Virus record (IMG/VR): IMGVR_UViG_3300027974_001530
DNA from: a virus
Lineage: Duplodnaviria > Caudoviricetes
DNA: 64,000 nucleotides
Reading direction: 5' to 3' (one strand)
Positions 1-64,000 of the stretch are shown here, piece after piece (positions within the stretch are counted from its first letter, which is position 1; every line of letters begins with the position of its first letter). The translations under genes and the position numbers were made by a program. Below the pieces are notes generated by a model. It worked only from the letters and a program-made list of their open reading frames with translations. It made no database searches and was not told where the DNA came from.

Positions 1-13
1 TAAATATATTTTG

Positions 14-88
14 TGGTCCCAGCAGGACTCGAACCTGCGACCCCTTGATTATGAGTCAAGTGCTACTAACCAACTGAGCTATAGGACC
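14..88 (-). tRNA. tRNA(CAU), most likely Ile2 (lysidine type)
   Basis: Cloverleaf GGUCCUA/UGGGACC, loop CU-CAU-AA; C4:G69 and C5:G68 as in TilS substrates; paired 1:72, so not an initiator. Confidence 0.85.
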
Positions 89-93
89 TTTGA

Positions 94-167
94 TGTCAGG
101 GTGGGATTCGAACCCACAATGAGCAACCATAAAGGACTCGGCACCATGCCTCATTACACTCCTGACA
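94..167 (-). ncRNA. tRNA-like RNA (copy 1), no canonical anticodon arm
   Basis: 7-bp acceptor UGUCAGG/CCUGACA and perfect T-arm GUGGG-UUCGAAU-CCCAC; core is paralogous to 1883-1957. Confidence 0.65.
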
Positions 168-272
168 AACAACGACTCTTCAGCATTCTACTCCCCGCAC
201 ATACATAAATGTAACACGAAATTGTATCTAATTTAACCCTACGTTGGCGGTACGGGTACTGAAGTTTATCAT

Positions 273-359
273 TGGTACTCGAAGAGGGACTCGAACCCTC
301 ACAACCCACTGGTCAACAGAGCTTAAACCTGTCGTGTCTACCAATTCCACCATCCGAGC
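273..359 (-). tRNA. tRNA-Leu(UAA)
   Basis: Class II cloverleaf, loop UU-UAA-GC, encoded CCA. Confidence 0.93.
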
Positions 360-449
360 ATTTTAAAGAGTTATTTTCTCTTTCTTACCATAAAGATAAA
401 CAAAACAAATAATACAAATAATATTGGTGTCATAATTTTTTAATATTTG

Positions 450-523
450 TAGTCAGGACAGGACTCGAACCTGCAATCTCCCCAACATTCTGTCGGGGCG
501 CGTTACCAATTAGCCACCTGACT
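450..523 (-). ncRNA. tRNA-like RNA with 7-bp anticodon stem and 5-nt loop (AGAAU)
   Basis: Acceptor AGUCAGG/CCUGACU, T-arm GCAGG-UUCGAGU-CCUGU, arm CCCCGAC-AGAAU-GUUGGGG. Confidence 0.65.
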
Positions 524-531
524 AAATATTG

Positions 532-670
532 TTGATAGTGATGGAGTACCCTTCTCGCTCCAATCTTAACTGCGTCTTCTGAGTTTTCTCAGGGCCCCGG
601 CAGAGGGTGCTGAATTCCTGATCCACTCTGGATTGTCGACATCCGTTGAGGTGGGGAAAACCACTATCAA
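532..670 (-). ncRNA. Candidate structured ncRNA (~140 nt)
   Basis: GC-rich island closed by 9-bp TTGATAGTG/CACTATCAA; internal hairpins CUGAG-AAAA-CUCAG and CAGAG/CUCUG. Confidence 0.5.
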
Positions 671-674
671 TATT

Positions 675-683
675 TCAAAGAAC
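675..683 (-). promoter_or_regulatory. boxA-like antitermination site
   Basis: GTTCTTTGA on the transcribed strand; also at 2651-2659 and 7139-7147. Confidence 0.5.
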
Positions 684-690
684 TCTCTTT

Positions 691-766
691 TGGCGGAGAT
701 TACGGGAGTCGAACCCGCTCCGAACGCCGTGACAGGGCGACATCTTAACCATTTGACCTAATCTCC
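691..766 (-). tRNA. tRNA-Asp(GUC)
   Basis: Cloverleaf, loop CU-GUC-AC, G73, encoded CCA. Confidence 0.93.
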
Positions 767-826
767 AATAACCACACTTTAAAACCGTAGAGGTACAACT
801 TGTGTGCTATGTTGTTCATTTCATTG

Positions 827-898
827 TAGTCCCACCGGGAGTCGAACCCGACTTTCCAGGATGAAAACCTGGCGACCTAACCGATAGTCGATGGGACC
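827..898 (-). tRNA. tRNA-Glu(UUC)
   Basis: Cloverleaf, stem CCAGG/CCUGG, loop UU-UUC-AU. Confidence 0.93.
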
Positions 899-909
899 AT
901 TTTGTTTTA

Positions 910-1191
910 TTACAAACCTAACATTTCACCAACTTTTTTGAAATGTTTTTCAATTTTATTCAAAGAGGAGGTAGCCTTTTGTTTGGTTTTGAAGTACACG
1001 TAGAACTGACCACTTTCAGAATCAAATTCACCATCAATCTTTAAGACATTCTGAACAAAACTTTCAAACTCATATGCGTCTTCCCATTCACGGATTGTGT
1101 TTTTGTTTGGGTATCCTGTCAAACAATAATCATATCCCTCAATCTTTATAATTCTTAAACCTACTGTTTTAATTGTCTCTGTGTTTGTCAT
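910..1191 (-). CDS. Hypothetical protein
   Basis: 93-aa ORF directly behind a Bacteroidota-type promoter. Confidence 0.75.
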   Translation of the reverse strand: MTNTETIKTVGLRIIKIEGYDYCLTGYPNKNTIREWEDAYEFESFVQNVLKIDGEFDSESGQFYVYFKTKQKATSSLNKIEKHFKKVGEMLGL

Positions 1192-1208
1192 AGTTCTTTA
1201 TTTTTGTT

Positions 1209-1242
1209 CTACAAAGATATGTAATCTATTTTGATCTACCAA
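1209..1242 (-). promoter_or_regulatory. Bacteroidota sigma-A type promoter
   Basis: TTTGGTAG...TATCTTTG, matching TTTG-N19-21-TAnnTTTG. Confidence 0.7.
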
Positions 1243-1250
1243 ATCTTTTT

Positions 1251-1406
1251 TTAAATTTTTTTGTGGGACCCGCTCCCCACCCTAAACTTGTACTTCGTTC
1301 TATTAAGCGTTTTTTTCAGTTTCTTCAACCAGTCAGTATTCGTGTTAACTCTAATCATTTTAACTTTCGATGACTCTGAGGTTCCTGATAAAACTTCTCT
1401 CATCAT
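1251..1406 (-). CDS. Possible small basic protein (51 aa)
   Basis: Manually read ORF MMREVLSG...GSHKKI filling the gap between tRNAs. Confidence 0.3.
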   Translation of the reverse strand: MMREVLSGTSESSKVKMIRVNTNTDWLKKLKKTLNRTKYKFRVGSGSHKKI

Positions 1407-1428
1407 TCATTTGTATTAATTGTTTATT

Positions 1429-1501
1429 TGGTGGACACTGTGGGAATCGAACCCATACGATCTGATTGCAAATCAGTCGACCTGCCGTCGGCATCAGGCC
1501 C
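1429..1501 (-). tRNA. tRNA-Ala(UGC), divergent
   Basis: Loop UU-UGC-AA, G3:U70 Ala identity pair, A73, encoded CCA; imperfect acceptor stem. Confidence 0.8.
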
Positions 1502-1506
1502 ATTTG

Positions 1507-1578
1507 TGCGGGTAGAATGAATCGAACACTCGTCTCCACATTGGAAGTGTGGAGTAATAACCATTATACGATACCCGC
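1507..1578 (-). tRNA. tRNA-Gly(UCC)
   Basis: Cloverleaf, stem CCACA/UGUGG, loop CU-UCC-AA. Confidence 0.92.
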
Positions 1579-1584
1579 TTATTG

Positions 1585-1665
1585 TACTGACGGTTGGATT
1601 CGAACCAACGTTTTAAACTTACCACTACAGTCATAGACGATATAAGCGTCCACTGGTACGTCAGC
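1585..1665 (-). ncRNA. tRNA-like RNA lacking a D-arm, with a CU-UAU-AU loop
   Basis: Acceptor GCUGACG/CGUCAGU, T-arm GUUGG/CCAAC, hairpin GGACG-CUUAUAU-CGUCU nested in UACCA/UGGUA. Confidence 0.6.
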
Positions 1666-1671
1666 ATTTAG

Positions 1672-1742
1672 TAGCGGATTCAGGGCTCGAACCTGGCCTC
1701 AGGGTTATGAGCCCCGTGTGCTACCAATTACACTAAACCGCA
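1672..1742 (-). tRNA. Initiator tRNA-fMet(CAU)
   Basis: CU-CAU-AA loop, three G-C pairs at the base of the anticodon stem, 1:72 mismatch. Confidence 0.85.
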
Positions 1743-1747
1743 ATATG

Positions 1748-1869
1748 TAGGTAAAACAGGATTCGAACCTGTACGATATAGTTCCCTTTTCAAGAGACAT
1801 CCCCAGCTATATCTCGGTGACTTCTTACGGGGAATAAACCTAAGCGTCTGCCAATTCCGCCACTTACCT
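1748..1869 (-). ncRNA. Enlarged (122 nt) Leu-like tRNA-like RNA
   Basis: Acceptor AGGUAAG/UUUACCU, Leu-type D-arm GCG-GAAUUGGCAGA-CGC, T-arm ACAGG/CCUGU, ~70-nt core with GAUAUAG/CUAUAUC stem and no clean anticodon arm. Confidence 0.6.
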
Positions 1870-1882
1870 ATTTAAAATTTTT

Positions 1883-1957
1883 TTGTCAGGGCCGGACTCG
1901 AACCGGATAAGCAACCTATAGGATTCGGGCACCGTCCCTCATTACGCCCACCTGACA
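1883..1957 (-). ncRNA. tRNA-like RNA (copy 2), paralog of 94-167
   Basis: Acceptor UGUCAGG/CCUGACA, T-loop UUCGAGU, shared core GUAAUGAGG..GGUGCC..GA.UCC..GGUUGCU. Confidence 0.65.
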
Positions 1958-1969
1958 AATTTATGTAGT

Positions 1970-2054
1970 TAGTAGTTGACTCACACTCTTGTTTCACCAT
2001 CTTGAGCCAACAGGTTAATGTACTTTACAAGTTTCCCGTTTCTTACAACCACTA
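1970..2054 (-). ncRNA. Candidate structured RNA (85 nt)
   Basis: 9-bp closing stem UAGUGGUUG/CAACUACUA and inner CUUGU/ACAAG. Confidence 0.35.
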
Positions 2055-2086
2055 TATTTTTATTTCAATGAACTTCTTCTGTCTTC

Positions 2087-2125
2087 ACGGGAGTAGGACA
2101 CCAACCTCTCACTTCCTACCCCCGT
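2087..2125 (-). other. 12-bp GC-rich hairpin at the predicted transcript 5' end
   Basis: ACGGGGGUAGGA/UCCUACUCCCGU just downstream of promoter 2136-2170. Confidence 0.5.
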
Positions 2126-2135
2126 TGTTTGTCTT

Positions 2136-2170
2136 ACAAATATACAAGGTTTTTTCTAATCTACCAAACT
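2136..2170 (-). promoter_or_regulatory. Bacteroidota sigma-A type promoter
   Basis: TTTGGTAG...TATATTTG. Confidence 0.7.
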
Positions 2171-2321
2171 TTTTTTGTGTTTTTCTTTCCTTGTGTAATT
2201 ATTTTTTAAATCCATAGATCTAGTAACAAATCTACCATCAAAAAAACCTTGTTCTTTTTGAGCAACCCTTTGACTACCCAAGATCATCTTATGTACGATA
2301 TTTTTTTCCTTTGTTTTCATT

Positions 2322-2612
2322 TTAACAGTATCTTAAAATTTGAGTAATTAATTTATTTATATCCTCTTTAGTCTGATAACCCAAAACATCATTAGTTATT
2401 TTTGTGTCATAAGAAATTTCCCAATCATCTTTTGTTCCTTTAATAACGGCGACCTCATAATCATCATCATCTGAAGTATATGATCCACCCCCACCAAAAG
2501 GAGATTTAAATCTTACAACCGAGATTCCGTATCCTCCAGGAAAAAACAGTAATCCGTGAACCCCATTACCAATACCATGTGGTTTAAACTCTATATCATC
2601 AAATGTTATCAT
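2322..2612 (-). CDS. Hypothetical protein
   Basis: ORF track 2322-2654; start moved to MITFDD, which follows TATCTTTG at 2617-2624. Confidence 0.75.
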   Translation of the reverse strand: MITFDDIEFKPHGIGNGVHGLLFFPGGYGISVVRFKSPFGGGGSYTSDDDDYEVAVIKGTKDDWEISYDTKITNDVLGYQTKEDINKLITQILRYC

Positions 2613-2658
2613 AAAACAAAGATACTGTTTATTTTTTAATTTCCAAAATTTCAAAGAA

Positions 2659-2691
2659 CAAAAAAACCCACCTCTTTTGGAGATGGGTTTT
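2659..2691 (-). terminator. Intrinsic terminator (attenuator 2)
   Basis: AAAACCCAUCUC-CAAAA-GAGGUGGGUUUUUUU, followed by a boxA-like GTTCTTTGA. Confidence 0.85.
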
Positions 2692-2715
2692 CAAAATTTA
2701 TTATGTGTTAAATTA

Positions 2716-2790
2716 TCATACCATCTCCTTATAGGAACGATCCTCAGCTATCGCCAATCCGCCTAATAATATGATATGTAAATTTTTCAT
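2716..2790 (-). CDS. Putative attenuator leader peptide 2 (MKNLHIILLGGLAIAEDRSYKEMV)
   Basis: 24-aa ORF between an ATATTTATAA motif and a terminator; its 3' end GGAGAUGG is complementary to the terminator arm CCAUCUCC. Confidence 0.75.
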   Translation of the reverse strand: MKNLHIILLGGLAIAEDRSYKEMV

Positions 2791-2850
2791 TTGCGTTTTT
2801 ATTTGTTTTGTTATAAATATATGATACTTTTTAAAAGTGTCAAGTTTTAT

Positions 2851-3183
2851 TTAATAATTTCCATCTTCATCGTCGTAATCTTCATCTTCTTCACCAACTA
2901 TTGCGTAGTTAAGTTCATCAAGAATTACATTAACAGGGATCTCATCACCTTCTTCATTATAAAACATACCTTCAGTTCCATACTCAGAATAGTCAACAAG
3001 AGTAGACCCCTCTTCAACAAGTTCATTATACATGTCAATGACATCTTGTGGGTTAGCACTTTTTCCAAGTTCCATTCTAACACCCTCATACATACTTGGG
3101 ATACGAATCATACCCTCTTTATTTTCATTAATTACACGTTTAACAATACGTGATAAGTCTCTTTCTGTTAATCTATTTCTCAT
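2851..3183 (-). CDS. Acidic protein with LTExDL leader
   Basis: MRNRLTERDLSRIVKRVINE leader; paralogous C-terminus with 3207-3539. Confidence 0.85.
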   Translation of the reverse strand: MRNRLTERDLSRIVKRVINENKEGMIRIPSMYEGVRMELGKSANPQDVIDMYNELVEEGSTLVDYSEYGTEGMFYNEEGDEIPVNVILDELNYAIVGEEDEDYDDEDGNY

Positions 3184-3206
3184 TTTTATGTTTTTTATAT
3201 TTTTTA

Positions 3207-3539
3207 TTATGCATATTCTTCATCATCAAAGTCTTCGTCCTCATCGGCATTATAAAAACCTTCTTGGTTTAATAATTTTTCAATTTCATCAGCTAAATCT
3301 TCATTATTATCAGCATATAACGCCTCAATAATATCAAATTCATCCATTGAATTGATTTCTTCAATGTCATATCCACATTCATTTTCAAGGAAATCTCTCG
3401 CCTCTTCAATTAACTCTTGAAGTTCTTCACTATAGTACGGATCATACATACTTCTGTCTTTATAGTTGTCATTTTCATTAATTACACGTTTAACAATTCT
3501 TGTTAAATCTGATTCTGTTAGTCTAATTACTTTTTTCAT
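3207..3539 (-). CDS. Acidic protein with LTExDL leader
   Basis: MKKVIRLTESDLTRIVKRVINE leader; TATTTAT upstream. Confidence 0.85.
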   Translation of the reverse strand: MKKVIRLTESDLTRIVKRVINENDNYKDRSMYDPYYSEELQELIEEARDFLENECGYDIEEINSMDEFDIIEALYADNNEDLADEIEKLLNQEGFYNADEDEDFDDEEYA

Positions 3540-3578
3540 TAAATGTTTTATTAATAAATATTCAATATACGATTTAAA

Positions 3579-3821
3579 TCACCACTTTCTTTTTTTATCA
3601 AGTTTTTTTGTTTTTTGATCCTCGATCATAGTTGCGTACTCATCTTTGGTTAATCTTTTAAAAGACTCATTATCCACATTACCAAATCTTTTTTTTGCAC
3701 TCGCCATTACTTGGATGAAGTTCTTACTCCACAAAATATTTGACCCTGCGACTTTACCGTTTTGAATTATATCAAAAACGTATAGGTATTCTCCTTCTTT
3801 ATTTTTCATCAACTTTTCCAT
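3579..3821 (-). CDS. Hypothetical protein
   Basis: ORF track 3579-3953 trimmed to MEKLMK because the upstream part overlaps tRNAs. Confidence 0.65.
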   Translation of the reverse strand: MEKLMKNKEGEYLYVFDIIQNGKVAGSNILWSKNFIQVMASAKKRFGNVDNESFKRLTKDEYATMIEDQKTKKLDKKRKW

Positions 3822-3840
3822 CTTCACTTTTTTTTGTTTG

Positions 3841-3914
3841 TACCTCCGGCAGGACTCGAACCTGCAAAATTCACTTTCTAAGAGTGACGTGTATACCAAT
3901 TCCACCACGAAGGC
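3841..3914 (-). tRNA. tRNA-Leu(UAG), short variable loop
   Basis: Leu-type D-arm, loop CU-UAG-AA, variable region only AUUUU. Confidence 0.88.
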
Positions 3915-3921
3915 ATTTTTG

Positions 3922-3994
3922 AGCTCAGGGAGGGATTCGAACCCCCGTACCAAGGTTTTGCAGACCTGGGCCTAAACCACTCGACCACCTGAGC
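3922..3994 (-). tRNA. tRNA-Cys(GCA)
   Basis: Loop CU-GCA-AA, U73. Confidence 0.92.
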
Positions 3995-3996
3995 AA

Positions 3997-4452
3997 TTAA
4001 CGGCAGTGGTGATCTGCCGCTCTTGTTGCAATTTGATTGTCAGGTTTAATATTTGCTTTATAACCTAACGACGTTGCCCACCCAACAACAGGAGAAACAA
4101 GTTTTGAACTGTAATGTTTATCTTCACAATTATAATCCAAATCTATTTCAACCTTAACTTTTACTTTTTGAGTTAACCATTCGGCAACCTCAATTGAATA
4201 ATCGGCTTCATTCCAAAGACGTGTCCACTTGTCTTTTATTTTTTTCACTTTTTGTTTGTGTAGGATGTAGTGAACACCACGATTACCATACCTGTAAGCA
4301 ATTACCGTAACATATACGGTACTTCTTCTATGGTTTTGTGAATCGGTTCCAATATGGATCTCAACCCATGGACATTCCTTTAAAACATCTAAGGTGTGTT
4401 TAACCACATCAGGTATCGCTTCACCATTAATTGTCCTAAATACTCTGTTCAT
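3997..4452 (-). CDS. RNase H-like protein (YkuK/DUF458-like)
   Basis: Motifs IHIGTDSQ, RLWNEADYS, EIDLDYN, RAADH. Confidence 0.7.
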   Translation of the reverse strand: MNRVFRTINGEAIPDVVKHTLDVLKECPWVEIHIGTDSQNHRRSTVYVTVIAYRYGNRGVHYILHKQKVKKIKDKWTRLWNEADYSIEVAEWLTQKVKVKVEIDLDYNCEDKHYSSKLVSPVVGWATSLGYKANIKPDNQIATRAADHHCR

Positions 4453-4468
4453 TATTTCTTTTTATTTG

Positions 4469-4541
4469 TGGACAGAGAGGGTGTCGAACCCCCGACTCCA
4501 GGATCTTCAATCCTGAGCTCTACCAACTGAGCTACCTGTCC
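4469..4541 (-). tRNA. tRNA-Phe(GAA)
   Basis: Cloverleaf, loop UU-GAA-GA. Confidence 0.93.
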
Positions 4542-4548
4542 TTCTTCA

Positions 4549-4601
4549 GGGAGGACTTGGTTGAGGTATCCTAATGGTTCTACCCTCAACTCTCGCCTCC
4601 C
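4549..4601 (-). other. GC-rich two-helix hairpin between CDS and tRNA-Phe
   Basis: GGGAGG/CCUCCC plus GUUGAG/CUCAAC. Confidence 0.45.
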
Positions 4602-4604
4602 GTC

Positions 4605-5099
4605 TTATTTAACTTCAAACGCATGAAGTAATACACGTTTTTTCTTGGTTGAATCCTCGTGGTTACCAATTACCACACCATCTTTGATTGTGAAAGCGTG
4701 ACGACTAACTAACATAAAGAATGTCCCAATAGGGTTTTGTTTTGTAAATGTACCCACAGTCATTTTACGTTTAACTCTCTCACCCTTTACTTTAACATCG
4801 TACTCCAAAGTGTGTCTACGGTAATTGTTTAATTTACCAACACACTTAACTTTTTTGTAGTTTACTTGACTTCTATTTTCTGCAAGTTTAGTCATTTTAT
4901 CTACAGTACCATAAGTACCGTTACGATCTCTACGACCAAAATTTTCTCTAACGTATTTGTGAGCGTAATCGTAAGACACATCAAAACAAGATGCAAATGC
5001 TCTTACAACACAATCGTTGGTTTCATTTTTTGCGATTGCAGATTCTTCATAACCTTTAATGGCTTTTCCTGTATTACAATATGGTAGTGCGTCTTTCAT
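4605..5099 (-). CDS. Hypothetical protein (NDCVVRA...H motif, possibly papain-like fold)
   Basis: 164-aa ORF; host-type promoter at 5101-5134. Confidence 0.75.
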   Translation of the reverse strand: MKDALPYCNTGKAIKGYEESAIAKNETNDCVVRAFASCFDVSYDYAHKYVRENFGRRDRNGTYGTVDKMTKLAENRSQVNYKKVKCVGKLNNYRRHTLEYDVKVKGERVKRKMTVGTFTKQNPIGTFFMLVSRHAFTIKDGVVIGNHEDSTKKKRVLLHAFEVK

Positions 5100-5145
5100 A
5101 CTGTAAAGATACGAAATTTTTTTTAACTGGCAAAATTAATTTTTG

Positions 5146-5216
5146 CACATGGTGTTAGAATCGAACTAACCCGTCGAGGTTTTGGAGACCTGACCGACAC
5201 CTTGTCTGTACCATGT
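5146..5216 (-). tRNA. tRNA-Trp(CCA)
   Basis: Loop CU-CCA-AA, G73, short D-loop. Confidence 0.88.
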
Positions 5217-5224
5217 GTGTTTTG

Positions 5225-5297
5225 TACCCCCACAGAGATTCAAACTCCGATCTTTCCCTTAGAAGGGGAACGTCCTGTTCAGTTGGACGATGGGGGC
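5225..5297 (-). tRNA. tRNA-Arg(UCU)
   Basis: Stem UUCCC/GGGAA, loop CU-UCU-AA. Confidence 0.92.
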
Positions 5298-5301
5298 AAA
5301 T

Positions 5302-5478
5302 AAAAGATGATAAATGACTTTATCAGGAATCTGGGGTTCGTATCACTACGACGCTTCACACACCATTAGAGAGTTGGGTTGTTACATCAATACAATTAAG
5401 ATTGAATACCTTTCCTTAGTGTGTACCCTTACGACACGTCTCTCCACGTCTGTCATTCTACGTTTCTTATCATCTTTT
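5302..5478 (-). ncRNA. Candidate structured ncRNA (~175 nt)
   Basis: Perfect 12-bp closing stem AAAAGAUGAUAA/UUAUCAUCUUUU, then AAUGAC/GUCAUU, hairpins ACGU/ACGU and UCGUA/UACGA. Confidence 0.55.
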
Positions 5479-5479
5479 G

Positions 5480-5552
5480 TACCTTCGGCGAGACTCAAAC
5501 TCACATCTTGTGGTCCGTAGCCACAGGTTCTATTCTATTTAACTACGAAGGT
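5480..5552 (-). tRNA. tRNA-Arg(ACG)
   Basis: Stem UGUGG/CCACA, loop CU-ACG-GA. Confidence 0.92.
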
Positions 5553-5568
5553 AATTAAAGAATTTTGG

Positions 5569-5643
5569 TCAACCACTCGCATCCCACCAATCTCTTGTAT
5601 CAAACTTTCTGTAGTCCAAACGATAACATCTCCTACTACTCAT
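5569..5643 (-). CDS. Possible micro-ORF MSSRRCYRLDYRKFDTRDWWDASG
   Basis: Manually read 24-aa ORF between tRNA-His and tRNA-Arg(ACG). Confidence 0.3.
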   Translation of the reverse strand: MSSRRCYRLDYRKFDTRDWWDASG

Positions 5644-5687
5644 TCTCAACTCACTTGCCTAAGCCTTGTCCGTTGTAAATTCTTTTG

Positions 5688-5761
5688 GGTGAATGGTGGG
5701 TTTCGATCCCACTACTTTCGGCTTCACAAACCGACGCTCTCCCGATTGAGCTACAAACACC
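5688..5761 (-). tRNA. tRNA-His(GUG)
   Basis: Loop UU-GUG-AA, G-1:C73 pair. Confidence 0.9.
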
Positions 5762-5767
5762 ATATAG

Positions 5768-5835
5768 TCCCGTATGTTGGACTTGAACCAACCTCAAGTC
5801 GGATATGAGCCAACTTTGATCCCTGATCATACGGG
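5768..5835 (-). tRNA. Compact (68 nt) tRNA(CAU), presumed elongator Met
   Basis: Acceptor CCCGUAU/AUACGGG, minimal D-arm GAU-CAGGG-AUC, 6-bp anticodon stem AGUUGG/CCGACU, loop CU-CAU-AU. Confidence 0.75.
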
Positions 5836-5849
5836 TTGTTGTTTTATAT

Positions 5850-5932
5850 CTATCCGGAAATTTTCCTAATAGATTATTCAATTGTAGATGTCTATCCGGA
5901 AAAAAAGTCATCCTATCCGGAAAATTTCCGGA
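5850..5932. repeat. CTATCCGGAAA x3 plus one inverted TTTCCGGA
   Basis: Copies at 5850, 5892 and 5913; inverted copy at 5925. Confidence 0.8.
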
Positions 5933-5941
5933 TTTTAATCG

Positions 5942-6027
5942 AGGAAGACATTGGAATCGAACCAAATACCCTTACGGGTACATCTCGCTTAGCAGGCGGA
6001 CCCTATCTCCATCAAGGTTTATCTTCC
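5942..6027 (-). tRNA. tRNA-Ser(GCU)
   Basis: Long variable arm GUACCC-GUAA-GGGUAU, loop CU-GCU-AA. Confidence 0.9.
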
Positions 6028-6085
6028 ATAGAGTGTGGTACTCCTGCAGTAGTTGGGGCACCCACACAAGTTATTCCCCTTTTTG

Positions 6086-6158
6086 TGCTCACGATAGGTT
6101 ACGATCCTATTCTCTCCACGATATCAGCGTGGTGCTTTCCCGATTAAGCTACGTGAGC
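6086..6158 (-). tRNA. tRNA-Ile(GAU)
   Basis: Stem CCACG/CGUGG, loop CU-GAU-AU. Confidence 0.92.
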
Positions 6159-6165
6159 ATTGTTG

Positions 6166-6238
6166 CGGACAAGGTAGGGTACGATCCTACAACCCTCGTA
6201 TTAACAGTACGATGCTCTCCCAATTGAGCTACTTGTCC
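6166..6238 (-). tRNA. tRNA-Asn(GUU)
   Basis: Stem UCGUA/UACGA, loop CU-GUU-AA, G73. Confidence 0.93.
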
Positions 6239-6244
6239 ATTTTT

Positions 6245-6330
6245 TGGTGGGAGAGGAGGGACTCGAACCCCCAAGGTCTCACGACGACAGATTTACAGTC
6301 TGCTGAGCCAACCAATTGCTCAACTCTCCC
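6245..6330 (-). tRNA. tRNA-Tyr(GUA)
   Basis: Loop CU-GUA-AA, long variable arm, encoded CCA. Confidence 0.93.
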
Positions 6331-6338
6331 AGTTCAGG

Positions 6339-6454
6339 AAAGGGGAAGATGGTTCCGTGGACATCCCCTTTTATGATTGGCGTTACTATGACAGTTAAAA
6401 CTCCGACATAACTACGAACTACTGACACGTTAACGTTATATCATTCCCCAATCA
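6339..6454 (-). ncRNA. Candidate structured ncRNA (~115 nt)
   Basis: Stems UGAUUGG/CCAAUCA, GAUAUAAC/GUUAUGUC and AAAGGGGA/UCCCCUUU. Confidence 0.45.
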
Positions 6455-6461
6455 ACCTTTG

Positions 6462-6535
6462 TACACCCTACAGGGATCGAACCTGTGACCTGTTGTATGT
6501 AAAACAACCGCTACTACCATCTGAGCTAAAGGTGC
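6462..6535 (-). tRNA. tRNA-Val(UAC)
   Basis: Stem GUUGU/ACAAC, loop UU-UAC-AU. Confidence 0.92.
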
Positions 6536-6537
6536 GT

Positions 6538-6753
6538 TTATGATGTTATCATTTTAATACTTTCAATTGTGGTAGAGTACATTCCTTGTTCAATATAAGG
6601 TTTACTATCTTTTAATAGTTTCAAAACAATTTCTGTTGCCTCGTTTTCGGATTTACCTTGTTTAACCAATCTTACGATTGCTCTCTCACATTCTTCCCCA
6701 ACCTTAACCATTCCGTTTGGCAGTCCTTTTTTAATTTTCTCTACTTTATTCAT
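6538..6753 (-). CDS. Hypothetical protein
   Basis: 71-aa ORF behind promoter TTTGGTAG...TAACTTTG (6755-6789). Confidence 0.7.
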   Translation of the reverse strand: MNKVEKIKKGLPNGMVKVGEECERAIVRLVKQGKSENEATEIVLKLLKDSKPYIEQGMYSTTIESIKMITS

Positions 6754-6796
6754 AGTACAAAGTTAATGGTTTTTTTTAATCTACCAAATTTTTTTG

Positions 6797-6872
6797 TGTC
6801 CCCGACAGGGTTCGAACCTGTGACCCCTCCATTAAAAGTGGAGTGCTCTGAAACCAACTGAGCTACGAAGAC
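6797..6872 (-). tRNA. tRNA-Lys(UUU)
   Basis: Stem CUCCA/UGGAG, loop CU-UUU-AA. Confidence 0.93.
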
Positions 6873-6877
6873 ATTAG

Positions 6878-6953
6878 TCGGGATACCAGGACTCAAACCT
6901 GGATGATGTCCACTTCCCAAAAGTGGCGACTTAGTCAATTAGTCCACATCCCG
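6878..6953 (-). tRNA. tRNA-Pro(UGG)
   Basis: C1:G72, loop UU-UGG-GA. Confidence 0.9.
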
Positions 6954-6959
6954 TTATAG

Positions 6960-7043
6960 AGGAAGAAGTAGGTGTCGATCCCAATACCTTTCGGTACCGC
7001 CCGTTTTCAAGACGGGGTCACAAGCCGTTGTGATTCATCTTCC
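6960..7043 (-). tRNA. tRNA-Ser(UGA)
   Basis: Stem CCCGU/ACGGG, loop CU-UGA-AA, long variable arm. Confidence 0.9.
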
Positions 7044-7049
7044 TTATTG

Positions 7050-7121
7050 TTGTTCCCCAAGGGTTCGAACCTCGATTCCATGGACCAAAACCATGTGTCC
7101 TGCCGATTAGACGAGGGAACA
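7050..7121 (-). tRNA. tRNA-Gln(UUG)
   Basis: U1:A72, stem CAUGG/CCAUG, loop UU-UUG-GU. Confidence 0.92.
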
Positions 7122-7158
7122 TTAATGAATCCAATATGTCAAAGAACTTTTTCTTTTG

Positions 7159-7231
7159 AGGTTCCTATCAGGGTCGAACTGATGACTCCGGGTTACAAAG
7201 CCGGGATATTACCAAACTATACTAAGGAACC
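7159..7231 (-). tRNA. tRNA-Thr(UGU)
   Basis: Acceptor GGUUCCU/AGGAACC, loop UU-UGU-AA. Confidence 0.9.
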
Positions 7232-7245
7232 AAATTTTTGGGTAT

Positions 7246-7275
7246 AAAAAAACCCTAACTGTTTTGAGTTAGGGT
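7246..7275 (-). terminator. Intrinsic terminator (attenuator 1)
   Basis: ACCCUAACU-CAAAAC-AGUUAGGGU-UUUUUU, ~15 nt before the first tRNA. Confidence 0.88.
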
Positions 7276-7307
7276 CTTATATTTCTTATATGTTTAGTTA
7301 ATCTTTA

Positions 7308-7418
7308 TCAACTCATAAATAAAAATGCCCTATTATGCGACTTAAGCGTACGATACACGTTAAACGACCACTGAATGCTCGGGTTACAAATGTTCATATG
7401 TCTATTAGTTGTTTTCAT
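7308..7418 (-). CDS. Putative attenuator leader peptide 1 (MKTTNRHMNICNPSIQWSFNVYRTLKSHNRAFLFMS)
   Basis: 36-aa ORF between ATATTTATAA and the terminator; has a codon for each of the 18 downstream tRNAs. Confidence 0.8.
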   Translation of the reverse strand: MKTTNRHMNICNPSIQWSFNVYRTLKSHNRAFLFMS

Positions 7419-7424
7419 CTTGTT

Positions 7425-7432
7425 ATAAATAT
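7425..7432 (-). promoter_or_regulatory. Phage (putative late) promoter motif ATATTTAT
   Basis: Same motif sits ~5-35 nt upstream of more than 25 genes, e.g. 2813, 3554, 14612, 20627(+), 23753(+), 24440(+), 30017(+). Confidence 0.6.
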
Positions 7433-7482
7433 ATTGTTTTTTCTAAAAATTTTAATTCTTGTACAAATATATGTGATTTTTT

Positions 7483-7599
7483 TTAATTGACAATCGTTTT
7501 TTCAATATTTTCCTGTTCTTCATCCAATCTACGTAAGAACACGTAGTAATCTTCCGATTCTATAAATTCGTTATGAATTAATTCTAAAATTTCTTCCAT
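7483..7599 (-). CDS. Possible small acidic protein (38 aa)
   Basis: Manually read ORF MEEILELIHNEF...KTIVN. Confidence 0.4.
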   Translation of the reverse strand: MEEILELIHNEFIESEDYYVFLRRLDEEQENIEKTIVN

Positions 7600-7600
7600 A

Positions 7601-7789
7601 TTATATTTTTTTTACTTCGTATATGTGACCTGAATCAGAATTAGTTTGGAAGATCTCTTTCATTTTTTCAGCCTCTTCGATGGTGTTAAATTCCCACACT
7701 TCAGTTTCGGTATTTAATAATATTACAGGAAGTCTTTTACCTGAAATTCCTTTATTATTTGTTTTTACGTGTTTAATTATAATGAACAT
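7601..7789 (-). CDS. Hypothetical protein
   Basis: 62-aa ORF. Confidence 0.7.
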   Translation of the reverse strand: MFIIIKHVKTNNKGISGKRLPVILLNTETEVWEFNTIEEAEKMKEIFQTNSDSGHIYEVKKI

Positions 7790-7833
7790 AAGTTTTTTAT
7801 TTAAAAATACTTAATACTTAAAACAATATCAAG

Positions 7834-9534
7834 TTAAAATCTTAATTTTGGTAGATCAAGTCTTCTATTTGGTTTTGGCGGATTAAACTCATCATTAATT
7901 TGTCTCTTTGTTTTTTGTTTTATTTGTTCAACATTTTTTCTTTGTTCTGTTACTATATTAACTTCAGTTACTTTTTCTTTGTTTTTAAGAATATTAAATA
8001 AAGGATTGTCCGAAACTACTTTTTGTTTTTTACGAATAAAAACTTCTTCTATTATTTTTGGTTCTTTGTTAAAAATAGAAACCAAACATTTTTCATTATT
8101 TGTTTCAACTATTTCAGGGTAAACAAACGTTTCTAAAATCCCATCATGGTCAATAATTTTAAAATCCCTTATGTTTAATTTTTTAGGATTGCCGTCACCT
8201 TTTTTAGATTTTGATATTTGTTGATATTGGAATCTTTTTGGTGATCTTAGTCCGGTGTCAGTACGACTTGTTAAACCATTATCATGAATTCTTCTTTTAA
8301 ATAAAGTTACAGGTGTATGTAGTATTTTACATTTTCTCTTATATAATCTACCCATAAAATCAGAATCAGCAGCACACATCCAAGGTTCAAAACCATTCAT
8401 ATTTAAGAATAATTCCTTAGTTATTGCAAACACACCCTCACCAAAAAGTGACTTATTTGACGGTGTAATACCAACACCAAAATCTTTATATTTTGGCTTT
8501 ATACAATCATATTTATCAATATTATTAATAATTGTTGACACTAATTCTTTTTCTGATATATCATCAGAATCAAAAAATAATAAATTTTTAGAATTACATA
8601 TACTTGTTAAAGTGTTCTTAATTGAGTAAGGACCTTCATTTTCATTGAAATAAAAAAATGTTACGTTTTTTGGGAACTTTTTTCCTTTAATAAAATCCAT
8701 AGTTTCTTTACACCCGTCAACCCCAATTAAAATCTCCACATTATAATTTTCTGTGGATTTGACCAAAGAATTTATACATTCGTCAAGGTAATTTGTATTC
8801 TTATATGTTGGTACAATTATAGATAAATCAAAATTATGTTTAGTCACTAATTTAGTTTTTAATCTTTCAGTATAATTCATTTTAGATTCATGATCCCCAT
8901 GAATTACCATAGATTTTTTGGTGTGGTATAGGAAAAACTTTTTTTTGTTTAATCTATCAGTTATTTGATGACCAACACCAGAACTTAGATTTGGGTTTTT
9001 AGACCACCTAGATAGTGGTATATCATATATTTTATAATCCAAGGACTCAAAAAACTTTTTTTCACAAATAAAACATAGGTCATTCCATTGCGTTTGATAA
9101 AAATCCCCATAATCCACCCCTTTAGGGTAACCCCAATTATCTCTAAGAACTCTATCGTCTGTTAATATGTTTAAACATATTTTTTTTCTTGAGTCAATTT
9201 TTATGTACATCTCTTTAGTTTCTTCAAAAAAATTATCAACTAATTTAATGTCGTCAGGTAAATAAATAAAATATTTAGAATGAATATTTTTTACAAATTC
9301 AAAAGTTTTATTAATAACATTATAATACTTTTTTTTACCCATGTTTGGGTAAATATCTATTTTTTTTACGTCATACCTACTAAGGTCATATTCAACGTCG
9401 CTACCATCATTAAAAACCGCAACCAAAACATTATAATCTTTTTTTTGGTTATTTATATCATCTAATAACCTTTTTAAAAAATCAGGTCTATTATATGTGG
9501 TAATTAAAATACAAAAATCATAAATTTTATCCAT
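7834..9534 (-). CDS. Double-domain GT2-family glycosyltransferase
   Basis: Two GT-A starts (LITTYNRPDFL; IIVPTYKN...FFDSDD), AADSDF motif. Confidence 0.85.
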   Translation of the reverse strand: MDKIYDFCILITTYNRPDFLKRLLDDINNQKKDYNVLVAVFNDGSDVEYDLSRYDVKKIDIYPNMGKKKYYNVINKTFEFVKNIHSKYFIYLPDDIKLVDNFFEETKEMYIKIDSRKKICLNILTDDRVLRDNWGYPKGVDYGDFYQTQWNDLCFICEKKFFESLDYKIYDIPLSRWSKNPNLSSGVGHQITDRLNKKKFFLYHTKKSMVIHGDHESKMNYTERLKTKLVTKHNFDLSIIVPTYKNTNYLDECINSLVKSTENYNVEILIGVDGCKETMDFIKGKKFPKNVTFFYFNENEGPYSIKNTLTSICNSKNLLFFDSDDISEKELVSTIINNIDKYDCIKPKYKDFGVGITPSNKSLFGEGVFAITKELFLNMNGFEPWMCAADSDFMGRLYKRKCKILHTPVTLFKRRIHDNGLTSRTDTGLRSPKRFQYQQISKSKKGDGNPKKLNIRDFKIIDHDGILETFVYPEIVETNNEKCLVSIFNKEPKIIEEVFIRKKQKVVSDNPLFNILKNKEKVTEVNIVTEQRKNVEQIKQKTKRQINDEFNPPKPNRRLDLPKLRF

Positions 9535-9535
9535 A

Positions 9536-10156
9536 TTAAATATTTAAAATACTTTTACATTTATTCAAGAAAAAACTGTCTTTTTTTCTGAATCTAGATT
9601 CAAAAGAATGATAAGTGTTATTCTCATAGTTTGTCCCATACCCAAACCAAATATTGTCTTTTAATTTAACAGTTGGAACTTCTACGCTTGTTGGGTATAA
9701 TAATTTAATCTTTACGTCTTTTTCTATTGCGTTATGGGTTATTTCTGCACCACAATCTGATCTATTATTTGTTGTAAAACTTGGTTTACCTAATCTTTCA
9801 TATGTCTTCATAGTAAAAACCATAAAAGAAGGTGCAACATAAATAAAAGTATTATGAGGTTTCATTAATTTAGGGGCTAACTGAGAGTTACCAAATACAC
9901 CATCATTTTTTATCACCCATTCAACCGCATGTCCTATTATTTTTTTGTTTAATGGAATACAATCAATATCAAATAGAACAATAACTTCATTTGGGTCTTC
10001 AATTGTTGTTAAATAATCGTCAATTGAATTACCATGACTAACCCAATTTGATACGTTTATCTGATTTATATCATATTTAAAATGATTAAATACTTTTTTT
10101 TGATAATCAACAACTATTGGGTTTATTTTTTCATTATAAAATGTTATTATCCTCAT
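9536..10156 (-). CDS. Putative GT-A fold glycosyltransferase
   Basis: VLFDIDCIP DxD motif; sits in the GT cluster. Confidence 0.6.
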   Translation of the reverse strand: MRIITFYNEKINPIVVDYQKKVFNHFKYDINQINVSNWVSHGNSIDDYLTTIEDPNEVIVLFDIDCIPLNKKIIGHAVEWVIKNDGVFGNSQLAPKLMKPHNTFIYVAPSFMVFTMKTYERLGKPSFTTNNRSDCGAEITHNAIEKDVKIKLLYPTSVEVPTVKLKDNIWFGYGTNYENNTYHSFESRFRKKDSFFLNKCKSILNI

Positions 10157-10159
10157 ATT

Positions 10160-10903
10160 TTATAAGTAGTTATTAATGTCCTTTATCCAATTTTGTTTTT
10201 GAGAATAAATTGTTTTTTTACCTGGGTTTTGGTTTTTAATAAAAGGGGTGTCCTTCCAAAGAATTAAAATATCCTTATTCATTGCACCAGCACAATGAGC
10301 TAATCCTGTATCATTTGATATTATCTTTTTTGCATCCCTAACTAACGATAAAGATCTTCTAATATCTCCAATCTCAATTCGGTCACATATTTTTTCCATC
10401 CAAGGATTTTGTTTCATATCGGATTCAGATCCGGTAAACACCAAAGGTAATTTACTTTTTTCTTTAATTTGATAAAAAATAATTTCGGATATTTCCTTTT
10501 TTCCAAACCAATGTGGTTTTGGGTCTTTATCATTCATAGATAACCCACCTAAACCATTAAGTAAAAGTATATAATCTTCATTATTTTTAGGTATTTCACT
10601 AACATTATCAACATACGTGTGATACTTTTCTGTCCAAGGTTGATTGATAACATTTTCAAAAACGTATTTATAGTCTGGCGTATTTCTGTTAACCATACTA
10701 CTTGATATTGTTGGTTCTCTTCTTAATTTACCTACGTGATTCATAAATTCACAATCGATGAAACATTCCTTAACATAAGGAGTTGTAAAATAAACGTCTA
10801 TTTTTTCTCCACGTATTTCCGATAATTTTTTTATTGTTGGCGTTAACATTATAAAATTACCTAAAGCGTAGGATTTATTCTGTTCTATTAATGGTCTTTT
10901 CAT
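10160..10903 (-). CDS. GT9-family (heptosyltransferase-like) glycosyltransferase
   Basis: ALGNFIMLTP N-terminus and ISNDTGLAHCAGA motif. Confidence 0.8.
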   Translation of the reverse strand: MKRPLIEQNKSYALGNFIMLTPTIKKLSEIRGEKIDVYFTTPYVKECFIDCEFMNHVGKLRREPTISSSMVNRNTPDYKYVFENVINQPWTEKYHTYVDNVSEIPKNNEDYILLLNGLGGLSMNDKDPKPHWFGKKEISEIIFYQIKEKSKLPLVFTGSESDMKQNPWMEKICDRIEIGDIRRSLSLVRDAKKIISNDTGLAHCAGAMNKDILILWKDTPFIKNQNPGKKTIYSQKQNWIKDINNYL

Positions 10904-10942
10904 ATTAAAAATTTATATAATTTTTTACATAAATACAGTGTT

Positions 10943-10970
10943 AAAAACAAAATGGGAACCTAAGTTCCCA
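10943..10970 (-). terminator. Intrinsic terminator
   Basis: UGGGAAC-UUAG-GUUCCCA followed by a U-rich tract. Confidence 0.8.
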
Positions 10971-10984
10971 AATTGCTAGATAAT

Positions 10985-11001
10985 GAACACCTCCCCTTTC
11001 T
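10985..11001 (-). promoter_or_regulatory. Extended Shine-Dalgarno-like element with no downstream gene
   Basis: AGAAAGGGGAGGUGUUC is complementary (13 bp with G.U) to the Bacteroidota 16S 3' tail GAACACCUCCUUUCU as recalled. Confidence 0.5.
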
Positions 11002-11051
11002 TTGATGGTTTATCCTTACCAATCAACTACGATCGATAAGTGTTTTCAGTA

Positions 11052-12482
11052 TCACCTATAACTTTTATTTTTAGTACAAACTCCACTATTAAGTCTAACC
11101 GCAAAGTCTCCCATGGTAGCACTTGGTAATTGATTTAAAAAACTAATTAATTCTTTTCTACCTTTTCTCATTTCTTTATCGAACATGTTTTTAGTACCTA
11201 ATTTACCTAAATCTTCGTATTGTTTATCACACCAACATTTTTGTATTTCGGTCTTTACATTAACCAATAAAGTTGGTGAGTAAACTCCATCCTCTTGGTA
11301 TGTTTCTCTATAAACACCTAGAATATTTTTACAATTGTCAAAATTTCTATTTTTACTTACCTCGTTATAAAAACTTGTTATTTCCGAAACTGACTCTTTA
11401 TTATTTGTTTTTAAAGGCTGAGTATCAGTATACGTATAAACCATCATCATAAGATTAAGTCTACCTGATTTATATACAGACCTTAATTGTCCTCTAAACA
11501 CAAAATCTCTAATTTGTTTTTCCGTTGGTGATGTTAATGGGTCATAACCGTAAGCCGTTTTACTTTCATTTGCGGATGTTTTTATTTCATTGATTAATGT
11601 GTCAATACTTCCAAAAACATCGGTCCCTGTAGGATCTACCTTTTTTTGGAAAAAATCTTTGTATTTTTCTACGTTATACGATATTTTTAATGTCTCCATC
11701 ATTTCCACAAATGAACCAAAATCAGAAGAACTAACTTTTTGATTTATTAGTTCCACAATTTGTTTAGTTACTTGTGTTAACATTTTTAAAGACAGGAAAT
11801 TTGGAACATACTCCGATGGAGATAGGGTGTTTACGTTAATCCAACCTGTCGGGTCGTAAAAACTATTTAATATAGTTCTATATTGTTCCATAGAATTAAC
11901 AAGTTGTTGAGCATCAGGATCAACCTCTTGTTTTTTTGCCACGCAATTTTTTGTTGTCTCATCATAGTTCATTCCTTGAGACTCACATTCTTTCTTTTTT
12001 GCTTCAGGATCCACAACAGGGTTTTGGTTACCCTTTTTCCACTCTTCAAATTTTAATTTTAATTCTTTCCATGCCGCCTTTAATCCAGGACCACATGGTT
12101 TTGTTAATGATTGTTGATAAGTACAAGTTTTAGCGACTCCACTACCATTAACACCACAAGCTTTTGATTTATGAGCTATTGTATCAGGATTTCCTGACCC
12201 GTCAACCCATCCTTGACTAATCCAAATATATTTTATAAATTCAGGTTTTTCTGTTTCACTAGGACATTCGTTTGATACGACAGGAGGAGTTACAACAACA
12301 GGAGTCGATCCCTTTTTTTTACATTTAAAATAATTACTTCTAGTATCCTTCCAGTAATTATAATTAGCAGAATCGGACATATTCGCATATTCTGTTTGGG
12401 TTATAGTAACCTTTGTTCCGGCTTGACAATCAGTGGTCTCATTAAATTCAAGTAATAAATTAAGTAATTTAAAATTTTTCAT
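11052..12482 (-). CDS. Hypothetical putative virion protein (Cys-rich N-terminal half)
   Basis: 476 aa; N-terminal LLLEFNE. Confidence 0.85.
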   Translation of the reverse strand: MKNFKLLNLLLEFNETTDCQAGTKVTITQTEYANMSDSANYNYWKDTRSNYFKCKKKGSTPVVVTPPVVSNECPSETEKPEFIKYIWISQGWVDGSGNPDTIAHKSKACGVNGSGVAKTCTYQQSLTKPCGPGLKAAWKELKLKFEEWKKGNQNPVVDPEAKKKECESQGMNYDETTKNCVAKKQEVDPDAQQLVNSMEQYRTILNSFYDPTGWINVNTLSPSEYVPNFLSLKMLTQVTKQIVELINQKVSSSDFGSFVEMMETLKISYNVEKYKDFFQKKVDPTGTDVFGSIDTLINEIKTSANESKTAYGYDPLTSPTEKQIRDFVFRGQLRSVYKSGRLNLMMMVYTYTDTQPLKTNNKESVSEITSFYNEVSKNRNFDNCKNILGVYRETYQEDGVYSPTLLVNVKTEIQKCWCDKQYEDLGKLGTKNMFDKEMRKGRKELISFLNQLPSATMGDFAVRLNSGVCTKNKSYR

Positions 12483-12503
12483 ATATTTTTTTATAATTTA
12501 ATG

Positions 12504-14585
12504 TTAAGAATCAAATCTACAATATTGGTCAAATAATGGGTCAGTTGTTAAATCAGGTTTATTAGCACTTACCCACTCGTCATATGAAAAAATTAATACT
12601 AAATCAACATCACTAGTGTTTGTGTAAGTAAATTTTAACATTGTCAAATCTTTTCCGTCTTTATTAACTTTTGTTTCTCCTTCATATTTAATGTCGGTAG
12701 CTAAAACTTTTTTCTTTATAAACTTAGAAATAACCGATTTTTCATATAACATTGTTTTAACTTTATCTATTTCGGCTGAAGGAACTTGTTGTTTAGTAAC
12801 AATAGGTGTTTTTGATCCTTCTTTAACAAAAACTATTTTTGATGGTATTGATGTTCTATCTGTTGTGTATGTACCATTTGAAGTATCATATGGTGTAACT
12901 GTTATTCCAGATATAACAGTTCTTGGGGATGAGTTATCCGTTGGGTTCTGAAAATAAGTAACATACGACTTGTTATCAACAGGGTGAAATATAAATTGAT
13001 CCATTACGATATCCGTCCAACCGTTTGAGTCTCTTAGATATTCTTTTAAATCTGCCTCAGAAACGTAAGCATAATCTTCAATCATTACGTCTATCATTTT
13101 CACCGCAGTTTCATAACCAATTCTTAAAATAGGTGCCGCCCCAAAAAGTCCGCCACCTAACATATCTTTACCGGTTTCATAACCAAGTCTCATTAAAAGT
13201 TCGCCACTTGTTTCACCAACTTTTGGTCCTTGATTGTACTCCCTAAGTTTATCGGCAAATTGTATTGTAAAAATAAGAGTGTTAAATCCCGCCCATCTTT
13301 TTAACATATCTTTAAATGTTCCAAATTTACCCGTATTTAAACTTTGACCAAATAATAGACTTTTAATTGTTGATATCCATTCTCCATTACTCATGTAAGC
13401 ATCCCACCCCATAAAGGACTTAGTATTAAAAAACCAATTACCTGACTTTTTAATGTCTTCAAAAACTGCGGTACTAATTGCATCAATATCCGACTCAGTT
13501 AAAGCCTTTCCTGTTCCAGCACCACCCCCAAGTTTTTTAAGTACTTGAGCGGTATTTGTGATTGTACCTTGTAAAGGTTGAAATTGTTCTCCAAGTTTGA
13601 TTCTATTTAAAAATTCATTTTCAATATTGTTCCAAAACTTATTGTATTTTTCAGGGTTTTTCTTTGCAATATTGTTTAAAATTCTACAAGCTCTTGTATC
13701 ACAACCAGCCAAACGTTCTTGAAACATTTTCTGAGCCTTTTGTTTTTGGTCTAATGGTATATCATTATTATTAATAACATCTTCAATCTCAAAATCTATT
13801 GTAATTGGTTCTTCTAAATCTCTTTTTAAAATAGTAAATTCCGCATCATCTATTAAGGCCATAATCTCATCTTCCTCTCTTGCAATAATATCAATATAAG
13901 AGTCAGGATCATTTTTTTCAAAGATTTCTTCTTGCAAATCGGCCAAATACTTCTTTACATTATCGGGAGCATCATCCGAAACTTTATTTAAATCTTGAGC
14001 TAAAATACCCCACATTTCTGGATTTGCATCAAAAATAGTAGATTTTTTAACACCACCTGATTTCTCAATTACCGCCAATAAATCTAATAAAGTTGCATTT
14101 TTATTATTAATTTGTACATTCTTAGACAACTGAACGGTTCTAAGCATTGACGCAACATCACCATCCATAGTTAAAAGAGTTTGTACATTAAGACCCGCCA
14201 ATCTTCTTTCTATATTTCTTGATGCCTTTGCTAATACTTTTTTTAAGTCATCACCACTATCTGTTAATGTTTTTCTTAATGATGCAACAACAAATGGATC
14301 AGTTAAATCACCAGCAATACGACCACCAAGTTCATTTTGAGCGTCTATAAGTTCCTTCATATAGATTTTTTCCTCATCGGCTAAGGTTTTATAGAATTCT
14401 GCCGCTTCTTCATTAGAATATCTAAAAAATTTCCTAACTAATTCTATCATTTCTTGTTTGGGACCTATAGCCGCCTCATTAATTAGTATTTTTTTTATTA
14501 AATTTCTTGATTCATTTAAAGGGTTAGTCTTAAACCCCATTAAATTTTTTATTCTGATTATTTCATTTATTTGATTTCTAACCAT
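12504..14585 (-). CDS. Large putative virion/ejected protein
   Basis: 693 aa; INEIIRIKNLM...LNE...LINE leader, Gly-rich hydrophobic segments. Confidence 0.85.
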   Translation of the reverse strand: MVRNQINEIIRIKNLMGFKTNPLNESRNLIKKILINEAAIGPKQEMIELVRKFFRYSNEEAAEFYKTLADEEKIYMKELIDAQNELGGRIAGDLTDPFVVASLRKTLTDSGDDLKKVLAKASRNIERRLAGLNVQTLLTMDGDVASMLRTVQLSKNVQINNKNATLLDLLAVIEKSGGVKKSTIFDANPEMWGILAQDLNKVSDDAPDNVKKYLADLQEEIFEKNDPDSYIDIIAREEDEIMALIDDAEFTILKRDLEEPITIDFEIEDVINNNDIPLDQKQKAQKMFQERLAGCDTRACRILNNIAKKNPEKYNKFWNNIENEFLNRIKLGEQFQPLQGTITNTAQVLKKLGGGAGTGKALTESDIDAISTAVFEDIKKSGNWFFNTKSFMGWDAYMSNGEWISTIKSLLFGQSLNTGKFGTFKDMLKRWAGFNTLIFTIQFADKLREYNQGPKVGETSGELLMRLGYETGKDMLGGGLFGAAPILRIGYETAVKMIDVMIEDYAYVSEADLKEYLRDSNGWTDIVMDQFIFHPVDNKSYVTYFQNPTDNSSPRTVISGITVTPYDTSNGTYTTDRTSIPSKIVFVKEGSKTPIVTKQQVPSAEIDKVKTMLYEKSVISKFIKKKVLATDIKYEGETKVNKDGKDLTMLKFTYTNTSDVDLVLIFSYDEWVSANKPDLTTDPLFDQYCRFDS

Positions 14586-14652
14586 GACTTTTTTATTTTA
14601 TGTTTTATATAATAAATATGTTCTTATTTAATAATGTAATTAAATAAGGATT

Positions 14653-17127
14653 TTAATTTTCTACTTTTTCTTTTATTTTTTTAAAATATTTAGTTTTTCC
14701 AAGACTATCTTTAAATGTACAATATTCATAGTTAGGATCATTTAACGTACCGATTTCGCTTGCCTTAGTAATTTCAGTAAAACCTGGTTTATTACAAGAA
14801 CTATTTTTAAAATCAGAATATAAAGTTCCGTATTGTGCCCATAAATTTTTCATTAATGGGTGAGACAAAAAGTCAGGATAATCAAATTTTGGTATATTTT
14901 GATTTATAGGGTTAAACCATTTTTCACATAAGATGTTTCCTACCGCCCTATTAGGGTTAGGTACGGTTAATCCACCATCTATACCCTTTACCCAAAATTT
15001 ATTTTTTTGAGTTTCTTTTGTAAAAGGTGAAGTAATTTCAATATTATAATAGTATTGAAATTTATCGTTATAATTTAAGTAAGCCCAATTTAAAAACTCA
15101 CATATTTCTGATTTACCTTTAAGTACTGATCCGTTGGCCGGATCTAAATCAGGTCTACTGTTAATAAGTGAGTTTTTTGCAATATTTGAGTCAAAAATAG
15201 GAACACTAAGACTATTTCTAGTACCTGACTGTACTTGTTCACATTGATTAATATAGTTTAATAAACTTATTTGATATGATTTATAAATTGTGTCCGATAA
15301 AAATCTTGTTGGGTCTACCGTTCCGGACGCTCCCATCCTACATAAATCTTTATATACTTTTAATAGTTCGTTTGTTTTAGAATAAAATAACTTCCAATTA
15401 TCAGACTCCGAAGCTTTCCCAATTTCATCTGTTAATTTTTTTATCTTTGTCTGTATTTGATTAGCAACTTTAGTCCCAAATAGTCTTTCTGATTCTGATA
15501 TTCCTTTATCCACTCTTGCTTTCATTTCTGATGGTTTACCCAATTCACTATCACTTGAGAAAAATACTGCGAATATTATTCCTGCCACTCCCGCCATACC
15601 AAGAGAAAAACCTAAATTTTTAGCGGTAGATGGCCAATGAGACGGCATCTTCTTAATAGATCTTTTTTCTACCGCATTTAAAAATTCATAAGCCTTTTCT
15701 ATGTTACCGCCTTTTGCGTTTAATAAGGCTAGTTCTAATCCAGAATAAATTTTTCTTTCTATAATCTTAGTTCCATTTCTTGCGGTTGTTTCAGCTAAAG
15801 GTAATGCTTTTGAAATATAATCATATAATGCAGGGTCAGTAACCTTCAATCCGTCAAGCCATTGTTTAAATTCGGCAGGAGTTTGCATACCACCCGACTT
15901 ATTTTTTCTAACCAAATTTTCTATTGCTTCATCAAAAGATGCGGGTTTTTTTAAAAATTTATTAAATCTTCCTAATTCACCAAATGCGGGTATTAAACAC
16001 ATAAAAAGTATTAATCCTGCTTGTGAATCCATACCCCTATCGTGAAGGTATATTGATTCAGGAACTCCAATAATTGCCTCAGTAAATACCACAACAGAAA
16101 CTCTTACTGCGGTTGATGCGGCGGCGGACAATGCCAAACCCTCTACGGCAGCGGCGGCTAATCCTCCTGTTAATACCCCTAATAAAATTGCAACCCCTAT
16201 AGTAATTAAAGTACCTGAACTTGAGTCATACCATTTATCAAAATCTGATCTTCCACCTTCTTGTTCTATTTTTGCCCAAGAATATTCTTCTATATTATTT
16301 AACGGAGAAGACGATATTAGGTTGGCCAATTTTTCATTTTTTTCATTTTCAATATTTTCTAGATCTCTGTTCAGTTTTGCCTCTCTTTCCATCTGTTGGA
16401 CATTATAAGGTTCGTATTCAGAATCAAAAACTTCTAATAACATATCATTTTTATTGTTTTTAGATTCTTGTATGTTTCCAACATTATTAATATAAAAATA
16501 TCCGGACGATTTAAAATTTGAATAAAGGTCCCACCCCCTATTTTCACTACTAATACTTCCAACAGAAATCAAACCTTCACTAGTTAATTGTAAAGTTTTA
16601 ATTGCTAAATTTGGGTCTTTTAGTTGGAATAGTAAAGTATAAATTTTATTCCCGTAAGCGTTTGGTTTATCACACTCATTAACTTTTTTAATTGAGAAAA
16701 TGCAGTTTGAAAATTGTTCAAACCATTCTTTTTTTGGTAAATATATCCTAATAGGGGAGTCTTTTGAAGGTTTTATATAAGTCCCGTCTTCATCCTCAAA
16801 TAAATCCTCACCTGGAACAAACCCCATTTTTTCTAATCCCATAATTTTCCATACAGGATCACTAAGATTAATTTTTGAATATGTATAACATTTCCCAACC
16901 ATCATATTAGGAACAAAATATCCCATAGGTATGTTATTTTTTCCCGTTTCTAAAAAAGTTTGTCTATTAAAAATACTGTCTTCAGGTGCAGTATTAGGAT
17001 TAAAGAAGTTCATAATGCCTTGAGCGGCAGATAATCCAGTTGGACCTACTCCAATTGGAAGTGCCTCATTAATAGTCATTAATGATTTAATATTTTCTAT
17101 TTCTTCGTTTAATTTATTTTTACTCAT
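14653..17127 (-). CDS. Large putative virion/ejected membrane-inserting protein
   Basis: 824 aa; LNEEIENIKSLMTINE leader; long Ala/Gly hydrophobic hairpin and a second TM segment. Confidence 0.85.
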   Translation of the reverse strand: MSKNKLNEEIENIKSLMTINEALPIGVGPTGLSAAQGIMNFFNPNTAPEDSIFNRQTFLETGKNNIPMGYFVPNMMVGKCYTYSKINLSDPVWKIMGLEKMGFVPGEDLFEDEDGTYIKPSKDSPIRIYLPKKEWFEQFSNCIFSIKKVNECDKPNAYGNKIYTLLFQLKDPNLAIKTLQLTSEGLISVGSISSENRGWDLYSNFKSSGYFYINNVGNIQESKNNKNDMLLEVFDSEYEPYNVQQMEREAKLNRDLENIENEKNEKLANLISSSPLNNIEEYSWAKIEQEGGRSDFDKWYDSSSGTLITIGVAILLGVLTGGLAAAAVEGLALSAAASTAVRVSVVVFTEAIIGVPESIYLHDRGMDSQAGLILFMCLIPAFGELGRFNKFLKKPASFDEAIENLVRKNKSGGMQTPAEFKQWLDGLKVTDPALYDYISKALPLAETTARNGTKIIERKIYSGLELALLNAKGGNIEKAYEFLNAVEKRSIKKMPSHWPSTAKNLGFSLGMAGVAGIIFAVFFSSDSELGKPSEMKARVDKGISESERLFGTKVANQIQTKIKKLTDEIGKASESDNWKLFYSKTNELLKVYKDLCRMGASGTVDPTRFLSDTIYKSYQISLLNYINQCEQVQSGTRNSLSVPIFDSNIAKNSLINSRPDLDPANGSVLKGKSEICEFLNWAYLNYNDKFQYYYNIEITSPFTKETQKNKFWVKGIDGGLTVPNPNRAVGNILCEKWFNPINQNIPKFDYPDFLSHPLMKNLWAQYGTLYSDFKNSSCNKPGFTEITKASEIGTLNDPNYEYCTFKDSLGKTKYFKKIKEKVEN

Positions 17128-18878
17128 TATCCAAATCTTTTAAAGTTAGTTCCACTATTGGACGGTAATATAAACCCTTGTTTTATTGAGTTTATCATTT
17201 TTTGATTCATCATTTCTACCGCAGCAATTTGTTCATCAATACTCAATTCACCTGTGACCTGTGTTTTTTGATCAGGTCCCTGTTTTCCCCAAAGTTCGGT
17301 GTGATCGTATTTTTTTAAACCATTATAATTTATTTCTTTTAATTTTTTTAATTCATCAACTGTTGCCGTATTAAAATTTAAAACTTTAATTGATTTCGGT
17401 ATTTTTTCAACACCAATTCGATATAAAGGTTTTGTTGCGGGATGTTTCTTTGGAGTACCTTTTAACCAAGACATAGATAATTTATCTTCTGTATAGGCAT
17501 TATCAAAAGCCTCAACTAACTCATCCCAAGCACCCGTAAACCAAGGTAATAAAATTTCTTTATTTGAGTTTACGTCATTTTTTATTACTTCTTGTTCACT
17601 TTTTACCCATATTAAACCATCCTCAAATTTTTTTTTATCAATAAAATCATCTATTTTAGGTTCATAAACTCTATTAATATAACTTTCTGTTCTATCATTC
17701 CATTCGTTGTCCAAACCGTATTTACCTGTGGAATCTTTTGTGTATAAATCCCCCTCAAGAGAATCATAAAAATCAACTTTAGATTTATAAATTAAATTCC
17801 AATCCACACTTAAATTTCCTTTTAATTTAAATTCCTGTAAAGATAAACCCATACTACTTGGTGATAACGCATTCGGTGGGTTATCCCAAGAATCTGTACC
17901 AAGACTACTATCTCTTAATATGTTCTCAACTTTTACAACTCCTGAAAAATTTGAGGCTTCACTTCCTGGTTTATTGCACTTGTTTGTATCAAATATACCT
18001 GTATATGGATCTTTTACTTTTGATTGACCTTCCTCAATATAACCAACAAACCTATTAAACCAAGGAAACCAATTGTCTGTCATACAACCAACATATGTTT
18101 TATCACCTTTTTTAAATTTTAATACGGAATTATTGTTAACACCTGTTGAAAATACAGACTGCCATGCATACCTTAAACATAAATTATAATCTATTGGGGT
18201 ACAGTCGGGGTCATATGTAAATTTGGTTAAATTATATGAATTTCCATTTTTTAATGTAATTGGATTTAGTAATTTCTTTTGATAAAGATATTCAACTTTG
18301 TTTTTATCTTTATCACTTACAACTTTTACTTTTTTTGATTTACATCTGGTGTTAGAGGATGACGAAACGTAATAATCCCAATCATCCGAATATCCAGCAT
18401 CATATTTTGGGTACCTTCCTGATAATTTCATACATTGTGAACCAAAATAATTTATGGCTTTTGATTCGTTATATGACTCATTAACTTTAGCCCACTCTAG
18501 TGGTGTTATTTTTGATTTGTTATAATCTTCTTGTGTTTGATATAACGTTTCATTAGGGACTACACTATTAATACTTATTAATTGATTTTGCATGGATTCT
18601 TTTGGTAGAGAGTTTGACTTATTTGTATTTTTCCAAGCAATATCTTTTAAAAAAGATCCTGAGATATTTTTAAAATTATCATCTTGGATTTTTTTCCAAT
18701 AATCCCCTTTATCGTAATATCCGGCATTTTCTAAACCTTTTTCAAGACCTTTACGTTTTAAATATTCGCTTTCATAGTCTTCAGAAATATTTAATAGTTT
18801 TTGTTCTGTCACATGTTTAGACCTATCGTAATTTATTAGTCTTAAAGAATTTAATATTATGTTGTCAATATTTTTCAT
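17127..18878 (-). CDS. Large hypothetical protein
   Basis: 583 aa; N-terminal LINYD..VTEQ..ISE leader-like segment. Confidence 0.85.
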   Translation of the reverse strand: MKNIDNIILNSLRLINYDRSKHVTEQKLLNISEDYESEYLKRKGLEKGLENAGYYDKGDYWKKIQDDNFKNISGSFLKDIAWKNTNKSNSLPKESMQNQLISINSVVPNETLYQTQEDYNKSKITPLEWAKVNESYNESKAINYFGSQCMKLSGRYPKYDAGYSDDWDYYVSSSSNTRCKSKKVKVVSDKDKNKVEYLYQKKLLNPITLKNGNSYNLTKFTYDPDCTPIDYNLCLRYAWQSVFSTGVNNNSVLKFKKGDKTYVGCMTDNWFPWFNRFVGYIEEGQSKVKDPYTGIFDTNKCNKPGSEASNFSGVVKVENILRDSSLGTDSWDNPPNALSPSSMGLSLQEFKLKGNLSVDWNLIYKSKVDFYDSLEGDLYTKDSTGKYGLDNEWNDRTESYINRVYEPKIDDFIDKKKFEDGLIWVKSEQEVIKNDVNSNKEILLPWFTGAWDELVEAFDNAYTEDKLSMSWLKGTPKKHPATKPLYRIGVEKIPKSIKVLNFNTATVDELKKLKEINYNGLKKYDHTELWGKQGPDQKTQVTGELSIDEQIAAVEMMNQKMINSIKQGFILPSNSGTNFKRFG

Positions 18879-19120
18879 AATAATGTATTCGCCTTTCCTC
18901 TTGTTATTTTATAAAGGTCTTTCCATTTAGACTTACTGTCTATTTGGTTGGCCACACTTCTTGCCAATCCTGTCTCCCATTTAGTTACAGTAGGGTATGG
19001 TGCTGAGGATCCTCCTCCACCTCCACCTCCGGCTTCATCTTGTTCTCCTAATTCTCCATTCTCAGAAGAATCAAAAGTATAATCAGACATTAATCTCATT
19101 ATTTGATTTAAGTCGGTCAA
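18875..19120 (-). CDS. Hypothetical protein
   Basis: 81 aa; poly-Gly linker, KWETGLARSVANQ. Confidence 0.75.
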   Translation of the reverse strand: MTDLNQIMRLMSDYTFDSSENGELGEQDEAGGGGGGGSSAPYPTVTKWETGLARSVANQIDSKSKWKDLYKITRGKANTLL

Positions 19121-19422
19121 AATAAATCAGATTTAGGTAATTTATTGGGATAAACAATGTAATACTCATTTAAATAGGCCAATAACATTTCTTCATCTAC
19201 CGTAGCAAAATCATCAAAATCTTCATCAAAATCTTCATCTTCATCTAAATCAAAAAAATTAGAATCTTCGGTTATAATGTCATAACCAAATTCTTTTGCT
19301 TCTTCTAATTTTAGAACATCATGTCTTATCTCATCTTCAGAATCTATCGTTAATCTAAATGAAACATCAAGTCTTTTTGTGTCTTGATCAAAATAATATG
19401 ATGAGATTTCTTTTATTTCCAT
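19117..19422 (-). CDS. Acidic hypothetical protein
   Basis: 101 aa; translationally coupled to its neighbours. Confidence 0.8.
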   Translation of the reverse strand: MEIKEISSYYFDQDTKRLDVSFRLTIDSEDEIRHDVLKLEEAKEFGYDIITEDSNFFDLDEDEDFDEDFDDFATVDEEMLLAYLNEYYIVYPNKLPKSDLF

Positions 19423-19871
19423 TAATTATATTTTTTAAACCTTTTAAACATATTTAAAGATTCATGAACATTATCTTTTAAAGGCTCTTGTTCGTCCTCA
19501 TCAATTTCAGTATATAAATCAAACTCATTAATTTCTTCACCTAATTCATCTTCTGAAGACATTAATTGGTTAACCCAATCAGTATCATCCTCATCTTTAT
19601 AATCGTTAAAATCTAAACCAATATTACGTTTTAACCCTACATTGTCAATAGGTATATTAGTTTCGTTAATATTAACGTTAGTGTAGTTTTTAACAACACC
19701 TTTGTTTGATACTGTAATTCCATTTTTGTCATTTGCAAAATCTTGGACGTATAGTGGTTGATTATTTATTGATTGACCGTACTTGGTAACAAAACCATCA
19801 TAAACTGTCTTATGTTTATCTAAAATGTTTTGTTTTTCTTGTTTGTTAATATTTAAAAAGTAATTTCCCAT
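19422..19871 (-). CDS. Hypothetical protein
   Basis: 149 aa; EKQNILDKH leader-like start, repeated INE. Confidence 0.8.
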   Translation of the reverse strand: MGNYFLNINKQEKQNILDKHKTVYDGFVTKYGQSINNQPLYVQDFANDKNGITVSNKGVVKNYTNVNINETNIPIDNVGLKRNIGLDFNDYKDEDDTDWVNQLMSSEDELGEEINEFDLYTEIDEDEQEPLKDNVHESLNMFKRFKKYN

Positions 19872-19897
19872 AATTTAATTTTATTATAAATACTTTA

Positions 19898-20608
19898 TTA
19901 ACGCATAAATTTACTACCACCTTTCATTTTGGCATATAGTTGAAATAGGTCAGTCGCATCTTGCTGAACTTTTCTTTCCAAACCTCTCATATTATCTGCA
20001 CCAGTTACGGAATAGGCACCTCTAATGATCATGTTCTTGATCTTATCTGAATTTTCAAGAACATAATCATAATTTTCTTGTCTTTCCTCACTATCAAAGT
20101 CTTCAAAGTAGTGTTGGTGATAAATTCTATCTCTACCCATATATAGGTATGGTGAAGACCCATTCATATTTACAATACTAGAGATTCTAAGAGCCTCTAA
20201 ATATTTGTATATTTCGGCAATATTATATAACTCAGATAACCTTACAAACTCTTCAGGTATTTTTTTTTTTGACTCTTTTATAATCTGACCTTTTGTTAAC
20301 GTTATAAAATTTTCCTCTATTCGATCTTCATTTGAAGACTCGTCATACTCTTCGTCAACGATTCTAAACCAATTATCCAACCTTTTACCTGTTTCAGGAT
20401 TAATATCATCAATTAATGATAATGAACCAATAACAGTTCCATTAGGTGTTTTCCACTCAACGCCATAAATTTTACTTCCTTGTACGTTACTAACAAATTT
20501 AACCTTACCCATCATTGATGGAGGTATTTTATAAGGATCGGTCATACTTATTAACTGAACCGAGTCGCCAACTTCCAAGTCAGCATTTAACAATTTTTTC
20601 TTTCCCAT
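19898..20608 (-). CDS. Hypothetical protein (N-terminal DUF4314-like SH3 barrel possible)
   Basis: 236 aa; VGDSVQLISMTDPY...GKV motif. Confidence 0.8.
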   Translation of the reverse strand: MGKKKLLNADLEVGDSVQLISMTDPYKIPPSMMGKVKFVSNVQGSKIYGVEWKTPNGTVIGSLSLIDDINPETGKRLDNWFRIVDEEYDESSNEDRIEENFITLTKGQIIKESKKKIPEEFVRLSELYNIAEIYKYLEALRISSIVNMNGSSPYLYMGRDRIYHQHYFEDFDSEERQENYDYVLENSDKIKNMIIRGAYSVTGADNMRGLERKVQQDATDLFQLYAKMKGGSKFMR

Positions 20609-20643
20609 ATAAATAAATATTACGATATATTTATTAATTAACC

Positions 20644-21264
20644 ATGAATATAATAATTACGGAATCTCAATATAAATATATTTTACTCGAGGAGTCAAGC
20701 AACGGTATTATAAAAACTTTAAATGGTTTAAAATCATTCACATCTAAAGTACTTAAAACCTCCGAAAAACAAATTGGTTTTGATCTTGGATTTTTAATAA
20801 CTTGGGGGTCGACCATTGGTGGATTTATTGGTCCTATTTCTGATTTTGTTAAAAACGAGTCTGTAAATATTAATGATACGGATCTTTTTTTAATATTAAG
20901 TGGTGTTATATTGACTTATTTTTCATCAAATAAACAAAAATTAAATAAGGTTTTATTGGCAATAAAAGATCGTGGATTAGTTAATCTATTTGATAAAACT
21001 TTATCTAAATCTGAAAATTTAGAAAAAGTATTTTTATCGTTTATTGATAGTTTAGGTATTACAACACATAAAATAAGTAATATGATTGCTTATGCGTTTC
21101 TAATACCTATAATACCACAATTATATGAAATATCTCTTACAAATATGGGTGAATCAGAAATTAACGAATTAACAAAAAGATTAGTTTCATTTGGTGGAAT
21201 AACAATTTCTGGTGTGGTTGTAAGAGAATTAATTAAAAAAATAATAAATAGATTTAAATCTTAA
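20644..21264 (+). CDS. Membrane protein with IIITExQ leader
   Basis: MNIIITESQYKYILLEE leader and several hydrophobic helices. Confidence 0.85.
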   Translation: MNIIITESQYKYILLEESSNGIIKTLNGLKSFTSKVLKTSEKQIGFDLGFLITWGSTIGGFIGPISDFVKNESVNINDTDLFLILSGVILTYFSSNKQKLNKVLLAIKDRGLVNLFDKTLSKSENLEKVFLSFIDSLGITTHKISNMIAYAFLIPIIPQLYEISLTNMGESEINELTKRLVSFGGITISGVVVRELIKKIINRFKS

Positions 21265-21265
21265 T

Positions 21266-21676
21266 TTAAAATTTATTATTGGGGTCAATAAATAGACCAA
21301 AAGATAACTTTTGGATCTCTGAAAATTTATAAGTTATTTCCGATAATAAAACCCCTCTTGTAGTATTCCCATTTACTATGTCCAATTTTGAGGTTACTTC
21401 AAATCTTGACCCATTTATAATTTTATCGTTATAGTTTTTAATGGTGTCAGCAAGAGAATCTATATAAAAATCACAATCATCACAATCAATAGATTTTAGG
21501 TCTATGTTAAAAATTAGTTCATGAAAAATATCAAGTTTTTGATCATAAGAATAATCATCTAATTCTATTTTAACTCCCTCATTTCCAAATTCAGATAATA
21601 ATTTAGATCTTATTAATACTAATCTTTTAATGTCTTCTATTTTTTGTATGTATTTTTGTGGAAATATTCTTGCCAT
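21266..21676 (-). CDS. Hypothetical protein
   Basis: 136-aa ORF. Confidence 0.75.
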   Translation of the reverse strand: MARIFPQKYIQKIEDIKRLVLIRSKLLSEFGNEGVKIELDDYSYDQKLDIFHELIFNIDLKSIDCDDCDFYIDSLADTIKNYNDKIINGSRFEVTSKLDIVNGNTTRGVLLSEITYKFSEIQKLSFGLFIDPNNKF

Positions 21677-21677
21677 T

Positions 21678-22274
21678 TTATTTGTTATTCATTAATATAT
21701 TTATAACATCTTCCATTTCTTTATTACTTAATCTATGAATATCTTTGTGTTTATCAAACCAGTTTTTAACCACCATTTCATATGGTTTTTTTGCGATTTT
21801 TGATAATCTCTTGAACCCAAATACTTGAGCATCAATTTCATGTGGTTGTGTGTAATATTCGTAAGGATCCTCTTCTTCAGGACCATCTAAATCAAAAGTT
21901 TCTTTATTTCTTTGATCAATATGTCTTATTTCATGAGCAACCACTTGGTTTAACTCACCAACTAAATCATATAGTATTTTATTTTTTACATCAGGATTAT
22001 AATCTATTATAATTTCTATTATATCATCACTACCCCAGTAATTTCCATCAACGATAAAATCATCAACATCAAAGTTGGGGTTTATAATCACTTCAACGGA
22101 TAAGTTGTTTTCAAAATTAGTGAAATTATAAAAATCTTTATCATCATTTATGTAGTTGGGTAAATAAAATTCACCGTCTTCCTCTTGTTTAAATACTGAG
22201 ATGATATCTTTTACAATAACTCTTATGACTTCCCTACGTCTATTGTTCTCAAGTAACAGATCATTATATTTCAT
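21678..22274 (-). CDS. Putative zinc metallopeptidase
   Basis: AHEIRH (HExxH) plus downstream EIDA; start moved to MKYNDLLLE. Confidence 0.7.
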   Translation of the reverse strand: MKYNDLLLENNRRREVIRVIVKDIISVFKQEEDGEFYLPNYINDDKDFYNFTNFENNLSVEVIINPNFDVDDFIVDGNYWGSDDIIEIIIDYNPDVKNKILYDLVGELNQVVAHEIRHIDQRNKETFDLDGPEEEDPYEYYTQPHEIDAQVFGFKRLSKIAKKPYEMVVKNWFDKHKDIHRLSNKEMEDVINILMNNK

Positions 22275-22371
22275 ATTAATAAATATTAGTGTTGATTGTA
22301 TTTTTAATAATACGTATTTTTTTATAGAAGGTAAATTAATGAAACTATTAAACAAATAGAAAGTACTAAAA

Positions 22372-23328
22372 ATGAAAAACAAATTTGATTTCGAAGACAT
22401 CACACTTATCCCACAATTTAGTTATGTGGATAGTAGGTCTGAATGCAACACAACTTGTGAGTTTGGTAAATTTAAATTTAAATTACCTGTGGTTCCTGCA
22501 AACATGGAAAGTATAATAGATGTTAGTTTGGCAATTAAACTCGCTGAGGAGGGTTATTTTTACATTCTACATAGGTTTAATATTGATGAGGTTGAGTTTG
22601 TTAAAACAATGAAAGAACTAAATCTTATCTCATCAATTTCTATTGGTGTGAATGATGACTCATATGGGTTAATTGATTATTTGGCATCGAAAGACCTTAT
22701 CCCTGATTTTATTACAATTGACATTGCACACGGACATTCAATTAAAATGAAAAAAATGGTCAGTTATATTAAAAATAAGATGTCTGATGTTTTTCTTATT
22801 GGTGGTAATGTTTGTACTCCTGACGCAGTTAAAGATCTAACAGAGTGGGGATGTGATGCAATTAAGTGTGGAATTGGTGGTGGGTCAGCCTGTACTACCT
22901 ACCATTCAACAGGATTTGGCAATCGAGGGTGGCAAGCAAACATGATTGAGTGGTGTAGTAGAGAGTCAAAAGTTCCAATAATTGCGGATGGATCAATTAA
23001 AGAACATTCTGATATTGTTAAAAGTTTGGTTTTAGGGGCGTCTATGGTTATGGTTGGGGGTATGTTTGCCGGTTATGACGAATCTCCAGGAAAACTGATC
23101 GAGAGTGGTGATTCTTTATTTGTTGAGTTTTGGGGTAGTGCCTCCTCATCTCAGACAGGCAAAACCAACAGAATAGAGGGTATTAGAAAATTAATACCAT
23201 ATAAAGAGAAATCAATTTTTAGTAAATTAAATGATATACAGGAGTCTCTACAAAGTGCAATTTCTTATGGGGGAGGAAACCCAAAAACTTTAGATTGTTT
23301 AAATACAGTAGAATACGTGATTAAATAA
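22372..23328 (+). CDS. guaC: GMP reductase (type 2)
   Basis: FKLPVVPANM, IDIAHGHS, GIGGGSACTT, IIADGSI, LQSAISYGGG; short IMPDH/GMPR barrel without CBS domains. Confidence 0.92.
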   Translation: MKNKFDFEDITLIPQFSYVDSRSECNTTCEFGKFKFKLPVVPANMESIIDVSLAIKLAEEGYFYILHRFNIDEVEFVKTMKELNLISSISIGVNDDSYGLIDYLASKDLIPDFITIDIAHGHSIKMKKMVSYIKNKMSDVFLIGGNVCTPDAVKDLTEWGCDAIKCGIGGGSACTTYHSTGFGNRGWQANMIEWCSRESKVPIIADGSIKEHSDIVKSLVLGASMVMVGGMFAGYDESPGKLIESGDSLFVEFWGSASSSQTGKTNRIEGIRKLIPYKEKSIFSKLNDIQESLQSAISYGGGNPKTLDCLNTVEYVIK

Positions 23329-23703
23329 TTACCAAGATCTACACGCCCAATATCTTGGTTTCCATCTTGGTCCTGGATTGTCACAATTATGTCTAGCCCT
23401 GAATGATCTTCTTCTTTCGGGGTTATTCTTTTTTATAACCATTCTTTTACCGTGAGCAGACTTACCACCAAAACCAAAATTAACTTTAACAACTTTACCT
23501 TTATCGTTTTTGACATAAACTTTGAATTTTTTTATGTCTCCTTGCATTATTTTACCTAACTGTACTTTTCTTCCTTGATATTCTGACTCATTAATAAAAT
23601 CAATATTTTCGACAGAACCATAATAGTCTTCATATAAAATATTAAAAAATTCCTCCCTTAATATTTTATTCAGTAATAGTTTTATTGTTGATTCATTTAT
23701 CAT
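23329..23703 (-). CDS. Conserved phage hypothetical protein (FRARHNC...RYWAC)
   Basis: 124 aa; INE/ILRE leader. Confidence 0.85.
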   Translation of the reverse strand: MINESTIKLLLNKILREEFFNILYEDYYGSVENIDFINESEYQGRKVQLGKIMQGDIKKFKVYVKNDKGKVVKVNFGFGGKSAHGKRMVIKKNNPERRRSFRARHNCDNPGPRWKPRYWACRSW

Positions 23704-23774
23704 GTTAAATAATTTATTAATATAAATATTTGTAAATTCAGTAATTTCGATATATTTATGTAAAAAATGATAAT

Positions 23775-24305
23775 ATGAGAATGCGTAAAATTTCAGAATC
23801 AGATATTAGAAGAATCGCCAATAGAATATTAAGTGAAGAGGATTCAGAAACCAAAAGAAAGAAGGAACAAGTTAAACCAAGATGTGTTCGTGAAAATGTA
23901 ATTCCATTAGATGAAATTGTTGGTAGATCAGAGGAGTTTGGTAAATATTCTTCAGGAATCACAAAAAGACAATCAGGAGTTAATTCTATGGTAGATACTT
24001 TAGGTATATTAAATAACATTAGATTATTTAAGGACATTAAAGACGGTGGATCCCATTTAGCTTATGAAATGATGAACCATTTAAATAAGTTTAGAAATAA
24101 AAACTATTATGATGAAACAACAGGTGATTGTCATAAATCTATGGATAAAATTATTGAGTTATATAAAGAAAATGAACACGGTACTGAACTTGTTAAGGAT
24201 ATTGAGAGGGTGTTAAATTTACAGACAAGGGAAGACGAATACACCCCATCCCCAAGGGCTAAAGAATATTTAAAACAATGTGTAAACTTAGTTAAAGGAC
24301 AATAA
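23775..24305 (+). CDS. Hypothetical protein with ISExDI leader
   Basis: MRMRKISESDIRRIANRILSEE. Confidence 0.85.
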   Translation: MRMRKISESDIRRIANRILSEEDSETKRKKEQVKPRCVRENVIPLDEIVGRSEEFGKYSSGITKRQSGVNSMVDTLGILNNIRLFKDIKDGGSHLAYEMMNHLNKFRNKNYYDETTGDCHKSMDKIIELYKENEHGTELVKDIERVLNLQTREDEYTPSPRAKEYLKQCVNLVKGQ

Positions 24306-24321
24306 GGTTTTGCTTAGGATC

Positions 24322-24370
24322 GTTACCGTTAACGGTAACAAATAAAGGGACAATTCGCTACTGTCCCTTT
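24322..24370 (+). terminator. 18-bp palindrome followed by an intrinsic terminator
   Basis: GTTACCGTTAACGGTAAC then AAAGGGACA/TGTCCCTTT-TT. Confidence 0.75.
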
Positions 24371-24464
24371 TTATTTGACCATAATTTTCATTCATAATGT
24401 AAAAAATTATAAAGTAAATGGTTTTACCTAAAAAAATTAATATTTATAATTAAAACAAATAATT

Positions 24465-24728
24465 ATGAAAAATTTTTTTAAACAACTGTTCTGTGACAAC
24501 AACTCAATAAACGAAAAATCCGTAGTAGGGTTTATTGCGTTTATTATGATGTGTTTATTTGCCGGTGCGGATATTGTTACAGGTTTTATGGGATCTCCGT
24601 TAGTGGTTAATGAGTTTATTTTCAATTCATTCCTTATCATTGTGTTAGGGTCTTTTGCTATTGGATCTGTCGATAAATTTATCAATAAAAAACATGGATC
24701 TGAAAACGAAGAAACTCCTGTAGAGTGA
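24465..24728 (+). CDS. Two-TM small membrane protein (holin-like)
   Basis: Two hydrophobic helices, charged C-terminus, TATTTAT upstream. Confidence 0.55.
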   Translation: MKNFFKQLFCDNNSINEKSVVGFIAFIMMCLFAGADIVTGFMGSPLVVNEFIFNSFLIIVLGSFAIGSVDKFINKKHGSENEETPVE

Positions 24729-24993
24729 TTATTATTTATTTTATTATTTTCACTAACCCTACTTTAAAAAGTGGGGTTTTTTATTTAACGTAAACTTAAC
24801 TTTTGTATGACCTACTTTACCCCATAAAAAATACTTATTATTGTTATGATTTATGTGTTAATTTTTACAATATCTGTTTATTCTATTTTTTTTAACAGAA
24901 TTATAAAAGATAGGAAGGAATATCTTGAGTGGTATAATTCACTATACAAGAAAAATTAGGTATTTTAGTAAAAAACCCTTATATTTGTATAAT

Positions 24994-25161
24994 ATGAACG
25001 ATAAAAAGATTAAAAAAGTCCCTGAACGTAAAAAATACGAAAGGATCATAGAACACGACGACTGTACTATGATATGGAAATACGATAATTATAGGTCAAA
25101 TACAGGCCCATATGAGGTTGAAATACGTCAAAAAAAGGTAAAATTAGGTATTTTACCTTAA
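24994..25161 (+). CDS. Small hypothetical protein
   Basis: Start moved to MNDKK, behind TATATTTG at 24981. Confidence 0.65.
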   Translation: MNDKKIKKVPERKKYERIIEHDDCTMIWKYDNYRSNTGPYEVEIRQKKVKLGILP

Positions 25162-25230
25162 AAACCCTCCTATTTATTGTAAAAAAAGAAGGGTTTTTAT
25201 GTAAATTTTTGATTTTTTTTGGTAAAAATG

Positions 25231-25461
25231 TTACTTTTTCTTTAAAAAGTCCTGAATTACCTTTAATTGTTGGTCAAAATCCTTAGAAAAGTTACCAAAA
25301 TTACCCATTTTTGGGTTTTTTAACATATCTTGGTTCACTTTTGTTAGGTTTTTAGACATTTCAAAGAAAGATTTACCAAATTTTCTCCACCAAAACACCA
25401 TTCCGATAGCAATTGCTACTAAAACTACCGTGAAAATGATTAAAACTACCGTTAACAACAT
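25231..25461 (-). CDS. Single-TM small protein
   Basis: N-terminal hydrophobic helix. Confidence 0.75.
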   Translation of the reverse strand: MLLTVVLIIFTVVLVAIAIGMVFWWRKFGKSFFEMSKNLTKVNQDMLKNPKMGNFGNFSKDFDQQLKVIQDFLKKK

Positions 25462-25516
25462 ATTTTTTAATTTTTATACCAAAAACTTAGTAAATTTTAC
25501 TTAAAAAGTCAAATTT

Positions 25517-27979
25517 TTACCTAATTAATGTTATAAATCCGTGTATTTCCTTCTTTTCATCAGTATTTCCAACACTAAACACTATTTTCCAAGGATAAAC
25601 ACCGTCAGGACATGGTTTATTACCATAAGTCCCGTCCCATTTACCTTCAGGGTCCTTAGATTCCCAAATAATGTTACCCCAACGGTTAAAAACTAACAAT
25701 TCAAACCCATATTTGTCATATCCAGAGGTAAAAACGGGTCCCCAAAGGGTATTATACTCATCACCATTAGGTGTAAACGTGTTTGGGATGTAAAATATCT
25801 CATTTGGACACAATTCTAAGGTTATAATGAAGGTTTCGGGGTTAGAAACACATCCATTGTCCCATCTAACTACTTGAAATTGGAATATTCCATCTTGATC
25901 CCAAGTAATATTTAAGGTTTGACTAATTGTTGTGTCCCCAAACGAGTACCACTCGTTATATCCACCATTTGGAGACACTACATCAAACATATCGGTAATT
26001 GTATCCCCCTCACATATCTCATGATACTCAGTATTTTCAAAAACAACACCGTTTACAACAGGAGAAATGAGTGGTCTTGGGTATATTTGCACATTTATTG
26101 ATGTGTTAAACAAACATCCTGACTGAAAATAGTCATAATTCACAACATCAAGACCAATAAATCCGTTATTTGGACAATATTGACCATTCCAAACGTTTAA
26201 TCCATTAAAAATCCCACCTTGTGGGGTTCCATTTAGGTTAATACAGTTGTCGTATTCACAAAATGGACCAACTTGAGTGATCGACGGAAGAATATTTAAC
26301 ACAACAAGGTTAAAAGTTTCAGGTAATGACTGACATCCAAGTTGATTTACACCAATAACTGATAGTGAGTTAGAATAATTACCCCCATTTACGCCAGTAA
26401 CATCTAAATTTATTTGGTCTGTCCCTTGTCCTGTGGTAATATTACCTATTGTGTTGGACCAAACATACCCTAAGTTAGGAAAAACACTTGTAACACCATA
26501 AGGATTAACTGTAGAGTTATAACAAACCGTATCTAAACCTGTGATTTGGTTAACTGTAACCATCGGAGGATCAACTAAAGTGGTTGTTCCTTGTGCAGGA
26601 CAGTTATATTGGTCATAAACCGTTACAGTTTGTTGACCTGAACATAGATTTGTTACCGTTTGAGTGGTTTGACTGTTACCCCAAAGGAATGTATAAGGTG
26701 ATACACCATCAATTGGGTTCACAGTTGATGTTCCATCACAATAACCAAAACAAGTTGGGTTAGTATTTGCAAATTGTGGTGATTGTAATGGTGGAGGATT
26801 AAGTAAAGTTGCTGATCCACTGTAAGTGCAACCTGCAGCATCAACTAAATTAAACAAATAGTTACCACTACATAAGTTGTTTAGGGTTAAGTTTGTTGAT
26901 CCACCGTTCCAAGAGATAGTTGTTACTCCTGTTCCACCATTAGGGGTTACTATAATTGATCCATCACACCCATTATTACAGTGTGGATCTTGTAAAACTA
27001 AATTTGGTGGTGGTAATTGTGGTGGACCATGTTGAACAAACACAGTATCAGGACCTAAATTACCAATACCTACATTACAAGTAGACCATCCCGCATTACA
27101 GGTTGGATAAACAAATTGACAGGTGTAATTTGCACCTGCGGGTGGTGGTGTAACGGTAATTGTTGGTCCAGTTCCAATTGGATTTGGGTTACCTACTTGA
27201 TACCAAGTTAAAGTTGGTGTTACTGTAGGACCTGAAGGAGTCCATCTATATGAGTTATTTACCGTAGTCCAAGCAGTTGAATTTCTTCCTGGTGATGTAA
27301 TACCAATAGTACCCAATAAATTATGAATTCCTTGAGTTGCGGTTCCACTTTGCCATTGTAAACAAGCCGGTTTATTTTGAATGTGGTTTTCAATATAATT
27401 TGTTGATTCGTAAATTACAATATGAAATGTACCAAAGTTAGAGGTACAAGAAAACATTGGCATATTTGTCCAACTAACAACTAATTTTCTACACGGAGCA
27501 ACACCCTGAACTTGATATTTTATTTGACCACCAATACCTGGATGCCAATCTTGCCACGGTCCCATAATACAATTCTTAGGTACTAATGCGTTTCCTGTTG
27601 GAATAGGTTGTGATGTAAACGTTACGGGTTGTCCTCCACTAAATGAAATCCAACCATTAGACCCAATATAAAATTGTGTATATGTTTGACCAAAGAAACA
27701 AAAATTAAACCCAATATTAAATGGTCCTTGTTGTGAGTCGTCAGACATAAACAAACTTGTTCCCGTATTTGTTTGAGCAACATAAGGTATATTTGTTACA
27801 CCATAGTTTGTTGTTTGGTTTGGATTTGGTCCACCAGGTCCACACTGACTTAAATCCGCTGTTAAAGTGGTTGAGTTAATACCACAAGGTAATAATTGAT
27901 CGGGGCCTAAGTATGGACAATACTGACCGTGTCCAAGTACTGTAATTAAAATTAGTAATGTTGTTAAAATAAGTTTCAT
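25517..27979 (-). CDS. T9SS type-B (gliding motility-associated CTD) protein with SprB-like repeats
   Basis: Signal peptide; repeats P.C.G.CDG...GG/G.SPY.F.W; C-terminal FYIPNTFTPNGD..N...VFNRWG...WDG...GVY. Confidence 0.88.
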   Translation of the reverse strand: MKLILTTLLILITVLGHGQYCPYLGPDQLLPCGINSTTLTADLSQCGPGGPNPNQTTNYGVTNIPYVAQTNTGTSLFMSDDSQQGPFNIGFNFCFFGQTYTQFYIGSNGWISFSGGQPVTFTSQPIPTGNALVPKNCIMGPWQDWHPGIGGQIKYQVQGVAPCRKLVVSWTNMPMFSCTSNFGTFHIVIYESTNYIENHIQNKPACLQWQSGTATQGIHNLLGTIGITSPGRNSTAWTTVNNSYRWTPSGPTVTPTLTWYQVGNPNPIGTGPTITVTPPPAGANYTCQFVYPTCNAGWSTCNVGIGNLGPDTVFVQHGPPQLPPPNLVLQDPHCNNGCDGSIIVTPNGGTGVTTISWNGGSTNLTLNNLCSGNYLFNLVDAAGCTYSGSATLLNPPPLQSPQFANTNPTCFGYCDGTSTVNPIDGVSPYTFLWGNSQTTQTVTNLCSGQQTVTVYDQYNCPAQGTTTLVDPPMVTVNQITGLDTVCYNSTVNPYGVTSVFPNLGYVWSNTIGNITTGQGTDQINLDVTGVNGGNYSNSLSVIGVNQLGCQSLPETFNLVVLNILPSITQVGPFCEYDNCINLNGTPQGGIFNGLNVWNGQYCPNNGFIGLDVVNYDYFQSGCLFNTSINVQIYPRPLISPVVNGVVFENTEYHEICEGDTITDMFDVVSPNGGYNEWYSFGDTTISQTLNITWDQDGIFQFQVVRWDNGCVSNPETFIITLELCPNEIFYIPNTFTPNGDEYNTLWGPVFTSGYDKYGFELLVFNRWGNIIWESKDPEGKWDGTYGNKPCPDGVYPWKIVFSVGNTDEKKEIHGFITLIR

Positions 27980-28058
27980 ATAAAATAAATAGTAATATTA
28001 ATAAATAATTCAATTGAAAACCTTGTCAAATGAGCATTTAATGATTACCATATAATAT

Positions 28059-28340
28059 ATGAAAAGAAAAAGAATGTTACAACTTTTTTTAGACACCCAA
28101 CTTAAAGGTCAAATACAAAATATATTTGGTAAAAATAGTTGTATAGTAATTAACAATTTAACTCACGTTAGGAGTAAGGATTGTTATTTAATAAACACAA
28201 CTTTATATGTTAACAGTTTGGAGGACTTTGAGGTTTTATATCCAACAAGTTTAATTTCATTTATTAAATTAGCTTGGAGTGTGGTTGGTCATAAAAAAGA
28301 AATTATTGTTCAATCTTCGTTTGATCTTGTATCTGAATAA
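28059..28340 (+). CDS. Hypothetical protein
   Basis: 93-aa ORF. Confidence 0.65.
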   Translation: MKRKRMLQLFLDTQLKGQIQNIFGKNSCIVINNLTHVRSKDCYLINTTLYVNSLEDFEVLYPTSLISFIKLAWSVVGHKKEIIVQSSFDLVSE

Positions 28341-28497
28341 CCCCAGCATCAATTAAATCTTTAATTGTTTTATTAAGTGGTGCCTTTAGATAGTAATTAT
28401 CATTTTCATACCTAAAAAAACACCACCCACTTAACCCAATTCTTAAATTTTCGTAATTTTCTTTATCTTTTACTTTATATACTTTTAATCCCACCAT
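28303..28497 (-). CDS. Hypothetical protein
   Basis: 64-aa ORF coupled to its upstream neighbour. Confidence 0.6.
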   Translation of the reverse strand: MVGLKVYKVKDKENYENLRIGLSGWCFFRYENDNYYLKAPLNKTIKDLIDAGVIQIQDQTKIEQ

Positions 28498-29075
28498 CTT
28501 CTCATTCTTTCTTTTAATACTCTATGTAAAAGGTCGTGAGCCTTTTCTTCATTATGTTTTGCAACATAAAAACACAAATCTTTTTTATCTAAATCAGGTT
28601 TTTCTTTCAATACTTTACGAACACTTGAAGAGTATTTTTTTATATATTCATCATATTTTTCTGAAATAACATCTTGTTCCATTGAGTAGAGTTCTCTATC
28701 TCCCTCAATCGGTTCAAATCTAAATTTAGTTTCAGAGTAATCAAGATATTCAATACCATAATAATCTTCTTTAACTCTTTCAATTAAATTAAGGGTTATA
28801 GTCATATCACGATTATCACGATCAACTTGCATATGACGATTTGCGTAGATTATCTCCTTTCTTTGAAACTCAATTTTCTTTTGTAATATTGTATAGATAT
28901 ACCAATCGTCCCAATCCTTATCTTTATATAAAGTTGGTATCCACCTTATGATATTTTTACATCCACCAATAAAGTATCTTATTCTCCAATGTAGATTTCT
29001 CCAAATACGAGCGGATATTGTTTTTCTATTCCAAGCGGAATCTTCAGGTATTGTCAGTTTTTCGTAATTTTTCAT
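28485..29075 (-). CDS. Hypothetical protein (..WWD C-terminus)
   Basis: 196-aa ORF. Confidence 0.8.
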   Translation of the reverse strand: MKNYEKLTIPEDSAWNRKTISARIWRNLHWRIRYFIGGCKNIIRWIPTLYKDKDWDDWYIYTILQKKIEFQRKEIIYANRHMQVDRDNRDMTITLNLIERVKEDYYGIEYLDYSETKFRFEPIEGDRELYSMEQDVISEKYDEYIKKYSSSVRKVLKEKPDLDKKDLCFYVAKHNEEKAHDLLHRVLKERMRRWWD

Positions 29076-29259
29076 TTTCCTTTTCTTTGTATTGCAAATA
29101 TACGGAAAATATAACTAAAAAATTAACTAAAACACATAAAAAAGTTTCAAGTATCCAGTGCCAATCTGTTTGTGTCATAGATATGTGAGTACCAAACCAC
29201 ATAAATGAACCATATTTATCCATTATGGTCATTAAAAGATATTTTAAAAATTTAAACAT
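29044..29259 (-). CDS. Small membrane protein
   Basis: 71 aa with a hydrophobic helix. Confidence 0.6.
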   Translation of the reverse strand: MFKFLKYLLMTIMDKYGSFMWFGTHISMTQTDWHWILETFLCVLVNFLVIFSVYLQYKEKENEKLRKTDNT

Positions 29260-29270
29260 TACGTTTAAAT

Positions 29271-29777
29271 TTAATATCTAGGTTCTTTATTAAACAGTGA
29301 TTTAATTTGAGTTCCTAATGAAAGTAAACTACTACCTAACATTACCCAAATTGAAGCTTGACCATGAACCGAATTTTTCTCAGTATTTAATTTACCTGAC
29401 ATTGCCAATAATTGTCCTTTAATACTATCACATTTTAAATAATCAGATCCCTTTTTACCCTTACAATCTAAACACTTTTCAATTATATTTTCTTTTAAAT
29501 TTCCTACCGCAAGTAATTTTAACATTTCACCACAAGGTTTACATTTGTTATTATTTTGATCACATATTTTGTTAGTTAATGACTCAATTGATTCTTTAGG
29601 GTCTTCTTCTTTTTTAGGTTCTTCTATTTTTTTAGGTTCTTCTATTTTTTTTTCAGGATCAGTGGGTAATTCTGTGGTGTTTGTGGTTACAACTTCTTGT
29701 TCTGACACCACAACTCCTTTTTTATAATCAAAAAGGAATTTAATATAATTTAATTCTTCGTTTATATTAGTTTTCAT
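29271..29777 (-). CDS. Hypothetical protein with INEE leader
   Basis: MKTNINEELNYIKFLFDY...VSEQE; KKIEEP x2; CxxC motifs. Confidence 0.8.
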   Translation of the reverse strand: MKTNINEELNYIKFLFDYKKGVVVSEQEVVTTNTTELPTDPEKKIEEPKKIEEPKKEEDPKESIESLTNKICDQNNNKCKPCGEMLKLLAVGNLKENIIEKCLDCKGKKGSDYLKCDSIKGQLLAMSGKLNTEKNSVHGQASIWVMLGSSLLSLGTQIKSLFNKEPRY

Positions 29778-29826
29778 ATATAATAAATATGTTGATTTGT
29801 GAAAAAAAATTTCTTATACTTATCAT

Positions 29827-29997
29827 ATGTTTAATATTATAAAATCTTATTGGCCTAACATTAAATCATTTTTAATTGATTTGTTGAAATTTAAGAAGAA
29901 GGATATACTATATAAGTTATTGGGAGTTTTTTTATGGTTGTATATCGTAAGAATTATTGTAACAATAGTTTTATTAGTAATTTTTATTTTTGTTTGA
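29827..29997 (+). CDS. Small membrane protein (56 aa)
   Basis: Manually read ORF MFNIIKSYWP... with a C-terminal TM. Confidence 0.45.
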   Translation: MFNIIKSYWPNIKSFLIDLLKFKKKDILYKLLGVFLWLYIVRIIVTIVLLVIFIFV

Positions 29998-30043
29998 TTT
30001 TACATTTATAATTAAAATATTTATATTTTAAAAAAAATAAATT

Positions 30044-30469
30044 ATGGGAAAAATTACAAGTAACAGTACCGTGACTGTTAATTACACGGGTAAATTAGAG
30101 GACGGATCAATTTTTGATTCTTCATTGAATGAAGGTAGAGATCCATTAACCGCAACATTAGGTCAAGGCCAACTTATTAAAGGATTTGAGGATGGTTTGA
30201 TTGATATGGAAGTTGGTGATAAAAAAACTGTTGAAATCGAGTCAGACATGGCTTACGGCCAACATAACGAAGCTATGATTCAAGAAGTACCAAAAGAACA
30301 AGTTCCTGAAGGTGTGATGGTTGGTAATATGCTACAAGCAAACACACCAATGGGACCAATTAACTTTAGGGTGATGGAAGTCAATGAAGAAAGTGTTAAA
30401 TTGGATGGTAACCATCCTTTGGCAGGTAAAAAATTGATTTTTGATTTAGAAGTATTGGAAGTAAAATAA
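30044..30469 (+). CDS. FKBP-type peptidyl-prolyl isomerase (SlyD/FkpB-like, no His tail)
   Basis: VNYTGKLEDGSIFDSS...GQLIKGFEDGL...DGNHPLAGKKLIFDLEV. Confidence 0.92.
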   Translation: MGKITSNSTVTVNYTGKLEDGSIFDSSLNEGRDPLTATLGQGQLIKGFEDGLIDMEVGDKKTVEIESDMAYGQHNEAMIQEVPKEQVPEGVMVGNMLQANTPMGPINFRVMEVNEESVKLDGNHPLAGKKLIFDLEVLEVK

Positions 30470-30525
30470 TTAAAATCCCCGATTAATTTTGGGGATTTAT
30501 ACTATCTAATAACCAATCCATATAG

Positions 30526-31227
30526 TTAAGCAACTCTACCGTAACCGGCTATTTTAGGGGACCAATAGGAATTCTTATTAACCCCTGTTTTGGTGTAGTT
30601 AGTTTTTTCCGTATCTTGTATTCCAGATGATGAAGATGCGTGTACCATGTGAAAAATTTTTTCATCTTTTTCATTATCGGTTACATTTGAAATTAACCCA
30701 ATATGACTTATTTTACTACCGCTTTTAAAAAATACCAAATCTCCTGGTTGTATTTCATTAAAAGATATTTTATTTGTGTTTGGTGAGGAGTATATTCCTG
30801 AAGCGGTTCTTGGTATTTTTTTTATATCATCAATGCCACCTATAACTCCTGCTTTAGAAAAGACATATCTTATAAATCCACTACAGTCAAATGAATTAGG
30901 TCCTTGAGATCCATACACATAAGGTTTACCTATAAAATCCTTCGCAATTTCAATAACTGCAGGTGGTCTATCAACCCTTTCAATTTTTTTAATTGGTAAT
31001 TCGGGTAGATTCTCACCTTTAAATATATCTTTAACCGGAATAACCTCTCCATTATCAACAGTATTTTTTTCTGTGGTAGTGGTTGTTGTGTAATCAGGGT
31101 TATCAAGCATAGATGTTGCGTAAGGACTAAAACTATCTTGTTCTGATATTAAATTACCATGTTTTTTATGCATTTCCAATATCTCATTTTTTTCTGATTG
31201 CAATATTTTATTAAAAACTTTTTTCAT
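30526..31227 (-). CDS. NlpC/P60 peptidoglycan hydrolase with leader
   Basis: GKPYVYG...FDCSGF...PGDLVFF...HIGL...HAS; N-terminal EKNEILEMH..LISEQ. Confidence 0.9.
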   Translation of the reverse strand: MKKVFNKILQSEKNEILEMHKKHGNLISEQDSFSPYATSMLDNPDYTTTTTTEKNTVDNGEVIPVKDIFKGENLPELPIKKIERVDRPPAVIEIAKDFIGKPYVYGSQGPNSFDCSGFIRYVFSKAGVIGGIDDIKKIPRTASGIYSSPNTNKISFNEIQPGDLVFFKSGSKISHIGLISNVTDNEKDEKIFHMVHASSSSGIQDTEKTNYTKTGVNKNSYWSPKIAGYGRVA

Positions 31228-31229
31228 TG

Positions 31230-31520
31230 TTAGTCTTTTGGAAATACGGTTCTACTGATTCTTAATCCTTTAGGTAAATCTATATCCTCAACTGATCTAG
31301 GTCTTGGAATTCTTCTAACTTTTTCTGGATTAAATTTTGAATTTAATCTGTTAAGTTCTATTTTATATTGCATCCCAAACTCACTTAATCTGTTAATAAC
31401 GTCATCAATTAGTTCAGTTTTTTCTGATGCGGAAACCCCCGTTACGTAATCATCGTTTTCACTAATGATTTTCTTTATCGCTTTTATTAATTCTGTTTCT
31501 GTTAGTCTAACTTCTCTCAT
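31230..31520 (-). CDS. Hypothetical protein with LTExEL leader
   Basis: MREVRLTETELIKAIKKIISE. Confidence 0.8.
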   Translation of the reverse strand: MREVRLTETELIKAIKKIISENDDYVTGVSASEKTELIDDVINRLSEFGMQYKIELNRLNSKFNPEKVRRIPRPRSVEDIDLPKGLRISRTVFPKD

Positions 31521-31521
31521 T

Positions 31522-32259
31522 TTAATCGAACATATTTTTTATTTTATCAAAGAAAACATTTCCTGCGATTTTCATTTTATCCCATAGATCTACTTCGTCT
31601 TCTGCTTTTACATTACCTTTATCGTCTTTTTCCTCAGTCCCAAATATTTTTTTAAATGTGTTTTTAAATTTATCCCCAAGATCCTCAAATTTACGTTCTG
31701 TAGGTTTCTCCGATTTTTTACCAATTGCCTTTTTAAGAACATCTAAAGGATCTTCACCACTGTAAAAACCACCACTTGTTTTATAAATATTATAATGTAG
31801 ATGAGGTGCGGTGCCTTTTGCGTTACCTGAATCACCTAATGTTCCTACTTGTTGTCCTGCAAAAACAAAATCACCTTCTTTTATTGTTCTTGTATCTAAG
31901 TGACCCAACCAATGTGAGAAACCTGTCTCAGGATCTTCAATAATTACGGTTAACCCATTACCACCAAACTTAACTTTACCGTCAACAGGAGCAAGTATTG
32001 GAGTTCCTTTAGGTCCAAATATATCAACCCCAATATGTCCGTTTAAATGACCTCCCGCACCTGCGTGAGTTGCTTGTCTTGAATAGTCAGAATTGGCAGT
32101 CCCCATAGGGTTATTCCAATCATCCCATTTTTGATCATAACCAATATTATATCTTCCCCCATCAATTGGGAATGCCTCTAAATCGGGTAAGGACTCATTT
32201 AGATTATGGGTTTTTAAAATATATTTTTTTTCTTCTTCAGAAATTATTAATCTTTTCAT
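31522..32259 (-). CDS. M23-family peptidase with leader
   Basis: HIGVDI (HxxxD), GHLD, PHLHY; N-terminal MKRLIISEEEKKYILKTHNLNE. Confidence 0.9.
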   Translation of the reverse strand: MKRLIISEEEKKYILKTHNLNESLPDLEAFPIDGGRYNIGYDQKWDDWNNPMGTANSDYSRQATHAGAGGHLNGHIGVDIFGPKGTPILAPVDGKVKFGGNGLTVIIEDPETGFSHWLGHLDTRTIKEGDFVFAGQQVGTLGDSGNAKGTAPHLHYNIYKTSGGFYSGEDPLDVLKKAIGKKSEKPTERKFEDLGDKFKNTFKKIFGTEEKDDKGNVKAEDEVDLWDKMKIAGNVFFDKIKNMFD

Positions 32260-32280
32260 TTGGCTTTTTATATAAATACT

Positions 32281-32760
32281 TCAATCTACATAAAATATCA
32301 TATTACCTATACCAACTTTTTTTGGTTCTTCAAAGGTGTGTTTAAGAAGGTCCATTACTTCGTCTTTTTTTGGGTGGTTCTCATGACAATTTATTCTAAA
32401 CTCTTTTGGTAATTGACTATAAACTTTAAACATGTATTCTTCAATTTTACGATTAAATTTATATCCTAAACTATCATCTATATCATCAAAAAAATGTGCT
32501 ACATAAGATAATCCCCATTTGTTCCAATCAAATATAACGTCTCTTAATTTTTCAATATCCATATCTTTAAATTTTTCAGAAAAAGGAATCCCAACATATT
32601 TTGATAACTCCAAAAGGTTTATATGTAAATCAACATCAAAAGAATAAATCCAATGGTAAACATTTTCTCTTTGAGGTACTATCTTTTTTATAAATGGAAA
32701 TTCCGTTGTTACAACAGAATTTAACACCTTAAAACCTTGTTCTTGTTTATTTGTTATCAT
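32281..32760 (-). CDS. Hypothetical protein
   Basis: 159 aa; similar FPFIK..FDVDLHIN module to 38018-38428. Confidence 0.8.
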   Translation of the reverse strand: MITNKQEQGFKVLNSVVTTEFPFIKKIVPQRENVYHWIYSFDVDLHINLLELSKYVGIPFSEKFKDMDIEKLRDVIFDWNKWGLSYVAHFFDDIDDSLGYKFNRKIEEYMFKVYSQLPKEFRINCHENHPKKDEVMDLLKHTFEEPKKVGIGNMIFYVD

Positions 32761-32863
32761 ATACTTATAAATATACTAACTTTAAAATGAATGATTTTGT
32801 AACGGTTCTTATAATAGGGTGGATTATTATAGGGATTTCTTTTTTTAACAATACTAAAGATAA

Positions 32864-33562
32864 TTAATCTAAAGTATCTGCGGTAACCTCAATATCTAAA
32901 CCGACATTATCCCATTCTTCTCTATTCCAATTATGATCAACTATTAATGAATCATTGGTAATAACTATTTCCCCACTAGATCCTTCATTTATTTCCCAAC
33001 CAGAAAACTCTTCTAATTGACTGTAACAAATGTCTTCAATGTCTGAAGGTATATCAACACTCCTACCGTCTGATGTTATTCCATTTTGTTCTAAGGCTCC
33101 ACTATCTCCTGAACCATCATAAGATATTGTAACACTATCAGGATCCCCTAAATTAGATAAAAACTCACGACATTTAATTACAATGTTATCGTCCTCATCT
33201 TGTTCGTCAAATTCATATTCTGTAGATTCTTCTTCTTTTCCGTATGATTGTATGTCGGCATTTGAATAAACCAATAAACCTTTCTTTGGAAATATCTCTA
33301 CATGGAGGTCAAATCTTGATATATCATCATTATACCTATATACATCACTTTCAATTTCTTGAACCGTGTGATCTAGAATATCTTCTAAAAGACTATATAA
33401 CGCCTTTGGGGTCGCAATATACTTTGTCTCTCCAGATTTTTCACAACCCAATTCTTGCAATCCCCAATCATAACCGGAGTCATAAAATGTGTATGTTTGT
33501 GTAATTTTATCACAATCAAATTGTTTTAAAAACTCCATTAAATAAATAAACTTTCTTTTCAT
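32864..33562 (-). CDS. Acidic hypothetical protein (SYDGSGDSG motif)
   Basis: 232-aa ORF. Confidence 0.8.
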   Translation of the reverse strand: MKRKFIYLMEFLKQFDCDKITQTYTFYDSGYDWGLQELGCEKSGETKYIATPKALYSLLEDILDHTVQEIESDVYRYNDDISRFDLHVEIFPKKGLLVYSNADIQSYGKEEESTEYEFDEQDEDDNIVIKCREFLSNLGDPDSVTISYDGSGDSGALEQNGITSDGRSVDIPSDIEDICYSQLEEFSGWEINEGSSGEIVITNDSLIVDHNWNREEWDNVGLDIEVTADTLD

Positions 33563-33584
33563 ATCATTAAATATTATCTACACC

Positions 33585-33902
33585 TTACATGTAATCGTCG
33601 TTATCATACTCATCATTAACATCATAAAAATCATCAAAACAAGATTCTTCTTGTAATAAGTTTTCAAACACTTTTCTTATATGAGTATGAAAATTATTTC
33701 TAACCCACATATGTATAAGGTCATTATATCCTATACCACTTAATTGTAATAATTCTTTTTTATCTGAAACTTGCCAACAAATCTCGGTTAAAAATTCACT
33801 AAAGGTATAATCACAAACATCACCCTCAAGAACGTCAAATGACTCCTCAATTAGTTCTTTAATAATAGTATATCTTCTAATAAAAAGTATATTTTTATCC
33901 AT
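33585..33902 (-). CDS. RR..C paralog family protein
   Basis: FIRRY...VCDY. Confidence 0.8.
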   Translation of the reverse strand: MDKNILFIRRYTIIKELIEESFDVLEGDVCDYTFSEFLTEICWQVSDKKELLQLSGIGYNDLIHMWVRNNFHTHIRKVFENLLQEESCFDDFYDVNDEYDNDDYM

Positions 33903-33908
33903 ACTTAA

Positions 33909-34286
33909 TTAACAATCATAATTATCCTTATCTTCATTCCAAAGATTTGACAGATAATCAAAATACTCTTCATACATCATATCTGTTATCTCATCTCTTA
34001 AATGGTCTTCTTCTTCGTCTTTAAAAATTTCATCTTCTCTTTCGTAACCTTCATCACCATAAAAAAAACTTAATCCTTCTCCAATACAAAAATCTGCATA
34101 TTCTTCCCCATCATCAAAATTGCAAGGGTCTTGAACTTCTGTTTGAAACTCTATTGTATTTCTTACTTCTTGAATTCTTCTGAGTCTTTTTAGTTCTTCA
34201 GGAGTTATTGATTCATACAAACCATTTATTTGGTTATACTCTTTATTTAAAACAGATCTTACAATTTTTTCTATAATAGTACTCAT
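33909..34286 (-). CDS. RR..PC paralog family protein
   Basis: LYE leader; LRRI...DPCNF. Confidence 0.8.
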   Translation of the reverse strand: MSTIIEKIVRSVLNKEYNQINGLYESITPEELKRLRRIQEVRNTIEFQTEVQDPCNFDDGEEYADFCIGEGLSFFYGDEGYEREDEIFKDEEEDHLRDEITDMMYEEYFDYLSNLWNEDKDNYDC

Positions 34287-34396
34287 ATAAATAAATATAA
34301 TAAAAATAAAAAACCCCTAAACAATTTATTTAAGGGTTTTAATATTTAATTTACTTTTTTTATTACCATTTTGATATGTCAATATAGTTTTTAAAG

Positions 34397-34975
34397 TTAA
34401 AACATGGGTTTTTTTCTTTTAAATCTAAGATTTCTAAATACTCTATTTAATTTTCTTTTAAATTTTCTAGCGTTTCTTCTTAATTTGTTCATGAACATTT
34501 CAACGTCATGACCCGCAGCCTCAATTTTATCAATTAACATTTGTAATGGTCCAGGATCTGGACTATTTTCATCCATAGAATCCAAAGCAGAATCAATTTC
34601 ATCAACCAAAGCATCTTCAGATTCTCTTAATAAGTATTGTAATTCTCTATGACGAGGAATGTTAAAAGATTCATTCATTCCACCAAAACCATTCTTTATC
34701 CACTTACCCATTTTAGATCGTTTGAATTTTCGTTTTAAATTCATTTCTAATTTTCTACGATTCCTTCTTAGTTTTTTAATGAACATTTCAACGTCATGAC
34801 CCGCATCTTGTATTTTATTAATAATTCTTTCTAAAATTCCTGGATCAGGATTGTTCTCATCCACAGAATCTAACTCAGTATCAATTTCATCAACCAAAAC
34901 ATCTTCAGATTCTCTTATTACTCTTTTTACGATTCTTGCCAAATCATTTTCATTTAGTCTAACTATCCTTTTCAT
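34397..34975 (-). CDS. Leader-tagged protein with an internal tandem duplication
   Basis: LNENDLARIVKRVIRE; two ~70-aa ESED.LVDEID...AGHDVEMF..KLRRN repeats. Confidence 0.85.
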   Translation of the reverse strand: MKRIVRLNENDLARIVKRVIRESEDVLVDEIDTELDSVDENNPDPGILERIINKIQDAGHDVEMFIKKLRRNRRKLEMNLKRKFKRSKMGKWIKNGFGGMNESFNIPRHRELQYLLRESEDALVDEIDSALDSMDENSPDPGPLQMLIDKIEAAGHDVEMFMNKLRRNARKFKRKLNRVFRNLRFKRKKPMF

Positions 34976-34977
34976 TA

Positions 34978-35289
34978 TTATATAAGATTTCTAAGATTAG
35001 TTTGATACCCAGGATTTTTTTGGATGTATCCAACGGAAAGTATTCCGTTTGAAGTTGGGATATTATATCCTGTAGACTTATTTAAAGTCGCTATAATATT
35101 AGCATCTTTAATGGCAGTTCCTGGTACCGTTAGATCAACATACCCGATATTCCCATCACCAAATTTTTGTGCTACATATGTTTTAGGTCCAATTTTCATT
35201 GGTTTACCTAATTGTGATGCACCTTCGTTTATTACTCTTCTTACAATTCTTGCAAGATCTGATTCTGTTAGTCTAACTATCCTTTTCAT
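34978..35289 (-). CDS. Hypothetical protein with LTESDL leader
   Basis: MKRIVRLTESDLARIVRRVINE. Confidence 0.85.
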   Translation of the reverse strand: MKRIVRLTESDLARIVRRVINEGASQLGKPMKIGPKTYVAQKFGDGNIGYVDLTVPGTAIKDANIIATLNKSTGYNIPTSNGILSVGYIQKNPGYQTNLRNLI

Positions 35290-35420
35290 GTTTTTTTATT
35301 TTTAATTTTTAATTTCTTTAATAATAAATATGTACTATTAAAAAAAAAAATCATTTTATGGCGCAATTAATGGAAATAAACATTATATTTGTAATATATT
35401 AATCACTAAATAATTAAACC

Positions 35421-35978
35421 ATGAAAAATTTAATATCTTTTGTTTTTACTTTTTTGATTGTTTTTGTTTCAAATTCACAAACATATGAGATGTATTCTGA
35501 CGTTTGGGAGTATGTAAGTAAAGATAGTAAGATGATTGTCCCAAAAGGTGGTGGTTCATTTTCATTCCCATCTGAAGAGATGATTGGAAAAATTGACACA
35601 AACAAAATTAATTCTTACATGTTGGAATCATTTAACAACTTTAGAAAATCTTATGGTAAATCTCCCGTAACTGAAGATAAGGATTTAACAAAAAAATCTA
35701 AATCATACGCTAAATGTTTGGTGTCTGAATTTAAACATGACCCTAATTTACCAAATAATAATTCTGAAAATATTGCCGAATTAAATTTCATGTTATTTAC
35801 AAAAATTGATCTAAATAAATACGATATAAATAAAGTTATTGCCGACTGTTGTTTTGATATATTTATTAGATCTAAAGGCCACATGGAGATGTTGTTAAGT
35901 GAAAGATCAAACAAATATGGTTTTGGTATCTACAAGTCAACTCATTCTATTATGATCTGTCTTAGATATAAAGCATAA
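35421..35978 (+). CDS. Secreted CAP/SCP-domain protein
   Basis: Signal peptide; FNNFRKSYG, FKH, SENIA, SKGH, YGFG; host promoter TATATTTG at 35384. Confidence 0.75.
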   Translation: MKNLISFVFTFLIVFVSNSQTYEMYSDVWEYVSKDSKMIVPKGGGSFSFPSEEMIGKIDTNKINSYMLESFNNFRKSYGKSPVTEDKDLTKKSKSYAKCLVSEFKHDPNLPNNNSENIAELNFMLFTKIDLNKYDINKVIADCCFDIFIRSKGHMEMLLSERSNKYGFGIYKSTHSIMICLRYKA

Positions 35979-36018
35979 AAAAAGAGGACTAAGTCCTCTT
36001 TTTTGTATTATAAATAAC

Positions 36019-37968
36019 TTATAGTTTGCTTCCAAACGCCTCACATTTTGTCGCTCCGTTTTTCTTACCTGCCGGAGGTCCGTATGTTCCTCTTGCCCTT
36101 CTTTTAAATGTAAAAAGTTGTTTCCATTTAATTCTTAATCCGGGGATTGGAATTTTAAACGGTTTTTTACCAGGTGCGTAGAAATAAATTGGGTAAAGAT
36201 TAGTTTCTATAACTTCAACTTCTGGGTCAAAATCTTTTTTCTTATCATCCGGTGGTGTATTATCGGGTTCTGGTTTATAGTCGTCATTAAATATTAGTTT
36301 AACCGATCCATTAATAAATTTATATTTATCATATTCTAATATGTTAGTATGTGGGGTTCCGCACTCAGTTCTAAGTACGGTTTTTCCATTTAACGTACAT
36401 GATGGGTCATTTGGACCACAATTTGGTGTCATAGGAAAATTACCTTTCGCAATAAATCCTTTGCCCATTGGTGGGTTAGGTCCAGATGAACCGTCTCCGT
36501 TACCCTTGGGGTTTGTGTCCGTTGGATTTGCGTCCGTGTCAAAATAATATTTTGTATTACCGTCAATTAAAACACCAATCGCCGATAATTCTCTTATCAT
36601 TATTGCTTTACCTGTTGCCAATCTATTTTCTGATAATTGTTTAAATGATAATGTTGCAGCTTTTCCCCCATTTCTTAATCTTGATGCTGATGCCTGTAGA
36701 TACATAGCTTCAAGGTAGGCCTTAGGTTTACCTTCAGGTGGAGTTAATCCTGACATTTGTTTTTGTATTAACGAACAAAGATCTTTCATTTCTTGTACGA
36801 AAATTTGTGCAAAAGACTCATCCCACTCATTATCTTTAAATAAATTTTTATCGTTATCAGGATTTAACGGAAATTCAAAAGTTTCCGTAGGGTATAGTTT
36901 TTCTTCTTGAGGAATGTTATTAACTATAGGGTCCTCTTCACACTCTCTGATGAATGTTTCTTGATCAATACCAACACCAACTTTTCGCCATTTTTTTTCT
37001 TCATAAGTGTCATTAAATCTTTCTAACACGGCAACCGCATATGCGATTTCTTCAGGATCTGCCTTTAATGTTGCCCAATTAGATTTAGATGTTTTAGACA
37101 TAAGACTAACCATTTTAGATTCATTCTCTTTTAAATAAGATACGTACTCATCCTCCCCAATTGAAGGTTCCATTTCTTCTTCCGAACTAAAGTCTTCTGA
37201 TGCCGAACCTCTACCTTTACCAAATGTTAACCAACCTACTCTACCAATTTTTATCGTACCTCTTTTATTTTTTGCCCATACTTTATCTAATGATTTAATT
37301 TTACGACTATTCTTACGTTTGTAATTTTTACCTTTTTTTCTACGTTTTTTATGTTCAATGTTAAGATCAATACCTTTTACATTTTTCATGAATTTTCTAA
37401 AACCGTTTTTTACTTTTTTACCAAATTTTTCCATTGCTTCTTTGGTAGGTCTACCAATTTTTCTTTTAAACCATCGAGCAAATTTAGTTCTTTTAAATTT
37501 TTTACCCCACTGTTTAAAACAGTCAGCTAAATATTCGGGACATCTTTCTATTAATAGGTCGGCTTCAATTAATAATCTTTGATCTGATTCGGTTAAAGTT
37601 TCACCCTCATCCTCATCACCAAGGAAATCTTTAAATGTTGTTCTAAGATATTCATCATATTCTTCAGGGTAATACGCAATTATTGCGTCATAATCCTCGT
37701 CTGATTCAAGATCAGGGATACCTGATAAATCCTCTTCACCTTCAGGATCTTCCTCTTCTTGTTCTAAGATAAAATTTTTAGTACCACCATATTTAAGTTG
37801 TTCCTCAATTAATCTTTGTTTTTCCAATAGATTTAAAAAGGTTTTCTTTTCTCCTTGTTCAGAGATAAACCCGACTGAAGAATTTGTTATCTTTTCTTCA
37901 ATTAATTTATTATCCATTCTTTTATTAATTTCTTGGATATATCGTATTTTACTATAACTCCTATTCAT
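36019..37968 (-). CDS. Large leader-tagged protein, possible OmpA-like C-terminal domain
   Basis: Multiple ISEQ/IEEQ/ILEQ sites in the N-terminus; QASASRLRN...LSENRL...L..IGV resembles the OmpA-C motif. Confidence 0.8.
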   Translation of the reverse strand: MNRSYSKIRYIQEINKRMDNKLIEEKITNSSVGFISEQGEKKTFLNLLEKQRLIEEQLKYGGTKNFILEQEEEDPEGEEDLSGIPDLESDEDYDAIIAYYPEEYDEYLRTTFKDFLGDEDEGETLTESDQRLLIEADLLIERCPEYLADCFKQWGKKFKRTKFARWFKRKIGRPTKEAMEKFGKKVKNGFRKFMKNVKGIDLNIEHKKRRKKGKNYKRKNSRKIKSLDKVWAKNKRGTIKIGRVGWLTFGKGRGSASEDFSSEEEMEPSIGEDEYVSYLKENESKMVSLMSKTSKSNWATLKADPEEIAYAVAVLERFNDTYEEKKWRKVGVGIDQETFIRECEEDPIVNNIPQEEKLYPTETFEFPLNPDNDKNLFKDNEWDESFAQIFVQEMKDLCSLIQKQMSGLTPPEGKPKAYLEAMYLQASASRLRNGGKAATLSFKQLSENRLATGKAIMIRELSAIGVLIDGNTKYYFDTDANPTDTNPKGNGDGSSGPNPPMGKGFIAKGNFPMTPNCGPNDPSCTLNGKTVLRTECGTPHTNILEYDKYKFINGSVKLIFNDDYKPEPDNTPPDDKKKDFDPEVEVIETNLYPIYFYAPGKKPFKIPIPGLRIKWKQLFTFKRRARGTYGPPAGKKNGATKCEAFGSKL

Positions 37969-38017
37969 ATAATTTTTATTATAAATATCGTGGAGTTTAA
38001 AAAAAAATAAATGTTTT

Positions 38018-38428
38018 TTAAATTTCTTTGAGTTCAGATACATTAATACCGGCAGCTTCACTTGGCCATGTTGGGTGATCATCAGGGTAATTGTATCTTA
38101 CATTTTTAGGTAATCTATCGTATATTTTTCCTAAAAGATCTTCAAGGAGATCTTTATTCCATTCACCACTACGACTATATTCATCTCCACCATCACCAAC
38201 AAAAAGATAATTTTCCATTTCATCTTTATTTACAGTAATATTAATATAAATAATGTAATATTTACTTTGATCTCTATAATCATTAGAAGTCTTAAATTCA
38301 TTAAAAGACAAATTTTTAATAAAAGGATATTTTGACCTAACCATATCTTTAAATAAATTAAAACCAAAATCATATTTGGTTTTATTTTTTAAATCATTAA
38401 ATTGACCTTCTGTTATTATTATTTTCAT
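38018..38428 (-). CDS. Hypothetical protein with IIITExQ leader
   Basis: MKIIITEGQF. Confidence 0.8.
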   Translation of the reverse strand: MKIIITEGQFNDLKNKTKYDFGFNLFKDMVRSKYPFIKNLSFNEFKTSNDYRDQSKYYIIYINITVNKDEMENYLFVGDGGDEYSRSGEWNKDLLEDLLGKIYDRLPKNVRYNYPDDHPTWPSEAAGINVSELKEI

Positions 38429-38433
38429 ATCTT

Positions 38434-39291
38434 TTATCCAAATACCACTTCACCCATTACACAAAGTTGTAGGAATACATCGGCATCTCCGGCATCTCCT
38501 TCTTCTAACAGGATTCGTTCCCATATCTCAGGGTAATCTTTTTTTATAATAGGAATTGATTCCAATATTTTATCCATATCAATATAACCTAATTTTGTTT
38601 CTTCTAAATCACTATAATAACTTTTATCGTCTTTTAAATCACCAGTAATATCATAATCACCATCAATATAGTTACGTTTTACCTCCCTGTACTCCTCAAT
38701 ATCATAAACTTCAATATTACCACCTTGTAGGATATATTCACCAACGGCCTCTGATGTTGATTGTCCATAGGATCTTATATTTTTAGGTAAATCCATGTAA
38801 TACCAATAGTTTGATCCTCCTTCTAAGGCGGTAACAAATAAATCAATTAAATTATCCTTTGTTAAACTTTTTTTCAACGCCTCTTCTCGATATCTATTGT
38901 ATCTAAATGACCACCCAAGACCACCGGCACTATAGATATTCCAATCCCTTATTCTTTCTTTTGTTTTTTCAATATCGTGTTCAGAAAGATATTTTTTTAA
39001 ACGTTCAAGTTCTTTTTTTGCTGGTTCGACAATTTCTTTTTTTATGTGATCTAAAACATACTCATCTTTTATGTGTGAGGTGTCAAAATTTGAGTAATGT
39101 TCAACGTCTTTCTCCTTCTCTTTAATATTTTTTTTTAGATTTTCAAGATCTTCTAAAGCCTCTTTTTCTGCCAATTCCTCAACTTGACGCATTTCATCGG
39201 CAGTTAAACCATATTTATTAAGTTCTTCACTTTCATTTAAAAAATTACTTTTTAAAGTATTATATTGATCCTCACTTACTATTATTTTCAT
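38434..39291 (-). CDS. Hypothetical protein with IIVSExQ leader
   Basis: MKIIVSEDQY..FLNE; C-terminal ALEGGSNYW...DADVFLQ module. Confidence 0.85.
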   Translation of the reverse strand: MKIIVSEDQYNTLKSNFLNESEELNKYGLTADEMRQVEELAEKEALEDLENLKKNIKEKEKDVEHYSNFDTSHIKDEYVLDHIKKEIVEPAKKELERLKKYLSEHDIEKTKERIRDWNIYSAGGLGWSFRYNRYREEALKKSLTKDNLIDLFVTALEGGSNYWYYMDLPKNIRSYGQSTSEAVGEYILQGGNIEVYDIEEYREVKRNYIDGDYDITGDLKDDKSYYSDLEETKLGYIDMDKILESIPIIKKDYPEIWERILLEEGDAGDADVFLQLCVMGEVVFG

Positions 39292-39293
39292 AA

Positions 39294-39854
39294 TTAATCT
39301 TTTCTTAGTTCTTCAAAAACCTCATCACACCTTTCTGATAACATTTTTAGGTAATCATTTTCTAACCATCTTTTAATGTCATTAAAACTATTAAACTCTG
39401 TTGGAGCGTCCTCCATATGGTTAAAATCTCCATTTATATCTTCTTCTCTTAACTCTTGACCATCGTAATTCCAACTATAAAATTCAAAATCAATAGGAAT
39501 GTAACACTCACCATTCCAATAAGGGGTTGCCCACCCTGATAAAGATTCATTGGATTCTGAGTCTAATTTTTTACATGTAAACTCAAGAGACCCTGCCATA
39601 CGATCAAATCCAAAATCAAAGTTATGGTTGTTAAAAATTTTTGGTTCTGAGGTTAATATTTTTATTTGATCTCGTATCATATCATAAAGATCTTGACATG
39701 ATATTTCAGGCATATCCCCATTAAAAATTACCGATAATGCCCTTAAATTAAGATTATATCTTTTTAAAGTTTGGTAAACACCAACATCGTCAATTGAATC
39801 CTCTAAAGTTTTTTTTAGACCACCAAGTTGATTTTCGTTTAAGATAATTTTCAT
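39294..39854 (-). CDS. Hypothetical protein with IILNExQ leader
   Basis: MKIILNENQL. Confidence 0.85.
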   Translation of the reverse strand: MKIILNENQLGGLKKTLEDSIDDVGVYQTLKRYNLNLRALSVIFNGDMPEISCQDLYDMIRDQIKILTSEPKIFNNHNFDFGFDRMAGSLEFTCKKLDSESNESLSGWATPYWNGECYIPIDFEFYSWNYDGQELREEDINGDFNHMEDAPTEFNSFNDIKRWLENDYLKMLSERCDEVFEELRKD

Positions 39855-39897
39855 ATAAATAAATATATGGGAGAATGATTATAAGTTTAATTTCATT

Positions 39898-40377
39898 TTA
39901 TAATCTAAATTCTTCATCAGTTACATTACTGTCATATACGTCACTATCAACAATTGTCCATTCCCAAGGACGGATTTCCTCACTTTCTCTTAAAGACCAA
40001 AGATAAGAGGAATCAAAATCATCCCCATCTAAATAAGTTGTCATATTTTCGGAATATGTGTTTTGTTGATATAAGGTCTCTTCCACAACATATTCAACGG
40101 AACGTTCTTTATTTTCAGGTCTATTAATAACGTCTCCTTCTATTTTTTCTTCATTATTATATTTTATAAGGCACCAAATATATTCAATATCCATACGACT
40201 TCCTCCTGCAATAGGAGTAAAAATTTTTTTAAATAGATTATTGTTATCTGAAATTTCTGAAGAGAATTCCGAGATTTCAGTACTATCGATATATGACTGT
40301 ATTACCATTGGGTATATAAAATTATAATATCTTATAATAGCGGAGTCCGATAATTTTTCTAATTTAGATTTTTCCAT
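39898..40377 (-). CDS. Hypothetical protein, paralog of 40389-40877
   Basis: MEKSKLEK...PIAGG..DIEY...PWEW. Confidence 0.8.
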   Translation of the reverse strand: MEKSKLEKLSDSAIIRYYNFIYPMVIQSYIDSTEISEFSSEISDNNNLFKKIFTPIAGGSRMDIEYIWCLIKYNNEEKIEGDVINRPENKERSVEYVVEETLYQQNTYSENMTTYLDGDDFDSSYLWSLRESEEIRPWEWTIVDSDVYDSNVTDEEFRL

Positions 40378-40388
40378 AATAATAAATA

Positions 40389-40877
40389 TCAATTAAAGTC
40401 AAACCAATCATCTCTTTGGTCCCAATCTAATTCCTCTCTATCGGTCTCATCCCAATCGTAAGGTTCAAAATCGGACGCACCCCTTAAATCAAATAAGTAA
40501 CCACTATCTAAATTGTCAGGAATATACGTGTCAATACCACCAGATCGTGTTATTCTAGTCAATATTCTTTCTTCTGTGATATATTCGATCTCTTTATATT
40601 CAAATGTGGGTCTTGTTATTTTACCATCATCTTGATTTGAGACGTATAATATATAATATAGATACTCAATGTCGGTTCGTTTAAAAGAACCCCCCACAGG
40701 TGACATTATTGATCTTTTTAACCCATTTTGTTCTGTCCTGTAATTCGAACTTAAAAAACCATAGAAATCACTAATGTCCTCAAAGCCAATGTTGGCGTCA
40801 GATAATAATTTTTTTACATGATTTCGGTACCTAATCAAACCATCATCACCTATTCTTTCAAATTTAGATTTTTCCAT
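40389..40877 (-). CDS. Hypothetical protein, paralog of 39898-40377
   Basis: MEKSKFER...PVGG..DIEY...PYDW. Confidence 0.8.
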   Translation of the reverse strand: MEKSKFERIGDDGLIRYRNHVKKLLSDANIGFEDISDFYGFLSSNYRTEQNGLKRSIMSPVGGSFKRTDIEYLYYILYVSNQDDGKITRPTFEYKEIEYITEERILTRITRSGGIDTYIPDNLDSGYLFDLRGASDFEPYDWDETDREELDWDQRDDWFDFN

Positions 40878-40932
40878 GTTAATAAATATTATAAAAAATT
40901 AAAAACCCCTCCGGTTAGAGGGGTATAATGTA

Positions 40933-41112
40933 TTACAATCTAGATGCGGTTTCCATAATAAGTCTCAATTTGTTCTCAAGTTCTCTAATTTCTCTAAGTT
41001 GACTTTCATTTGGTTCCAAAGATTCACCTCTAATAGATGAAATTTTGTTTTGTGTTCTCGTATACTCATACATCAGTTGATTATACTTTTCGGCTTTTTG
41101 TGAATCGTTCAT
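40933..41112 (-). CDS. Small coiled-coil protein (59 aa)
   Basis: Manually read ORF MNDSQKAEKYNQLM...TASRL between a TATTTAT-like motif and a terminator. Confidence 0.6.
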   Translation of the reverse strand: MNDSQKAEKYNQLMYEYTRTQNKISSIRGESLEPNESQLREIRELENKLRLIMETASRL

Positions 41113-41206
41113 AATTATTATATAGTTAATAAATAGAGAAAGGAAATAAAATTTTGTTTATATTAAAAATAATTGTACATTTGTTTTATAATTAAACAAA
41201 ATACCA

Positions 41207-41704
41207 ATGAAACCACTAATGACCTTTTTAATTCTATTTTTATCATTTTTAAATTTTTCACAAAATGTAATTGATGTTTCGATTTCTAAGATTGGAATAT
41301 TTTCTAAGTATGGGAAGGACTCTTTACATTTAATGATTAAGAAATCAGAGTGTGGAGAATACTCTAAAACATATACTCCAGTCAACTTGAAACTTGTGAT
41401 CAATAAATCTGAAAAAAGAATTTATAGATTTAAAAACAATTTACCTTTAGATACTTTGATGGTTAAAAAAATCTTTTTTAAAGATTCAATATACTCAATT
41501 ACTACACAAGAATTATGTGATCCAAATTACGCTGAATATGAAGGACAAATTATTGATTGTTTTTTAGTGTTAGACACAAGAAAAAATCAAACAAATAAAA
41601 ACACTCCGACTATGTGCTACTATTGGAATTGGAATTTTTCTTTAAATGATGTTCCTGTTGATTACTTTACAGGTCGGGTTAGTGATTATGTAACTATAAA
41701 ATAA
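41207..41704 (+). CDS. Secreted hypothetical protein
   Basis: Signal peptide; host promoter TACATTTG at 41176. Confidence 0.75.
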   Translation: MKPLMTFLILFLSFLNFSQNVIDVSISKIGIFSKYGKDSLHLMIKKSECGEYSKTYTPVNLKLVINKSEKRIYRFKNNLPLDTLMVKKIFFKDSIYSITTQELCDPNYAEYEGQIIDCFLVLDTRKNQTNKNTPTMCYYWNWNFSLNDVPVDYFTGRVSDYVTIK

Positions 41705-41725
41705 AAGGGTCTAACGATCCTTTTA

Positions 41726-42388
41726 TTATGCAACGTCTTGAATCCCATTCCACGTTAAAGAATTTGGTAAGGCCGGAAATCCCATTCTACCTAATTCGGC
41801 ATTTATATCATTTCGTAATGAACCCATCCATCCGTCTAAATCTTTTAACGCCATAGAAAGACTTAATTCTACAGACGCTCTAGCACCACCTTTTGTTGTG
41901 TCCATTGATTGTTTTTTAAATTGTTCGGTAAATGACGGCATAGTTAAAATTTGAAACTTTCCACTTTTTAATTTCGCACATTTAACGGTAAAATAATCGG
42001 CCTGATGAGGTTTGTTGTTAGGATACCCTTTTGAATCTTGTTCATCGGCTAAAAAAAATGATAAATAATAACCAAATGGAGCACTTAATGCCATATTTGG
42101 GGACTCAACAGGTTTTACTAATGGTTGATTTTGTGCTTGTATCATTACCCCAACATATATAGGCGTTTTTTTGTCAACAAAAATCAATGAACCTTTTCCT
42201 GGATACGTTAAAGGATTTGACGCCGCAATTTCTTTTATAACTTGTTTTTTACCTTGGGGGTTATTTGATATTCCTTGTACTGCATTCCAATACTCTGAGT
42301 TTTGTTCATTAATTAAAGGAAGGACAATACCATGTTGTGATTCCATTAAGTTTAACATTCTATTTATATTTTCTTTTATTGTTTTCAT
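41726..42388 (-). CDS. Hypothetical protein with LMES..PLINEQ leader
   Basis: MKTIKENINRMLNLMESQHGIVLPLINEQ. Confidence 0.85.
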   Translation of the reverse strand: MKTIKENINRMLNLMESQHGIVLPLINEQNSEYWNAVQGISNNPQGKKQVIKEIAASNPLTYPGKGSLIFVDKKTPIYVGVMIQAQNQPLVKPVESPNMALSAPFGYYLSFFLADEQDSKGYPNNKPHQADYFTVKCAKLKSGKFQILTMPSFTEQFKKQSMDTTKGGARASVELSLSMALKDLDGWMGSLRNDINAELGRMGFPALPNSLTWNGIQDVA

Positions 42389-42415
42389 ATTAAATAAATA
42401 TCATTAAATTTTATT

Positions 42416-42745
42416 TTAAAACCTTGACACCGAACACTTACGGGTAAAAAGATTTCTAATATAATTACCGTAGTTCTCCTCAACTATTTTATTTAACATA
42501 CTGATGTCCATTTCTGAACCACCCTTTTCGGAAGTATCGTGAAAGAAATTCCAATTCTGATTAACAAATTCCTCAATAGATCTGCCTACAAGATTATCAT
42601 AAAATGCATATGGGCTATTATTACGACACCACCATGCACCATCTTCATTTAATTCATACCCCTCAATCTGACCTTCAACAATTTCAATAAATTGTTGTAT
42701 TCGTCTAATAAGATAGTTTTGGTTTTCTGTTATAATGATTTTCAT
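42416..42745 (-). CDS. RR..C family protein with IIITE leader
   Basis: MKIIITENQNYLIRRI. Confidence 0.8.
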   Translation of the reverse strand: MKIIITENQNYLIRRIQQFIEIVEGQIEGYELNEDGAWWCRNNSPYAFYDNLVGRSIEEFVNQNWNFFHDTSEKGGSEMDISMLNKIVEENYGNYIRNLFTRKCSVSRF

Positions 42746-42758
42746 AGTTTATTAATAG

Positions 42759-43109
42759 TTAATAATCCGATTCATCTTCATCATCGTCTTCATTACAATA
42801 ACGGTCCCGATATTCCCGTTGAATTAATCCACGGTACTTACCAATTATTAGTTTACGTATAAACTCATCAAGTTCTTTGTCTTCAACATACACATTACCA
42901 GAAAGTTCAGTATATGAATTAATAAATGTTGGTATAGACCCATTTACTACGTTAGTTTCATAACTATAATACGTATTGTATTCACAAGCATTAGTGTAAT
43001 CAAAACCCTCAATAACAATATCTTTTAATTGATCATTAATTTCAGGATAATGCAATCTCCTAAGTAGCCATTGAATTTTACTTTGAGACTCAGTTATGAT
43101 TATTCGCAT
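42759..43109 (-). CDS. RR..C family protein with IIITE leader
   Basis: MRIIITESQ..WLLRRL...ACEY. Confidence 0.8.
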   Translation of the reverse strand: MRIIITESQSKIQWLLRRLHYPEINDQLKDIVIEGFDYTNACEYNTYYSYETNVVNGSIPTFINSYTELSGNVYVEDKELDEFIRKLIIGKYRGLIQREYRDRYCNEDDDEDESDY

Positions 43110-43405
43110 GATTCAAATGATTTGTGAAAAAATTTTTTTAGTTTGTCGTAATAACCATAATCCTCAAAAAATCTATACAGATCTTTATTGTGATACGAAT
43201 TTTTAATTCCAAGTGTTTGATTAATTTCCCATACAATTCCCAAAATAACGTCATCAGCAAAAAATAATGCGTCCTTTTCTGTGTTCGACCATATTCTACA
43301 AATGTCTTTAGGGTTTAATCTAGAAATAATTTCGTCAGCAATACTAAGTCTTCGAATAAATGAAAGAATTTGTTTATGTTGATCTTCGGTTATAATTATC
43401 CTCAT
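43100..43405 (-). CDS. RR..C family protein with IIITE leader
   Basis: MRIIITEDQ..FIRRL...DICR. Confidence 0.8.
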   Translation of the reverse strand: MRIIITEDQHKQILSFIRRLSIADEIISRLNPKDICRIWSNTEKDALFFADDVILGIVWEINQTLGIKNSYHNKDLYRFFEDYGYYDKLKKFFHKSFESCE

Positions 43406-43500
43406 ATAGGATAAATACATTTAAAAATAAAAAATAATACCCTATAGTTGTTTGAACCAAAAAAATCCATTACATTTGTAATAACCTTAAAAAAAATATT

Positions 43501-43968
43501 ATGAAAACTTTTATTATCTCTTTCTTGTTCTTTGTCTTCACTTCATTTATTGTAAAAGACGTAAATTTAAATGACAATGTTAATTATAAAACAGAACCAA
43601 ATGATTCTTTAATTAGTATTTCAGTTAGAAAAATTAATTACACAAGAAATATAGATTCGGTTGTTTATAACAAAGAAATTAGAGAAACAAATACAGAATA
43701 CTTTATTGATTTAAAAAATAACACCCTTAATGTAAATTTTTCTGATGGTTCTTCAGTTTTTATCGATTCAATTAAAGTTGTGAAAAATATTAATTCATAT
43801 GAAGTCTATTTTTTTGATAATGATTTGATGGGTAACGTACCATCAATCTACACAAAAATAAAAATCGACCCTGTATTAAACAAGGTCGACTATATTGAAA
43901 GAAATTTAGAGTACAATAACGACTATAATCGATATGAATTCTTAGATTTTAAAATGGATATTAAATAA
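43501..43968 (+). CDS. Secreted hypothetical protein
   Basis: Signal peptide; host promoter TTTG(43451)..TACATTTG(43471). Confidence 0.75.
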   Translation: MKTFIISFLFFVFTSFIVKDVNLNDNVNYKTEPNDSLISISVRKINYTRNIDSVVYNKEIRETNTEYFIDLKNNTLNVNFSDGSSVFIDSIKVVKNINSYEVYFFDNDLMGNVPSIYTKIKIDPVLNKVDYIERNLEYNNDYNRYEFLDFKMDIK

Positions 43969-44478
43969 TTATCTTGGACTTGCGGACCCTCTGAATACTT
44001 TTTCAAGTTGAGCGTTAATACCACCGATATCTTGAGCTTTTTGTCGTTCATCTGCACCTAATTTAAAAGTTGCATTTGCTTGTGATGGGTTAACACCATA
44101 ATTTCCTTGTCTAACGGCATATAATTGATAGGCTAACGTTTTATCGTCTAATCCCATACCAGGTGTTGCCATATCAAACATTGAAGTATATGTGTGGTTA
44201 TCAAACCAAGGTCCGTCAAGTTTATATGTTAATATAACGTCTGGTATCTTACCTTTTTTCATCATATCGTAATAAGGTTTTCTGTTTGTAACACAACCCA
44301 AATTTTGTCCTGTTGCAGACTTTGTGTCTTTACATCCAGGAACAGTACCACCCATGTTATTGCTCGCCTTGGACATGCTCATGGATTCGTCACCAGGACC
44401 ACCCATTTCTTCTTCTCTAATTACTCGTCTTACGATTCTTGCAAGATCGGACTCAGTTAATCTGATTATTTTTTTCAT
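43969..44478 (-). CDS. Hypothetical protein with LTESDL leader
   Basis: MKKIIRLTESDLARIVRRVIREE. Confidence 0.85.
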   Translation of the reverse strand: MKKIIRLTESDLARIVRRVIREEEMGGPGDESMSMSKASNNMGGTVPGCKDTKSATGQNLGCVTNRKPYYDMMKKGKIPDVILTYKLDGPWFDNHTYTSMFDMATPGMGLDDKTLAYQLYAVRQGNYGVNPSQANATFKLGADERQKAQDIGGINAQLEKVFRGSASPR

Positions 44479-44604
44479 AATTATTTTTCTTTATTTATAA
44501 ATATATGTTATCTTAAAAAAATCATTTTTTTCATAATTAATTTATTAAGGATTCCTTTTTTCTGAGAGACCCATTAAGTAAACGACTTAAATAATTTAAA
44601 AATA

Positions 44605-44662
44605 CCCGAAGGGGTCGGACGGTCAAAAAATTCCGACGAAGTCGGGTTCGGTTTCCGGACCC
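44605..44662. repeat. GC-rich cluster of mini-hairpins (two GAA triloops)
   Basis: CCC-GAA-GGG, CCGAC-GAA-GTCGG, GGGTTCGG-TTT-CCGGACCC. Confidence 0.7.
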
Positions 44663-44696
44663 AATCAAAAAGGAAGAAAATTAAGATTTATTATAG

Positions 44697-45155
44697 TTAC
44701 CGATTAGACTCCCAAATTTCTTTTAAGTATTCATAAAAATTACTACGAATATACTGGATTATCTGATTTCTAAATATAACCTTTTCATCCCCACTTAAAT
44801 TAAGTTCGTTTGCCATTTGGCTACCAACATAATCAGATATATGTAATCTAAAATGTTCAAAAGGAGTAAATTTAAGTTCTTCATTATCAAAATTATTACG
44901 AACTATCCAATCCAATTTTTCTTTCATCATAGATTCTCTTCTACGCAAATGAAAGTTATTTTCTTTTAATATTCTAAATCTTAATAATGGTTTACCGTTA
45001 ATTGTAATATCACCCTTATCATTTTTTCCAATTGTTTTAACAACAACCTTTTTGTTTTTAAACTTACCCCCCATTATAGTGTCGCCAACTTTAATGTCAA
45101 GTTTAATCATCTCAGATAATAATCCGTATTGGTCCTCTGTAATTATTATTTTCAT
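44697..45155 (-). CDS. Two-module protein with IIITE leader
   Basis: MKIIITEDQ..LLSE, then a VGDTIMGGKFKNK module, ILKE, then an RR module. Confidence 0.8.
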   Translation of the reverse strand: MKIIITEDQYGLLSEMIKLDIKVGDTIMGGKFKNKKVVVKTIGKNDKGDITINGKPLLRFRILKENNFHLRRRESMMKEKLDWIVRNNFDNEELKFTPFEHFRLHISDYVGSQMANELNLSGDEKVIFRNQIIQYIRSNFYEYLKEIWESNR

Positions 45156-45460
45156 AATCCACCTTCCCCACATCCCTTTTTATGAATTTTATCAAAGTAT
45201 GATTTTATTTTACGAAAAAATATTTCTCTAATACTATTTTCCATCATGTATGAAAAATCATCAATCATGTCCATTGCCTTTTCCCATTCTAAATTAAGAT
45301 CAATATCAACAACTTCACGTATAACTGCAGTTGAAACATCATCAAAGTAATCATTAAATCCACCAATGTAGGTATAATCACACGGGGGATAATACATCAT
45401 CTTTTCATTAACAATTTCGTTAATGCGATCATACCTTCTTATTATAAAACTGTTATTCAT
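45152..45460 (-). CDS. RR..PC family protein
   Basis: FIIRRY...YPPCDY. Confidence 0.75.
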   Translation of the reverse strand: MNNSFIIRRYDRINEIVNEKMMYYPPCDYTYIGGFNDYFDDVSTAVIREVVDIDLNLEWEKAMDMIDDFSYMMENSIREIFFRKIKSYFDKIHKKGCGEGGL

Positions 45461-45467
45461 TATACTT

Positions 45468-45791
45468 TTAATTATAGTAATTTTCAAAATACTTTTTTAT
45501 AGTGTCATCATACCTTGAGTCCAAAAATCGTTTAATTGGTATAGAGAACTGTTCCCAAGTTTCATCCCCCCAACATATTTCAATACCATATTCTAAATCA
45601 AGTTTGTCATAGGTAAAATTACATACGGATTCAACAAAACTTTCAATCGAAGACCTAACACCAACCAACACTTCCATAGCTTTAATAACAATCTTATCAA
45701 GTGCATCAATATCCAACCTTCGTTTAATACAGTTAGATAATTGATAATAATCCAATGATTGTTTTTGACTTTCAGTTATAATGATTTTCAT
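45468..45791 (-). CDS. RR family protein with IIITE leader
   Basis: MKIIITESQ...IKRRL. Confidence 0.75.
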   Translation of the reverse strand: MKIIITESQKQSLDYYQLSNCIKRRLDIDALDKIVIKAMEVLVGVRSSIESFVESVCNFTYDKLDLEYGIEICWGDETWEQFSIPIKRFLDSRYDDTIKKYFENYYN

Positions 45792-45860
45792 ACAACAATA
45801 AATATATGGGGAAACAAAAAACCCCACTGATGAGGTGGGGTTTAAAATTTTAATTTTTAG

Positions 45861-46541
45861 TTAGTTTTTTTTCTTGTAGAATGTATGTGATGGGATCGGA
45901 GTTCCAACAGGGTAAGGGAAACCAACCTTAGCGGCGGTAACCGATGTCTGTCCGTTCTTTACAGGGATCGCTTTTCTCAATGGAACCGCAGCCTCATTAA
46001 GTGGACCATATACTTTAGCAAGTACAATACCTGAAGATGTTGTATCAAAGATAATCCCCGGCATAGCAAACATATTACTCTCACTTGTACTTGGTGAATC
46101 CAAGTTAATAACAAACGATCTGTTATATGGTGTCATATATTCCCACTCCTTAGTTGAAGGGTTAAATTGAGGGATAGTAGTAGTTGTATCATAATACCAA
46201 AATAAAGACCATACGGTATTACTTGTACCATCAGGAGTTTGGAAGTTTTTCTCAACATTGAACTTACCATAAGTTCCACTTACTCCTTCCATCGCCAAAC
46301 TTGAAAGAGATGGTCCGTTTAATACAGGACAGATTGCACAACCCTCGTCATACTCAACTCCTTGTACTATAATCTTTCTTCCCGTAGGAACTGCTGCCGA
46401 TGCCCCACAAAAAGCAAAAGACCCATCATGTACCATAACAATTTTATCAGACTCAACATCTTCTAACGTTTCAGTTTTTGTTTCTTTACCACAACTAAAT
46501 AACATAGTAGCAGTAACAATAAATAATAATAATTTTTTCAT
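45861..46541 (-). CDS. Lipoprotein
   Basis: Lipobox-like MLFSC after a hydrophobic signal, acidic/Lys export-signal-like stretch after the Cys. Confidence 0.8.
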   Translation of the reverse strand: MKKLLLFIVTATMLFSCGKETKTETLEDVESDKIVMVHDGSFAFCGASAAVPTGRKIIVQGVEYDEGCAICPVLNGPSLSSLAMEGVSGTYGKFNVEKNFQTPDGTSNTVWSLFWYYDTTTTIPQFNPSTKEWEYMTPYNRSFVINLDSPSTSESNMFAMPGIIFDTTSSGIVLAKVYGPLNEAAVPLRKAIPVKNGQTSVTAAKVGFPYPVGTPIPSHTFYKKKN

Positions 46542-46631
46542 AAGTTTTTTATTATAAATATAAACATATAAAGTAAAAAGAAAACCCCACTCTTATTAGA
46601 GAATGGGGTAATTATCGTTTTTATTCTGTGG

Positions 46632-47372
46632 TTATAATCTTCTTGTCAATCTTACTGCATGACGACTAATATTACGGTCTTCACTTCCTCTTAAACTATA
46701 AAGATCGTCCATAATTTCTTCATCAGTTGCGTCACTAGATACGTTACCATATCTAAACACGAAATCTTTAATTTCATTTGGTAAATTTGACATATCAATC
46801 TCTCCATCATCTGCAGATTCTTTAATAACCCTTTTAATAAGTCTTGTTAAATCCGATTCTGTTAGTCTTATAATTTTTTTCATACTTTCATAAAGTTTTC
46901 CATATTTATTTTGTATCCTACGAACCTCCTCCCAATCTTGGGAATCAATCGCAGAATTTAACATGTCATTATATTCTGATTTTGATGGCATGTATTCTTT
47001 TTCATTTTCAATTCCAAGATACGATAATTTTGTATCATCATAGGCGGTTTTAATATAAGGTGAAACATTATTTTCAATTTCCTCAACTGAATCAAAAAAG
47101 GTTGGTTTTAAAACAATACCTTCACTTGATTTTACATATAAAAGATATTTAAACTCACCGTTAGAAAAATTACATAATCCAACATAAACTGTAACATTAC
47201 CCATATTAAAGTTTACCATTAGAGTATCTTTTTCTCCATCTTTATTTATATCAGCATAACTTTTGTCTGAGTTTGAATCCATTCCTATGGAATATAGAAA
47301 ATTAAATAGTTCTTCTTTTCTATCCAAAAATTCATAGTCCTGAAATACATTTTCAAATATAAGTCTTCTCAT
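46632..47372 (-). CDS. Fusion protein with an internal LTESDL leader
   Basis: Complete MKKIIRLTESDLTRLIKRVIKE in frame from 46883. Confidence 0.8.
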   Translation of the reverse strand: MRRLIFENVFQDYEFLDRKEELFNFLYSIGMDSNSDKSYADINKDGEKDTLMVNFNMGNVTVYVGLCNFSNGEFKYLLYVKSSEGIVLKPTFFDSVEEIENNVSPYIKTAYDDTKLSYLGIENEKEYMPSKSEYNDMLNSAIDSQDWEEVRRIQNKYGKLYESMKKIIRLTESDLTRLIKRVIKESADDGEIDMSNLPNEIKDFVFRYGNVSSDATDEEIMDDLYSLRGSEDRNISRHAVRLTRRL

Positions 47373-47477
47373 AATATTATTTTAATTATAAATATACCGA
47401 ACTATAAAATAAAGATGGGGTTGTGTTTATACAAACGAGAGTAATAAACGCCCTTGTTTAAAGAACGAGAGTAAATG

Positions 47478-47852
47478 TTACCCCATTGATTTTCTTTTTT
47501 CCCAAGATTGTAATATCATATCCTTATATCGTTTTTCAAGAAAGGGGATTATTTTCCAATATATCTCCATAGCTCTATTTCTACTTAGGTCTACATAAAC
47601 TTCCCCATACTCAGGATCGTGTTCGGTTTCAATTTCATCGTACTTTTCGTGTAAAACAAATTCGTGAACAAGGTTAGTGATTATAGAATTTAAATAATCC
47701 TCAAAATCATTATAAACCGGGATATACCTCATATTAAGTATTACTTCTTTATCAAGATACTCCAAGTCCTTTCGAGTTATTCTTCTTTTAAGAAGAACAG
47801 GAAGATCCTTAAATAATTGTTCGTACTGATTTTCTGTAATTATGATTTTCAC
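47478..47852 (-). CDS. RR family protein with IIITE leader
   Basis: MKIIITENQY..LLKRRI. Confidence 0.8.
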   Translation of the reverse strand: MKIIITENQYEQLFKDLPVLLKRRITRKDLEYLDKEVILNMRYIPVYNDFEDYLNSIITNLVHEFVLHEKYDEIETEHDPEYGEVYVDLSRNRAMEIYWKIIPFLEKRYKDMILQSWEKRKSMG

Positions 47853-47857
47853 ATTAT

Positions 47858-48250
47858 TTAATTTTCAGTATAAAATTTCATATTATAATTTGAATCCATT
47901 TTAAACATAAGGGTAAATGGATGGTCGTATTTTAAATTAAACTCATCAACAAAGTTACTAATTTTATCTGAATACCTGTTTAAAACATCAACACCTTCAT
48001 CGTATTCATTTCTCCACATATAAGGATCTTTATAAAAATCCATTAAGTCCAAACTTTCTCCATCTTCCGAAACCATAAAATCAAGACCACCAAAACTATA
48101 TACCGGATCCGAAGGGAAATGAAAACTTTGTGATAATCTTCTTAACTTAAACCAAATATCCTCCCATGAAATTTCTTTAAAGTTTTCATTAACTAATCGT
48201 TTAACAATAAGAGCCAAATCTTGTTCTGTTAATCTTATAATTTTTTTCAT
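47858..48250 (-). CDS. Hypothetical protein with LTExDL leader
   Basis: MKKIIRLTEQDLALIVKRLVNE. Confidence 0.8.
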   Translation of the reverse strand: MKKIIRLTEQDLALIVKRLVNENFKEISWEDIWFKLRRLSQSFHFPSDPVYSFGGLDFMVSEDGESLDLMDFYKDPYMWRNEYDEGVDVLNRYSDKISNFVDEFNLKYDHPFTLMFKMDSNYNMKFYTEN

Positions 48251-48255
48251 AATTT

Positions 48256-48984
48256 TTAACGTTGTAGTTTTGTTTTAACTTTAGACACCATATTTTGTAT
48301 TCCTTGTTTGGCCTTGTCAACCACAGGTGCCGCAAGTGATTTAAGTTCTTGACCAACAATCTTAACTTGTCCTTTTAAATCTGCATTATTAAAATTTTGA
48401 TATTTTTGAGCGGTAATACCCATAGCATAGAAGTCCTTCATGTAGTTGTAAATGTTTGTGGTTTCCTTTGATTGTCCTAAAGTTGTAAGATTAAGATCCC
48501 CCAGACTAGATCTCCACATATAGAATCCTGGTTTTTTTTCTGTGGGACCACTAGTTGTCATCTCCCACTTATCTTTTCTAGATAAGGTATTTAAAAACTC
48601 CTTATCTTCTTCAGTTGGTTTAGTATAAATCGGACCAACATATTTTCCACTCTGATCAACACCAGTAAATGTGGTTAGTAGATCAGGTGTAATCTTTTCA
48701 ACATTAAGATCAACTGCCGACTGATAATCTATTAAAATTAGTTTATAATATTTCTGTTGTTGAGAATCAACCTGTAGTTGAAATGAAAGTGAAAGAGTTC
48801 CTTTTTTGGCTTCAACAAGTTTAGCGTTAGAATTATTAATAGTAAAACCGTTTTTCTTTAGGTCTTCAAAAATTTCATTCGAAAAGTCTTTAACTTCTTG
48901 TTCAGAAATAAGTGGCCTAACATCCCCCATTGTGGATTCCATCAATTGGTTAAATCTATTTTTATAATCTCGAATTGTGTTCAT
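48256..48984 (-). CDS. Hypothetical protein with LMES..PLISEQ leader
   Basis: YKNRFNQLMESTMGDVRPLISEQ. Confidence 0.85.
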   Translation of the reverse strand: MNTIRDYKNRFNQLMESTMGDVRPLISEQEVKDFSNEIFEDLKKNGFTINNSNAKLVEAKKGTLSLSFQLQVDSQQQKYYKLILIDYQSAVDLNVEKITPDLLTTFTGVDQSGKYVGPIYTKPTEEDKEFLNTLSRKDKWEMTTSGPTEKKPGFYMWRSSLGDLNLTTLGQSKETTNIYNYMKDFYAMGITAQKYQNFNNADLKGQVKIVGQELKSLAAPVVDKAKQGIQNMVSKVKTKLQR

Positions 48985-48994
48985 ATTATTTTTA

Positions 48995-49435
48995 TTAATC
49001 AATCTTTAGTGAATTTAGTGAAGATGAAGACATAGATGTACTTAATGCTGATGGTGAGGTATTTGTGGGGGTAAATTTCACATTTTTCTTAATGGACTCC
49101 AATCCAGCTCCCGTGGCCTCCACAGGTTTAGGGTATTTTTTATTTGCCGGAGTATTTGGTTGTCCCATAAAATAATATTTGCCAGTTAAAGGCAGATAAA
49201 TGTAGATGTAATTCTTATCGTGAGTTTTATTAATTATAGGACGCATTGATTTTTGTGTTTGAGTTCCTCCAGATGTGGTAACAGTACCTCCCGTTGTTTG
49301 TGTAGATCCTGTGGTAACAGTTCCCCCTGTAGTTTGAGTGGTTCCTGACTGTTCCATTATTAACGGTCTAACATCACCCATTGTGGATTCCATTAAGTTG
49401 TAAAATCTTTTTTTATAATCGTTAATGTTTTTCAT
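48995..49435 (-). CDS. Thr/Gly-repeat protein with LMES..PLIMEQ leader
   Basis: YKKRFYNLMESTMGDVRPLIMEQ; TQTTGGTVTT repeats. Confidence 0.85.
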   Translation of the reverse strand: MKNINDYKKRFYNLMESTMGDVRPLIMEQSGTTQTTGGTVTTGSTQTTGGTVTTSGGTQTQKSMRPIINKTHDKNYIYIYLPLTGKYYFMGQPNTPANKKYPKPVEATGAGLESIKKNVKFTPTNTSPSALSTSMSSSSLNSLKID

Positions 49436-49471
49436 ATTATTTTTATTAATAAATACATGGGACTTACAAAG

Positions 49472-49663
49472 TTATTTAACCTTTAAACTATTATGATCCA
49501 ATAAAAAATCATATAGTTCATCCTTGGTTGGAATTTCCATTAGATTAAATGTCTTTATGTATTCATCCGATAGATGATTTGGTACGTGGACAATCTCAAT
49601 TTGATTGACTTCATTAATAACCATAATGTTCATATGGTTTTTTCTTCTTCTGACTTTACGCAT
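49472..49663 (-). CDS. Small hypothetical protein
   Basis: 63-aa ORF. Confidence 0.5.
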   Translation of the reverse strand: MRKVRRRKNHMNIMVINEVNQIEIVHVPNHLSDEYIKTFNLMEIPTKDELYDFLLDHNSLKVK

Positions 49664-49782
49664 AATTTTGTTATATACAAATAAATATCAAAATTTTCCA
49701 AAAATTTTTTTTAGAAATGGGGGGTTAATTAAAATAGGGGGTCGACTTTACAGATTAGAAGGGTTTTACTTTACATATTATA

Positions 49783-50061
49783 TTAACAATTACGTTCGTA
49801 GTATATTTCAGTTAACTCAACATAGAACATATCCTTTAGTTCAGACATAATCCCATCGTAGTCAAAATCATCCATCAAATAATATACAGGGTGAAGTTCA
49901 TCCATCATAATGTTTACAAATCTTCTTTCGTATTCATCAAAAGATTTAAACTTACAAGGAGTAATAGTGTCAAGGGTTTCTTCAAAACTATTCTCAACTA
50001 ACTTATATCTTCTTAGTAACCACCATCTATTATTTTGTGCTTCCGTAATAATAATCCTCAT
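49783..50061 (-). CDS. RR..PC family protein with IIITE leader
   Basis: MRIIITEAQ..WLLRRY...TPCKF. Confidence 0.8.
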   Translation of the reverse strand: MRIIITEAQNNRWWLLRRYKLVENSFEETLDTITPCKFKSFDEYERRFVNIMMDELHPVYYLMDDFDYDGIMSELKDMFYVELTEIYYERNC

Positions 50062-50449
50062 AGTAATAAATATACCACCAATTAGTATGGGGGAATATTT
50101 CCGATTTTTCCCAAAAATTTTTCCAGAATTTTTTTACGAATATTTCATTTTTGGGATTGAACCCCCTTTTCCCCCTGTCAATATGTCATATAAGGGGGCA
50201 TACGGGAGGGGGGAGGGGGTAGTTCTTATATACCCCCATAGGGGAGGGGTATGCCAAACCCATTTGACCCCCGTCCTATGTCAGTCTGTCATGTTGATAA
50301 CTTTATGATCCCCTATGGGTTGTTAATATCTTTTAATGAATAAACATGGGGGATAGTTTGGTGGTGTCAATTAAATCCCGTACCTTTATATTGTCAGTGG
50401 TTCATATACCGAGACGGGTCAGGGAAACAAGTTCTTCTCTAAGAGGGTA

Positions 50450-50505
50450 GACTCCACCCTGCTTTATATTATAGTATGGGGAAAAGTATAAGGCAGGTTG
50501 GAGTC
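50450..50505. other. Strong hairpin between convergent host-type promoters
   Basis: GACTCCA/TGGAGTC plus CCTGCTTTA/TAAGGCAGG; promoters at 50357-50388(+) and 50563-50593(-). Confidence 0.55.
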
Positions 50506-50781
50506 CACTTGCTTCTCATCTTTCAGAGTAGTCGTCTAGAGTATAACCCCCAAACCAATACTCTAAGATACGATATATATTTGACATGGCAAAACAATTA
50601 GGCATAAAAAAATTCCCCATCATAAATAGGAAAGTGACATTGTTATTTGGTTGACCTCATCTTAATCTTTATGGTCCCTTGGGATCCTGATTAACTAACT
50701 CCCTACTGTGGGGAAAATAAGTTCTATAATAAATATAACGTAGATCTTGAAAAGGTAAATTGTATCCATTATATTTGTACC

Positions 50782-50934
50782 ATGGAAAATCTTTTAACTG
50801 TATATCTTATTCTTATCTGTCTCTTACTTTGGGGGATGACACTGTGTGCCTTCTTCTTGAAATACTTCCCCAAGTCAAAGGTCTCAGACTTTATTCGTCG
50901 TCACATTGTAGATGAGATTGATGATCATGAATAA
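50782..50934 (+). CDS. Small single-TM protein (50 aa)
   Basis: Manually read ORF MENLLTVYLIL...IDDHE directly behind TATATTTG (50770). Confidence 0.55.
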   Translation: MENLLTVYLILICLLLWGMTLCAFFLKYFPKSKVSDFIRRHIVDEIDDHE

Positions 50935-51202
50935 GACTGAGGGAATAGTCCTGTAGTTCAGATCCTATCTTATTGAAGTCCCCATCTTTTACCATCCCTT
51001 GTTGATACATATACTCTATTACATCTCCCATGTCTGCTGACTGTAGTGTGTAGAACCTTTGTCTTATTGGTTTATTCTGCCCCACAATGTTGTGTTCTTT
51101 GTACACACACGTGCCAGAAAAGTTATGGTGACAATATGTCAGGGTTATGGTATCACCACTTTTGTTAATAACTTTATTGAAAACTTCTAATAACTGTGTC
51201 AT
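50891..51202 (-). CDS. Doubtful hypothetical protein
   Basis: 103-aa ORF overlapping the + strand ORF; only its C-terminal half looks protein-like. Confidence 0.25.
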   Translation of the reverse strand: MTQLLEVFNKVINKSGDTITLTYCHHNFSGTCVYKEHNIVGQNKPIRQRFYTLQSADMGDVIEYMYQQGMVKDGDFNKIGSELQDYSLSLIHDHQSHLQCDDE

Positions 51203-51919
51203 AAGGGGGAATTGTTAATAAATAAATATGTTAATTTTCTTGTTTTTGTCAAAATGTCATGCTCGTTCGCGTCACTACACAATGCTTTTCCCACTTTCTA
51301 CCACTTATATTATGGTATATACTTACCACTTCTTCCCACCACTATTGGTCCTGTTGCTATCGTAAGAGTTAAAAAAACCCTTCTAGTGGTACCTGTAGAG
51401 GGGATTTTTTTACTATAGACAAACTCCAGCGAAAAACATCTAGTTATGGTACAGTAGCCGTGGACAGACATTTATGTCGTTAGTAGATCACTTATAGATA
51501 ACTTCAACGAACCATAAGTGTCCAACTTATGACCCTTTTAACCTTTGACCCCATAACAATAGACAACTTATATAGACATGTAAACATATTATTAAGTGGT
51601 AATAAGCGGTAATAAGTGGGGAACATAATGTATTTTATACTACTCATTGTTCCCCCTTCATCTACCAACTAATAACACACCATAACAATTACCTCATCAA
51701 GACCATTGGTCTTACATACAATTACACATAATGTGTTACACAAAATGTATATTAATTTTGTCTACTTAATAGGGACCGATTAAATGGTGAGGTCGAAGAC
51801 CGATTAAATGGAGAACGAAACGAAGTGTAGTGATTAAAAGGGGGGGACTTATTATAAGGTTATATCCTTACATTACTGTTTAAGATATGTCCCAATAATT
51901 ACCACATATCCTTTATAGA

Positions 51920-51970
51920 AAGGTAAAGATTACTCTTGTTTTTAATACGAAGGTAAAGATTACTCTTGTT
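51920..51970. repeat. 21-bp direct repeat x2 (30-bp period)
   Basis: AAGGTAAAGATTACTCTTGTT at 51920 and 51950; also GACCGATTAAATGG x2 near 51774 and 51798. Confidence 0.85.
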
Positions 51971-52020
51971 AAGAGTATAAGATTAAATTATGAGGTGAAT
52001 TCCGTAGTGATAACGGAGGA

Positions 52021-52077
52021 CTATGAACCGAATGAATTAATCTTATACTGAACCATTATTTGTTCTTGTAGTTTCAT
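52021..52077 (-). pseudogene. Leader-only remnant (MKLQEQI... 18 aa)
   Basis: Starts like its neighbours MKLQEHI/MNLQEQI, then stops at the edge of the non-coding region. Confidence 0.45.
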
Positions 52078-52098
52078 ATCATATAATTATCAATTTAC

Positions 52099-52452
52099 TC
52101 ATCTTTTATTTTTATGATATAATTTGTAAATTTCATCAGAATAATTTCCTTGAATATACTCCGCTAATACATTGTAATATGTGTCATATACCTTATCAAC
52201 AACTGACTGATCATATTTTTCATCTTCTTCATCTACAGTATAACCAATACTATCAATATAATCCGACAATAAATCATTTATTATTAAATCGGAAATTTCA
52301 TCAATAAGAGTTCTAAAACTACCTTTTAAATTGTGGTTACCATATGCTAATAAAATATTATTAACATATCCATCAATTCTTCTCAACATAGACGTTGGAA
52401 TAACTTCAGTTTCTTCAATCAGTATTCTTCTTATGTGTTCTTGTAGTTTCAT
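52099..52452 (-). CDS. RR family protein with LQE leader
   Basis: MKLQEHIRRILIEE..MLRRI. Confidence 0.8.
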   Translation of the reverse strand: MKLQEHIRRILIEETEVIPTSMLRRIDGYVNNILLAYGNHNLKGSFRTLIDEISDLIINDLLSDYIDSIGYTVDEEDEKYDQSVVDKVYDTYYNVLAEYIQGNYSDEIYKLYHKNKR

Positions 52453-52820
52453 ATTATTTCATTGTATCTTTCTTTTATTCTACTCCCATAATTTTTAAGA
52501 AGTGGTTTTCTAATTTTATCATAATAGAAATCGTCGTCCTCAAAATATATACGATTATCATCATTAAAATAATCTTGTTCTAAATATGTTACCATCTCAT
52601 CAATTACAAATTTAGCAAATAATCTTAATGTAGTTCCCTTTTCTTTATATATTACCGAATTTGGGTTTTCCATTGATCCTCCCATTCTATCTAACGCCGA
52701 TTCAAAAGCCTCTTCTATATTTTCAGCCGATACTCTTCTTCTAATAATTAAAGGTATATCGGATTCATTAATCGCCCCCATCATTGATTGTATCCTTGAT
52801 ATTTGTTCTTGTAGGTTCAT
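52449..52820 (-). CDS. RR family protein with LQE leader
   Basis: MNLQEQISRIQSMMGAINE..IIRRRV. Confidence 0.8.
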   Translation of the reverse strand: MNLQEQISRIQSMMGAINESDIPLIIRRRVSAENIEEAFESALDRMGGSMENPNSVIYKEKGTTLRLFAKFVIDEMVTYLEQDYFNDDNRIYFEDDDFYYDKIRKPLLKNYGSRIKERYNEII

Positions 52821-53596
52821 TACTCTTTTATTTCAGGGAGTTTAGTGTCCTTCATAAATTTATTATGTGATGCTTTGTATGATTTTTGTGTCTCGTCATT
52901 CTCATCTTTGGTGTATTGCCAGTTCCAATATAAATTATCGTTTGGTTTGAACCCGTAGAATTCATGTACTTCTTTTTGTATTTTGGTTACATTCTCACCA
53001 TTCCAATTCTGTCCCACACAAATAAATCCTGTTTCAATATCTTTGATAATGTTAGATTCACCCAATGTTGTATGTCTATTCTCCAACCAGTTTAATCTCT
53101 CAATTAAATTTTGGTAATACATATTTGCTTGTCCCCATCTTATTGAACTAAAAAATATAACTGCGTCTGACTCAAATAACTCTTTTGATATCTTCCACAA
53201 CTCATCTGAAGGTTCATTAATATTAACCCAACATCTGTGATCCCCTGATGGGTTCTTTTTCTTATCTTTAAGTGCGGCTTTTAATACTCCACAACTGTTT
53301 CCATCTTTTCTTGATACATTACCCTCACAAGGTAATATTTTAAGTTCGGGAACATCAATCAATACTGACTTATCTCCCAACTCATCGTTCAAGTACATTG
53401 CTATCATCTTGGACTTTGGTATGTCTATATTCTTTTCATCAAAATTATATCTATTGGAACAACTAAGTAGTAATACTTTTTTCTTATCTTTAAGGATATC
53501 TAAAGTTTGTTTGATTGATTTCCATGCATCTGATTGAACCATCTCCTCAGATATCATCATTGATCTTATTTTTGATATTTGTTCTTGTAAGTTCAT
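52820..53596 (-). CDS. Flavodoxin-like (NAD(P)H-dependent FMN reductase/WrbA-like) protein with LQE leader
   Basis: LLLSCS, ILPCEG..S...C, ESDAVIFFSSIRWG; MNLQEQISKIRSMMISEE. Confidence 0.7.
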   Translation of the reverse strand: MNLQEQISKIRSMMISEEMVQSDAWKSIKQTLDILKDKKKVLLLSCSNRYNFDEKNIDIPKSKMIAMYLNDELGDKSVLIDVPELKILPCEGNVSRKDGNSCGVLKAALKDKKKNPSGDHRCWVNINEPSDELWKISKELFESDAVIFFSSIRWGQANMYYQNLIERLNWLENRHTTLGESNIIKDIETGFICVGQNWNGENVTKIQKEVHEFYGFKPNDNLYWNWQYTKDENDETQKSYKASHNKFMKDTKLPEIKE

Positions 53597-53598
53597 AT

Positions 53599-54009
53599 TT
53601 ATATTTTTTCAAAAGTTACAAATGAAATGGTTAATGATTTTTTTTCGGTGTCATCAATAAAATCAAGTATTTTTTTTACATTTTGTACTTCTATCAATTT
53701 AACAGTTCCACTTTTACCTTTAAAATTATATCCTACTAATTTTTTACTGCCATCCCCAAAATCTTCTACAACATGATCCACATCCACAATGTTAATAAAT
53801 TTACCATTAGGTGCTTTAATTTGCATTTTGATCAAGGTTTTATTTTTGTCCTCAATTTGGAATTTGTGTGGTTCTTCTATGAGGTCCAATTTGAATTGTC
53901 TACCTAAAATTTTATCGGTACTCAAATCAATTGATTCTAATAATATTAAATCAGAATTATTATAATTTATCATTTCTCTAATTCTTTGTATGTTCTCTTG
54001 TATGTTCAT
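53599..54009 (-). CDS. Hypothetical protein with IQE leader
   Basis: MNIQENIQRIREM..ILLE. Confidence 0.8.
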   Translation of the reverse strand: MNIQENIQRIREMINYNNSDLILLESIDLSTDKILGRQFKLDLIEEPHKFQIEDKNKTLIKMQIKAPNGKFINIVDVDHVVEDFGDGSKKLVGYNFKGKSGTVKLIEVQNVKKILDFIDDTEKKSLTISFVTFEKI

Positions 54010-54010
54010 A

Positions 54011-54370
54011 TTAATACTCATCATCACAGATTCTACCGTCAAATTGATTTATAAGGTAATTACCATATTTTTTAGTTAATAAGTGCCATATAATTTCTTC
54101 AATTTCTGACATTTCATGTTTAACATAAAGTTCATCACTAAAATGATTAATAAAATTAGAACTTGCAACTTCAAAAATTACATCTTTATAATCTTCAGAT
54201 GTACTATAACCACAAGGACTAATTTGATCGGTTAAACTATCAATTTGTTCATTTAGGTATTCTTTTATATCTTGGGTTTCCAGTCTTCTTAATAACCAAA
54301 TCTTATTTTTATATGACTCATTCAGATTCATCATGGATCTAATCCTTTGTATGTTTTCTTGTGGATTCAT
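54011..54370 (-). CDS. RR..PC family protein with PQE leader
   Basis: MNPQENIQRIRSMMNLNE..WLLRRL...SPCGY. Confidence 0.8.
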   Translation of the reverse strand: MNPQENIQRIRSMMNLNESYKNKIWLLRRLETQDIKEYLNEQIDSLTDQISPCGYSTSEDYKDVIFEVASSNFINHFSDELYVKHEMSEIEEIIWHLLTKKYGNYLINQFDGRICDDEY

Positions 54371-54385
54371 AATGATAAATACTTT

Positions 54386-55099
54386 TTACATATAAATTAT
54401 TTTCCACTTACCTTTAAAATCCTCCACAAGACACGTAGAGTTCTCACAAAAGTCTCCACTGTTCATATAGTCCAAATCTAACTTAGGTTGATGGATGTGT
54501 CCACATACCGCAACATCACATCCTTTTTGTTTTGATAAACCTTTTGCATTCTCCTCAAAATCAGATACAAAGTTGATTGCTCCCTTTACAGATTGTTTAA
54601 TATCATTTGCCAAGGAATGGTATGGTAAGTTAAACTTTCTTCTAATATAGTTGTATATTGTATTTAATCTAATAACTAAATCATATGACCATCCACCAAG
54701 AACTGCCAACCATCTTACTTTCATAATAACAAAGTCTAATACGTCGCCATGAAAACAATAGTAACTCCTTCCGTCTGCTCCGATGTGTGTATATTTTCTA
54801 ACAATCTCTATGTTGTTTAATAAGAACGGAACAAATGGTTTTAAAAAGTCATCGTGGTTTCCCCTGATATACACTACCTTTGTTCCATCTTCTGATCGTT
54901 TCATAAAACGTCTGAATATCTTTGAACAATCTTTTTTCCATTTACCTCCACCCTTTAATGCCCATCCATCAATAATATCACCATTTAATATTAGTGTTTC
55001 AGATTCATTCTCTTCCAAGAACTTAATTATCTTGTCTGTTTGTGATTGTCTGGCACCTAAGTGCAAATCACTCATTATTATTGTTCTCCACTTTTTCAT
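54386..55099 (-). CDS. LpxH-like metallophosphoesterase (UDP-2,3-diacylglucosamine hydrolase family)
   Basis: SDLHLG, NGDIIDGW, RGNHDD, HGDVLD, CGHIH, NSGD. Confidence 0.85.
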   Translation of the reverse strand: MKKWRTIIMSDLHLGARQSQTDKIIKFLEENESETLILNGDIIDGWALKGGGKWKKDCSKIFRRFMKRSEDGTKVVYIRGNHDDFLKPFVPFLLNNIEIVRKYTHIGADGRSYYCFHGDVLDFVIMKVRWLAVLGGWSYDLVIRLNTIYNYIRRKFNLPYHSLANDIKQSVKGAINFVSDFEENAKGLSKQKGCDVAVCGHIHQPKLDLDYMNSGDFCENSTCLVEDFKGKWKIIYM

Positions 55100-55422
55100 A
55101 CAAATAAAGATATGTATTGTGCCAATTTATAACCTGTAAATGCCCCAATGGCTGCAGATCCAGGAAGGATAATAAATTTACCTAATTTTGTTTTATACTT
55201 TTCACGATTTACAATGTATGAGATTAATAAATAATATAATATAAAATTTATAAATACCATAAAATCAAGCTCCTTTGACATAAAAACAACAATTGAATTA
55301 CCAATAAGTCCCCACATAAAATTTATAATGGTTTCTCGTATTAACTCAAATGGTGTTGTAATGGCCCCAAATATATTAATTTGTTTGCTCATGGGATTTT
55401 GTTTATTTTTTTTCATTTCCAA
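55096..55422 (-). CDS. Three-TM membrane protein
   Basis: Hydrophobic helices; coupled to both neighbours. Confidence 0.7.
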   Translation of the reverse strand: MEMKKNKQNPMSKQINIFGAITTPFELIRETIINFMWGLIGNSIVVFMSKELDFMVFINFILYYLLISYIVNREKYKTKLGKFIILPGSAAIGAFTGYKLAQYISLFV

Positions 55423-56135
55423 TAGTCTTTGTCGTTTGTAAAATATTCTTTATTTTTATTATTGAAGAATGATGACAACATTAGTCTTAACATATACATC
55501 ACACCTTTGTTTTCAAATCTTCTTGGTGGTGTAAATACAATATTGTTTATTCTTCCGAATTTCTTTGGTTTAATTTGTTTTGAGAATATATAATCTTCGG
55601 CTAATTTAATATCTTCATCAAAACCTCCGATTAATTTAAACGTATCTGAACGAACTAACATGTACCCACCCAAACAGAATGGTGTTGACCACTTTGAAAG
55701 TGACTGTATTAAATCAAATACCTTATACACATAATTAAATTTCCCATTGTCCGAACGGAACTTTGTTGTTACCAGATCTAAATGGTATCTATGTATTCTT
55801 ACTATTGATCTTTTTAGTACTTTTGGGTCTAATAGAAATACGTCAGCGTCCATAAACAACACATATGGTGTTGTCACAAGTTTGAATCCGTTGTTTCTTG
55901 CTATTGATGGGAGACCTCCATCCGTTAAATGTAAATCAAACATATCTGAATTATGTTCATATTCTAATCTACCCAATAGGTTAAGTTTTGTTACACCATC
56001 ATTTGATGCGTCACATACAACAACTTTTACGTTATTTATATCAACCTGATAGTTTAACAGGTCCAACGTTTTTAATATAATATCCTTCTCGTTCTTACAA
56101 GGTATTACAATCGTTACTAATTTACTTAAATCCAT
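55413..56135 (-). CDS. GT2-family glycosyltransferase
   Basis: TIVIPCKNE, LFMDADV, GGFDE..AED, RRF. Confidence 0.9.
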   Translation of the reverse strand: MDLSKLVTIVIPCKNEKDIILKTLDLLNYQVDINNVKVVVCDASNDGVTKLNLLGRLEYEHNSDMFDLHLTDGGLPSIARNNGFKLVTTPYVLFMDADVFLLDPKVLKRSIVRIHRYHLDLVTTKFRSDNGKFNYVYKVFDLIQSLSKWSTPFCLGGYMLVRSDTFKLIGGFDEDIKLAEDYIFSKQIKPKKFGRINNIVFTPPRRFENKGVMYMLRLMLSSFFNNKNKEYFTNDKDYWK

Positions 56136-56198
56136 ATATAATAAATATAATTCACATTACACTTAACATATTAGTTAATAATTTAATAATCAAATTTA

Positions 56199-58529
56199 TT
56201 AATATCTTTTTTTAATTTCAACAGTATGAACAATATCCAAATAAAAATCTTCAAGGTCTCTTTCACCTGATGTAATTTTATTAATAACCTCATCTCTACG
56301 ATAAGCGGTATTATCTACAATAAACTCAAGCATTTCTTCATCAGTAATATCTTCAGGTTTAACTGGTTCAGGAATACAATCGTGGTTTCTATCAAATAAA
56401 TCAACATCATCAAAATAAAAACCTGTTTCACCAACTATTTGTTCAAACTTTGGGATCATAGTATCTTCATACCATTCCTCTATTATGCTCGTCACAAAGT
56501 TTTTTCTTGCGTTAAAAATTCTCATTATCTTTTCTACTAATGTTTTTGTTATCAGTAATGAACCACTATAAAATTTACCGTCTTCGTAATAGTATATTGC
56601 GGTAATAACTTCTTTACCGTTAACACACCAATCCTCACGAAGATTACCATAGTTACGAGATTTTTTACCTATTTCTCTATTACCACCCTCAATATAATCA
56701 TCAAGAAATAATGTGATAACTTTTCTAAGACTATCTGTGGATTTAAGGTATCTTTGTCTTTGGTCTTCTTCCCTCAATACTTTTATTATGTTTTCTTTTA
56801 AATCTGTTCCCCCACCATCTAACTTATCAGTAAACCCCATAAGTTTATCAAATGCTGGATGTGACATTATTGGTTCTTTTTTCTTATCTTTCATCTGATT
56901 CCAAGTTGACGGTTTAACTTTCATATGGTTCTTAACAAGATATTTAATTTCATCAACATCCATTCCTTCAAATGATTCAATCCAATCTTTATATCTTTCA
57001 ACATAGTCCGTTGATTTATCTTCGTGTCCGTACGCCGTTGGTTGATTTGTTTTTGGATTTATTTTATATGTGTCTATCTTACCTAAGTCGTGAAATAATG
57101 CCGCCATTACCATGTTTGGATCATCAGGATAGTGATGGTAAGCTCGTTTAATAACAACAATAATATGTTTAAGAGTATTCCCTTCAGGATGCCATTCAGG
57201 ATTTTGTTTTGCCCCCCATTGTTTGAATAAAAGTTCTTTTAATTCCTTTGGTAAGTTCTTAATTAACTCCTGTGGTGTCGCATGAAGTTTTTCTTCCCTC
57301 AATACTCTTCTTATAGATTCTTGCATATTTCTTGGTTCAAATTTTTCTCTATTTTTCCAAATCTGTCCACCTTGATCTAATTGATTTCGTCCTTTTGTTT
57401 TTGAATTAACAATTGGAAGGCCAAAGTAGTCTGATATTTTTTGATATACTATTGTTGCAATTCCTTGTCCTCTATATTTTTCAGGAATAACAATATCTCC
57501 TACATATATTTCACCATCATTAATTACAATGTTCATTTGTCCAAGATCAACAACACCGTCTTCACTGGTAATATCTTGGTCGTCAACCATAATAATAATA
57601 TTTTGAATTTTACCAAAATGATTATACATATTCCGACCTAAACGAATTTGAACTCTATCTTCTTCAATTCTTGTTGATGGGTCTGAAAGTTTAAATGGGT
57701 TTCTTATGTTATTTTTATGTTCATCGGATTCCCACATTTCTCGTTTATTAATATTCTCCTGTTCTTTAATATTAAAAATAAAATGTATTCTCCATTTATT
57801 AATTATTCTATCGGAAATATTATACATAAAATCATCATAATCAATCCCTCCCCAAATACCATTAAACGTCAGATTTACATCAACTTCAAACATAGGAATT
57901 CTACTTATACCTTTTTTTATTTCTATATTTAGAATACTTATTTTATCTATAGTATCAACAACATCGCAACCATCAAACGATAACCAATCAGGGAAAGTAT
58001 CCGCATCAGGCACTTCACAAATATTTTTAATTTCATCAAGTGTTTGATCAACGATGTTTTGGAATGTCCCAATCATTGTTTTTTTATTTAACTTATTATC
58101 ATTAGTTGATTCCATTAATCCCCAATCCTTACCTGTACCTTCATGTTTTAATGTTATTGCATTTGCAGGTATGTTTTCAAATGTTACTATATGTTTTGAT
58201 CTTGATTCATAGTGTTTATCTTTATACCACTTAACATCAGGTATCATTTCAGTATTAATTTCCCATACATCGTCATCGTATGTGGAATCAAAAGACGCTC
58301 TTTTATTTGTTGAGTTGGTTGCAAAGATTGCTGGTATACATTTTTCACCGTAACCCGCATAAATTTTATAACATTCTCCAGCTCTTACTTTTAAACCTTC
58401 ATTTGTTATTTTATCTCTAACCTTTGGATTAGATTTATGTATAACAATTTTGTTTGGTATTATTTCTTTACCCGCAGGACTATATTCATCTTCCCTTAAT
58501 ATTCTTCTTATGGATTCCTGTAGGTTCAT
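56199..58529 (-). CDS. Polyprotein: ART-like + unknown + GNAT + HD + unknown, separated by QE/KE..ILREE linkers
   Basis: Leader MNLQESIRRILRE, internal MQESIRRVLREE (57326) and LKENIIKVLREE (~56801); RGQGIA GNAT motif; WHPEGNTLKH...ALFHDLGK HD motif. Confidence 0.85.
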   Translation of the reverse strand: MNLQESIRRILREDEYSPAGKEIIPNKIVIHKSNPKVRDKITNEGLKVRAGECYKIYAGYGEKCIPAIFATNSTNKRASFDSTYDDDVWEINTEMIPDVKWYKDKHYESRSKHIVTFENIPANAITLKHEGTGKDWGLMESTNDNKLNKKTMIGTFQNIVDQTLDEIKNICEVPDADTFPDWLSFDGCDVVDTIDKISILNIEIKKGISRIPMFEVDVNLTFNGIWGGIDYDDFMYNISDRIINKWRIHFIFNIKEQENINKREMWESDEHKNNIRNPFKLSDPSTRIEEDRVQIRLGRNMYNHFGKIQNIIIMVDDQDITSEDGVVDLGQMNIVINDGEIYVGDIVIPEKYRGQGIATIVYQKISDYFGLPIVNSKTKGRNQLDQGGQIWKNREKFEPRNMQESIRRVLREEKLHATPQELIKNLPKELKELLFKQWGAKQNPEWHPEGNTLKHIIVVIKRAYHHYPDDPNMVMAALFHDLGKIDTYKINPKTNQPTAYGHEDKSTDYVERYKDWIESFEGMDVDEIKYLVKNHMKVKPSTWNQMKDKKKEPIMSHPAFDKLMGFTDKLDGGGTDLKENIIKVLREEDQRQRYLKSTDSLRKVITLFLDDYIEGGNREIGKKSRNYGNLREDWCVNGKEVITAIYYYEDGKFYSGSLLITKTLVEKIMRIFNARKNFVTSIIEEWYEDTMIPKFEQIVGETGFYFDDVDLFDRNHDCIPEPVKPEDITDEEMLEFIVDNTAYRRDEVINKITSGERDLEDFYLDIVHTVEIKKRY

Positions 58530-59926
58530 ATTTCCTCTTCTATTTTTTTTTGTTTAAGTGGTGGATCCAATAAAAACTTATTATTAATCCAATTTCTTAA
58601 TTCATTTTCAACAAAAAATTCTGGAACTTCGTTATCTTCAGGCATAGTTGACGCTAGTTCAGCAATGTATCTGGCAAATTTAACTTTATATTTATTATCC
58701 ATTAAGGTCATTAATCCATCGGATATAAAAAAAATTCTAGATAATGGATCAGATAAATTTAATTCACCTTCAGTTAAATCAAACATTTTCATTACCACCT
58801 TACCCCACCAAGTCTTATAACTTGTTGTTTCTTCTAAGGTTGGTCTTAAAACTTTATTAACCGCTCTAACAATTGAACCTGTAAAACCGGCAATTGCCAA
58901 TTGTGGAATAAACCAAGGTAATAATCGTATTGTTGCTTTAACACCTCCCTCACCTACGTGTTGAAATAATCTTCTGCTAGTCGCGGAATCAACTATAGCC
59001 TTTAATTGACCAAATGTTATTTTACCTTGAGAACTACAAAATTTTTCTGAATCACAAATGTTTTTTAAAGCATTTTTGTCGGGATTTGTTTCATTTAACC
59101 CAATCAATGATTGTGATCTTAATGTTTGTTCAGTTAAAGGATCAAAGTATCTACCTTCTAAGTCAATGTCTCTAACTTCAAGACCTGAGTTATCCTCGAA
59201 CCATTTTTTAAAGACAGGAATCCATTTATCTCCAAATAATAATGTTAACCCATTGTTTACCCATTTTGTGATCACTAAGGCATATAAATAATCATACCCA
59301 TCCCACTCACCAAGATAAGCGTAAGCAAAGAGATCGTTTATCTCAAAGTCATAACTCCCATGTTTATTTACATCATCCCTATAAAAATCATGTAATTCTG
59401 GACCCCAATTATAATCAGGATGATATTCTTCTTTTAAATATTGATATATAAATTCATTAAGATCTTCTCCATCAAAATTTAATATCTTTATTAATCTTTC
59501 TACACTACCAACCGCCTTTGCCGTTTTTTTAATTCCTATAGTACGAATCATTCGGGACAAATTATCTTGTATTGTTTCTTCCCTCAGTATTTTTATTACT
59601 GATTCATTTATACCATATTTTCTTTTTATTAAGTCGTATCTTTCTTCTATTCTTTCATCATAATATTTTCTAAGAACATAAAAAACATCATCATACCATT
59701 GTAACTCATTTGGGAGGGTATATACCAATATATTGTGTATTCCGTCTATGGTCATTGATAATATGGTATTTCTAAATGTGACCAATGGTACAATACTACC
59801 ACTTTCTTTAAGATTTATTGAACATTTATTTGAAATCGTATCTAAACACTCGGTAAATTCCATTTCTAAATACTCAGGACTTACTCTACGTAAAATTAGA
59901 TTTAATGTTTTATCGTTTATGTTCAT
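58526..59926 (-). CDS. Multi-module protein with internal INE..ILREE linker
   Basis: RR module, INESVIKILREE, LNE, then a C-terminal ITFGQL module with a hydrophobic segment. Confidence 0.85.
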   Translation of the reverse strand: MNINDKTLNLILRRVSPEYLEMEFTECLDTISNKCSINLKESGSIVPLVTFRNTILSMTIDGIHNILVYTLPNELQWYDDVFYVLRKYYDERIEERYDLIKRKYGINESVIKILREETIQDNLSRMIRTIGIKKTAKAVGSVERLIKILNFDGEDLNEFIYQYLKEEYHPDYNWGPELHDFYRDDVNKHGSYDFEINDLFAYAYLGEWDGYDYLYALVITKWVNNGLTLLFGDKWIPVFKKWFEDNSGLEVRDIDLEGRYFDPLTEQTLRSQSLIGLNETNPDKNALKNICDSEKFCSSQGKITFGQLKAIVDSATSRRLFQHVGEGGVKATIRLLPWFIPQLAIAGFTGSIVRAVNKVLRPTLEETTSYKTWWGKVVMKMFDLTEGELNLSDPLSRIFFISDGLMTLMDNKYKVKFARYIAELASTMPEDNEVPEFFVENELRNWINNKFLLDPPLKQKKIEEEI

Positions 59927-59985
59927 ATTAATAAATACGACCATAAGATAAAACTGACTATTTTATAATTAACATAGTTGTTGTA

Positions 59986-60279
59986 TTAATAAAAATCATA
60001 ATTTGTTTTATAGTACTCTACAAACTCTGATGTAATTTTTATTTTTTTTATATTAATGTTAAGTGTTGAGGATAGAAAACTTTTAATCTTGAATATGTTT
60101 GGTGTTTTAGATATTCTACCGAAAATACCATCTACAGGACCTAAAGTTATGACTAATTTTATGACGTATTGATCATCCCCAAAATCTTTAGGTTCTTTTA
60201 AAACATTTATTTGCACATCTTCCATTTCTTGGTAAACATGCGTATTAAGTAATTGTTTTATTAGTTTGGATTTGTCCAT
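59986..60279 (-). CDS. Hypothetical protein
   Basis: Start moved to MDKSK, behind TATATTTG (60284-60291). Confidence 0.7.
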   Translation of the reverse strand: MDKSKLIKQLLNTHVYQEMEDVQINVLKEPKDFGDDQYVIKLVITLGPVDGIFGRISKTPNIFKIKSFLSSTLNINIKKIKITSEFVEYYKTNYDFY

Positions 60280-60489
60280 ACTACAAATATACAAAATATT
60301 TTTTAATTTAATAATAATATAAATAAAAAACCCCATCCATGTGATGAGGTTTATTTTATTTTAATACCTGTAATTTTTTTAAATCTTTGTTTTAGTTTTA
60401 TTCTCAAATACCTATTAACAACTTTACTGATGTTTTTTTCTTTTTCTAACAACCTCATTTTTAGATCGTCCTCTGTTCTTATATTCATA

Positions 60490-60723
60490 TTAAATTAATT
60501 TAAAATTTTCTGTAGTTAACAATTTAACTATTCGTTTCTCAGATACTGAGTTAATTGCTGGTCTTGTTGCAACTTCAGTTATCCCCTTGGAAAATACTAC
60601 TTGAAACTTCTCTGTGTTTTTAATGTAAAACCTTGATACATGACAGTATTCTCCTTTGTCATTAACAAAATTACCAAAAGATTTGGCCATTAATAGTTGT
60701 CCGAGTGTGATTTTATTTTCCAT
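60490..60723 (-). CDS. Hypothetical protein
   Basis: Start moved to MENK, behind TATCTTTG (60728-60735). Confidence 0.7.
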   Translation of the reverse strand: MENKITLGQLLMAKSFGNFVNDKGEYCHVSRFYIKNTEKFQVVFSKGITEVATRPAINSVSEKRIVKLLTTENFKLI

Positions 60724-60775
60724 ACCACAAAGATATGTGAAATTTATTAACCCCACAAATAAATTTATTTATTTC

Positions 60776-61225
60776 TTAAGATTCTTCTATCTGTTCTGAA
60801 TCTAACACTACCGTTGTATTTCTACCGGCAAATGCTGGTTCGTAAGCAGCAACTGATTTAAATGGAAAAAATTTGTTCATTTCATCACGTAAAGTACCTA
60901 TAATCCAAGATTGCATATTACTGGCCATAAGATTTGTTTTAAAATATATTTTAATACGTACTTTATCCGGTCTATTTCTATTAACCTCAAGAAAAGATAT
61001 TTCAACATCATCAAATTCCACAAAATTAATAAAGTTTTTAACTAACATTTCTTGGGTTTCAATATCGGTAACATCCAAATTTAATATTTTTACAACATTT
61101 TTAAATCCTCCAACAACACTAGATACAAAATGAATACCTTTAGTTTCAAATAAATTTCTAACACTCTTTTGAATATCGGTATCTTCTTCCCTTAATATTT
61201 TTAATATTTTTTGATTGTCAAACAT
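60776..61225 (-). CDS. Hypothetical protein with ILREE leader
   Basis: KILKILREE..VVGG..VVKILN module paralogous to the middle of 58526-59926. Confidence 0.8.
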   Translation of the reverse strand: MFDNQKILKILREEDTDIQKSVRNLFETKGIHFVSSVVGGFKNVVKILNLDVTDIETQEMLVKNFINFVEFDDVEISFLEVNRNRPDKVRIKIYFKTNLMASNMQSWIIGTLRDEMNKFFPFKSVAAYEPAFAGRNTTVVLDSEQIEES

Positions 61226-61280
61226 ATTAAATAAATACATCGTAAAAATAAAAATAAACCCAACTTTTTGGTTAGGTTTA

Positions 61281-61880
61281 TTAATCCAATGATTTTGGTA
61301 GATACAACAATGTTGGGTTCTTTTTTTGAATATCTACGTCAGGAAACTTCTCACTAAAAGTCTTAACATCAAATCTACCTGTAATCAAATGCCACCCGTT
61401 TTTTGTTGGTATAACCGCTTCAATTTTTTTACCTTCGGGTCTAAGATAATTAATAAATTGCGATAGTTCAGTGACCGCATGAAAATCAGTTACGTCAATA
61501 TCAACAATCCATCTTTTCTCTTGAGTTTTAATTTGTCCAACAACTGAATCAAATAGACCCTTTTGATTTGATACACCATCTCTAATACGTTCAGCAAGTG
61601 ATGCTAACATATTTAACGATACATCTTTATGATTTTGTTTTTGTACGTGAATGTATGCTCGTGCTTTAAAGATCTCACATAGTTCTTTAATCTCATCATA
61701 CCTACGTTCCAAGTGTTCAATAGATTCAATACAATATGTTTTAATTGTACGAACTGACTGATGGTTATCTCTTTCTCCTTCAGGTTGATCTTTCTTACGT
61801 TTAAAAACATATAACATATAGAAATCCCCCTGTTCAGAAAAATTCAATAAAGGTTTAATAATTTCTAAATTGTTTATCAT
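61281..61880 (-). CDS. Conserved phage protein, possible AEP primase-like fold
   Basis: WIVDID and PTKNGWHLI resemble AEP motifs I/II. Confidence 0.6.
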   Translation of the reverse strand: MINNLEIIKPLLNFSEQGDFYMLYVFKRKKDQPEGERDNHQSVRTIKTYCIESIEHLERRYDEIKELCEIFKARAYIHVQKQNHKDVSLNMLASLAERIRDGVSNQKGLFDSVVGQIKTQEKRWIVDIDVTDFHAVTELSQFINYLRPEGKKIEAVIPTKNGWHLITGRFDVKTFSEKFPDVDIQKKNPTLLYLPKSLD

Positions 61881-62184
61881 TTTTTATAATTTTATATCCA
61901 TTCAATTTTATCCACCCTAAAAAATCAAGTGCGGTCCATTTGTTTGGATCTAATTCACCTAAAGGTCCGTCACCAAACTGATCAATAAATCCTTGGAGGA
62001 TATCTTTTTCTATTTCAAATCCTCTATTTTCACTTTCATTTATTTTAATCTTAACCATTTCAATGGCACATTTTTCACATTGGACTGCCTTTTTATCTCC
62101 TGAAAAAGTATTCTTACATGTAATACAATTACAGTGATAAAATCCAGAAGCAAATCCACCTATTGGATATTTTACTTCTCCCAC
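61855..62184 (-). CDS. Hypothetical protein with CxxC...CxxC Zn finger
   Basis: CITCK...CEKC. Confidence 0.75.
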   Translation of the reverse strand: MGEVKYPIGGFASGFYHCNCITCKNTFSGDKKAVQCEKCAIEMVKIKINESENRGFEIEKDILQGFIDQFGDGPLGELDPNKWTALDFLGWIKLNGYKIIKNDKQFRNY

Positions 62185-62423
62185 TATTCTTCAATATTAT
62201 TTATAAATGATTGTCGTTTAATTTTAACCAAACTCTCAAGTGGTTCAATAACTGTGTATTGATAATTTCTCCAATATTTGGCATTTTCGTTATTTATTAA
62301 TTGTTTTGCAAAATTACTAATCAATGTTTTAGCGGTAATTGTTTGTTGGTATGTCTCACAAGAATCAATTACCTTTTCAATCCATTTTGATACGTCTCCG
62401 TAGTGTGTGCTTCTTTTTTCCAT
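62184..62423 (-). CDS. Hypothetical protein
   Basis: MEKRSTHYG..IDSCET..A..LI.NF. Confidence 0.75.
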   Translation of the reverse strand: MEKRSTHYGDVSKWIEKVIDSCETYQQTITAKTLISNFAKQLINNENAKYWRNYQYTVIEPLESLVKIKRQSFINNIEE

Positions 62424-62425
62424 TT

Positions 62426-62923
62426 TTATAATTTTTTTAATATTAAACAACCTTCTTCATCCAATTTTGGTTTACCTGTAGTAATACAAACACCTTTTTT
62501 ATTTATACCATCACAATTCTTGTCTAAACACTCTTCAACTATCTCAACATCCCATTCAGTTTGTTGATTAGCTAAACTAAGATATTGTATTGTCAATCCT
62601 GTTTTTCTACTTTTTTCAATTATAGAAATAACATCATCCTCACTAAACTTCTTATCACCCATCAACTCTATCATAACTTCAATAGTTCTTTCTACTGCGG
62701 CTAATGTAAATGAATCAGGACATCCATCAAAACCATTAAATATTTTTTTCTTTATATCAACCAAATCATAACCACGTTCAATTTCTTTGCAGTTTTTGAT
62801 GGATAACATACCAACCTGATCATCTCTTGTTGTTCCTAATAGATAACCGGTGTCGTAAGTTCCTTTGGTTGGGTCAATTAAAATGTAGTTACCCTTATCT
62901 GTCTTAATTAGTTTTGCTTTCAT
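62426..62923 (-). CDS. Hypothetical protein
   Basis: 165-aa ORF. Confidence 0.75.
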   Translation of the reverse strand: MKAKLIKTDKGNYILIDPTKGTYDTGYLLGTTRDDQVGMLSIKNCKEIERGYDLVDIKKKIFNGFDGCPDSFTLAAVERTIEVMIELMGDKKFSEDDVISIIEKSRKTGLTIQYLSLANQQTEWDVEIVEECLDKNCDGINKKGVCITTGKPKLDEEGCLILKKL

Positions 62924-63019
62924 AAGTTAATAATACAAAACTTTTTTTAAAAAACAAAATCCCACAACCTGTTAAAGTGTGGGATTTTTATTGTTTGGTG
63001 TTGTGTTAATCTTATTGTA

Positions 63020-64000
63020 TTATATTTTTCCAAAATTAATGTAACTTGAGATATCATCTGCTTGGTCTCTTATTTTGTTAAATTCATATTGTAGTTCGTT
63101 AACCTCGTAAGTTATGTTTTTTAATTTTTTATCTAAATTTTCTTTTATTTTTAATAAATTATAGTACTTATCTTTTATCCCGTTAAATTCTAAAAATTGA
63201 TCAAAACTTTTTGGTTCTATTTTCATTACTCTATAATAATTCATAACAATATCATACAATTCTAAAGTTTCTTTTACAAATCTTACAGATTTTGTTGCAT
63301 TATAACTTCTTTTTGCGGTGTTCAACACTTTGTATTTTTCTTTAAGTAAATTATCTAACTCTTCATACCTAGACTTATTAAATTCTTGTTCCTTTTTATA
63401 CTGTTGATCATAATATTTTAAATAAAGATTATATGTATAATCTCTAATAAGTTCAATAAATGAACCTAAAATATTACTACCAATATATTTTCTAACAGTT
63501 CCAGGAGTTACCTCATCATCAATTGCATTCCAAAAAGCAAAATCACCTTTTTTACTATTTGCCAAAAAATTCTCTTTATACCTCCAATCAGTACTTGTTG
63601 GGGGGTCGTACTGAATTGCAATTTTAAAGTAGTTTTTAGATTTTTTCTTTCCTGGTATTGGTTCTCTTAATTTATCTATAACAAAGAAAAATAAATTTAC
63701 ATCACTATAATTTTCAAAATAATTGTTTGTGTTTGATGCAATACACCATTTAGTATTTGATCCATATTTACAGGAAGCCTCTTTATTTTTTGGTCTTACC
63801 AAAACATACTTATCGTCTTCATATAATTTTTCAACACCGGATAATTCAAGTTCTTTTTTTGTGATTTTTGTTATTGCCTCTTCATATTTTTTTTCAAATT
63901 CCTCATAACTATATTGGTAAATGTCTTTTTTTTCAAACTTATGTTGATTTTTATCAAAATAATTAATCATTAATATTAAATCTTCAATTTCTGTGGTTAA
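63020..64000 (-). CDS. Hypothetical protein (YG..TKWC motif), 5' end outside the window
   Basis: Frame stays open from 63970 to the window edge; KYGSNTKWCIAS. Confidence 0.8.
   Translation of the reverse strand, partial: LTTEIEDLILMINYFDKNQHKFEKKDIYQYSYEEFEKKYEEAITKITKKELELSGVEKLYEDDKYVLVRPKNKEASCKYGSNTKWCIASNTNNYFENYSDVNLFFFVIDKLREPIPGKKKSKNYFKIAIQYDPPTSTDWRYKENFLANSKKGDFAFWNAIDDEVTPGTVRKYIGSNILGSFIELIRDYTYNLYLKYYDQQYKKEQEFNKSRYEELDNLLKEKYKVLNTAKRSYNATKSVRFVKETLELYDIVMNYYRVMKIEPKSFDQFLEFNGIKDKYYNLLKIKENLDKKLKNITYEVNELQYEFNKIRDQADDISSYINFGKI

Follow-up and report, generated by a model that had tools for sequence, protein, structure and literature searches.

Organisation of the locus

The window, that is, the whole stretch of 64,000 nucleotides analysed here (IMG/VR record IMGVR_UViG_3300027974_001530, Caudoviricetes), is AT-rich (31% GC) and carries 21 tRNA genes called by ARAGORN at default settings, all of them on the minus strand. 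The DNA runs containing the stretch are freshwater and lake metagenomes, and the related IMG/VR contigs reach up to 214 kb with an estimated completeness of 71%. Read along the minus strand, leader 1 (7432-7246) is followed by tRNA block A (7231-3840) and three small ORFs, after which come the leader-2 element (2843-2643), a host-type promoter with small ORFs, and tRNA block B (approximately 1958-13). The features of the locus are as follows:

7246..7432, minus strand: leader 1, with the same promoter motif as leader 2, a 36-codon ORF and a terminator before tRNA block A
2643-2843, minus strand: leader-2 module (promoter, 24-codon ORF, intrinsic terminator and boxA)
2816..2843, minus strand: leader promoter TTGACA-16 nt-TATATT, near-consensus (11/12 matches)
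2811-2820, minus strand: phage-wide motif ATATTTATAA, overlapping the leader promoter
2716..2790, minus strand: leader-2 ORF of 24 sense codons and TGA (ATG at 2790, sense codons 2790-2719, TGA 2718-2716)
2740..2772, minus strand: proposed sensing codons 7-17 (Ile-AUA, Leu-UUR, Gly, Ala, Glu and Asp only)
2721..2728, minus strand: region 2, 5' strand of the putative antiterminator, GGAGATGG, within codons 21-24, its end 2 nt upstream of the stop codon
2679..2686, minus strand: region 3, CCATCTCC, common to the putative antiterminator and the 5' arm of the terminator
2660..2692, minus strand: intrinsic terminator, a 13-pair hairpin (2692-2662) and a run of seven T (2666-2660)
2643..2659, minus strand: boxA, GTTCTTTGAAATTTTGG, directly after the terminator
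2617..2647, minus strand: host-type Bacteroidota promoter (TTTG ... TATCTTTG), below the putative attenuator
2612-2322, minus strand: ORF of PHROG 4074 (function unknown), next after the host-type promoter at 2617..2647
13..1958, minus strand: tRNA block B, the presumed regulated genes

The original prediction, made from the sequence of the window alone, placed a promoter motif, a 24-codon ORF, a terminator and a boxA-like site upstream of block B, and all four were located on the minus strand at the positions listed above. Codons 7-17 also read as predicted (2772-2740). The leader-2 ORF is preceded by an A-rich 5' leader of about 18 nt. The motif AAGGAG was considered as an SD-like ribosome-binding site of the mini-ORF and set aside; it co-varies with the terminator instead. 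In Bacteroidota, SD pairing is generally not used.

Block B contains two Met(CAU) genes, an Ile(UAU)-like gene, Gly(UCC), an Ala(UGC)-like sequence, Glu(UUC), Asp(GUC) and Leu(UAA), together with a Phe(GAA)-like gene and odd tRNA-like genes. Of the six tRNAs that had been predicted downstream of leader 2, tRNA-Ala(UGC) was not called in the window by either ARAGORN or Rfam. ARAGORN called tRNA-Ala(UGC) in the relatives only, at a relaxed threshold and directly after Gly(UCC); the Ala-like sequence of the window, seen by eye only, occupies the same place directly after Gly(UCC). A 96-codon gene and other sequence separate the putative attenuator from the first tRNA of the window. Metatranscriptome contigs (X22-X24) compared with positions 1-9000 cover the tRNAs and some of the block-B ORFs and leave 2700-3300 uncovered; these contigs show neither the ends nor the strand of transcripts.

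Relatives and conservation of the leader-2 ORF

For comparison, related contigs were taken from IMG/VR and from JGI metagenomes; they come from viromes of lakes and from metagenomes. A search of the GenBank phage collection gave matches at the level of tRNAs only and no close relative. The leader-2 set comprised 52 unique sequences with 36 distinct ORF sequences, and the helix statistics and folds were obtained for 24 variants.

In the relatives, block A has the order Thr Gln (Ser) Pro Lys Val Tyr Asn Ile (Ser) His Arg Arg Trp Phe Cys Leu-UAG; it is followed by the leader-2 module and then by block B with Leu-UAA, Met, Ile-UAU-like, Gly, Ala, Glu and Asp. In many of them tRNA-Leu(UAA) starts 17-22 nt after boxA, so the module directly precedes the tRNA genes. 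In a variant found in a DNA run of the window's own habitat, position 2658 is joined to position 365, just before tRNA-Leu(UAA). No leader was found in L011, a more distant relative with a small tRNA cluster.

The leader-2 ORF is open in all 52 unique variants, with a length of 22 or 24 codons. Two indels were observed in it, each of 3 nt, and in all variants the in-frame stop lies 2 nt past region 2. Its openness, the 3-nt indels and the fixed stop indicate, as far as comparison of sequences can, that the ORF is selected as a reading frame.

The position of the ORF relative to the RNA helices is also constrained. Region 2 begins at the third base of codon 21 and the matched codon run ends at codon 17; in the 22-codon forms, the run ends within one codon of the position corresponding to codon 17. 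A ribosome footprint reaches about 12 nt beyond the A-site codon. Given this reach and the start of region 2 at codon 21, a ribosome with codon 17 in its A site would be the last to leave region 2 uncovered, and with the stop 2 nt past region 2 a terminating ribosome would have region 2 within its P and E sites. The geometry, taken as geometry only, fits the proposal that a ribosome at the stop masks this strand and one stalled at codons 7-17 does not.

Terminator and antiterminator

The 8-bp antiterminator of leader 2 had been predicted to be perfect, and GGAGATGG (2728-2721) is indeed the exact complement of CCATCTCC (2686-2679), with 8 of 8 Watson–Crick pairs. An 8-bp upstream complement was found for one of the nine strong terminators in the window, namely the leader-2 terminator, while shuffled upstream sequence yields such a complement in 108 of 20000 trials (0.54%).

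In the alignment of 24 sequences, 96.4% of the antiterminator cells are paired, and two of the eight pairs are changed on both sides; when the 3' partner is slid by one to three columns, the pairing falls to 44-68%. In the terminator stem, 95.7% of the cells are paired in the relatives' alignment, with two compensatory pairs. The 52 orthologous leaders keep the antiterminator pairing as well as the terminator stem (96% vs 96%), and the pairing co-varies, as would be expected from the original prediction. Regions 2, 3 and 4 occur in three haplotypes:

haplotype 1: GGAGATGG / CCATCTCC / GAGGTGGG
haplotype 2: GAAGATGG / CCATCTTC / AAGATGGG
haplotype 3: GGAGAGGG / CCCTCTC(C/T) / AGAGGGG

The three haplotypes represent two independent events, which is a modest number, each event being a three-way match. 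The antiterminator is cut to 5+2 pairs in the L032 clade, and a few variants have one mismatch in it; L206, with a broken pair and an off-type peptide, may be decaying.

Two alternative folds were obtained for the RNA, in agreement with the predicted competition between terminator and antiterminator. Without the 3' arm of the terminator, every one of the 24 variants has the antiterminator as its minimum-energy fold (-5.6 to -18.9 kcal/mol); once the 3' arm is included, 23 of the 24 form the terminator (-15 to -21 kcal/mol), and in the full RNA of L034 the antiterminator remains the minimum-energy fold. For the window, the energies are -13.9 kcal/mol (z -3.8) for the antiterminator vs -17.6 kcal/mol (z -3.7) for the terminator. 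A candidate 1:2 (anti-antiterminator) hairpin of TTCC with GGAG is weak (4-5 bp), and its register differs between the 24-codon and 22-codon clades. No match to the Rfam amino-acid leader families or to the T-box was found in 2643-2843 (cmscan of positions 1-9000, E up to 1). Judged by these features, leader 2 has all the structural hallmarks of leader-peptide attenuators except a clear 1:2 hairpin.

Codon content of the leaders and the tRNA blocks

Codon boxes were assigned to the block holding their tRNA with ARAGORN, at the default and the 90% threshold, and with Rfam. In the long ORFs of the phage, the block-B boxes plus Ala account for 32% of codons. Leader 2 has 11 block-B codons consecutively (codons 7-17), with p of about 3.6e-5 for independent draws, and a run of this length was found in none of 14982 real 23-codon windows of the phage's ORFs. 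Codons 2-30 of leader 1, in turn, include no block-B codon at all (chance 3.8e-5; 0/14106 real windows).

The same division was seen in the relatives, where each position–codon state was counted once. In the sensing stretch of leader 2, 42 states are block B and 12 are not, and the last seven codons of this leader are block B in 8 of 43 states. For leader 1, codons 2 to n-8 are block B in 3 of 163 states. The choice between synonymous codons is also divided between the leaders. Leucine is encoded by CTN in leader 1 (26/26), though TTR makes up 71% of the phage's Leu codons, and by TTR in leader 2 (64/65); for isoleucine, leader 1 has ATT and the core of leader 2 has ATA. This choice mirrors the tRNA genes: block A contains Leu(UAG) and Ile(GAU), and block B contains Leu(UAA) and the readers of AUA. 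A function of the peptide cannot explain such a synonymous choice. Leader 2 had been proposed to complement leader 1, and the codon split holds in the relatives, synonymous choice included.

Radical swaps in the core of leader 2 remain confined to block-B codons (one position has Ile, Glu or Gly), and the order of the residues varies (GLAIAED, GADLEAGD and GGDLAED). At the codon-box level the match is imperfect: foreign codons occur in several relatives, for Ser or Thr at position 8 and for Arg at position 10. In G003, block A is without the Arg tRNA and leader 1 without an Arg codon; Arg(UCU) is found in block B, and codon 10 of leader 2 is AGA. AGA in the leader-2 core accompanies Arg(UCU) in block B in three lineages, and neither was seen in the others. 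It is suggestive of tRNA content and leader content moving together in some lineages. The tracking is not strict, since L023 and G001 have lost tRNAs and still have the corresponding codons in the leader. The match also assumes that GGC and GCT are read by U34 tRNAs through superwobble.

Promoters and boxA

The leader-2 promoter is kept in the relatives, with the exception of L023. The motif ATATTTATAA overlapping it has 10 copies in the window vs 2.1 expected; most copies precede the ATG of an ordinary gene by 5-20 nt, with TTTTA about a dozen bases upstream. It is therefore a general promoter motif of the phage, not peculiar to the leaders, and this promoter class is distinct from the host-type TTTG...TAnnTTTG promoters within the tRNA blocks.

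Host-type promoters had also been predicted downstream of the attenuator, and TAnnTTTG elements were found at 2624-2617, 2144-2137 and 1219-1212. These promoters, each with its own boxA, lie below the putative attenuator and within block B. The one at 2617..2647 is predicted to start transcription independently below the attenuator. Since such independent promoters lie downstream of it and in the block, the attenuator would govern only part of the tRNA output.

The core of the leader-2 boxA is invariant in the relatives. The 17-mer GTTCTTTGAMATWTTGG has its matches mostly in Bacteroidota genomes, and in six of six Bacteroidota rrn contigs checked it lies in the 16S–23S spacer, between the spacer tRNAs and the 23S gene. 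A text search of the literature for the boxA sequence gave unrelated primer matches only. What had been described as a boxA-like site can thus be equated, by its motif, with the real boxA of Bacteroidota rrn spacers, and this identity points to a Bacteroidota host. Judged by boxA and the type of promoter, the host probably belongs to freshwater Chitinophagia or Sphingobacteriia. The motif recurs after the host-type promoters inside the tRNA blocks and after tRNA-Thr behind leader 1. The identity of the motif also suggests that NusB/NusE would bind at boxA and that the polymerase would be modified there. As boxA lies just past the conditional terminator, only transcripts passing the attenuator would become termination-resistant.

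Proposed mechanism and alternative explanations

We regard it as probable that leader 2 is a ribosome-mediated leader-peptide attenuator which allows demand-dependent read-through into the tRNA genes of block B in a jumbo phage of Bacteroidota. The model builds on what was observed, namely the elements with their conservation and co-variation, both RNA folds, the geometry and the agreement of codons with tRNAs; translation of the leader ORF, stall-dependent switching, Nus loading and feedback are the parts that we infer. The TTGACA/TATATT promoter would fire, and a ribosome would translate the 24-codon leader. When charged tRNAs for AUA, UUR, GGN, GCN, GAR and GAY are ample, the ribosome would reach the UGA and cover GGAGAUGG while the polymerase makes the terminator, so that the hairpin would form and the transcript would end at the T run. 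When any of those tRNAs is scarce, the ribosome would stall within codons 7-17 and leave GGAGAUGG free to pair with CCAUCUCC before the 3' arm of the terminator exists, and the polymerase would read through. It would then transcribe boxA, presumably take on Nus factors, and run through the downstream small genes and the structured tRNA genes. The new tRNAs would relieve the stall, a negative feedback that would hold the decoding capacity for these codons.

The structural evidence fits equally well a real leader-ORF attenuator that senses the general capacity or coupling of translation (ribosome supply, elongation rate) instead of specific downstream tRNAs. One or two codons per tRNA would be a weak design for specific sensing, block-A codons enter the core in some relatives, and the leader codons ignore recent losses of tRNAs. 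We consider a general sensor of this kind unlikely, however, as it predicts neither the split of codon boxes between the two leaders nor the synonymous choice of Leu and Ile codons, and the joint move of Arg(UCU) and AGA in G003 would be equally unexpected. The specific reading is itself weakened by the presence of one codon per tRNA instead of runs, and for this reason the leader should be less sensitive than classic leaders.

Leader 2 has the same promoter motif and layout as the ordinary genes of this phage, its N-terminal MKNLHI is conserved, and the N-terminal half is faintly like a signal peptide. It could therefore be an ordinary small gene for a peptide of 22-24 residues with its own terminator, in which the 3'-end pairing serves another purpose, for example transcript stability or a limit on re-initiation; the peptide may have a trans-acting role like that of peTrpL, a leader peptide. 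Such a gene is quite improbable here: swaps among Ile, Glu, Gly, Asp and Leu in the core would be intolerable for a folded or membrane peptide, synonymous codons track the tRNA blocks, the stop is fixed relative to region 2, regions 2, 3 and 4 change together, and boxA follows immediately. A signal-peptide remnant or functional micro-peptide was also considered, and was rejected in view of the Ile/Glu/Gly/Asp swaps of the core and by the synonymous codons following the tRNA blocks. Many short ORFs are found in AT-rich genomes and a single 8-mer complement arises in about 0.5% of shuffles, but we hold it to be extremely improbable that leader 2 is a spurious short ORF which by chance lies beside the normal terminator of an upstream gene. 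Across the 52 variants the ORF, the pairing and the codon bias persist in changing flanking sequence, the joint probabilities are much lower than chance would give, and no similar module was present at random terminators among the nine.

Comparison with known systems

Multivalent attenuators are known from enterobacteria, in which the ilvGMEDA leader contains Ile, Leu and Val codons and the thr leader Thr and Ile codons. The leader-peptide attenuator proposed here resembles them in its promoter-proximal short ORF, its intrinsic terminator, its regulatory codons for two or more amino acids and an antiterminator that excludes the terminator and has its 5' strand at the end of the ORF. A theory of multivalent leader-peptide attenuators has been presented (PMC1183508). 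Unlike the ilv and thr leaders, leader 2 has tRNA genes and small phage ORFs behind it instead of biosynthetic enzymes, and six to seven codon boxes are sampled once or twice, not in runs. It further differs in the phage setting, the boxA that follows, the lack of a match to the Rfam leader families and a candidate 1:2 hairpin of only 4-5 bp. The correspondence between leader codons and regulated genes is altered as well, since the codons are cognate to tRNAs encoded downstream and not to a synthesised amino acid.

The pheST attenuator of E. coli (pheM leader) senses one amino acid by a run of Phe codons and controls phenylalanyl-tRNA synthetase. It is alike in that leader-peptide attenuation adjusts a component of decoding according to how well its own codons are read, whereas at leader 2 several tRNAs would be sensed and the tRNA genes themselves would be controlled. 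T-boxes bind uncharged tRNA directly, by way of a specifier loop together with the T-box sequence, and work without an ORF. They likewise choose between terminator and antiterminator by tRNA status upstream of translation-related genes; leader 2, in contrast, has a conserved ORF and no T-box match. With the boxA/Nus antitermination of rrn operons the locus shares the same 17-nt motif as the Bacteroidota 16S–23S spacer, but here the motif stands immediately after a conditional terminator.

A long tRNA gene array of Anabaena forms an operon that is induced under translational stress (PMC8421152). Both are accessory tRNA arrays, and that of the cyanobacterium responds to translation trouble, as block B is proposed to do; no leader ORF, terminator or attenuator is mentioned in that paper (PMC8421152). 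We found no precedent in the literature for leader-peptide control of tRNA genes in phages. Compared with known attenuators, the new elements are the control of tRNA genes, a multi-box leader complementary to a sister leader, the phage setting and the hand-over to boxA.

Textbook attenuation is apparently turned round at this locus, with the tRNA genes as the regulated product and the leader as the sampler of their codons. Phage tRNA genes are common. If the attenuator model is true, it would explain how a large phage matches tRNA supply to demand, would tie the tRNA sets of phages to the depletion of host tRNAs and to defences that target tRNAs, and would be a natural and compact means of sensing decoding capacity at several codons together. 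The locus also provides a search image for other tRNA-rich phages: a short ORF, a terminator and a boxA before the array, with leader codons matched to the array.

The sister leader

The sister leader at 7246-7432 would act likewise for the other codon boxes. Whether the two leaders jointly form a codon-by-codon gauge of decoding capacity, in which each leader samples the boxes of its own downstream tRNA block and the phage switches on only the half of its tRNAs in short supply in the infected cell, is in our view evenly balanced. The shortage of tRNAs could come from a mismatch with host codon usage, from decay of host tRNAs during infection or from anticodon-nuclease defences. Such a gauge, if true, would let the tRNA supply regulate itself and might also serve as a sensor in counter-defence, and it would be the first known leader-peptide attenuator controlling tRNA genes.

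In the relatives, leader 1 has a conserved ORF of 35-37 codons, and its terminator shows many compensatory changes. RNAalifold gave no simple single-helix antiterminator for leader 1. A composite antiterminator was seen in per-sequence folds only, where it is formed by the AGGG region (codons 27-30) and a 5' arm that contains CCC, and a T-A to C-G exchange occurs at one position of it. In the window this antiterminator is weaker, with 5 bp plus A/U helices, and in the L057/L041 clade it is a much stronger helix of 8-13 bp.

Leader modules and their variants

Leader 1 (7246-7432, minus strand), the sister module of leader 2 located before tRNA block A, has a 36-codon ORF in which Gly, Ala, Asp, Glu, TTR and ATA codons are almost absent ahead of the last 8 codons, and this avoidance is kept across 22 distinct ORFs. 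Compensatory changes are numerous in its terminator. The antiterminator of leader 1 is composite and arises by pairing between a CCC arm and an AGGG region, a strong helix in certain clades and a weak one in the window; the conserved TTTTCATTT close to the ORF end is able to pair also with the start-codon region.

The DNA run X1 joined position 365 to 2658, revealing a co-occurring genome variant without about 2.3 kb (2657-366). In this variant, tRNA-Leu(UAA) directly follows the boxA of leader 2, the proposed attenuator before tRNA block B, and the same order was found in several relatives. The leader 2 of the metagenome contig Ga0315901_10235099 (L206) carries Ser, Arg and Trp codons in its core of proposed sensing codons and one mismatch within the antiterminator; it may be a decaying copy.

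boxA copies and promoters

Additional boxA copies, GTTCTTTGA or GTTCATTGA, were located on the minus strand:
7139-7147: 3' of tRNA-Thr
2065-2073 and 675-683: behind host-type promoters within the tRNA blocks

With this arrangement, the tRNA blocks mimic an rrn operon. A window-wide phage promoter class, separate from the host-type TTTG/TAnnTTTG promoters, consists of TTTTA, a spacer of about 11-13 nt and ATATTTATAA, lying 5-20 nt 5' of start codons:
21697, 24440: plus strand
31790, 32774, 37988, 44504, 46561, 47395: minus strand

Unusual tRNA-like genes

The following tRNA-like genes and sequences were found on the minus strand:
92-167, 449-523, 1882-1958: three tRNA-like genes (ARAGORN: Ile(tat), Phe(gaa), unknown)
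1747-1869: tRNA of 122 nt, with a large insert
1585-1665: D-arm-poor Ile(UAU)-like tRNA
about 1429-1500: Ala(UGC)-like sequence, acceptor of the G3:U70 type; in the window, it received no call from ARAGORN (default) or Rfam

As the first three share the acceptor GTCAGG/CCTGAC and all have abnormal inner arms, the ARAGORN assignment of Phe(gaa) in block B is doubtful. With a relaxed ARAGORN threshold, anticodons of a suppressor-like or otherwise odd type (tta, cta, tca and 4-base loops) were reported in the tRNA blocks of the relatives L023/L045, G001/L001, G005 and L019. Such calls may stem artefactually from non-canonical tRNAs, or they may be genuine stop-codon readers.

Protein genes

Small paralogous proteins are encoded on the minus strand at 2851-3183 and 3207-3539, with a third member in the gene starting near 44480. 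All three have the N-terminal motif RLTE.DL.RIV.RVI.E and acidic tails, and none matched Pfam or PHROG. Two further genes were assigned:
3997-4452, minus strand: RNase H-like protein (PF04308, E 1e-25), within tRNA block A
4605-5099: PHROG 3754 protein, by PHROG assignment

Follow-up and report, generated by a model that had tools for sequence, protein, structure and literature searches.

Short interchangeable leaders on about 30 putative late genes of an uncultured T4-type jumbo phage: a probable enlargement of the capsid-targeting propeptide system

Why would so many genes of a single phage locus, with bodies that have nothing in common, begin with one of a handful of short peptides? In the 64,000-nt stretch of caudoviricete DNA analysed here (hereafter the window; IMG/VR record IMGVR_UViG_3300027974_001530), an earlier note had counted 35-40 ORFs of this kind, sorted their N-termini into four types (A to D) and proposed that their products are packaged into the phage head. 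As read from the sequence, this is an uncultured T4-type jumbo phage in which about 30 late genes, otherwise unrelated, begin with a few short interchangeable tags, for which no published description was found in the literature searched. Since the tags end in the cutting motif of T4-type head proteases, the tagged proteins probably enter the capsid and are trimmed inside it, in the manner of the T4 internal proteins. We thus favour, with moderate confidence, a reading in which the leaders represent the T4 capsid-targeting propeptide system in much expanded form.

Profile HMMs built from the seed motifs, a check that the earlier note had itself proposed, gave 26 significant leader hits within the window (7 of type A, 10 of B, 6 of C and 3 of D; i-E<0.01) against none in reversed and five-fold shuffled controls. 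Every ORF listed in that note is present and the bodies are unrelated by BLAST; however, beyond the 26 strict copies only about 10 that are divergent or internal can realistically be added, such that 35-40 lies at the generous upper end. The coordinates given there mark the low ends of ORFs on the minus strand, the leader N-termini lying at the high ends; in five ORFs (43100, 44697, 45468, 48256 and 53599), placing the true start at the leader makes an internal Met the start codon. Among 32 leader proteins, a single BLAST-similar pair of bodies was found, the members of which carry different leader types. At least four or five leader classes can be distinguished, i.e., A, B, C, D and a class with the motif E-K-x-x-I-L-x-x-H, with conserved lengths of 7-28 residues and with a terminal (I/L)-x-E common to all. 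The leaders are charged amphipathic peptides and do not display the hydrophobic core of at least 10 residues after a basic N-terminus that marks Sec, Tat or lipoprotein signal peptides; genuine signal-peptide genes in the window (35421, 41207, 43501, 45861 and 25517) have N-termini unlike the leaders.

Type A leaders occupy residues 1-22 of five minus-strand genes, namely 3207..3539 (nt 3474-3539; TATTTAT 21 nt upstream), 34397..34975, 34978..35289 (nt 35224-35289; an operon head with TATTTAT, and our search query), 43969..44478 (TATTTAT upstream) and 47858..48250, with a short form at residues 1-20 of 2851..3183 (minus strand; nt 3124-3183; HMM i-E 2e-7). Weak, divergent copies (residues 1-21) begin 23775..24305 (plus strand; TATTTAT upstream), the ortholog of which in the colinear relative G001 is 89% identical, and 31230..31520 (minus strand), which is flanked by two cell-wall hydrolase genes. 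A complete type A leader is also found inside a 246-aa ORF (46632..47372, minus strand) at residues 164-185 (nt 46818-46883), reflecting either a fusion or a nested start. Type B leaders begin 20644..21264 (plus strand; residues 1-7; TATTTAT upstream) and, on the minus strand, 38018..38428, 38434..39291 (a variant), 42416..42745, 42759..43109, 43100..43405 (start at the internal Met, nt 43405), 44697..45155 (true start nt 45155), 45468..45791 (true start nt 45791), 47478..47852 (GTG start) and 49783..50061; a further minus-strand copy at 39294..39854, with TATTTAT upstream, is too divergent for HMM significance.

Type C leaders, all on the minus strand, begin 52099..52452 (residues 1-13), 52449..52820 (1-19), 52820..53596 (1-17), 53599..54009 (25 residues; true start nt 54009) and the operon head 54011..54370 (1-18; TATTTAT). 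The same tag occurs three times in a 776-aa multi-domain protein with GNAT-like and HD domains (56199..58529, minus strand), at residues 1-13, 402-412 and 577-587, each copy ending in L-R-E at a domain junction; in relatives, domains of this protein are found as separate genes with type B leaders. Three minus-strand ORFs that had been listed as type C variants do exist and have loose C-like N-termini, but are not HMM-significant: 12504..14585 (693 aa; N-terminal helix ending L-N-E; TATTTAT upstream), 14653..17127 (824 aa; N-terminal helix ending I-N-E) and 29271..29777 (168 aa; TATTTAT upstream). Type D leaders of 28 residues begin 41726..42388 and 48995..49435 (residues 1-28 in both, each with TATTTAT upstream) as well as 48256..48984 (true start nt 48984), again on the minus strand. 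The fifth motif is carried by two minus-strand peptidases, of the NlpC/P60 (30526..31227; E-K-x-x-I-L-x-x-H followed by L-I-S-E at the N-terminus) and M23 types (31522..32259; ending L-N-E; TATTTAT upstream). Leaders are also exchanged between bodies, with one body family bearing leader B at 42759-43109 and leader C at 54011-54370.

Across 1.2 Mb of related loci, the tags are N-terminal in 212 of 219 copies of A, 64 of 68 of B and 41 of 44 of C. Conservation of the 22-residue leader A exceeds 3.3 bits per column, except at columns 13 and 21, and drops below 1 bit two residues past E22; the P3 residue in 131 scored copies is I (109), L (11), V (8) or M (3). An AF2 model places a helix at residues 9-24, with moderate confidence only, and six-residue insertions double the (I/L)-x-E site in some orthologs. 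In a search of 1.84 billion public metagenome proteins, the leader A profile matched 8,967 protein clusters (50% identity); among the best 147 of these matches, 122 begin at residue 1 and 19 contain two tags. No leader A was found among 50,697 GenBank phages.

The earlier note had drawn a parallel with the T4 ip locus and its anti-restriction payloads. The bodies lend no support to an anti-restriction arsenal, as those that can be identified mainly bind or degrade the cell wall, alongside HD, GNAT and SET domains. Over half of these identifiable bodies target peptidoglycan, and such enzymes could equally well serve at the lysis stage. Depletion of (I/L)-x-E within tagged bodies was not observed (tagged/untagged ratio 0.98, CI 0.88-1.10), and there is thus no sign of selection against self-cleavage.

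Evidence for a protease suited to these sites comes from outside the window, itself a 64-kb piece, i.e., from G001 (290,887 bp, 99% complete) and from other leader-bearing contigs. The gp21-like enzyme that the earlier note had called for is encoded in G001, as a T4 gp21-type (S77) prohead protease. Alignment of the G001 capsid protein to T4 gp23 places the sequence L-I-N-E|A on the T4 L-T-E|A maturation cut; it is thus, by homology, the predicted maturation site. Peptidase_S77 was present in all five large lake contigs carrying leader A, in all five complete rumen/gut phages (295-412 kb) carrying a sister tag and in 13 of 22 further tagged contigs, most of which are fragments. Of the leader-bearing phage contigs with good coverage (completeness of 65% or more, or one of the five largest lake contigs), 15 of 17 have it; none was seen in one 95% complete tagged contig (317 kb), and another tagged contig gave a weak S77 match only. 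In rumen phage loci, tagged genes are neighbours of the protease and scaffold genes, or immediately precede those for terminase and portal. Rare chromosomal tagged copies also occur in gut Bacteroidales, adjoining IS1595-like transposases; S77 is absent from the five such genomes with chromosomal sister-tag copies.

The statement that leader genes or their operon heads follow TATTTAT and not the host promoter was borne out: 16 of the 36 leader genes have the motif in the 70 nt before them, with the remaining ones downstream in the same operons, and a host-like TAnnTTTG element alone precedes no leader gene versus eight other genes. TATTTAT also precedes 11 non-leader genes in the window, and so marks a gene class, not leader genes as such. 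In G001, structural genes follow the motif, among them those for terminase, protease, scaffold and sheath; it also precedes some non-structural genes and one helicase-like gene. The leader operons thus share a putative late-type promoter motif with the G001 head genes.

How might such a system operate? Each leader, comprising a short N-terminal strand and an amphipathic helix, would probably dock its newly made late protein on the scaffolding core of the assembling prohead. Upon closure of the shell, cleavage by the S77 (gp21-type) protease just past the Glu that ends (I/L)-x-E would release the mature body inside the head, to exit with the DNA at the next infection. Bodies can exchange leaders, and fusion of tagged genes leaves a tag at the junction, such that multi-domain proteins like 56199-58529 would be split into their parts within the head. 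The N-terminal position of the tags, their sharp (I/L)-x-E end, the S77 link, the capsid site, the promoter motif, the leader swaps and the head-module gene neighbourhoods all argue for the packaged, matured and injected protein set that the earlier note had envisaged; docking, packaging, cleavage and injection themselves we infer. Weighing against capsid targeting are the 22 conserved residues of leader A, which is far more than a cleavage site needs, the near-complete tagged contig in which S77 was not seen, the undepleted (I/L)-x-E of the tagged bodies, the chromosomal tag copies in bacteria without S77, the presence of TATTTAT before non-leader and helicase-like genes, and the many peptidoglycan-acting bodies.

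The closest known counterpart is T4 itself, in which the capsid-targeting sequences of IPI, IPII and IPIII, and the short Alt and gp24 propeptides, are cut by gp21 (PMC5694885, PMC3012670). The processed T4 N-termini, read from AF158101, are likewise short peptides ending in (I/L)-x-E on unrelated bodies, in a phage with an S77 protease (here read in relatives), and the leader genes lie in a variable region adjoining tRNA genes, as does T4 ipI. Type B resembles MELITE of T4 Alt, and type C resembles MKTYQEFIAE and MAKINELLRE, though these likenesses span 5-7 residues and are thus too short to show homology; leader A is unlike any T4 peptide. The differences are considerable: there are about 30 tagged genes in 64 kb, whereas the whole T4 genome has 4-5; the leader classes number four or five and reach 28 residues; tags are also retained at internal junctions; and the bodies include many predicted cell-wall enzymes, whereas those of T4 are small, basic and DNA-associated.

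In the giant phages phiKZ, 201phi2-1 and SPN3US, many head proteins are cut after Glu, and identical N-terminal propeptides, proposed to act as targeting sequences, recur among paralogs (PMC5694885), with the head holding tens of MDa of protein cargo (PMC7411985). Their ejection and inner-body propeptides are cut by S80 proteases at (S/A/G)-x-E and are long and mostly family-specific, with a small P3 residue; in contrast, the present leaders are short and cross-family, with a hydrophobic P3 as in T4. Encapsulin cargo-loading peptides are also short conserved addresses that take diverse cargo inside an HK97-fold shell; unlike the leaders, they are usually C-terminal and uncleaved, and function with neither scaffold nor protease. 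Polyvalent proteins and polymorphic toxins with N-terminal trafficking domains similarly combine a constant address module with interchangeable effectors, and their multi-domain fusions are presumed to be split once delivered. However, those modules are whole domains of at least 100 residues tied to secretion or conjugation, as opposed to a 7-28-residue peptide tied to a capsid protease.

Several other explanations must be weighed. The leader may be a helix that docks on some other common partner without any capsid loading, with (I/L)-x-E merely the helix end; the partner could be a phage or host chaperone or unfoldase (ClpB-type), a membrane or cell-pole site, or another part of the virion such as the tail. 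We regard this as unlikely. In its favour, the extent of conservation in leader A implies a binding partner, a helix is modelled, tags are also placed internally and near the C-terminus, many bodies act on peptidoglycan, and bacteria without S77 carry chromosomal copies. Relatives encode a ClpB-type ATPase adjoining the head genes, and among untagged families encoded within 10 kb of tagged genes, a ClpB-like ATPase ranks first, yet it is present in just 18 of 77 loci (23%); the other top untagged neighbour families are structural proteins. A mere helix end would also sit poorly with four or five unrelated classes sharing the final tripeptide exactly where conservation ends, with the strong link of the tags to S77 phages and with the matching predicted cut site of the capsid protein. 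Recruitment of a modifying enzyme, with the tag as a recognition sequence akin to a RiPP leader, would match the architecture of common leader and variable cargo, but is very improbable given that no enzyme family is consistently found within 10 kb across the same 77 loci and that the bodies, at 70-750 aa, are folded proteins and not peptides.

Alternatively, the tags could be propeptides or junctions cut by the prohead protease, or another Glu-specific protease, so as to activate or separate late enzymes that are neither packaged nor injected. Tags at the domain junctions of fused proteins, the doubled sites in some orthologs and bodies that are enzymes potentially needing timed activation would suit this scheme; nonetheless, T4-type proteases are active only within the closed prohead (PMC5694885), the tripeptide would suffice for cutting whereas 7-28 residues are conserved, and a single leader cannot mask many unrelated active sites, which renders it distinctly improbable. 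Least credible of all is that the leader DNA is mainly a recombination cassette for gene shuffling, encoding a peptide without a function of its own. Leaders do swap between homologous bodies, and the 14-mer that the earlier note cited for DNA-level conservation of type A occurs exactly three times in the window (3511, 35261 and 46855) versus zero expected. However, among 109 distinct leader A copies, amino acid conservation runs at 85-100%, even though the codons used for Leu, Arg, Ser, Thr and Val differ freely; selection hence acts on the peptide (i.e., purifying selection), and recombination via DNA identity is not the main cause of conservation. This codon variation largely refutes the cassette explanation.

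Returning to capsid targeting as the preferred reading, it may be extended, as a rather doubtful joint proposition, to one in which the leader classes constitute a readable address code, along with possible bacterial capture of tagged genes. Each class would have its own docking site or layer within the prohead core, or else set copy number or exit order; bacteria may have captured tagged genes, as with the copies beside transposases, to smuggle proteins into phage heads. Were such a code true, sequence could serve to predict which proteins are injected by thousands of uncultured Bacteroidota T4-type jumbo phages, with leader A alone accounting for about 9,000 protein clusters.

Ultimately, if the tags load heads, sequence alone would allow a listing of what uncultured jumbo phages inject into their hosts, with dozens of such proteins in a single genome here versus a handful in T4 and thousands of distinct ones in public data, nearly all of uncharacterised function. 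The tags would also provide ready handles for putting foreign proteins into Bacteroidota phages. Injected proteins come into play during the first seconds of infection, in passage of the cell wall, host take-over and counter-defence, and are otherwise hard to find.

The four leader classes A to D, short N-terminal tags on unrelated bodies that each end in (I/L)-x-E, were confirmed as a family: profile HMMs built from seed motifs scored 7 A, 10 B, 6 C, and 3 D copies in the window and none in reversed and five-fold shuffled controls. The ORFs named in the earlier note exist, but the leaders lie at the high ends of minus-strand ORFs for which the low ends had been given, and the variants listed at 12504, 14653, 29271, and 39294 are too loose to score with these HMMs. 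One leader A copy, in ORF 46632-47372, is internal. The bodies are indeed unrelated; once leaders were stripped, a single BLAST-similar pair was left among 32 bodies, and its two members differ in leader type. The 14-mer singled out at the DNA level occurs 3 times, against none expected. A fifth N-terminal motif, E-K-x-x-I-L-x-x-H, is present on an NlpC/P60 peptidase (30526-31227) and an M23 peptidase (31522-32259) of the window, in both of which it likewise ends in (I/L)-x-E, and on a 149-aa protein (19422-19871); in relatives, its fusion to the type D motif gives composite leaders.

The protein encoded at 34978-35289 matches dozens of metagenome proteins over its first 22 residues only (76-96% identity), with unrelated bodies behind, and the leader A core occurs at 247 IMG/VR loci. 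In 1.2 Mb of leader A loci plus G001, a colinear IMG/VR relative of the window, copies are N-terminal in 212 of 219 cases for A, 64 of 68 for B, and 41 of 44 for C. Column conservation in leader A exceeds 3.3 bits through E22, save for variable positions 13 and 21, then drops to 1.9 bits at position 23 and to <1 bit from position 24; the search pattern had itself partly set columns 5-22 but left columns 1-4 and 23 onward free. Codon choice at Leu, Arg, Ser, Thr, and Val varies freely among 109 distinct DNA copies whose amino acids are retained; selection therefore acts on the leader A peptide, not on its DNA. Given this synonymous variation, the idea that leaders are conserved mainly because their DNA serves as a "homology cassette" was rejected.

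A 30-column leader A profile matched 8,967 cluster representatives (50% identity) among 1.84 billion proteins, 842 of them at E ≤ 1e-10. Leader A was found in none of 50,697 GenBank phage records, and Flavobacterium phage immuto, a cultured T4-like phage, lacks all four leaders. A leader A-like N-terminus ending in L-I-E is encoded at 1826-2290 of L110, a 64-kb contig from a marine Prochlorococcus single-cell assembly; the tag family thus reaches beyond lake and gut phages. Pfam and PHROGs returned no families for the leaders or for most bodies. Leaders A and B have their first half in common, a basic amphipathic helix is common to B, C, and the second half of A, and type D often has a further motif in front. 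In the AF2 model of the 34978-35289 protein (mean pLDDT, 68), the leader is predicted, with moderate confidence, to be a helix.

The window has a G+C content of 28-38%, carries 21 tRNA genes (at 13-7231), holds nearly all of its genes on the minus strand, and has no DNA-level match among GenBank phages. Its genes from ~1,400 to 64,000 correspond, in reversed orientation and at 30-90% protein identity, to ~228-160 kb of G001 (290,887 bp; 99% complete). A single G001 module encodes terminase, portal, a Peptidase_S77 (S77) protein of the T4 gp21 type, an acidic scaffold-like protein, and a gp23-type capsid protein; this module and the colinearity identify the window phage as a T4-type jumbo phage. 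The protease gene of G001 is at L083:12575-13291 and its scaffold gene at L083:13640-15397. Gene turnover relative to G001 did not differ significantly, with body-level homologues for 16 of 29 leader genes versus 38 of 53 others (p = 0.15). Two features, a CHU_C/SprB-repeat protein and promoter elements of the host-like TAnnTTTG type, suggest that the host belongs to Bacteroidota. An 820-aa phage protein (25517-27979) combines a CHU_C type IX secretion signal with an SprB repeat and a PKD-like domain, has TATTTAT upstream, and is 66% identical to its G001 counterpart.

The earlier note had advised a search of the genome for a gp21-like protease; such an enzyme is encoded by the relative G001, and S77 is encoded by all five large lake contigs bearing leader A. 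A scan of bacterial genomes also uncovered a sister tag with a three-residue K-E-S insertion, which is present at 248 IMG/VR loci. Among contigs bearing the leader or sister tag, to which these counts are confined, S77 was found in 5 of 5 complete sister-tag phage genomes from rumen or gut (295-412 kb) and in 13 of 22 further contigs, including 8 of 16 fragments of 19-48% estimated completeness; the fragment count fits a location of tagged genes near head genes. One tagged contig that is 95% complete shows no S77, and another has a weak match only. In the rumen locus L118, four tagged genes directly adjoin both the protease gene and a gene for an acidic scaffold-like protein; in L133 a tagged gene lies immediately upstream of terminase and portal.

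In T4, the capsid targeting sequence takes all internal head proteins into the core, according to published work. The T4 record shows MKTYQEFIAE opening IPII and IPIII, a 19-residue IPI leader ending in I-T-E, and the N-termini MAKINELLRE for gp24 and MELITE for Alt. Type B (seven residues, ending in I-T-E) has its counterpart in Alt, and type C in the IP and gp24 peptides, with both likenesses too short to prove homology. As T4 ipI adjoins a tRNA cluster, so do the window genes at 2851 and 3207. When the G001 capsid protein is aligned to gp23, a predicted site, L-I-N-E|A, coincides with the known T4 cut L-T-E|A, and the matching N-terminal stretch of the immuto capsid protein contains V-S-E|A. 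The five S77 proteases of G001-G005 all keep G-I-L-(I/V)-E near their own N-termini (alignment A5, residues 10-16), a possible autocleavage site of the kind suggested for T4 gp21. Immuto gp071 (L101:13578-14660), whose gene sits between those for portal and protease, opens with M-R-T-L-Q-E, and its F-I-A-E|A at residue 24 repeats the four residues that close the targeting sequence of IPII and IPIII. In this culturable T4-like phage, gp071 is a candidate internal protein.

The assignment of leader operons to TATTTAT, not to a host promoter, held up: 16 of 36 leader genes have the motif 11-41 nt before them, with the remainder downstream in the same operons, and no leader gene has a host-like element alone, versus eight other genes. 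TATTTAT is not the T4 late promoter, as the coding strand reads TATTTAT and that of T4 TATAAATA. In G001, TATTTAT precedes terminase, protease, scaffold, sheath, and other structural genes, as well as one helicase-like gene, and was not found ahead of DNA polymerase or ribonucleotide reductase. From this association, leader genes may be expressed late. Two promoter-like classes occur on both strands of the window, TATTTAT and the Bacteroidota-type TTTG-N19-TAnnTTTG, the latter ahead of a few small tRNA-block genes and signal-peptide genes (e.g., upstream of 910-1191, 4605-5099, and 6538-6753). Among the minus-strand tagged operons sit three genes on the plus strand (35421-35978, 41207-41704, and 43501-43968), whose products begin with a hydrophobic stretch resembling a signal peptide and whose promoters are of the host-like TAnnTTTG type.

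Tagged bodies are short (median, 124 residues) and hydrophilic, without charge bias; a charge or pI bias like that of T4 internal proteins was absent (median pI, 5.7 versus 6.0). Only ~10 of 150 nonredundant tagged proteins have a Pfam domain, namely LysM (2), PG_binding_1, VanY, Phage_lysozyme, SET, HD, and a few weak ones, and no evidence for anti-restriction functions was found. Cell-wall enzymes would suit ejected and lysis proteins equally. Depletion of (I/L)-x-E in tagged bodies, as a sign of protease exposure, was not seen (O/E, 1.14 versus 1.16 in untagged; ratio, 0.98; bootstrap CI, 0.88-1.10).

Swaps and fusions bear on what the tag does. The 776-aa protein at 56199-58529 has the C tag at residues 1-13 and, internally, at 402-412 and 577-587, each ending in L-R-E at a domain border. 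Its first domain has an internal tag in front in G001, its second exists as separate genes with B-like leaders in L025 and G001, and its last is a separate type B-leader gene in L057 (63% identical). Two complete A tags occur in 19 of the best 147 database matches, the second with the usual basic residues before it and without Met. In some phage orthologues of 34978-35289 (alignment A3, P0015-P0017), six residues inserted just behind the leader add a second L-N-E directly downstream of the first site. That the tag is kept at junctions is more in keeping with a part in cleavage or docking than with one confined to the start of a protein.

A RiPP-like leader with a linked enzyme was rejected, since no enzyme is consistently linked to tagged genes among 77 loci. 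The commonest untagged neighbour of leader A genes is a ClpB-type ATPase (18 of 77 loci); G001 itself encodes a 686-aa ClpB/ClpA-type double AAA+ ATPase just upstream of the head module (L006:13598-15655). The main rival, unlikely in our judgment, holds that the leader is a docking helix for some other partner, and draws on the persistence of the tag in Bacteroidales chromosomes without S77. No S77 was found in five gut Bacteroidales genomes with the chromosomal sister tag (three of the L106/L109/L111/L112 genomes and two others); the tag can thus be maintained where this protease is missing. In four gut/rumen Bacteroidales genomes, sister-tag genes lie beside an IS1595-like transposase gene (L106:2343-3603, L109:2389-3384, L111:2566-3333, and L112:2995-3594), and one chromosomal copy shares its body family with a phage gene that adjoins the head protease gene. 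Because of this common body family, the chromosomal copies look like rare phage-to-host transfers, which may have ridden on the transposon. Ultimately, judged from sequence, the leaders probably represent a greatly expanded form, in several classes, of the T4 system for capsid targeting and gp21 processing.

Follow-up and report, generated by a model that had tools for sequence, protein, structure and literature searches.

An array of 18 tRNA genes in a lake-water giant phage is preceded on the minus strand by a putative promoter, a short reading frame (ORF 1) and an intrinsic terminator, and every one of these tRNAs (18/18) finds in ORF 1 a codon that it reads as cognate or by wobble. With confidence a little above even, we read this arrangement (unit 1) as the core of a ribosome-dependent (leader-peptide) attenuator that controls how much transcription from a strong host-type promoter reads through into the phage tRNA array. 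A paralogous unit (unit 2) precedes a second tRNA block in the same window, i.e. the whole stretch of 64,000 nucleotides that was analysed. It is also possible, at somewhat short of an even chance, that a near-complete set of phage tRNAs is under feedback control as two regulons, one for each of the paralogous attenuators, in which each leader is a near-minimal codon-box ‘pangram’, isoacceptor splits included, and a delay at any sampled codon raises the tRNA genes that would relieve it.

To our knowledge, little has been described of how phages control their own tRNA genes, and our search of the full-text literature found no description of attenuation acting on tRNA genes. Two roles are currently discussed for phage tRNAs: making up for a mismatch in codon usage, and countering the degradation or cleavage of host tRNAs. 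If our reading is true, the two units would be the first case known to us in which the speed of translation feeds back on the transcription of tRNA genes, and would carry the logic of the trp, his and ilv leaders beyond the supply of amino acids, to the machinery of decoding. They would act as a direct homeostat of tRNA supply that could double as an alarm for host tRNA depletion or cleavage, and they would indicate transcription-translation coupling in phages with Bacteroidota-type expression signals. The part is compact (~250 nt), and its two natural versions, having complementary codon sets, would serve as mutual internal controls. The elements of both units are collected in Table 1.

Table 1. 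Positions of the leader elements and tRNA genes discussed in the text.
Feature	Coordinates	Strand	Details	Basis
Putative promoter P1	7493-7464	(-)	TTG 7493-7491, 19 nt, TATATTTG 7471-7464	direct reading and pattern scan
Conserved leader 5′ of ORF 1	7419..7463	(-)	contains TATATTTATAAC 7433-7422	alignments
Leader ORF 1	7308..7418	(-)	36 codons + TGA	
Candidate antiterminator strand, unit 1	7326..7334	(-)	codons 29-31, AAUAGGGCA	
Stop-codon hairpin	7296..7313	(-)	AGUUGAU / AUUAACU, loop AAAG	
Intrinsic terminator	7246..7274	(-)	stem 7274-7267 / 7260-7253 (8 bp), 6-nt loop, T7 at 7252-7246	
tRNA block 1	3840..7231	(-)	18 tRNAs, three protein ORFs and internal promoters	
tRNA-Thr(UGU)	7158..7231	(-)	first array gene, 14 nt past T-run	
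boxA-like GTTCTTTGACA	7137..7147	(-)	between tRNA-Thr and tRNA-Gln	
Internal putative promoters, block 1	6787-6758 and 5133-5104	(-)		pattern scan
Unit 2	2660..2843	(-)	precedes second tRNA block	
Putative promoter, unit 2	2843-2814	(-)		
Leader ORF 2	2790-2716	(-)	24 codons	
Antiterminator strand, unit 2	2728-2721	(-)	GGAGAUGG	
Terminator and T-run, unit 2	2687-2660	(-)		
boxA-like site after unit 2 terminator	2659-2649	(-)		

The order given in the original prediction, namely a ATATTTATAA motif (7432-7423), ORF 1, an intrinsic terminator and 18 tRNAs, is found in the window, and the codons of ORF 1 read exactly as they had been listed. P1 follows the Bacteroidota-type -33/-7 pattern and is kept in 33 unique homologues, where variation is confined to the two free positions of TAnnTTTG; it probably acts as the promoter of the unit. 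A sigma-70-like match is present at 7455-7428, inside the leader 5′ of ORF 1, and this leader is homologous to the unit 2 promoter (TTGACA-N16-TATATT), which suggests a possible second, weaker promoter. ORF 1 starts 46 nt past the -7 box, with no Shine-Dalgarno sequence 5′ of it. The terminator is predicted to fold at -14.9 kcal/mol including its A/U extension (z -5.4), and it covaries: 99.6% of it is paired among the relatives, with compensatory changes in 3/7 pairs across five stem variants. The hairpin at the stop codon is 97.5% paired and includes one UA<->AU compensatory pair.

The genes of block 1 are arranged in the order Thr, Gln, Ser, Pro, Lys, Val, Tyr, Asn, Ile, Ser, (CAU), His, Arg, Arg, Trp, Phe, Cys and Leu(UAG). 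Fourteen tRNAs are detected in 3840-7231 by default ARAGORN and Rfam, and with relaxed settings ARAGORN also detects Trp (5145-5216), Ser(GCU) (5941-6027) and Ser(UGA) (6959-7043); a CAU tRNA with an odd D-arm is found at 5767-5835. The predicted count of 18 is thus right, with four low-scoring members; relatives have tRNAs of these four kinds at equivalent points of their arrays. A scan for TTG-N18-20-TAnnTTTR finds no promoter between the T-run and tRNA-Lys, as had been predicted for the Thr, Gln, Ser, Pro and Lys genes, and the next match is the first internal promoter in Table 1. Since the two internal promoters bypass the terminator for 13/18 tRNAs, these five genes alone rely solely on it. 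The proposal that unit 1 switches the whole block is only partly supported: the architecture of promoter, leader, terminator and tRNA is conserved, but the terminator would be the only gate for no more than the first five genes.

ORF 1 covers 17/17 of the non-Met decoding classes of block 1, and includes only two codons of block 2 classes, GCA (codon 31) and TTA (codon 33). Drawing 35 codons from the codon usage of the window, the probability of covering the 17 classes is 7e-5, a check that had been put forward with the original prediction; it is 2e-3 for uniform codons, 1e-3 for the mononucleotide composition and 3.3e-3 when ORF 1's own bases are shuffled. The joint probability of 17 classes and <=2 codons of the other block is between 3e-7 and 1.1e-4. 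Among the 115 small ATG-initiated ORFs of the window, ORF 1 alone reaches 17 classes, the runner-up having 15, and none of 11,818 35-codon segments taken from long ORFs does so. As a cover of precisely those tRNA classes that its own block contains, the codon set of ORF 1 is statistically extreme. The further claim that codons of the other block are absent holds for codons 2-30, which lack Gly, Ala, Asp, Glu, Leu-TTR and Ile-ATA, but not for the whole frame; because of GCA and TTA, the cut at codon 30 is post hoc, although it still fits the geometry of the antiterminator described below.

Unit 1 is kept, with its promoter, ORF, terminator and adjoining tRNA, in about 50 uncultured phage contigs or loci, 33 of which are unique. 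The ATG, stop codon and frame of ORF 1 are intact in >30 variants, in which the ORF is 34-36 codons long. Indels in ORF 1 are always multiples of 3 and those in its flanks are 1-7 nt. Since the frame is kept in every variant, leader ORF 1 appears to be translated, and the alignments indicate that its reading frame is under selection. This also bears on the idea that the locus yields a non-coding small RNA in which the open frame is incidental. Nucleotide conservation is indeed block-wise, without excess change at third positions, and a promoter and a terminator of its own are present. However, neither RNAalifold nor an all-pairs covariation scan detects a helix within ORF 1 except the stop-codon hairpin, and Rfam, T-box families included, gives no non-tRNA match overlapping 7240-7500 at E <= 1. 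Together with the frame-preserving indels and the invariant ATG and stop, this makes a small RNA highly improbable.

Codon cover is maintained along with the frame. The variants found first (29/29) cover 16-17 classes and contain 0-2 block 2 codons, and three variants of ~45% identity cover 15-16 classes with 0-1 such codons. The CGN, Cys/Ser-AGY, Ile, Val and Leu-CTN codons shift position between clades. The number of missing classes is 0.47 as observed versus 1.13 +/- 0.11 after column shuffling, i.e. shuffling doubles them. At the same time, most of the rare residues are fixed in position (HM, QWSF, Y.T, R.FSFMS), and third-position change is not in excess (entropy 0.33/0.47/0.43), so that a peptide or nucleotide constraint beyond codon sampling also acts on ORF 1.

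Such position conservation fits a stand-alone small gene, as do the internal promoters and the leader that is left unaltered where arrays shrink. ORF 1 would then encode a 36-residue basic peptide with a function, promoter and terminator of its own, the tRNAs would be transcribed by leaky read-through and from the internal promoters, and the codon cover would be a by-product. We regard this as fairly unlikely, since the cover of the downstream classes together with the avoidance of the other block has P <= 1e-4 under every null that was tried, and the classes shift position between clades. Moreover, a tRNA begins <= ~30 nt past the T-run in all relatives, so that the unit is always joined to one, and a paralogue with a complementary codon set and a covarying alternative helix lies before the other block. 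The peptide itself has no match in Pfam and a single one by phmmer against 1.8 billion representatives. 

The conserved motifs could alternatively belong to an arrest peptide of the TnaC or SecM kind, whereby the nascent chain would stall the ribosome on a small molecule or state and the stall would decide termination. Conservation is strong in the C-terminal R(A/V)F(S/L)(F/L)MS-stop as well as in the internal QWSF, and conservation at the nucleotide level equals that at the residue level. A divergent clade, however, swaps both motifs (..NWVKSY.., ..CLSFN..) and retains the codon cover, and the peptide of ORF 2 is unrelated to that of ORF 1 in an architecture that is alike, which leaves a sensor of this type quite improbable.

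Structural support for the attenuator reading comes from unit 2. The codon set of ORF 2 is complementary to that of ORF 1, and 6/6 block 2 classes are covered in 37/37 ORF 2 variants. No tRNA-Ala is detectable in the window, and block 2 extends beyond the window start. The antiterminator of unit 2 is 94% paired with 4/8 pairs compensatory, on par with the unit 2 terminator, and its observed covariation score is reached by 0/500 shuffles. The antiterminator strand is located within the last four codons of ORF 2, and a 1:2 helix is predicted for both length classes of the unit.

In unit 1 the candidate antiterminator strand is at codons 29-31, where UAGGG (7332-7328) is complementary to CCCUA (7274-7270) in the 5′ arm of the terminator. 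Across the family, this region forms a more stable predicted duplex with its own terminator arm than any other ORF segment does (-9.2 kcal/mol vs. -7.8 kcal/mol for shuffled arms; z -5, with control segments at |z| <= 2.2), and no other ORF segment co-varies with that arm. The pairing holds in 77-83% (77.5% of cells for codons 29-31) and one pair splits CG:14 / UA:14, figures that reflect few independent changes and permutation tests that ignore phylogeny. The copy in the window is weak (5 bp, duplex -7.3 kcal/mol). The stop-codon hairpin forms the tip of a composite antiterminator hairpin (7269-7334) with a predicted energy of -11.2 kcal/mol (z -2.8), compared to -14.9 kcal/mol for the terminator. 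Relatives with a CCCGAACT stem have an even weaker antiterminator, whose duplex is predicted at -5 kcal/mol. A different antiterminator had been named in the original prediction, UGAGUUG (7315-7309) with UAACUCA (7271-7265). This pairing exists in the window but is not conserved: the terminator loops vary freely and own-arm pairing has a z of +0.3, so that it was rejected.

The thermodynamic dominance of the terminator is also compatible with a codon-independent gate, i.e. a fixed dosage valve or timing device that is overcome by Nus/boxA-type or phage-encoded antitermination, with translation tuning RNA folding or stability and no sensing of tRNAs. Boxes of the form GTTCTTTGA(C/A)A, near the boxA consensus, are conserved early in both tRNA units, shortly downstream of the terminators; in unit 1 the site lies 90-104 nt past the T-run in 29/30 unique relatives. 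By their resemblance to rrn boxA they may be functional, and Nus binding is putative. A gate of this kind would further agree with the behaviour of tRNA content in homologous loci. The ORF is conserved there, but the leader codons do not track the tRNAs, an outcome that the original prediction had listed as counting against it: reduced arrays with a full leader occur in six loci (L028, L018, L022, L075, L086 and L055), and no fine-scale correspondence between the codons of the leader and the tRNAs of the array was found among relatives, in which tRNA detection is imperfect. A hand tally of CGN codons against tRNA-Arg(ACG) (10/4/3/5) is suggestive only and looks too even for significance; locus L088 has neither of the two Arg codon classes and neither Arg tRNA, but L107 does not match. 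Nevertheless, we judge a codon-independent gate unlikely. It leaves unexplained why the two leaders have complementary codon sets and why the antiterminator strand of unit 2 falls within the final four codons. Furthermore, since the boxA-like site is 3′ of the terminator, unlike in its rrn-type role, it would be no help to polymerase in passing the terminator and cannot decide read-through.

In the attenuation mechanism that we propose, RNA polymerase would initiate at 7464-7493 and a ribosome would translate the leader. With fast decoding, the ribosome would cover codons ~28 to the stop while the spacer and the 5′ arm of the terminator are being transcribed, and would thereby block the composite antiterminator hairpin (AGGG...stop hairpin...ACCC, 7334-7269); the terminator would then fold and transcription would stop at 7246. 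A delay at any earlier codon whose tRNA is scarce, cleaved or uncharged would instead allow the antiterminator to form first and to sequester the CCC of the terminator arm, such that polymerase would enter tRNA-Thr. For the remaining array, the boxA-like site may recruit host Nus factors. In this way tRNA supply would feed back negatively on the transcription of tRNA genes, with the control divided between two regulons.

Multivalent attenuators are familiar from enterobacteria, where the ilvGMEDA leader senses Ile, Leu and Val and the thr leader senses Thr and Ile. The units described here share with them a short leader ORF carrying codons for several amino acids, an intrinsic terminator before the regulated genes, and alternative helices that would be set by ribosome position, for which covariation gives support in unit 2 and partial support in unit 1. 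They differ in that the regulated genes are tRNAs rather than biosynthetic enzymes, and in that the leader of unit 1 has one or a few codons for each of 17-18 decoding classes instead of runs of codons for 2-3 amino acids. In addition, Ser UCN/AGY, Arg CGN/AGR, Leu CUN/UUR and Ile AUY/AUA are divided between the leaders as the tRNAs are between the arrays, and the units belong to a phage whose signals are of the Bacteroidota type and include no Shine-Dalgarno sequence.

With respect to trpL and hisL, unit 2 has the same set of 1:2, 2:3 and 3:4 helices, where segments 1 and 2 flank the sensor codons and the stop codon adjoins segment 2, and the helix energies are within the trp range. Unit 1 in its window copy is unlike trpL and hisL in having no strong 2:3 helix, for which the candidate is the long, AU-rich composite hairpin. 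In contrast to the tandem codons of hisL and trpL, ORF 1 has one codon per class, which implies low sensitivity. T-boxes, which bind one uncharged tRNA directly, are untranslated and control synthetase and amino-acid genes, resemble the proposed mechanism in sensing tRNA status and in antitermination at an intrinsic terminator. The units differ from them in that the conserved feature is an ORF, and no T-box is matched in Rfam.

A blastn search against 50,697 phage records yields tRNA-sized pieces only, and eight large proteins of the window match no PHROG. Metatranscriptome contigs from three lakes, aligned to 1500-9600, leave 7246-7500 uncovered and elsewhere consist of tRNA-like fragments, and are thus uninformative. 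The exact 32-nt terminator is present in 3 other contigs, and in two of these the array that follows it is differently ordered.

The unit in front of tRNA block 1 (unit 1, U1: promoter P1, leader ORF 1 and terminator) and its paralogue associated with tRNA block 2 (unit 2, U2) are both encoded on the minus strand. The order of motif, ORF, terminator and 18 tRNAs given in the original prediction is accurate on re-reading of the coordinates and tRNA calls. Block 1 (7231-3840) comprises 18 tRNAs, 14 of which are recovered by default ARAGORN and Rfam, while those for Trp, Ser(GCU) and Ser(UGA) are called by ARAGORN only at relaxed thresholds.

Features of the two leader units and of the tRNA blocks
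Feature	Position	Strand	Remarks
U1 promoter-like site	TTG 7493-7491; TATATTTG 7471-7464	minus	boxes 19 nt apart
U1 AU-rich leader		minus	45 nt between promoter-like site and ORF; 3' end TATATTTATAAC
U1 leader ORF 1	7418-7308	minus	36 codons
U1 small hairpin	7313-7296	minus	stop codon inside
U1 A-rich spacer		minus	between stop-codon hairpin and terminator
U1 intrinsic terminator	stem 7274-7267 / 7260-7253; seven T 7252-7246	minus	-14.9 kcal/mol, z -5.4
tRNA-Thr	start 7231	minus	14 nt past the T-run
CAU-anticodon tRNA	5767-5835	minus	odd D-arm; missed by default ARAGORN and Rfam; counterpart of relatives' Met(CAU)
U2 promoter	2843-2814	minus
U2 leader ORF 2	2790-2716	minus	24 codons
U2 terminator	stem from 2687; T-run to 2660	minus
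boxA-like GTTCTTTGAAA	2659-2649	minus	directly past U2 terminator

A pattern scan identifies ~50 true homologues of U1 (33 unique) in uncultured viral contigs. All of them share the promoter, which varies only at the two free positions of TAnnTTTG, as well as the leader, ORF, stop hairpin and terminator, with a tRNA at most ~30 nt from the T-run. The 32-nt terminator has exact matches in three other viral contigs; among the homologues, the terminator stem occurs in five sequence versions, all paired (99.6% of cells pair, 3 of 7 pairs compensatory). The window's own DNA occurs in lake and freshwater metagenome runs, no close cultured phage is present in the phage record collection searched, and none of eight large proteins of the window has a PHROG assignment. 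A Bacteroidota host is suggested by the promoter pattern, by the absence of a Shine-Dalgarno sequence and by tRNA matches to a Tenacibaculum phage.

In order to evaluate the codon content of ORF 1, codons were binned into tRNA decoding classes, namely: 17 non-Met classes for block 1, and Leu-UUR, Ile-AUA, Gly, Ala, Glu and Asp for block 2. The 35 codons of ORF 1 include all 17 block-1 classes and two block-2 codons, GCA (codon 31) and TTA (codon 33). By exact inclusion-exclusion, the probability of full cover is 7e-5 with the codon usage of the window's 45 long ORFs, 1e-3 with strand base composition and 2e-3 with uniform codons, while shuffles of ORF 1's own bases that preserve the open frame give 3.3e-3. 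The joint probability of full cover with at most two block-2 codons is 3e-7, 3e-5, 6e-5 and 1.1e-4, respectively. Among 115 small ATG-ORFs in the window, ORF 1 alone reaches 17 classes (runner-up 15), and none of 11,818 35-codon windows taken from long ORFs does so. Thus, the codon match noted in the original prediction is significant under each null (P 7e-5 to 3.3e-3), and the observation of codon cover is confirmed and statistically robust.

The cover extends to the relatives. All 29 first-found variants have 16 or 17 classes and 0-2 block-2 codons, CGN being the sole class ever absent, and a clade with ~45% peptide identity (loci L088, L090 and L107) has 15-16 classes and 0-1 block-2 codons. 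The positions of the classes differ by clade: CGN is found in three places, and Cys and Ser-AGY are exchanged between codons 11 and 21. When codons are shuffled within alignment columns, a test that ignores phylogeny, the average count of missing classes goes up from 0.47 to 1.13 +/- 0.11; this does show that each clade maintains the cover in its own way.

Conservation of the ORF in related phages, on which the original prediction depends, is found across the ~50 loci: the ATG and stop are retained in every variant, and the length (34-36 codons) changes by whole codons only, compared with indels of 1-7 nt in the flanks, which suggests that the ORF is translated. Third positions show no excess of variation (entropy 0.33/0.47/0.43) and conserved codons are fixed at all three bases, which counts against a simple protein gene. 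No covarying helix was found inside ORF 1 in the homologue alignment, and the unit has no match to an Rfam family.

U2 is present in the same phages as U1, and its 3' half can be aligned to that of U1 (stop, TTTAAC, A-rich spacer and AAAACCC). All 37 ORF 2 variants contain six of six block-2 classes, to which 10-13 of their 22-24 codons belong. Between the final four codons (GGAGAUGG and variants) and the terminator 5' arm, 94% of cells pair; 4 of 8 pairs are compensatory, the covariation score is matched by 0 of 500 shuffles, the support is as good as that for the terminator, and the duplex is stronger with its own arm than with shuffled arms (-12.5 vs. -10.7 kcal/mol). In both U2 length classes, codons 4-7 are predicted to pair with the stop region as a 1:2 helix. 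Taken together, the antiterminator covariation and the predicted 1:2 helix indicate that U2 is, by sequence criteria, a classical four-segment attenuator.

At U1, the UGAGUUG:UAACUCA antiterminator originally proposed is not supported: this region shows no preference for the arm of its own sequence (z +0.3), and the pairing requires a terminator loop that varies freely. The best ORF 1 partner of the terminator 5' arm lies at codons -12 to -5, around an invariant AGG-G, and is the only own-arm-specific segment (-9.2 vs. -7.8 kcal/mol, z -5.0; control segments |z| <=2.2). In clades with CCCGAGAC or CCCAAGGC stems, NGUC..GGGU pairs with ACCC..GACN at -12 to -14 kcal/mol (82.8% paired, two compensatory pairs). 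Over all clades, the AGG-G region pairs in 77.5% of cells, with one pair split CG:14 / UA:14, and the stop-codon hairpin is 97.5% paired with one compensatory pair. The window copy has UAGGG:CCCUA only, which together with AU-rich flanks and the stop-codon hairpin forms a predicted composite hairpin (7334-7269; -11.2 kcal/mol, z -2.8). This hairpin would be disrupted by a ribosome covering codons ~28 to stop; with the ribosome held up at an earlier codon, it could fold ahead of synthesis of the terminator 3' arm. Consistent with this geometry, nearly all tolerated block-2 codons, judged by reading the alignments, are found either downstream of AGG or no more than two codons ahead of it; only GGC in L086 and ATA in L088 depart from this. 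The window's U1 copy has a plausible candidate antiterminator/terminator switch.

The predicted co-variation of leader codons with tRNA content does not hold, as essentially the same leader precedes much reduced or rearranged arrays at L028, L018, L022/L023, L075, L086 and L055; the leader thus does not track recent tRNA loss. In L022 (1660-3433), L023 and L086, U1 is joined to Trp-Cys-Leu-His-Ile-Met-(Gly)-Glu-Asp without an intervening U2, the tRNAs directly behind U1 in L022/L023 being Trp, Cys, Leu, His, Ile, Met, Glu and Asp. A hand tally of the CGN codon against tRNA-Arg(ACG), 10/4/3/5, is weak either way given imperfect tRNA calls and looks too even for significance. Both Arg tRNAs are absent from L088, as are both Arg codon classes, but L107 does not fit this pattern. 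A further point against the strong form of the interpretation is that, with one codon per class, the response should be shallow unless tRNA depletion is severe.

The original interpretation is partly supported: its attenuator architecture and codon cover stand, but neither its specific helix nor the co-variation does. On balance, we lean towards leader-peptide attenuation as the mechanism at U1. The underlying logic would be that of known leaders, the nearest being the multivalent ilv and thr leaders. Unlike in these, the regulated genes would be tRNA genes of a phage, 17-18 classes are sampled by one leader, and isoacceptor boxes are split between two leaders in parallel to two arrays. Full-text literature searches found no published description of tRNA-gene attenuation.

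The order U1, array 1 (Thr Gln Ser Pro Lys Val Tyr Asn Ile Ser Met His Arg Arg Trp Phe Cys Leu-UAG), U2, array 2 (Leu-UAA (Phe) Met Ile2 Gly (Ala) Glu Asp) is widely conserved among relatives. U2 adjoins tRNA-Leu(UAA) directly in several of them; in the window, the two are separated by a promoter and by two protein ORFs. Minus-strand promoters of the P1 family, TTG-N18-20-TAnnTTT(G/A), also occur at 6758-6787 and 5104-5133, upstream of inserted protein ORFs, so that only the Thr, Gln, Ser, Pro and Lys tRNAs rely on the terminator alone, which also weighs against the strong form of the interpretation. Further copies are at 2617-2646, 2137-2167 and 1212-1242. Most have an A-tract past the TTG box, and several stop 4 nt short of an ATG, a spacing suggestive of leaderless or near-leaderless mRNAs from the array-inserted ORFs. 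Two protein ORFs within the array (3997-4452 and 4605-5099, minus) comprise one RNaseH_like protein (PF04308, E 1e-25) and one phrog_3754 member of unknown function.

Several minor features were also observed. The spacer between tRNA-Ser(GCU) and the CAU tRNA (5836-5940, minus) carries the TTCCGGATAG motif four times. No canonical tRNA-Ala is detectable across the window, while block 2 of relatives has Ala(UGC); a 122-nt tRNA-like element (1748-1869, minus; Rfam tRNA, 32.7 bits) has a long insert in the anticodon/variable region. In L013, L017, L018, L020, L027 and many other loci, tRNA-Arg(UCU) lies directly upstream of U1, outside the gated block; in the window, this place is taken instead by a GT2 glycosyltransferase gene (7834-9534) together with two small ORFs.

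Finally, GTTCTTTGACA follows tRNA-Thr at 7147-7137, and is found 90-104 nt past the T-run in 29 of 30 relatives. We take this motif to resemble rrn boxA; if functional, it would render read-through transcripts resistant to further termination. Boxes of the form GTT(C)(T/A)TTGA(A/C)A occur on the minus strand at 7137-7147, 2649-2659, 2063-2073 and 673-683, early in stable-RNA units.
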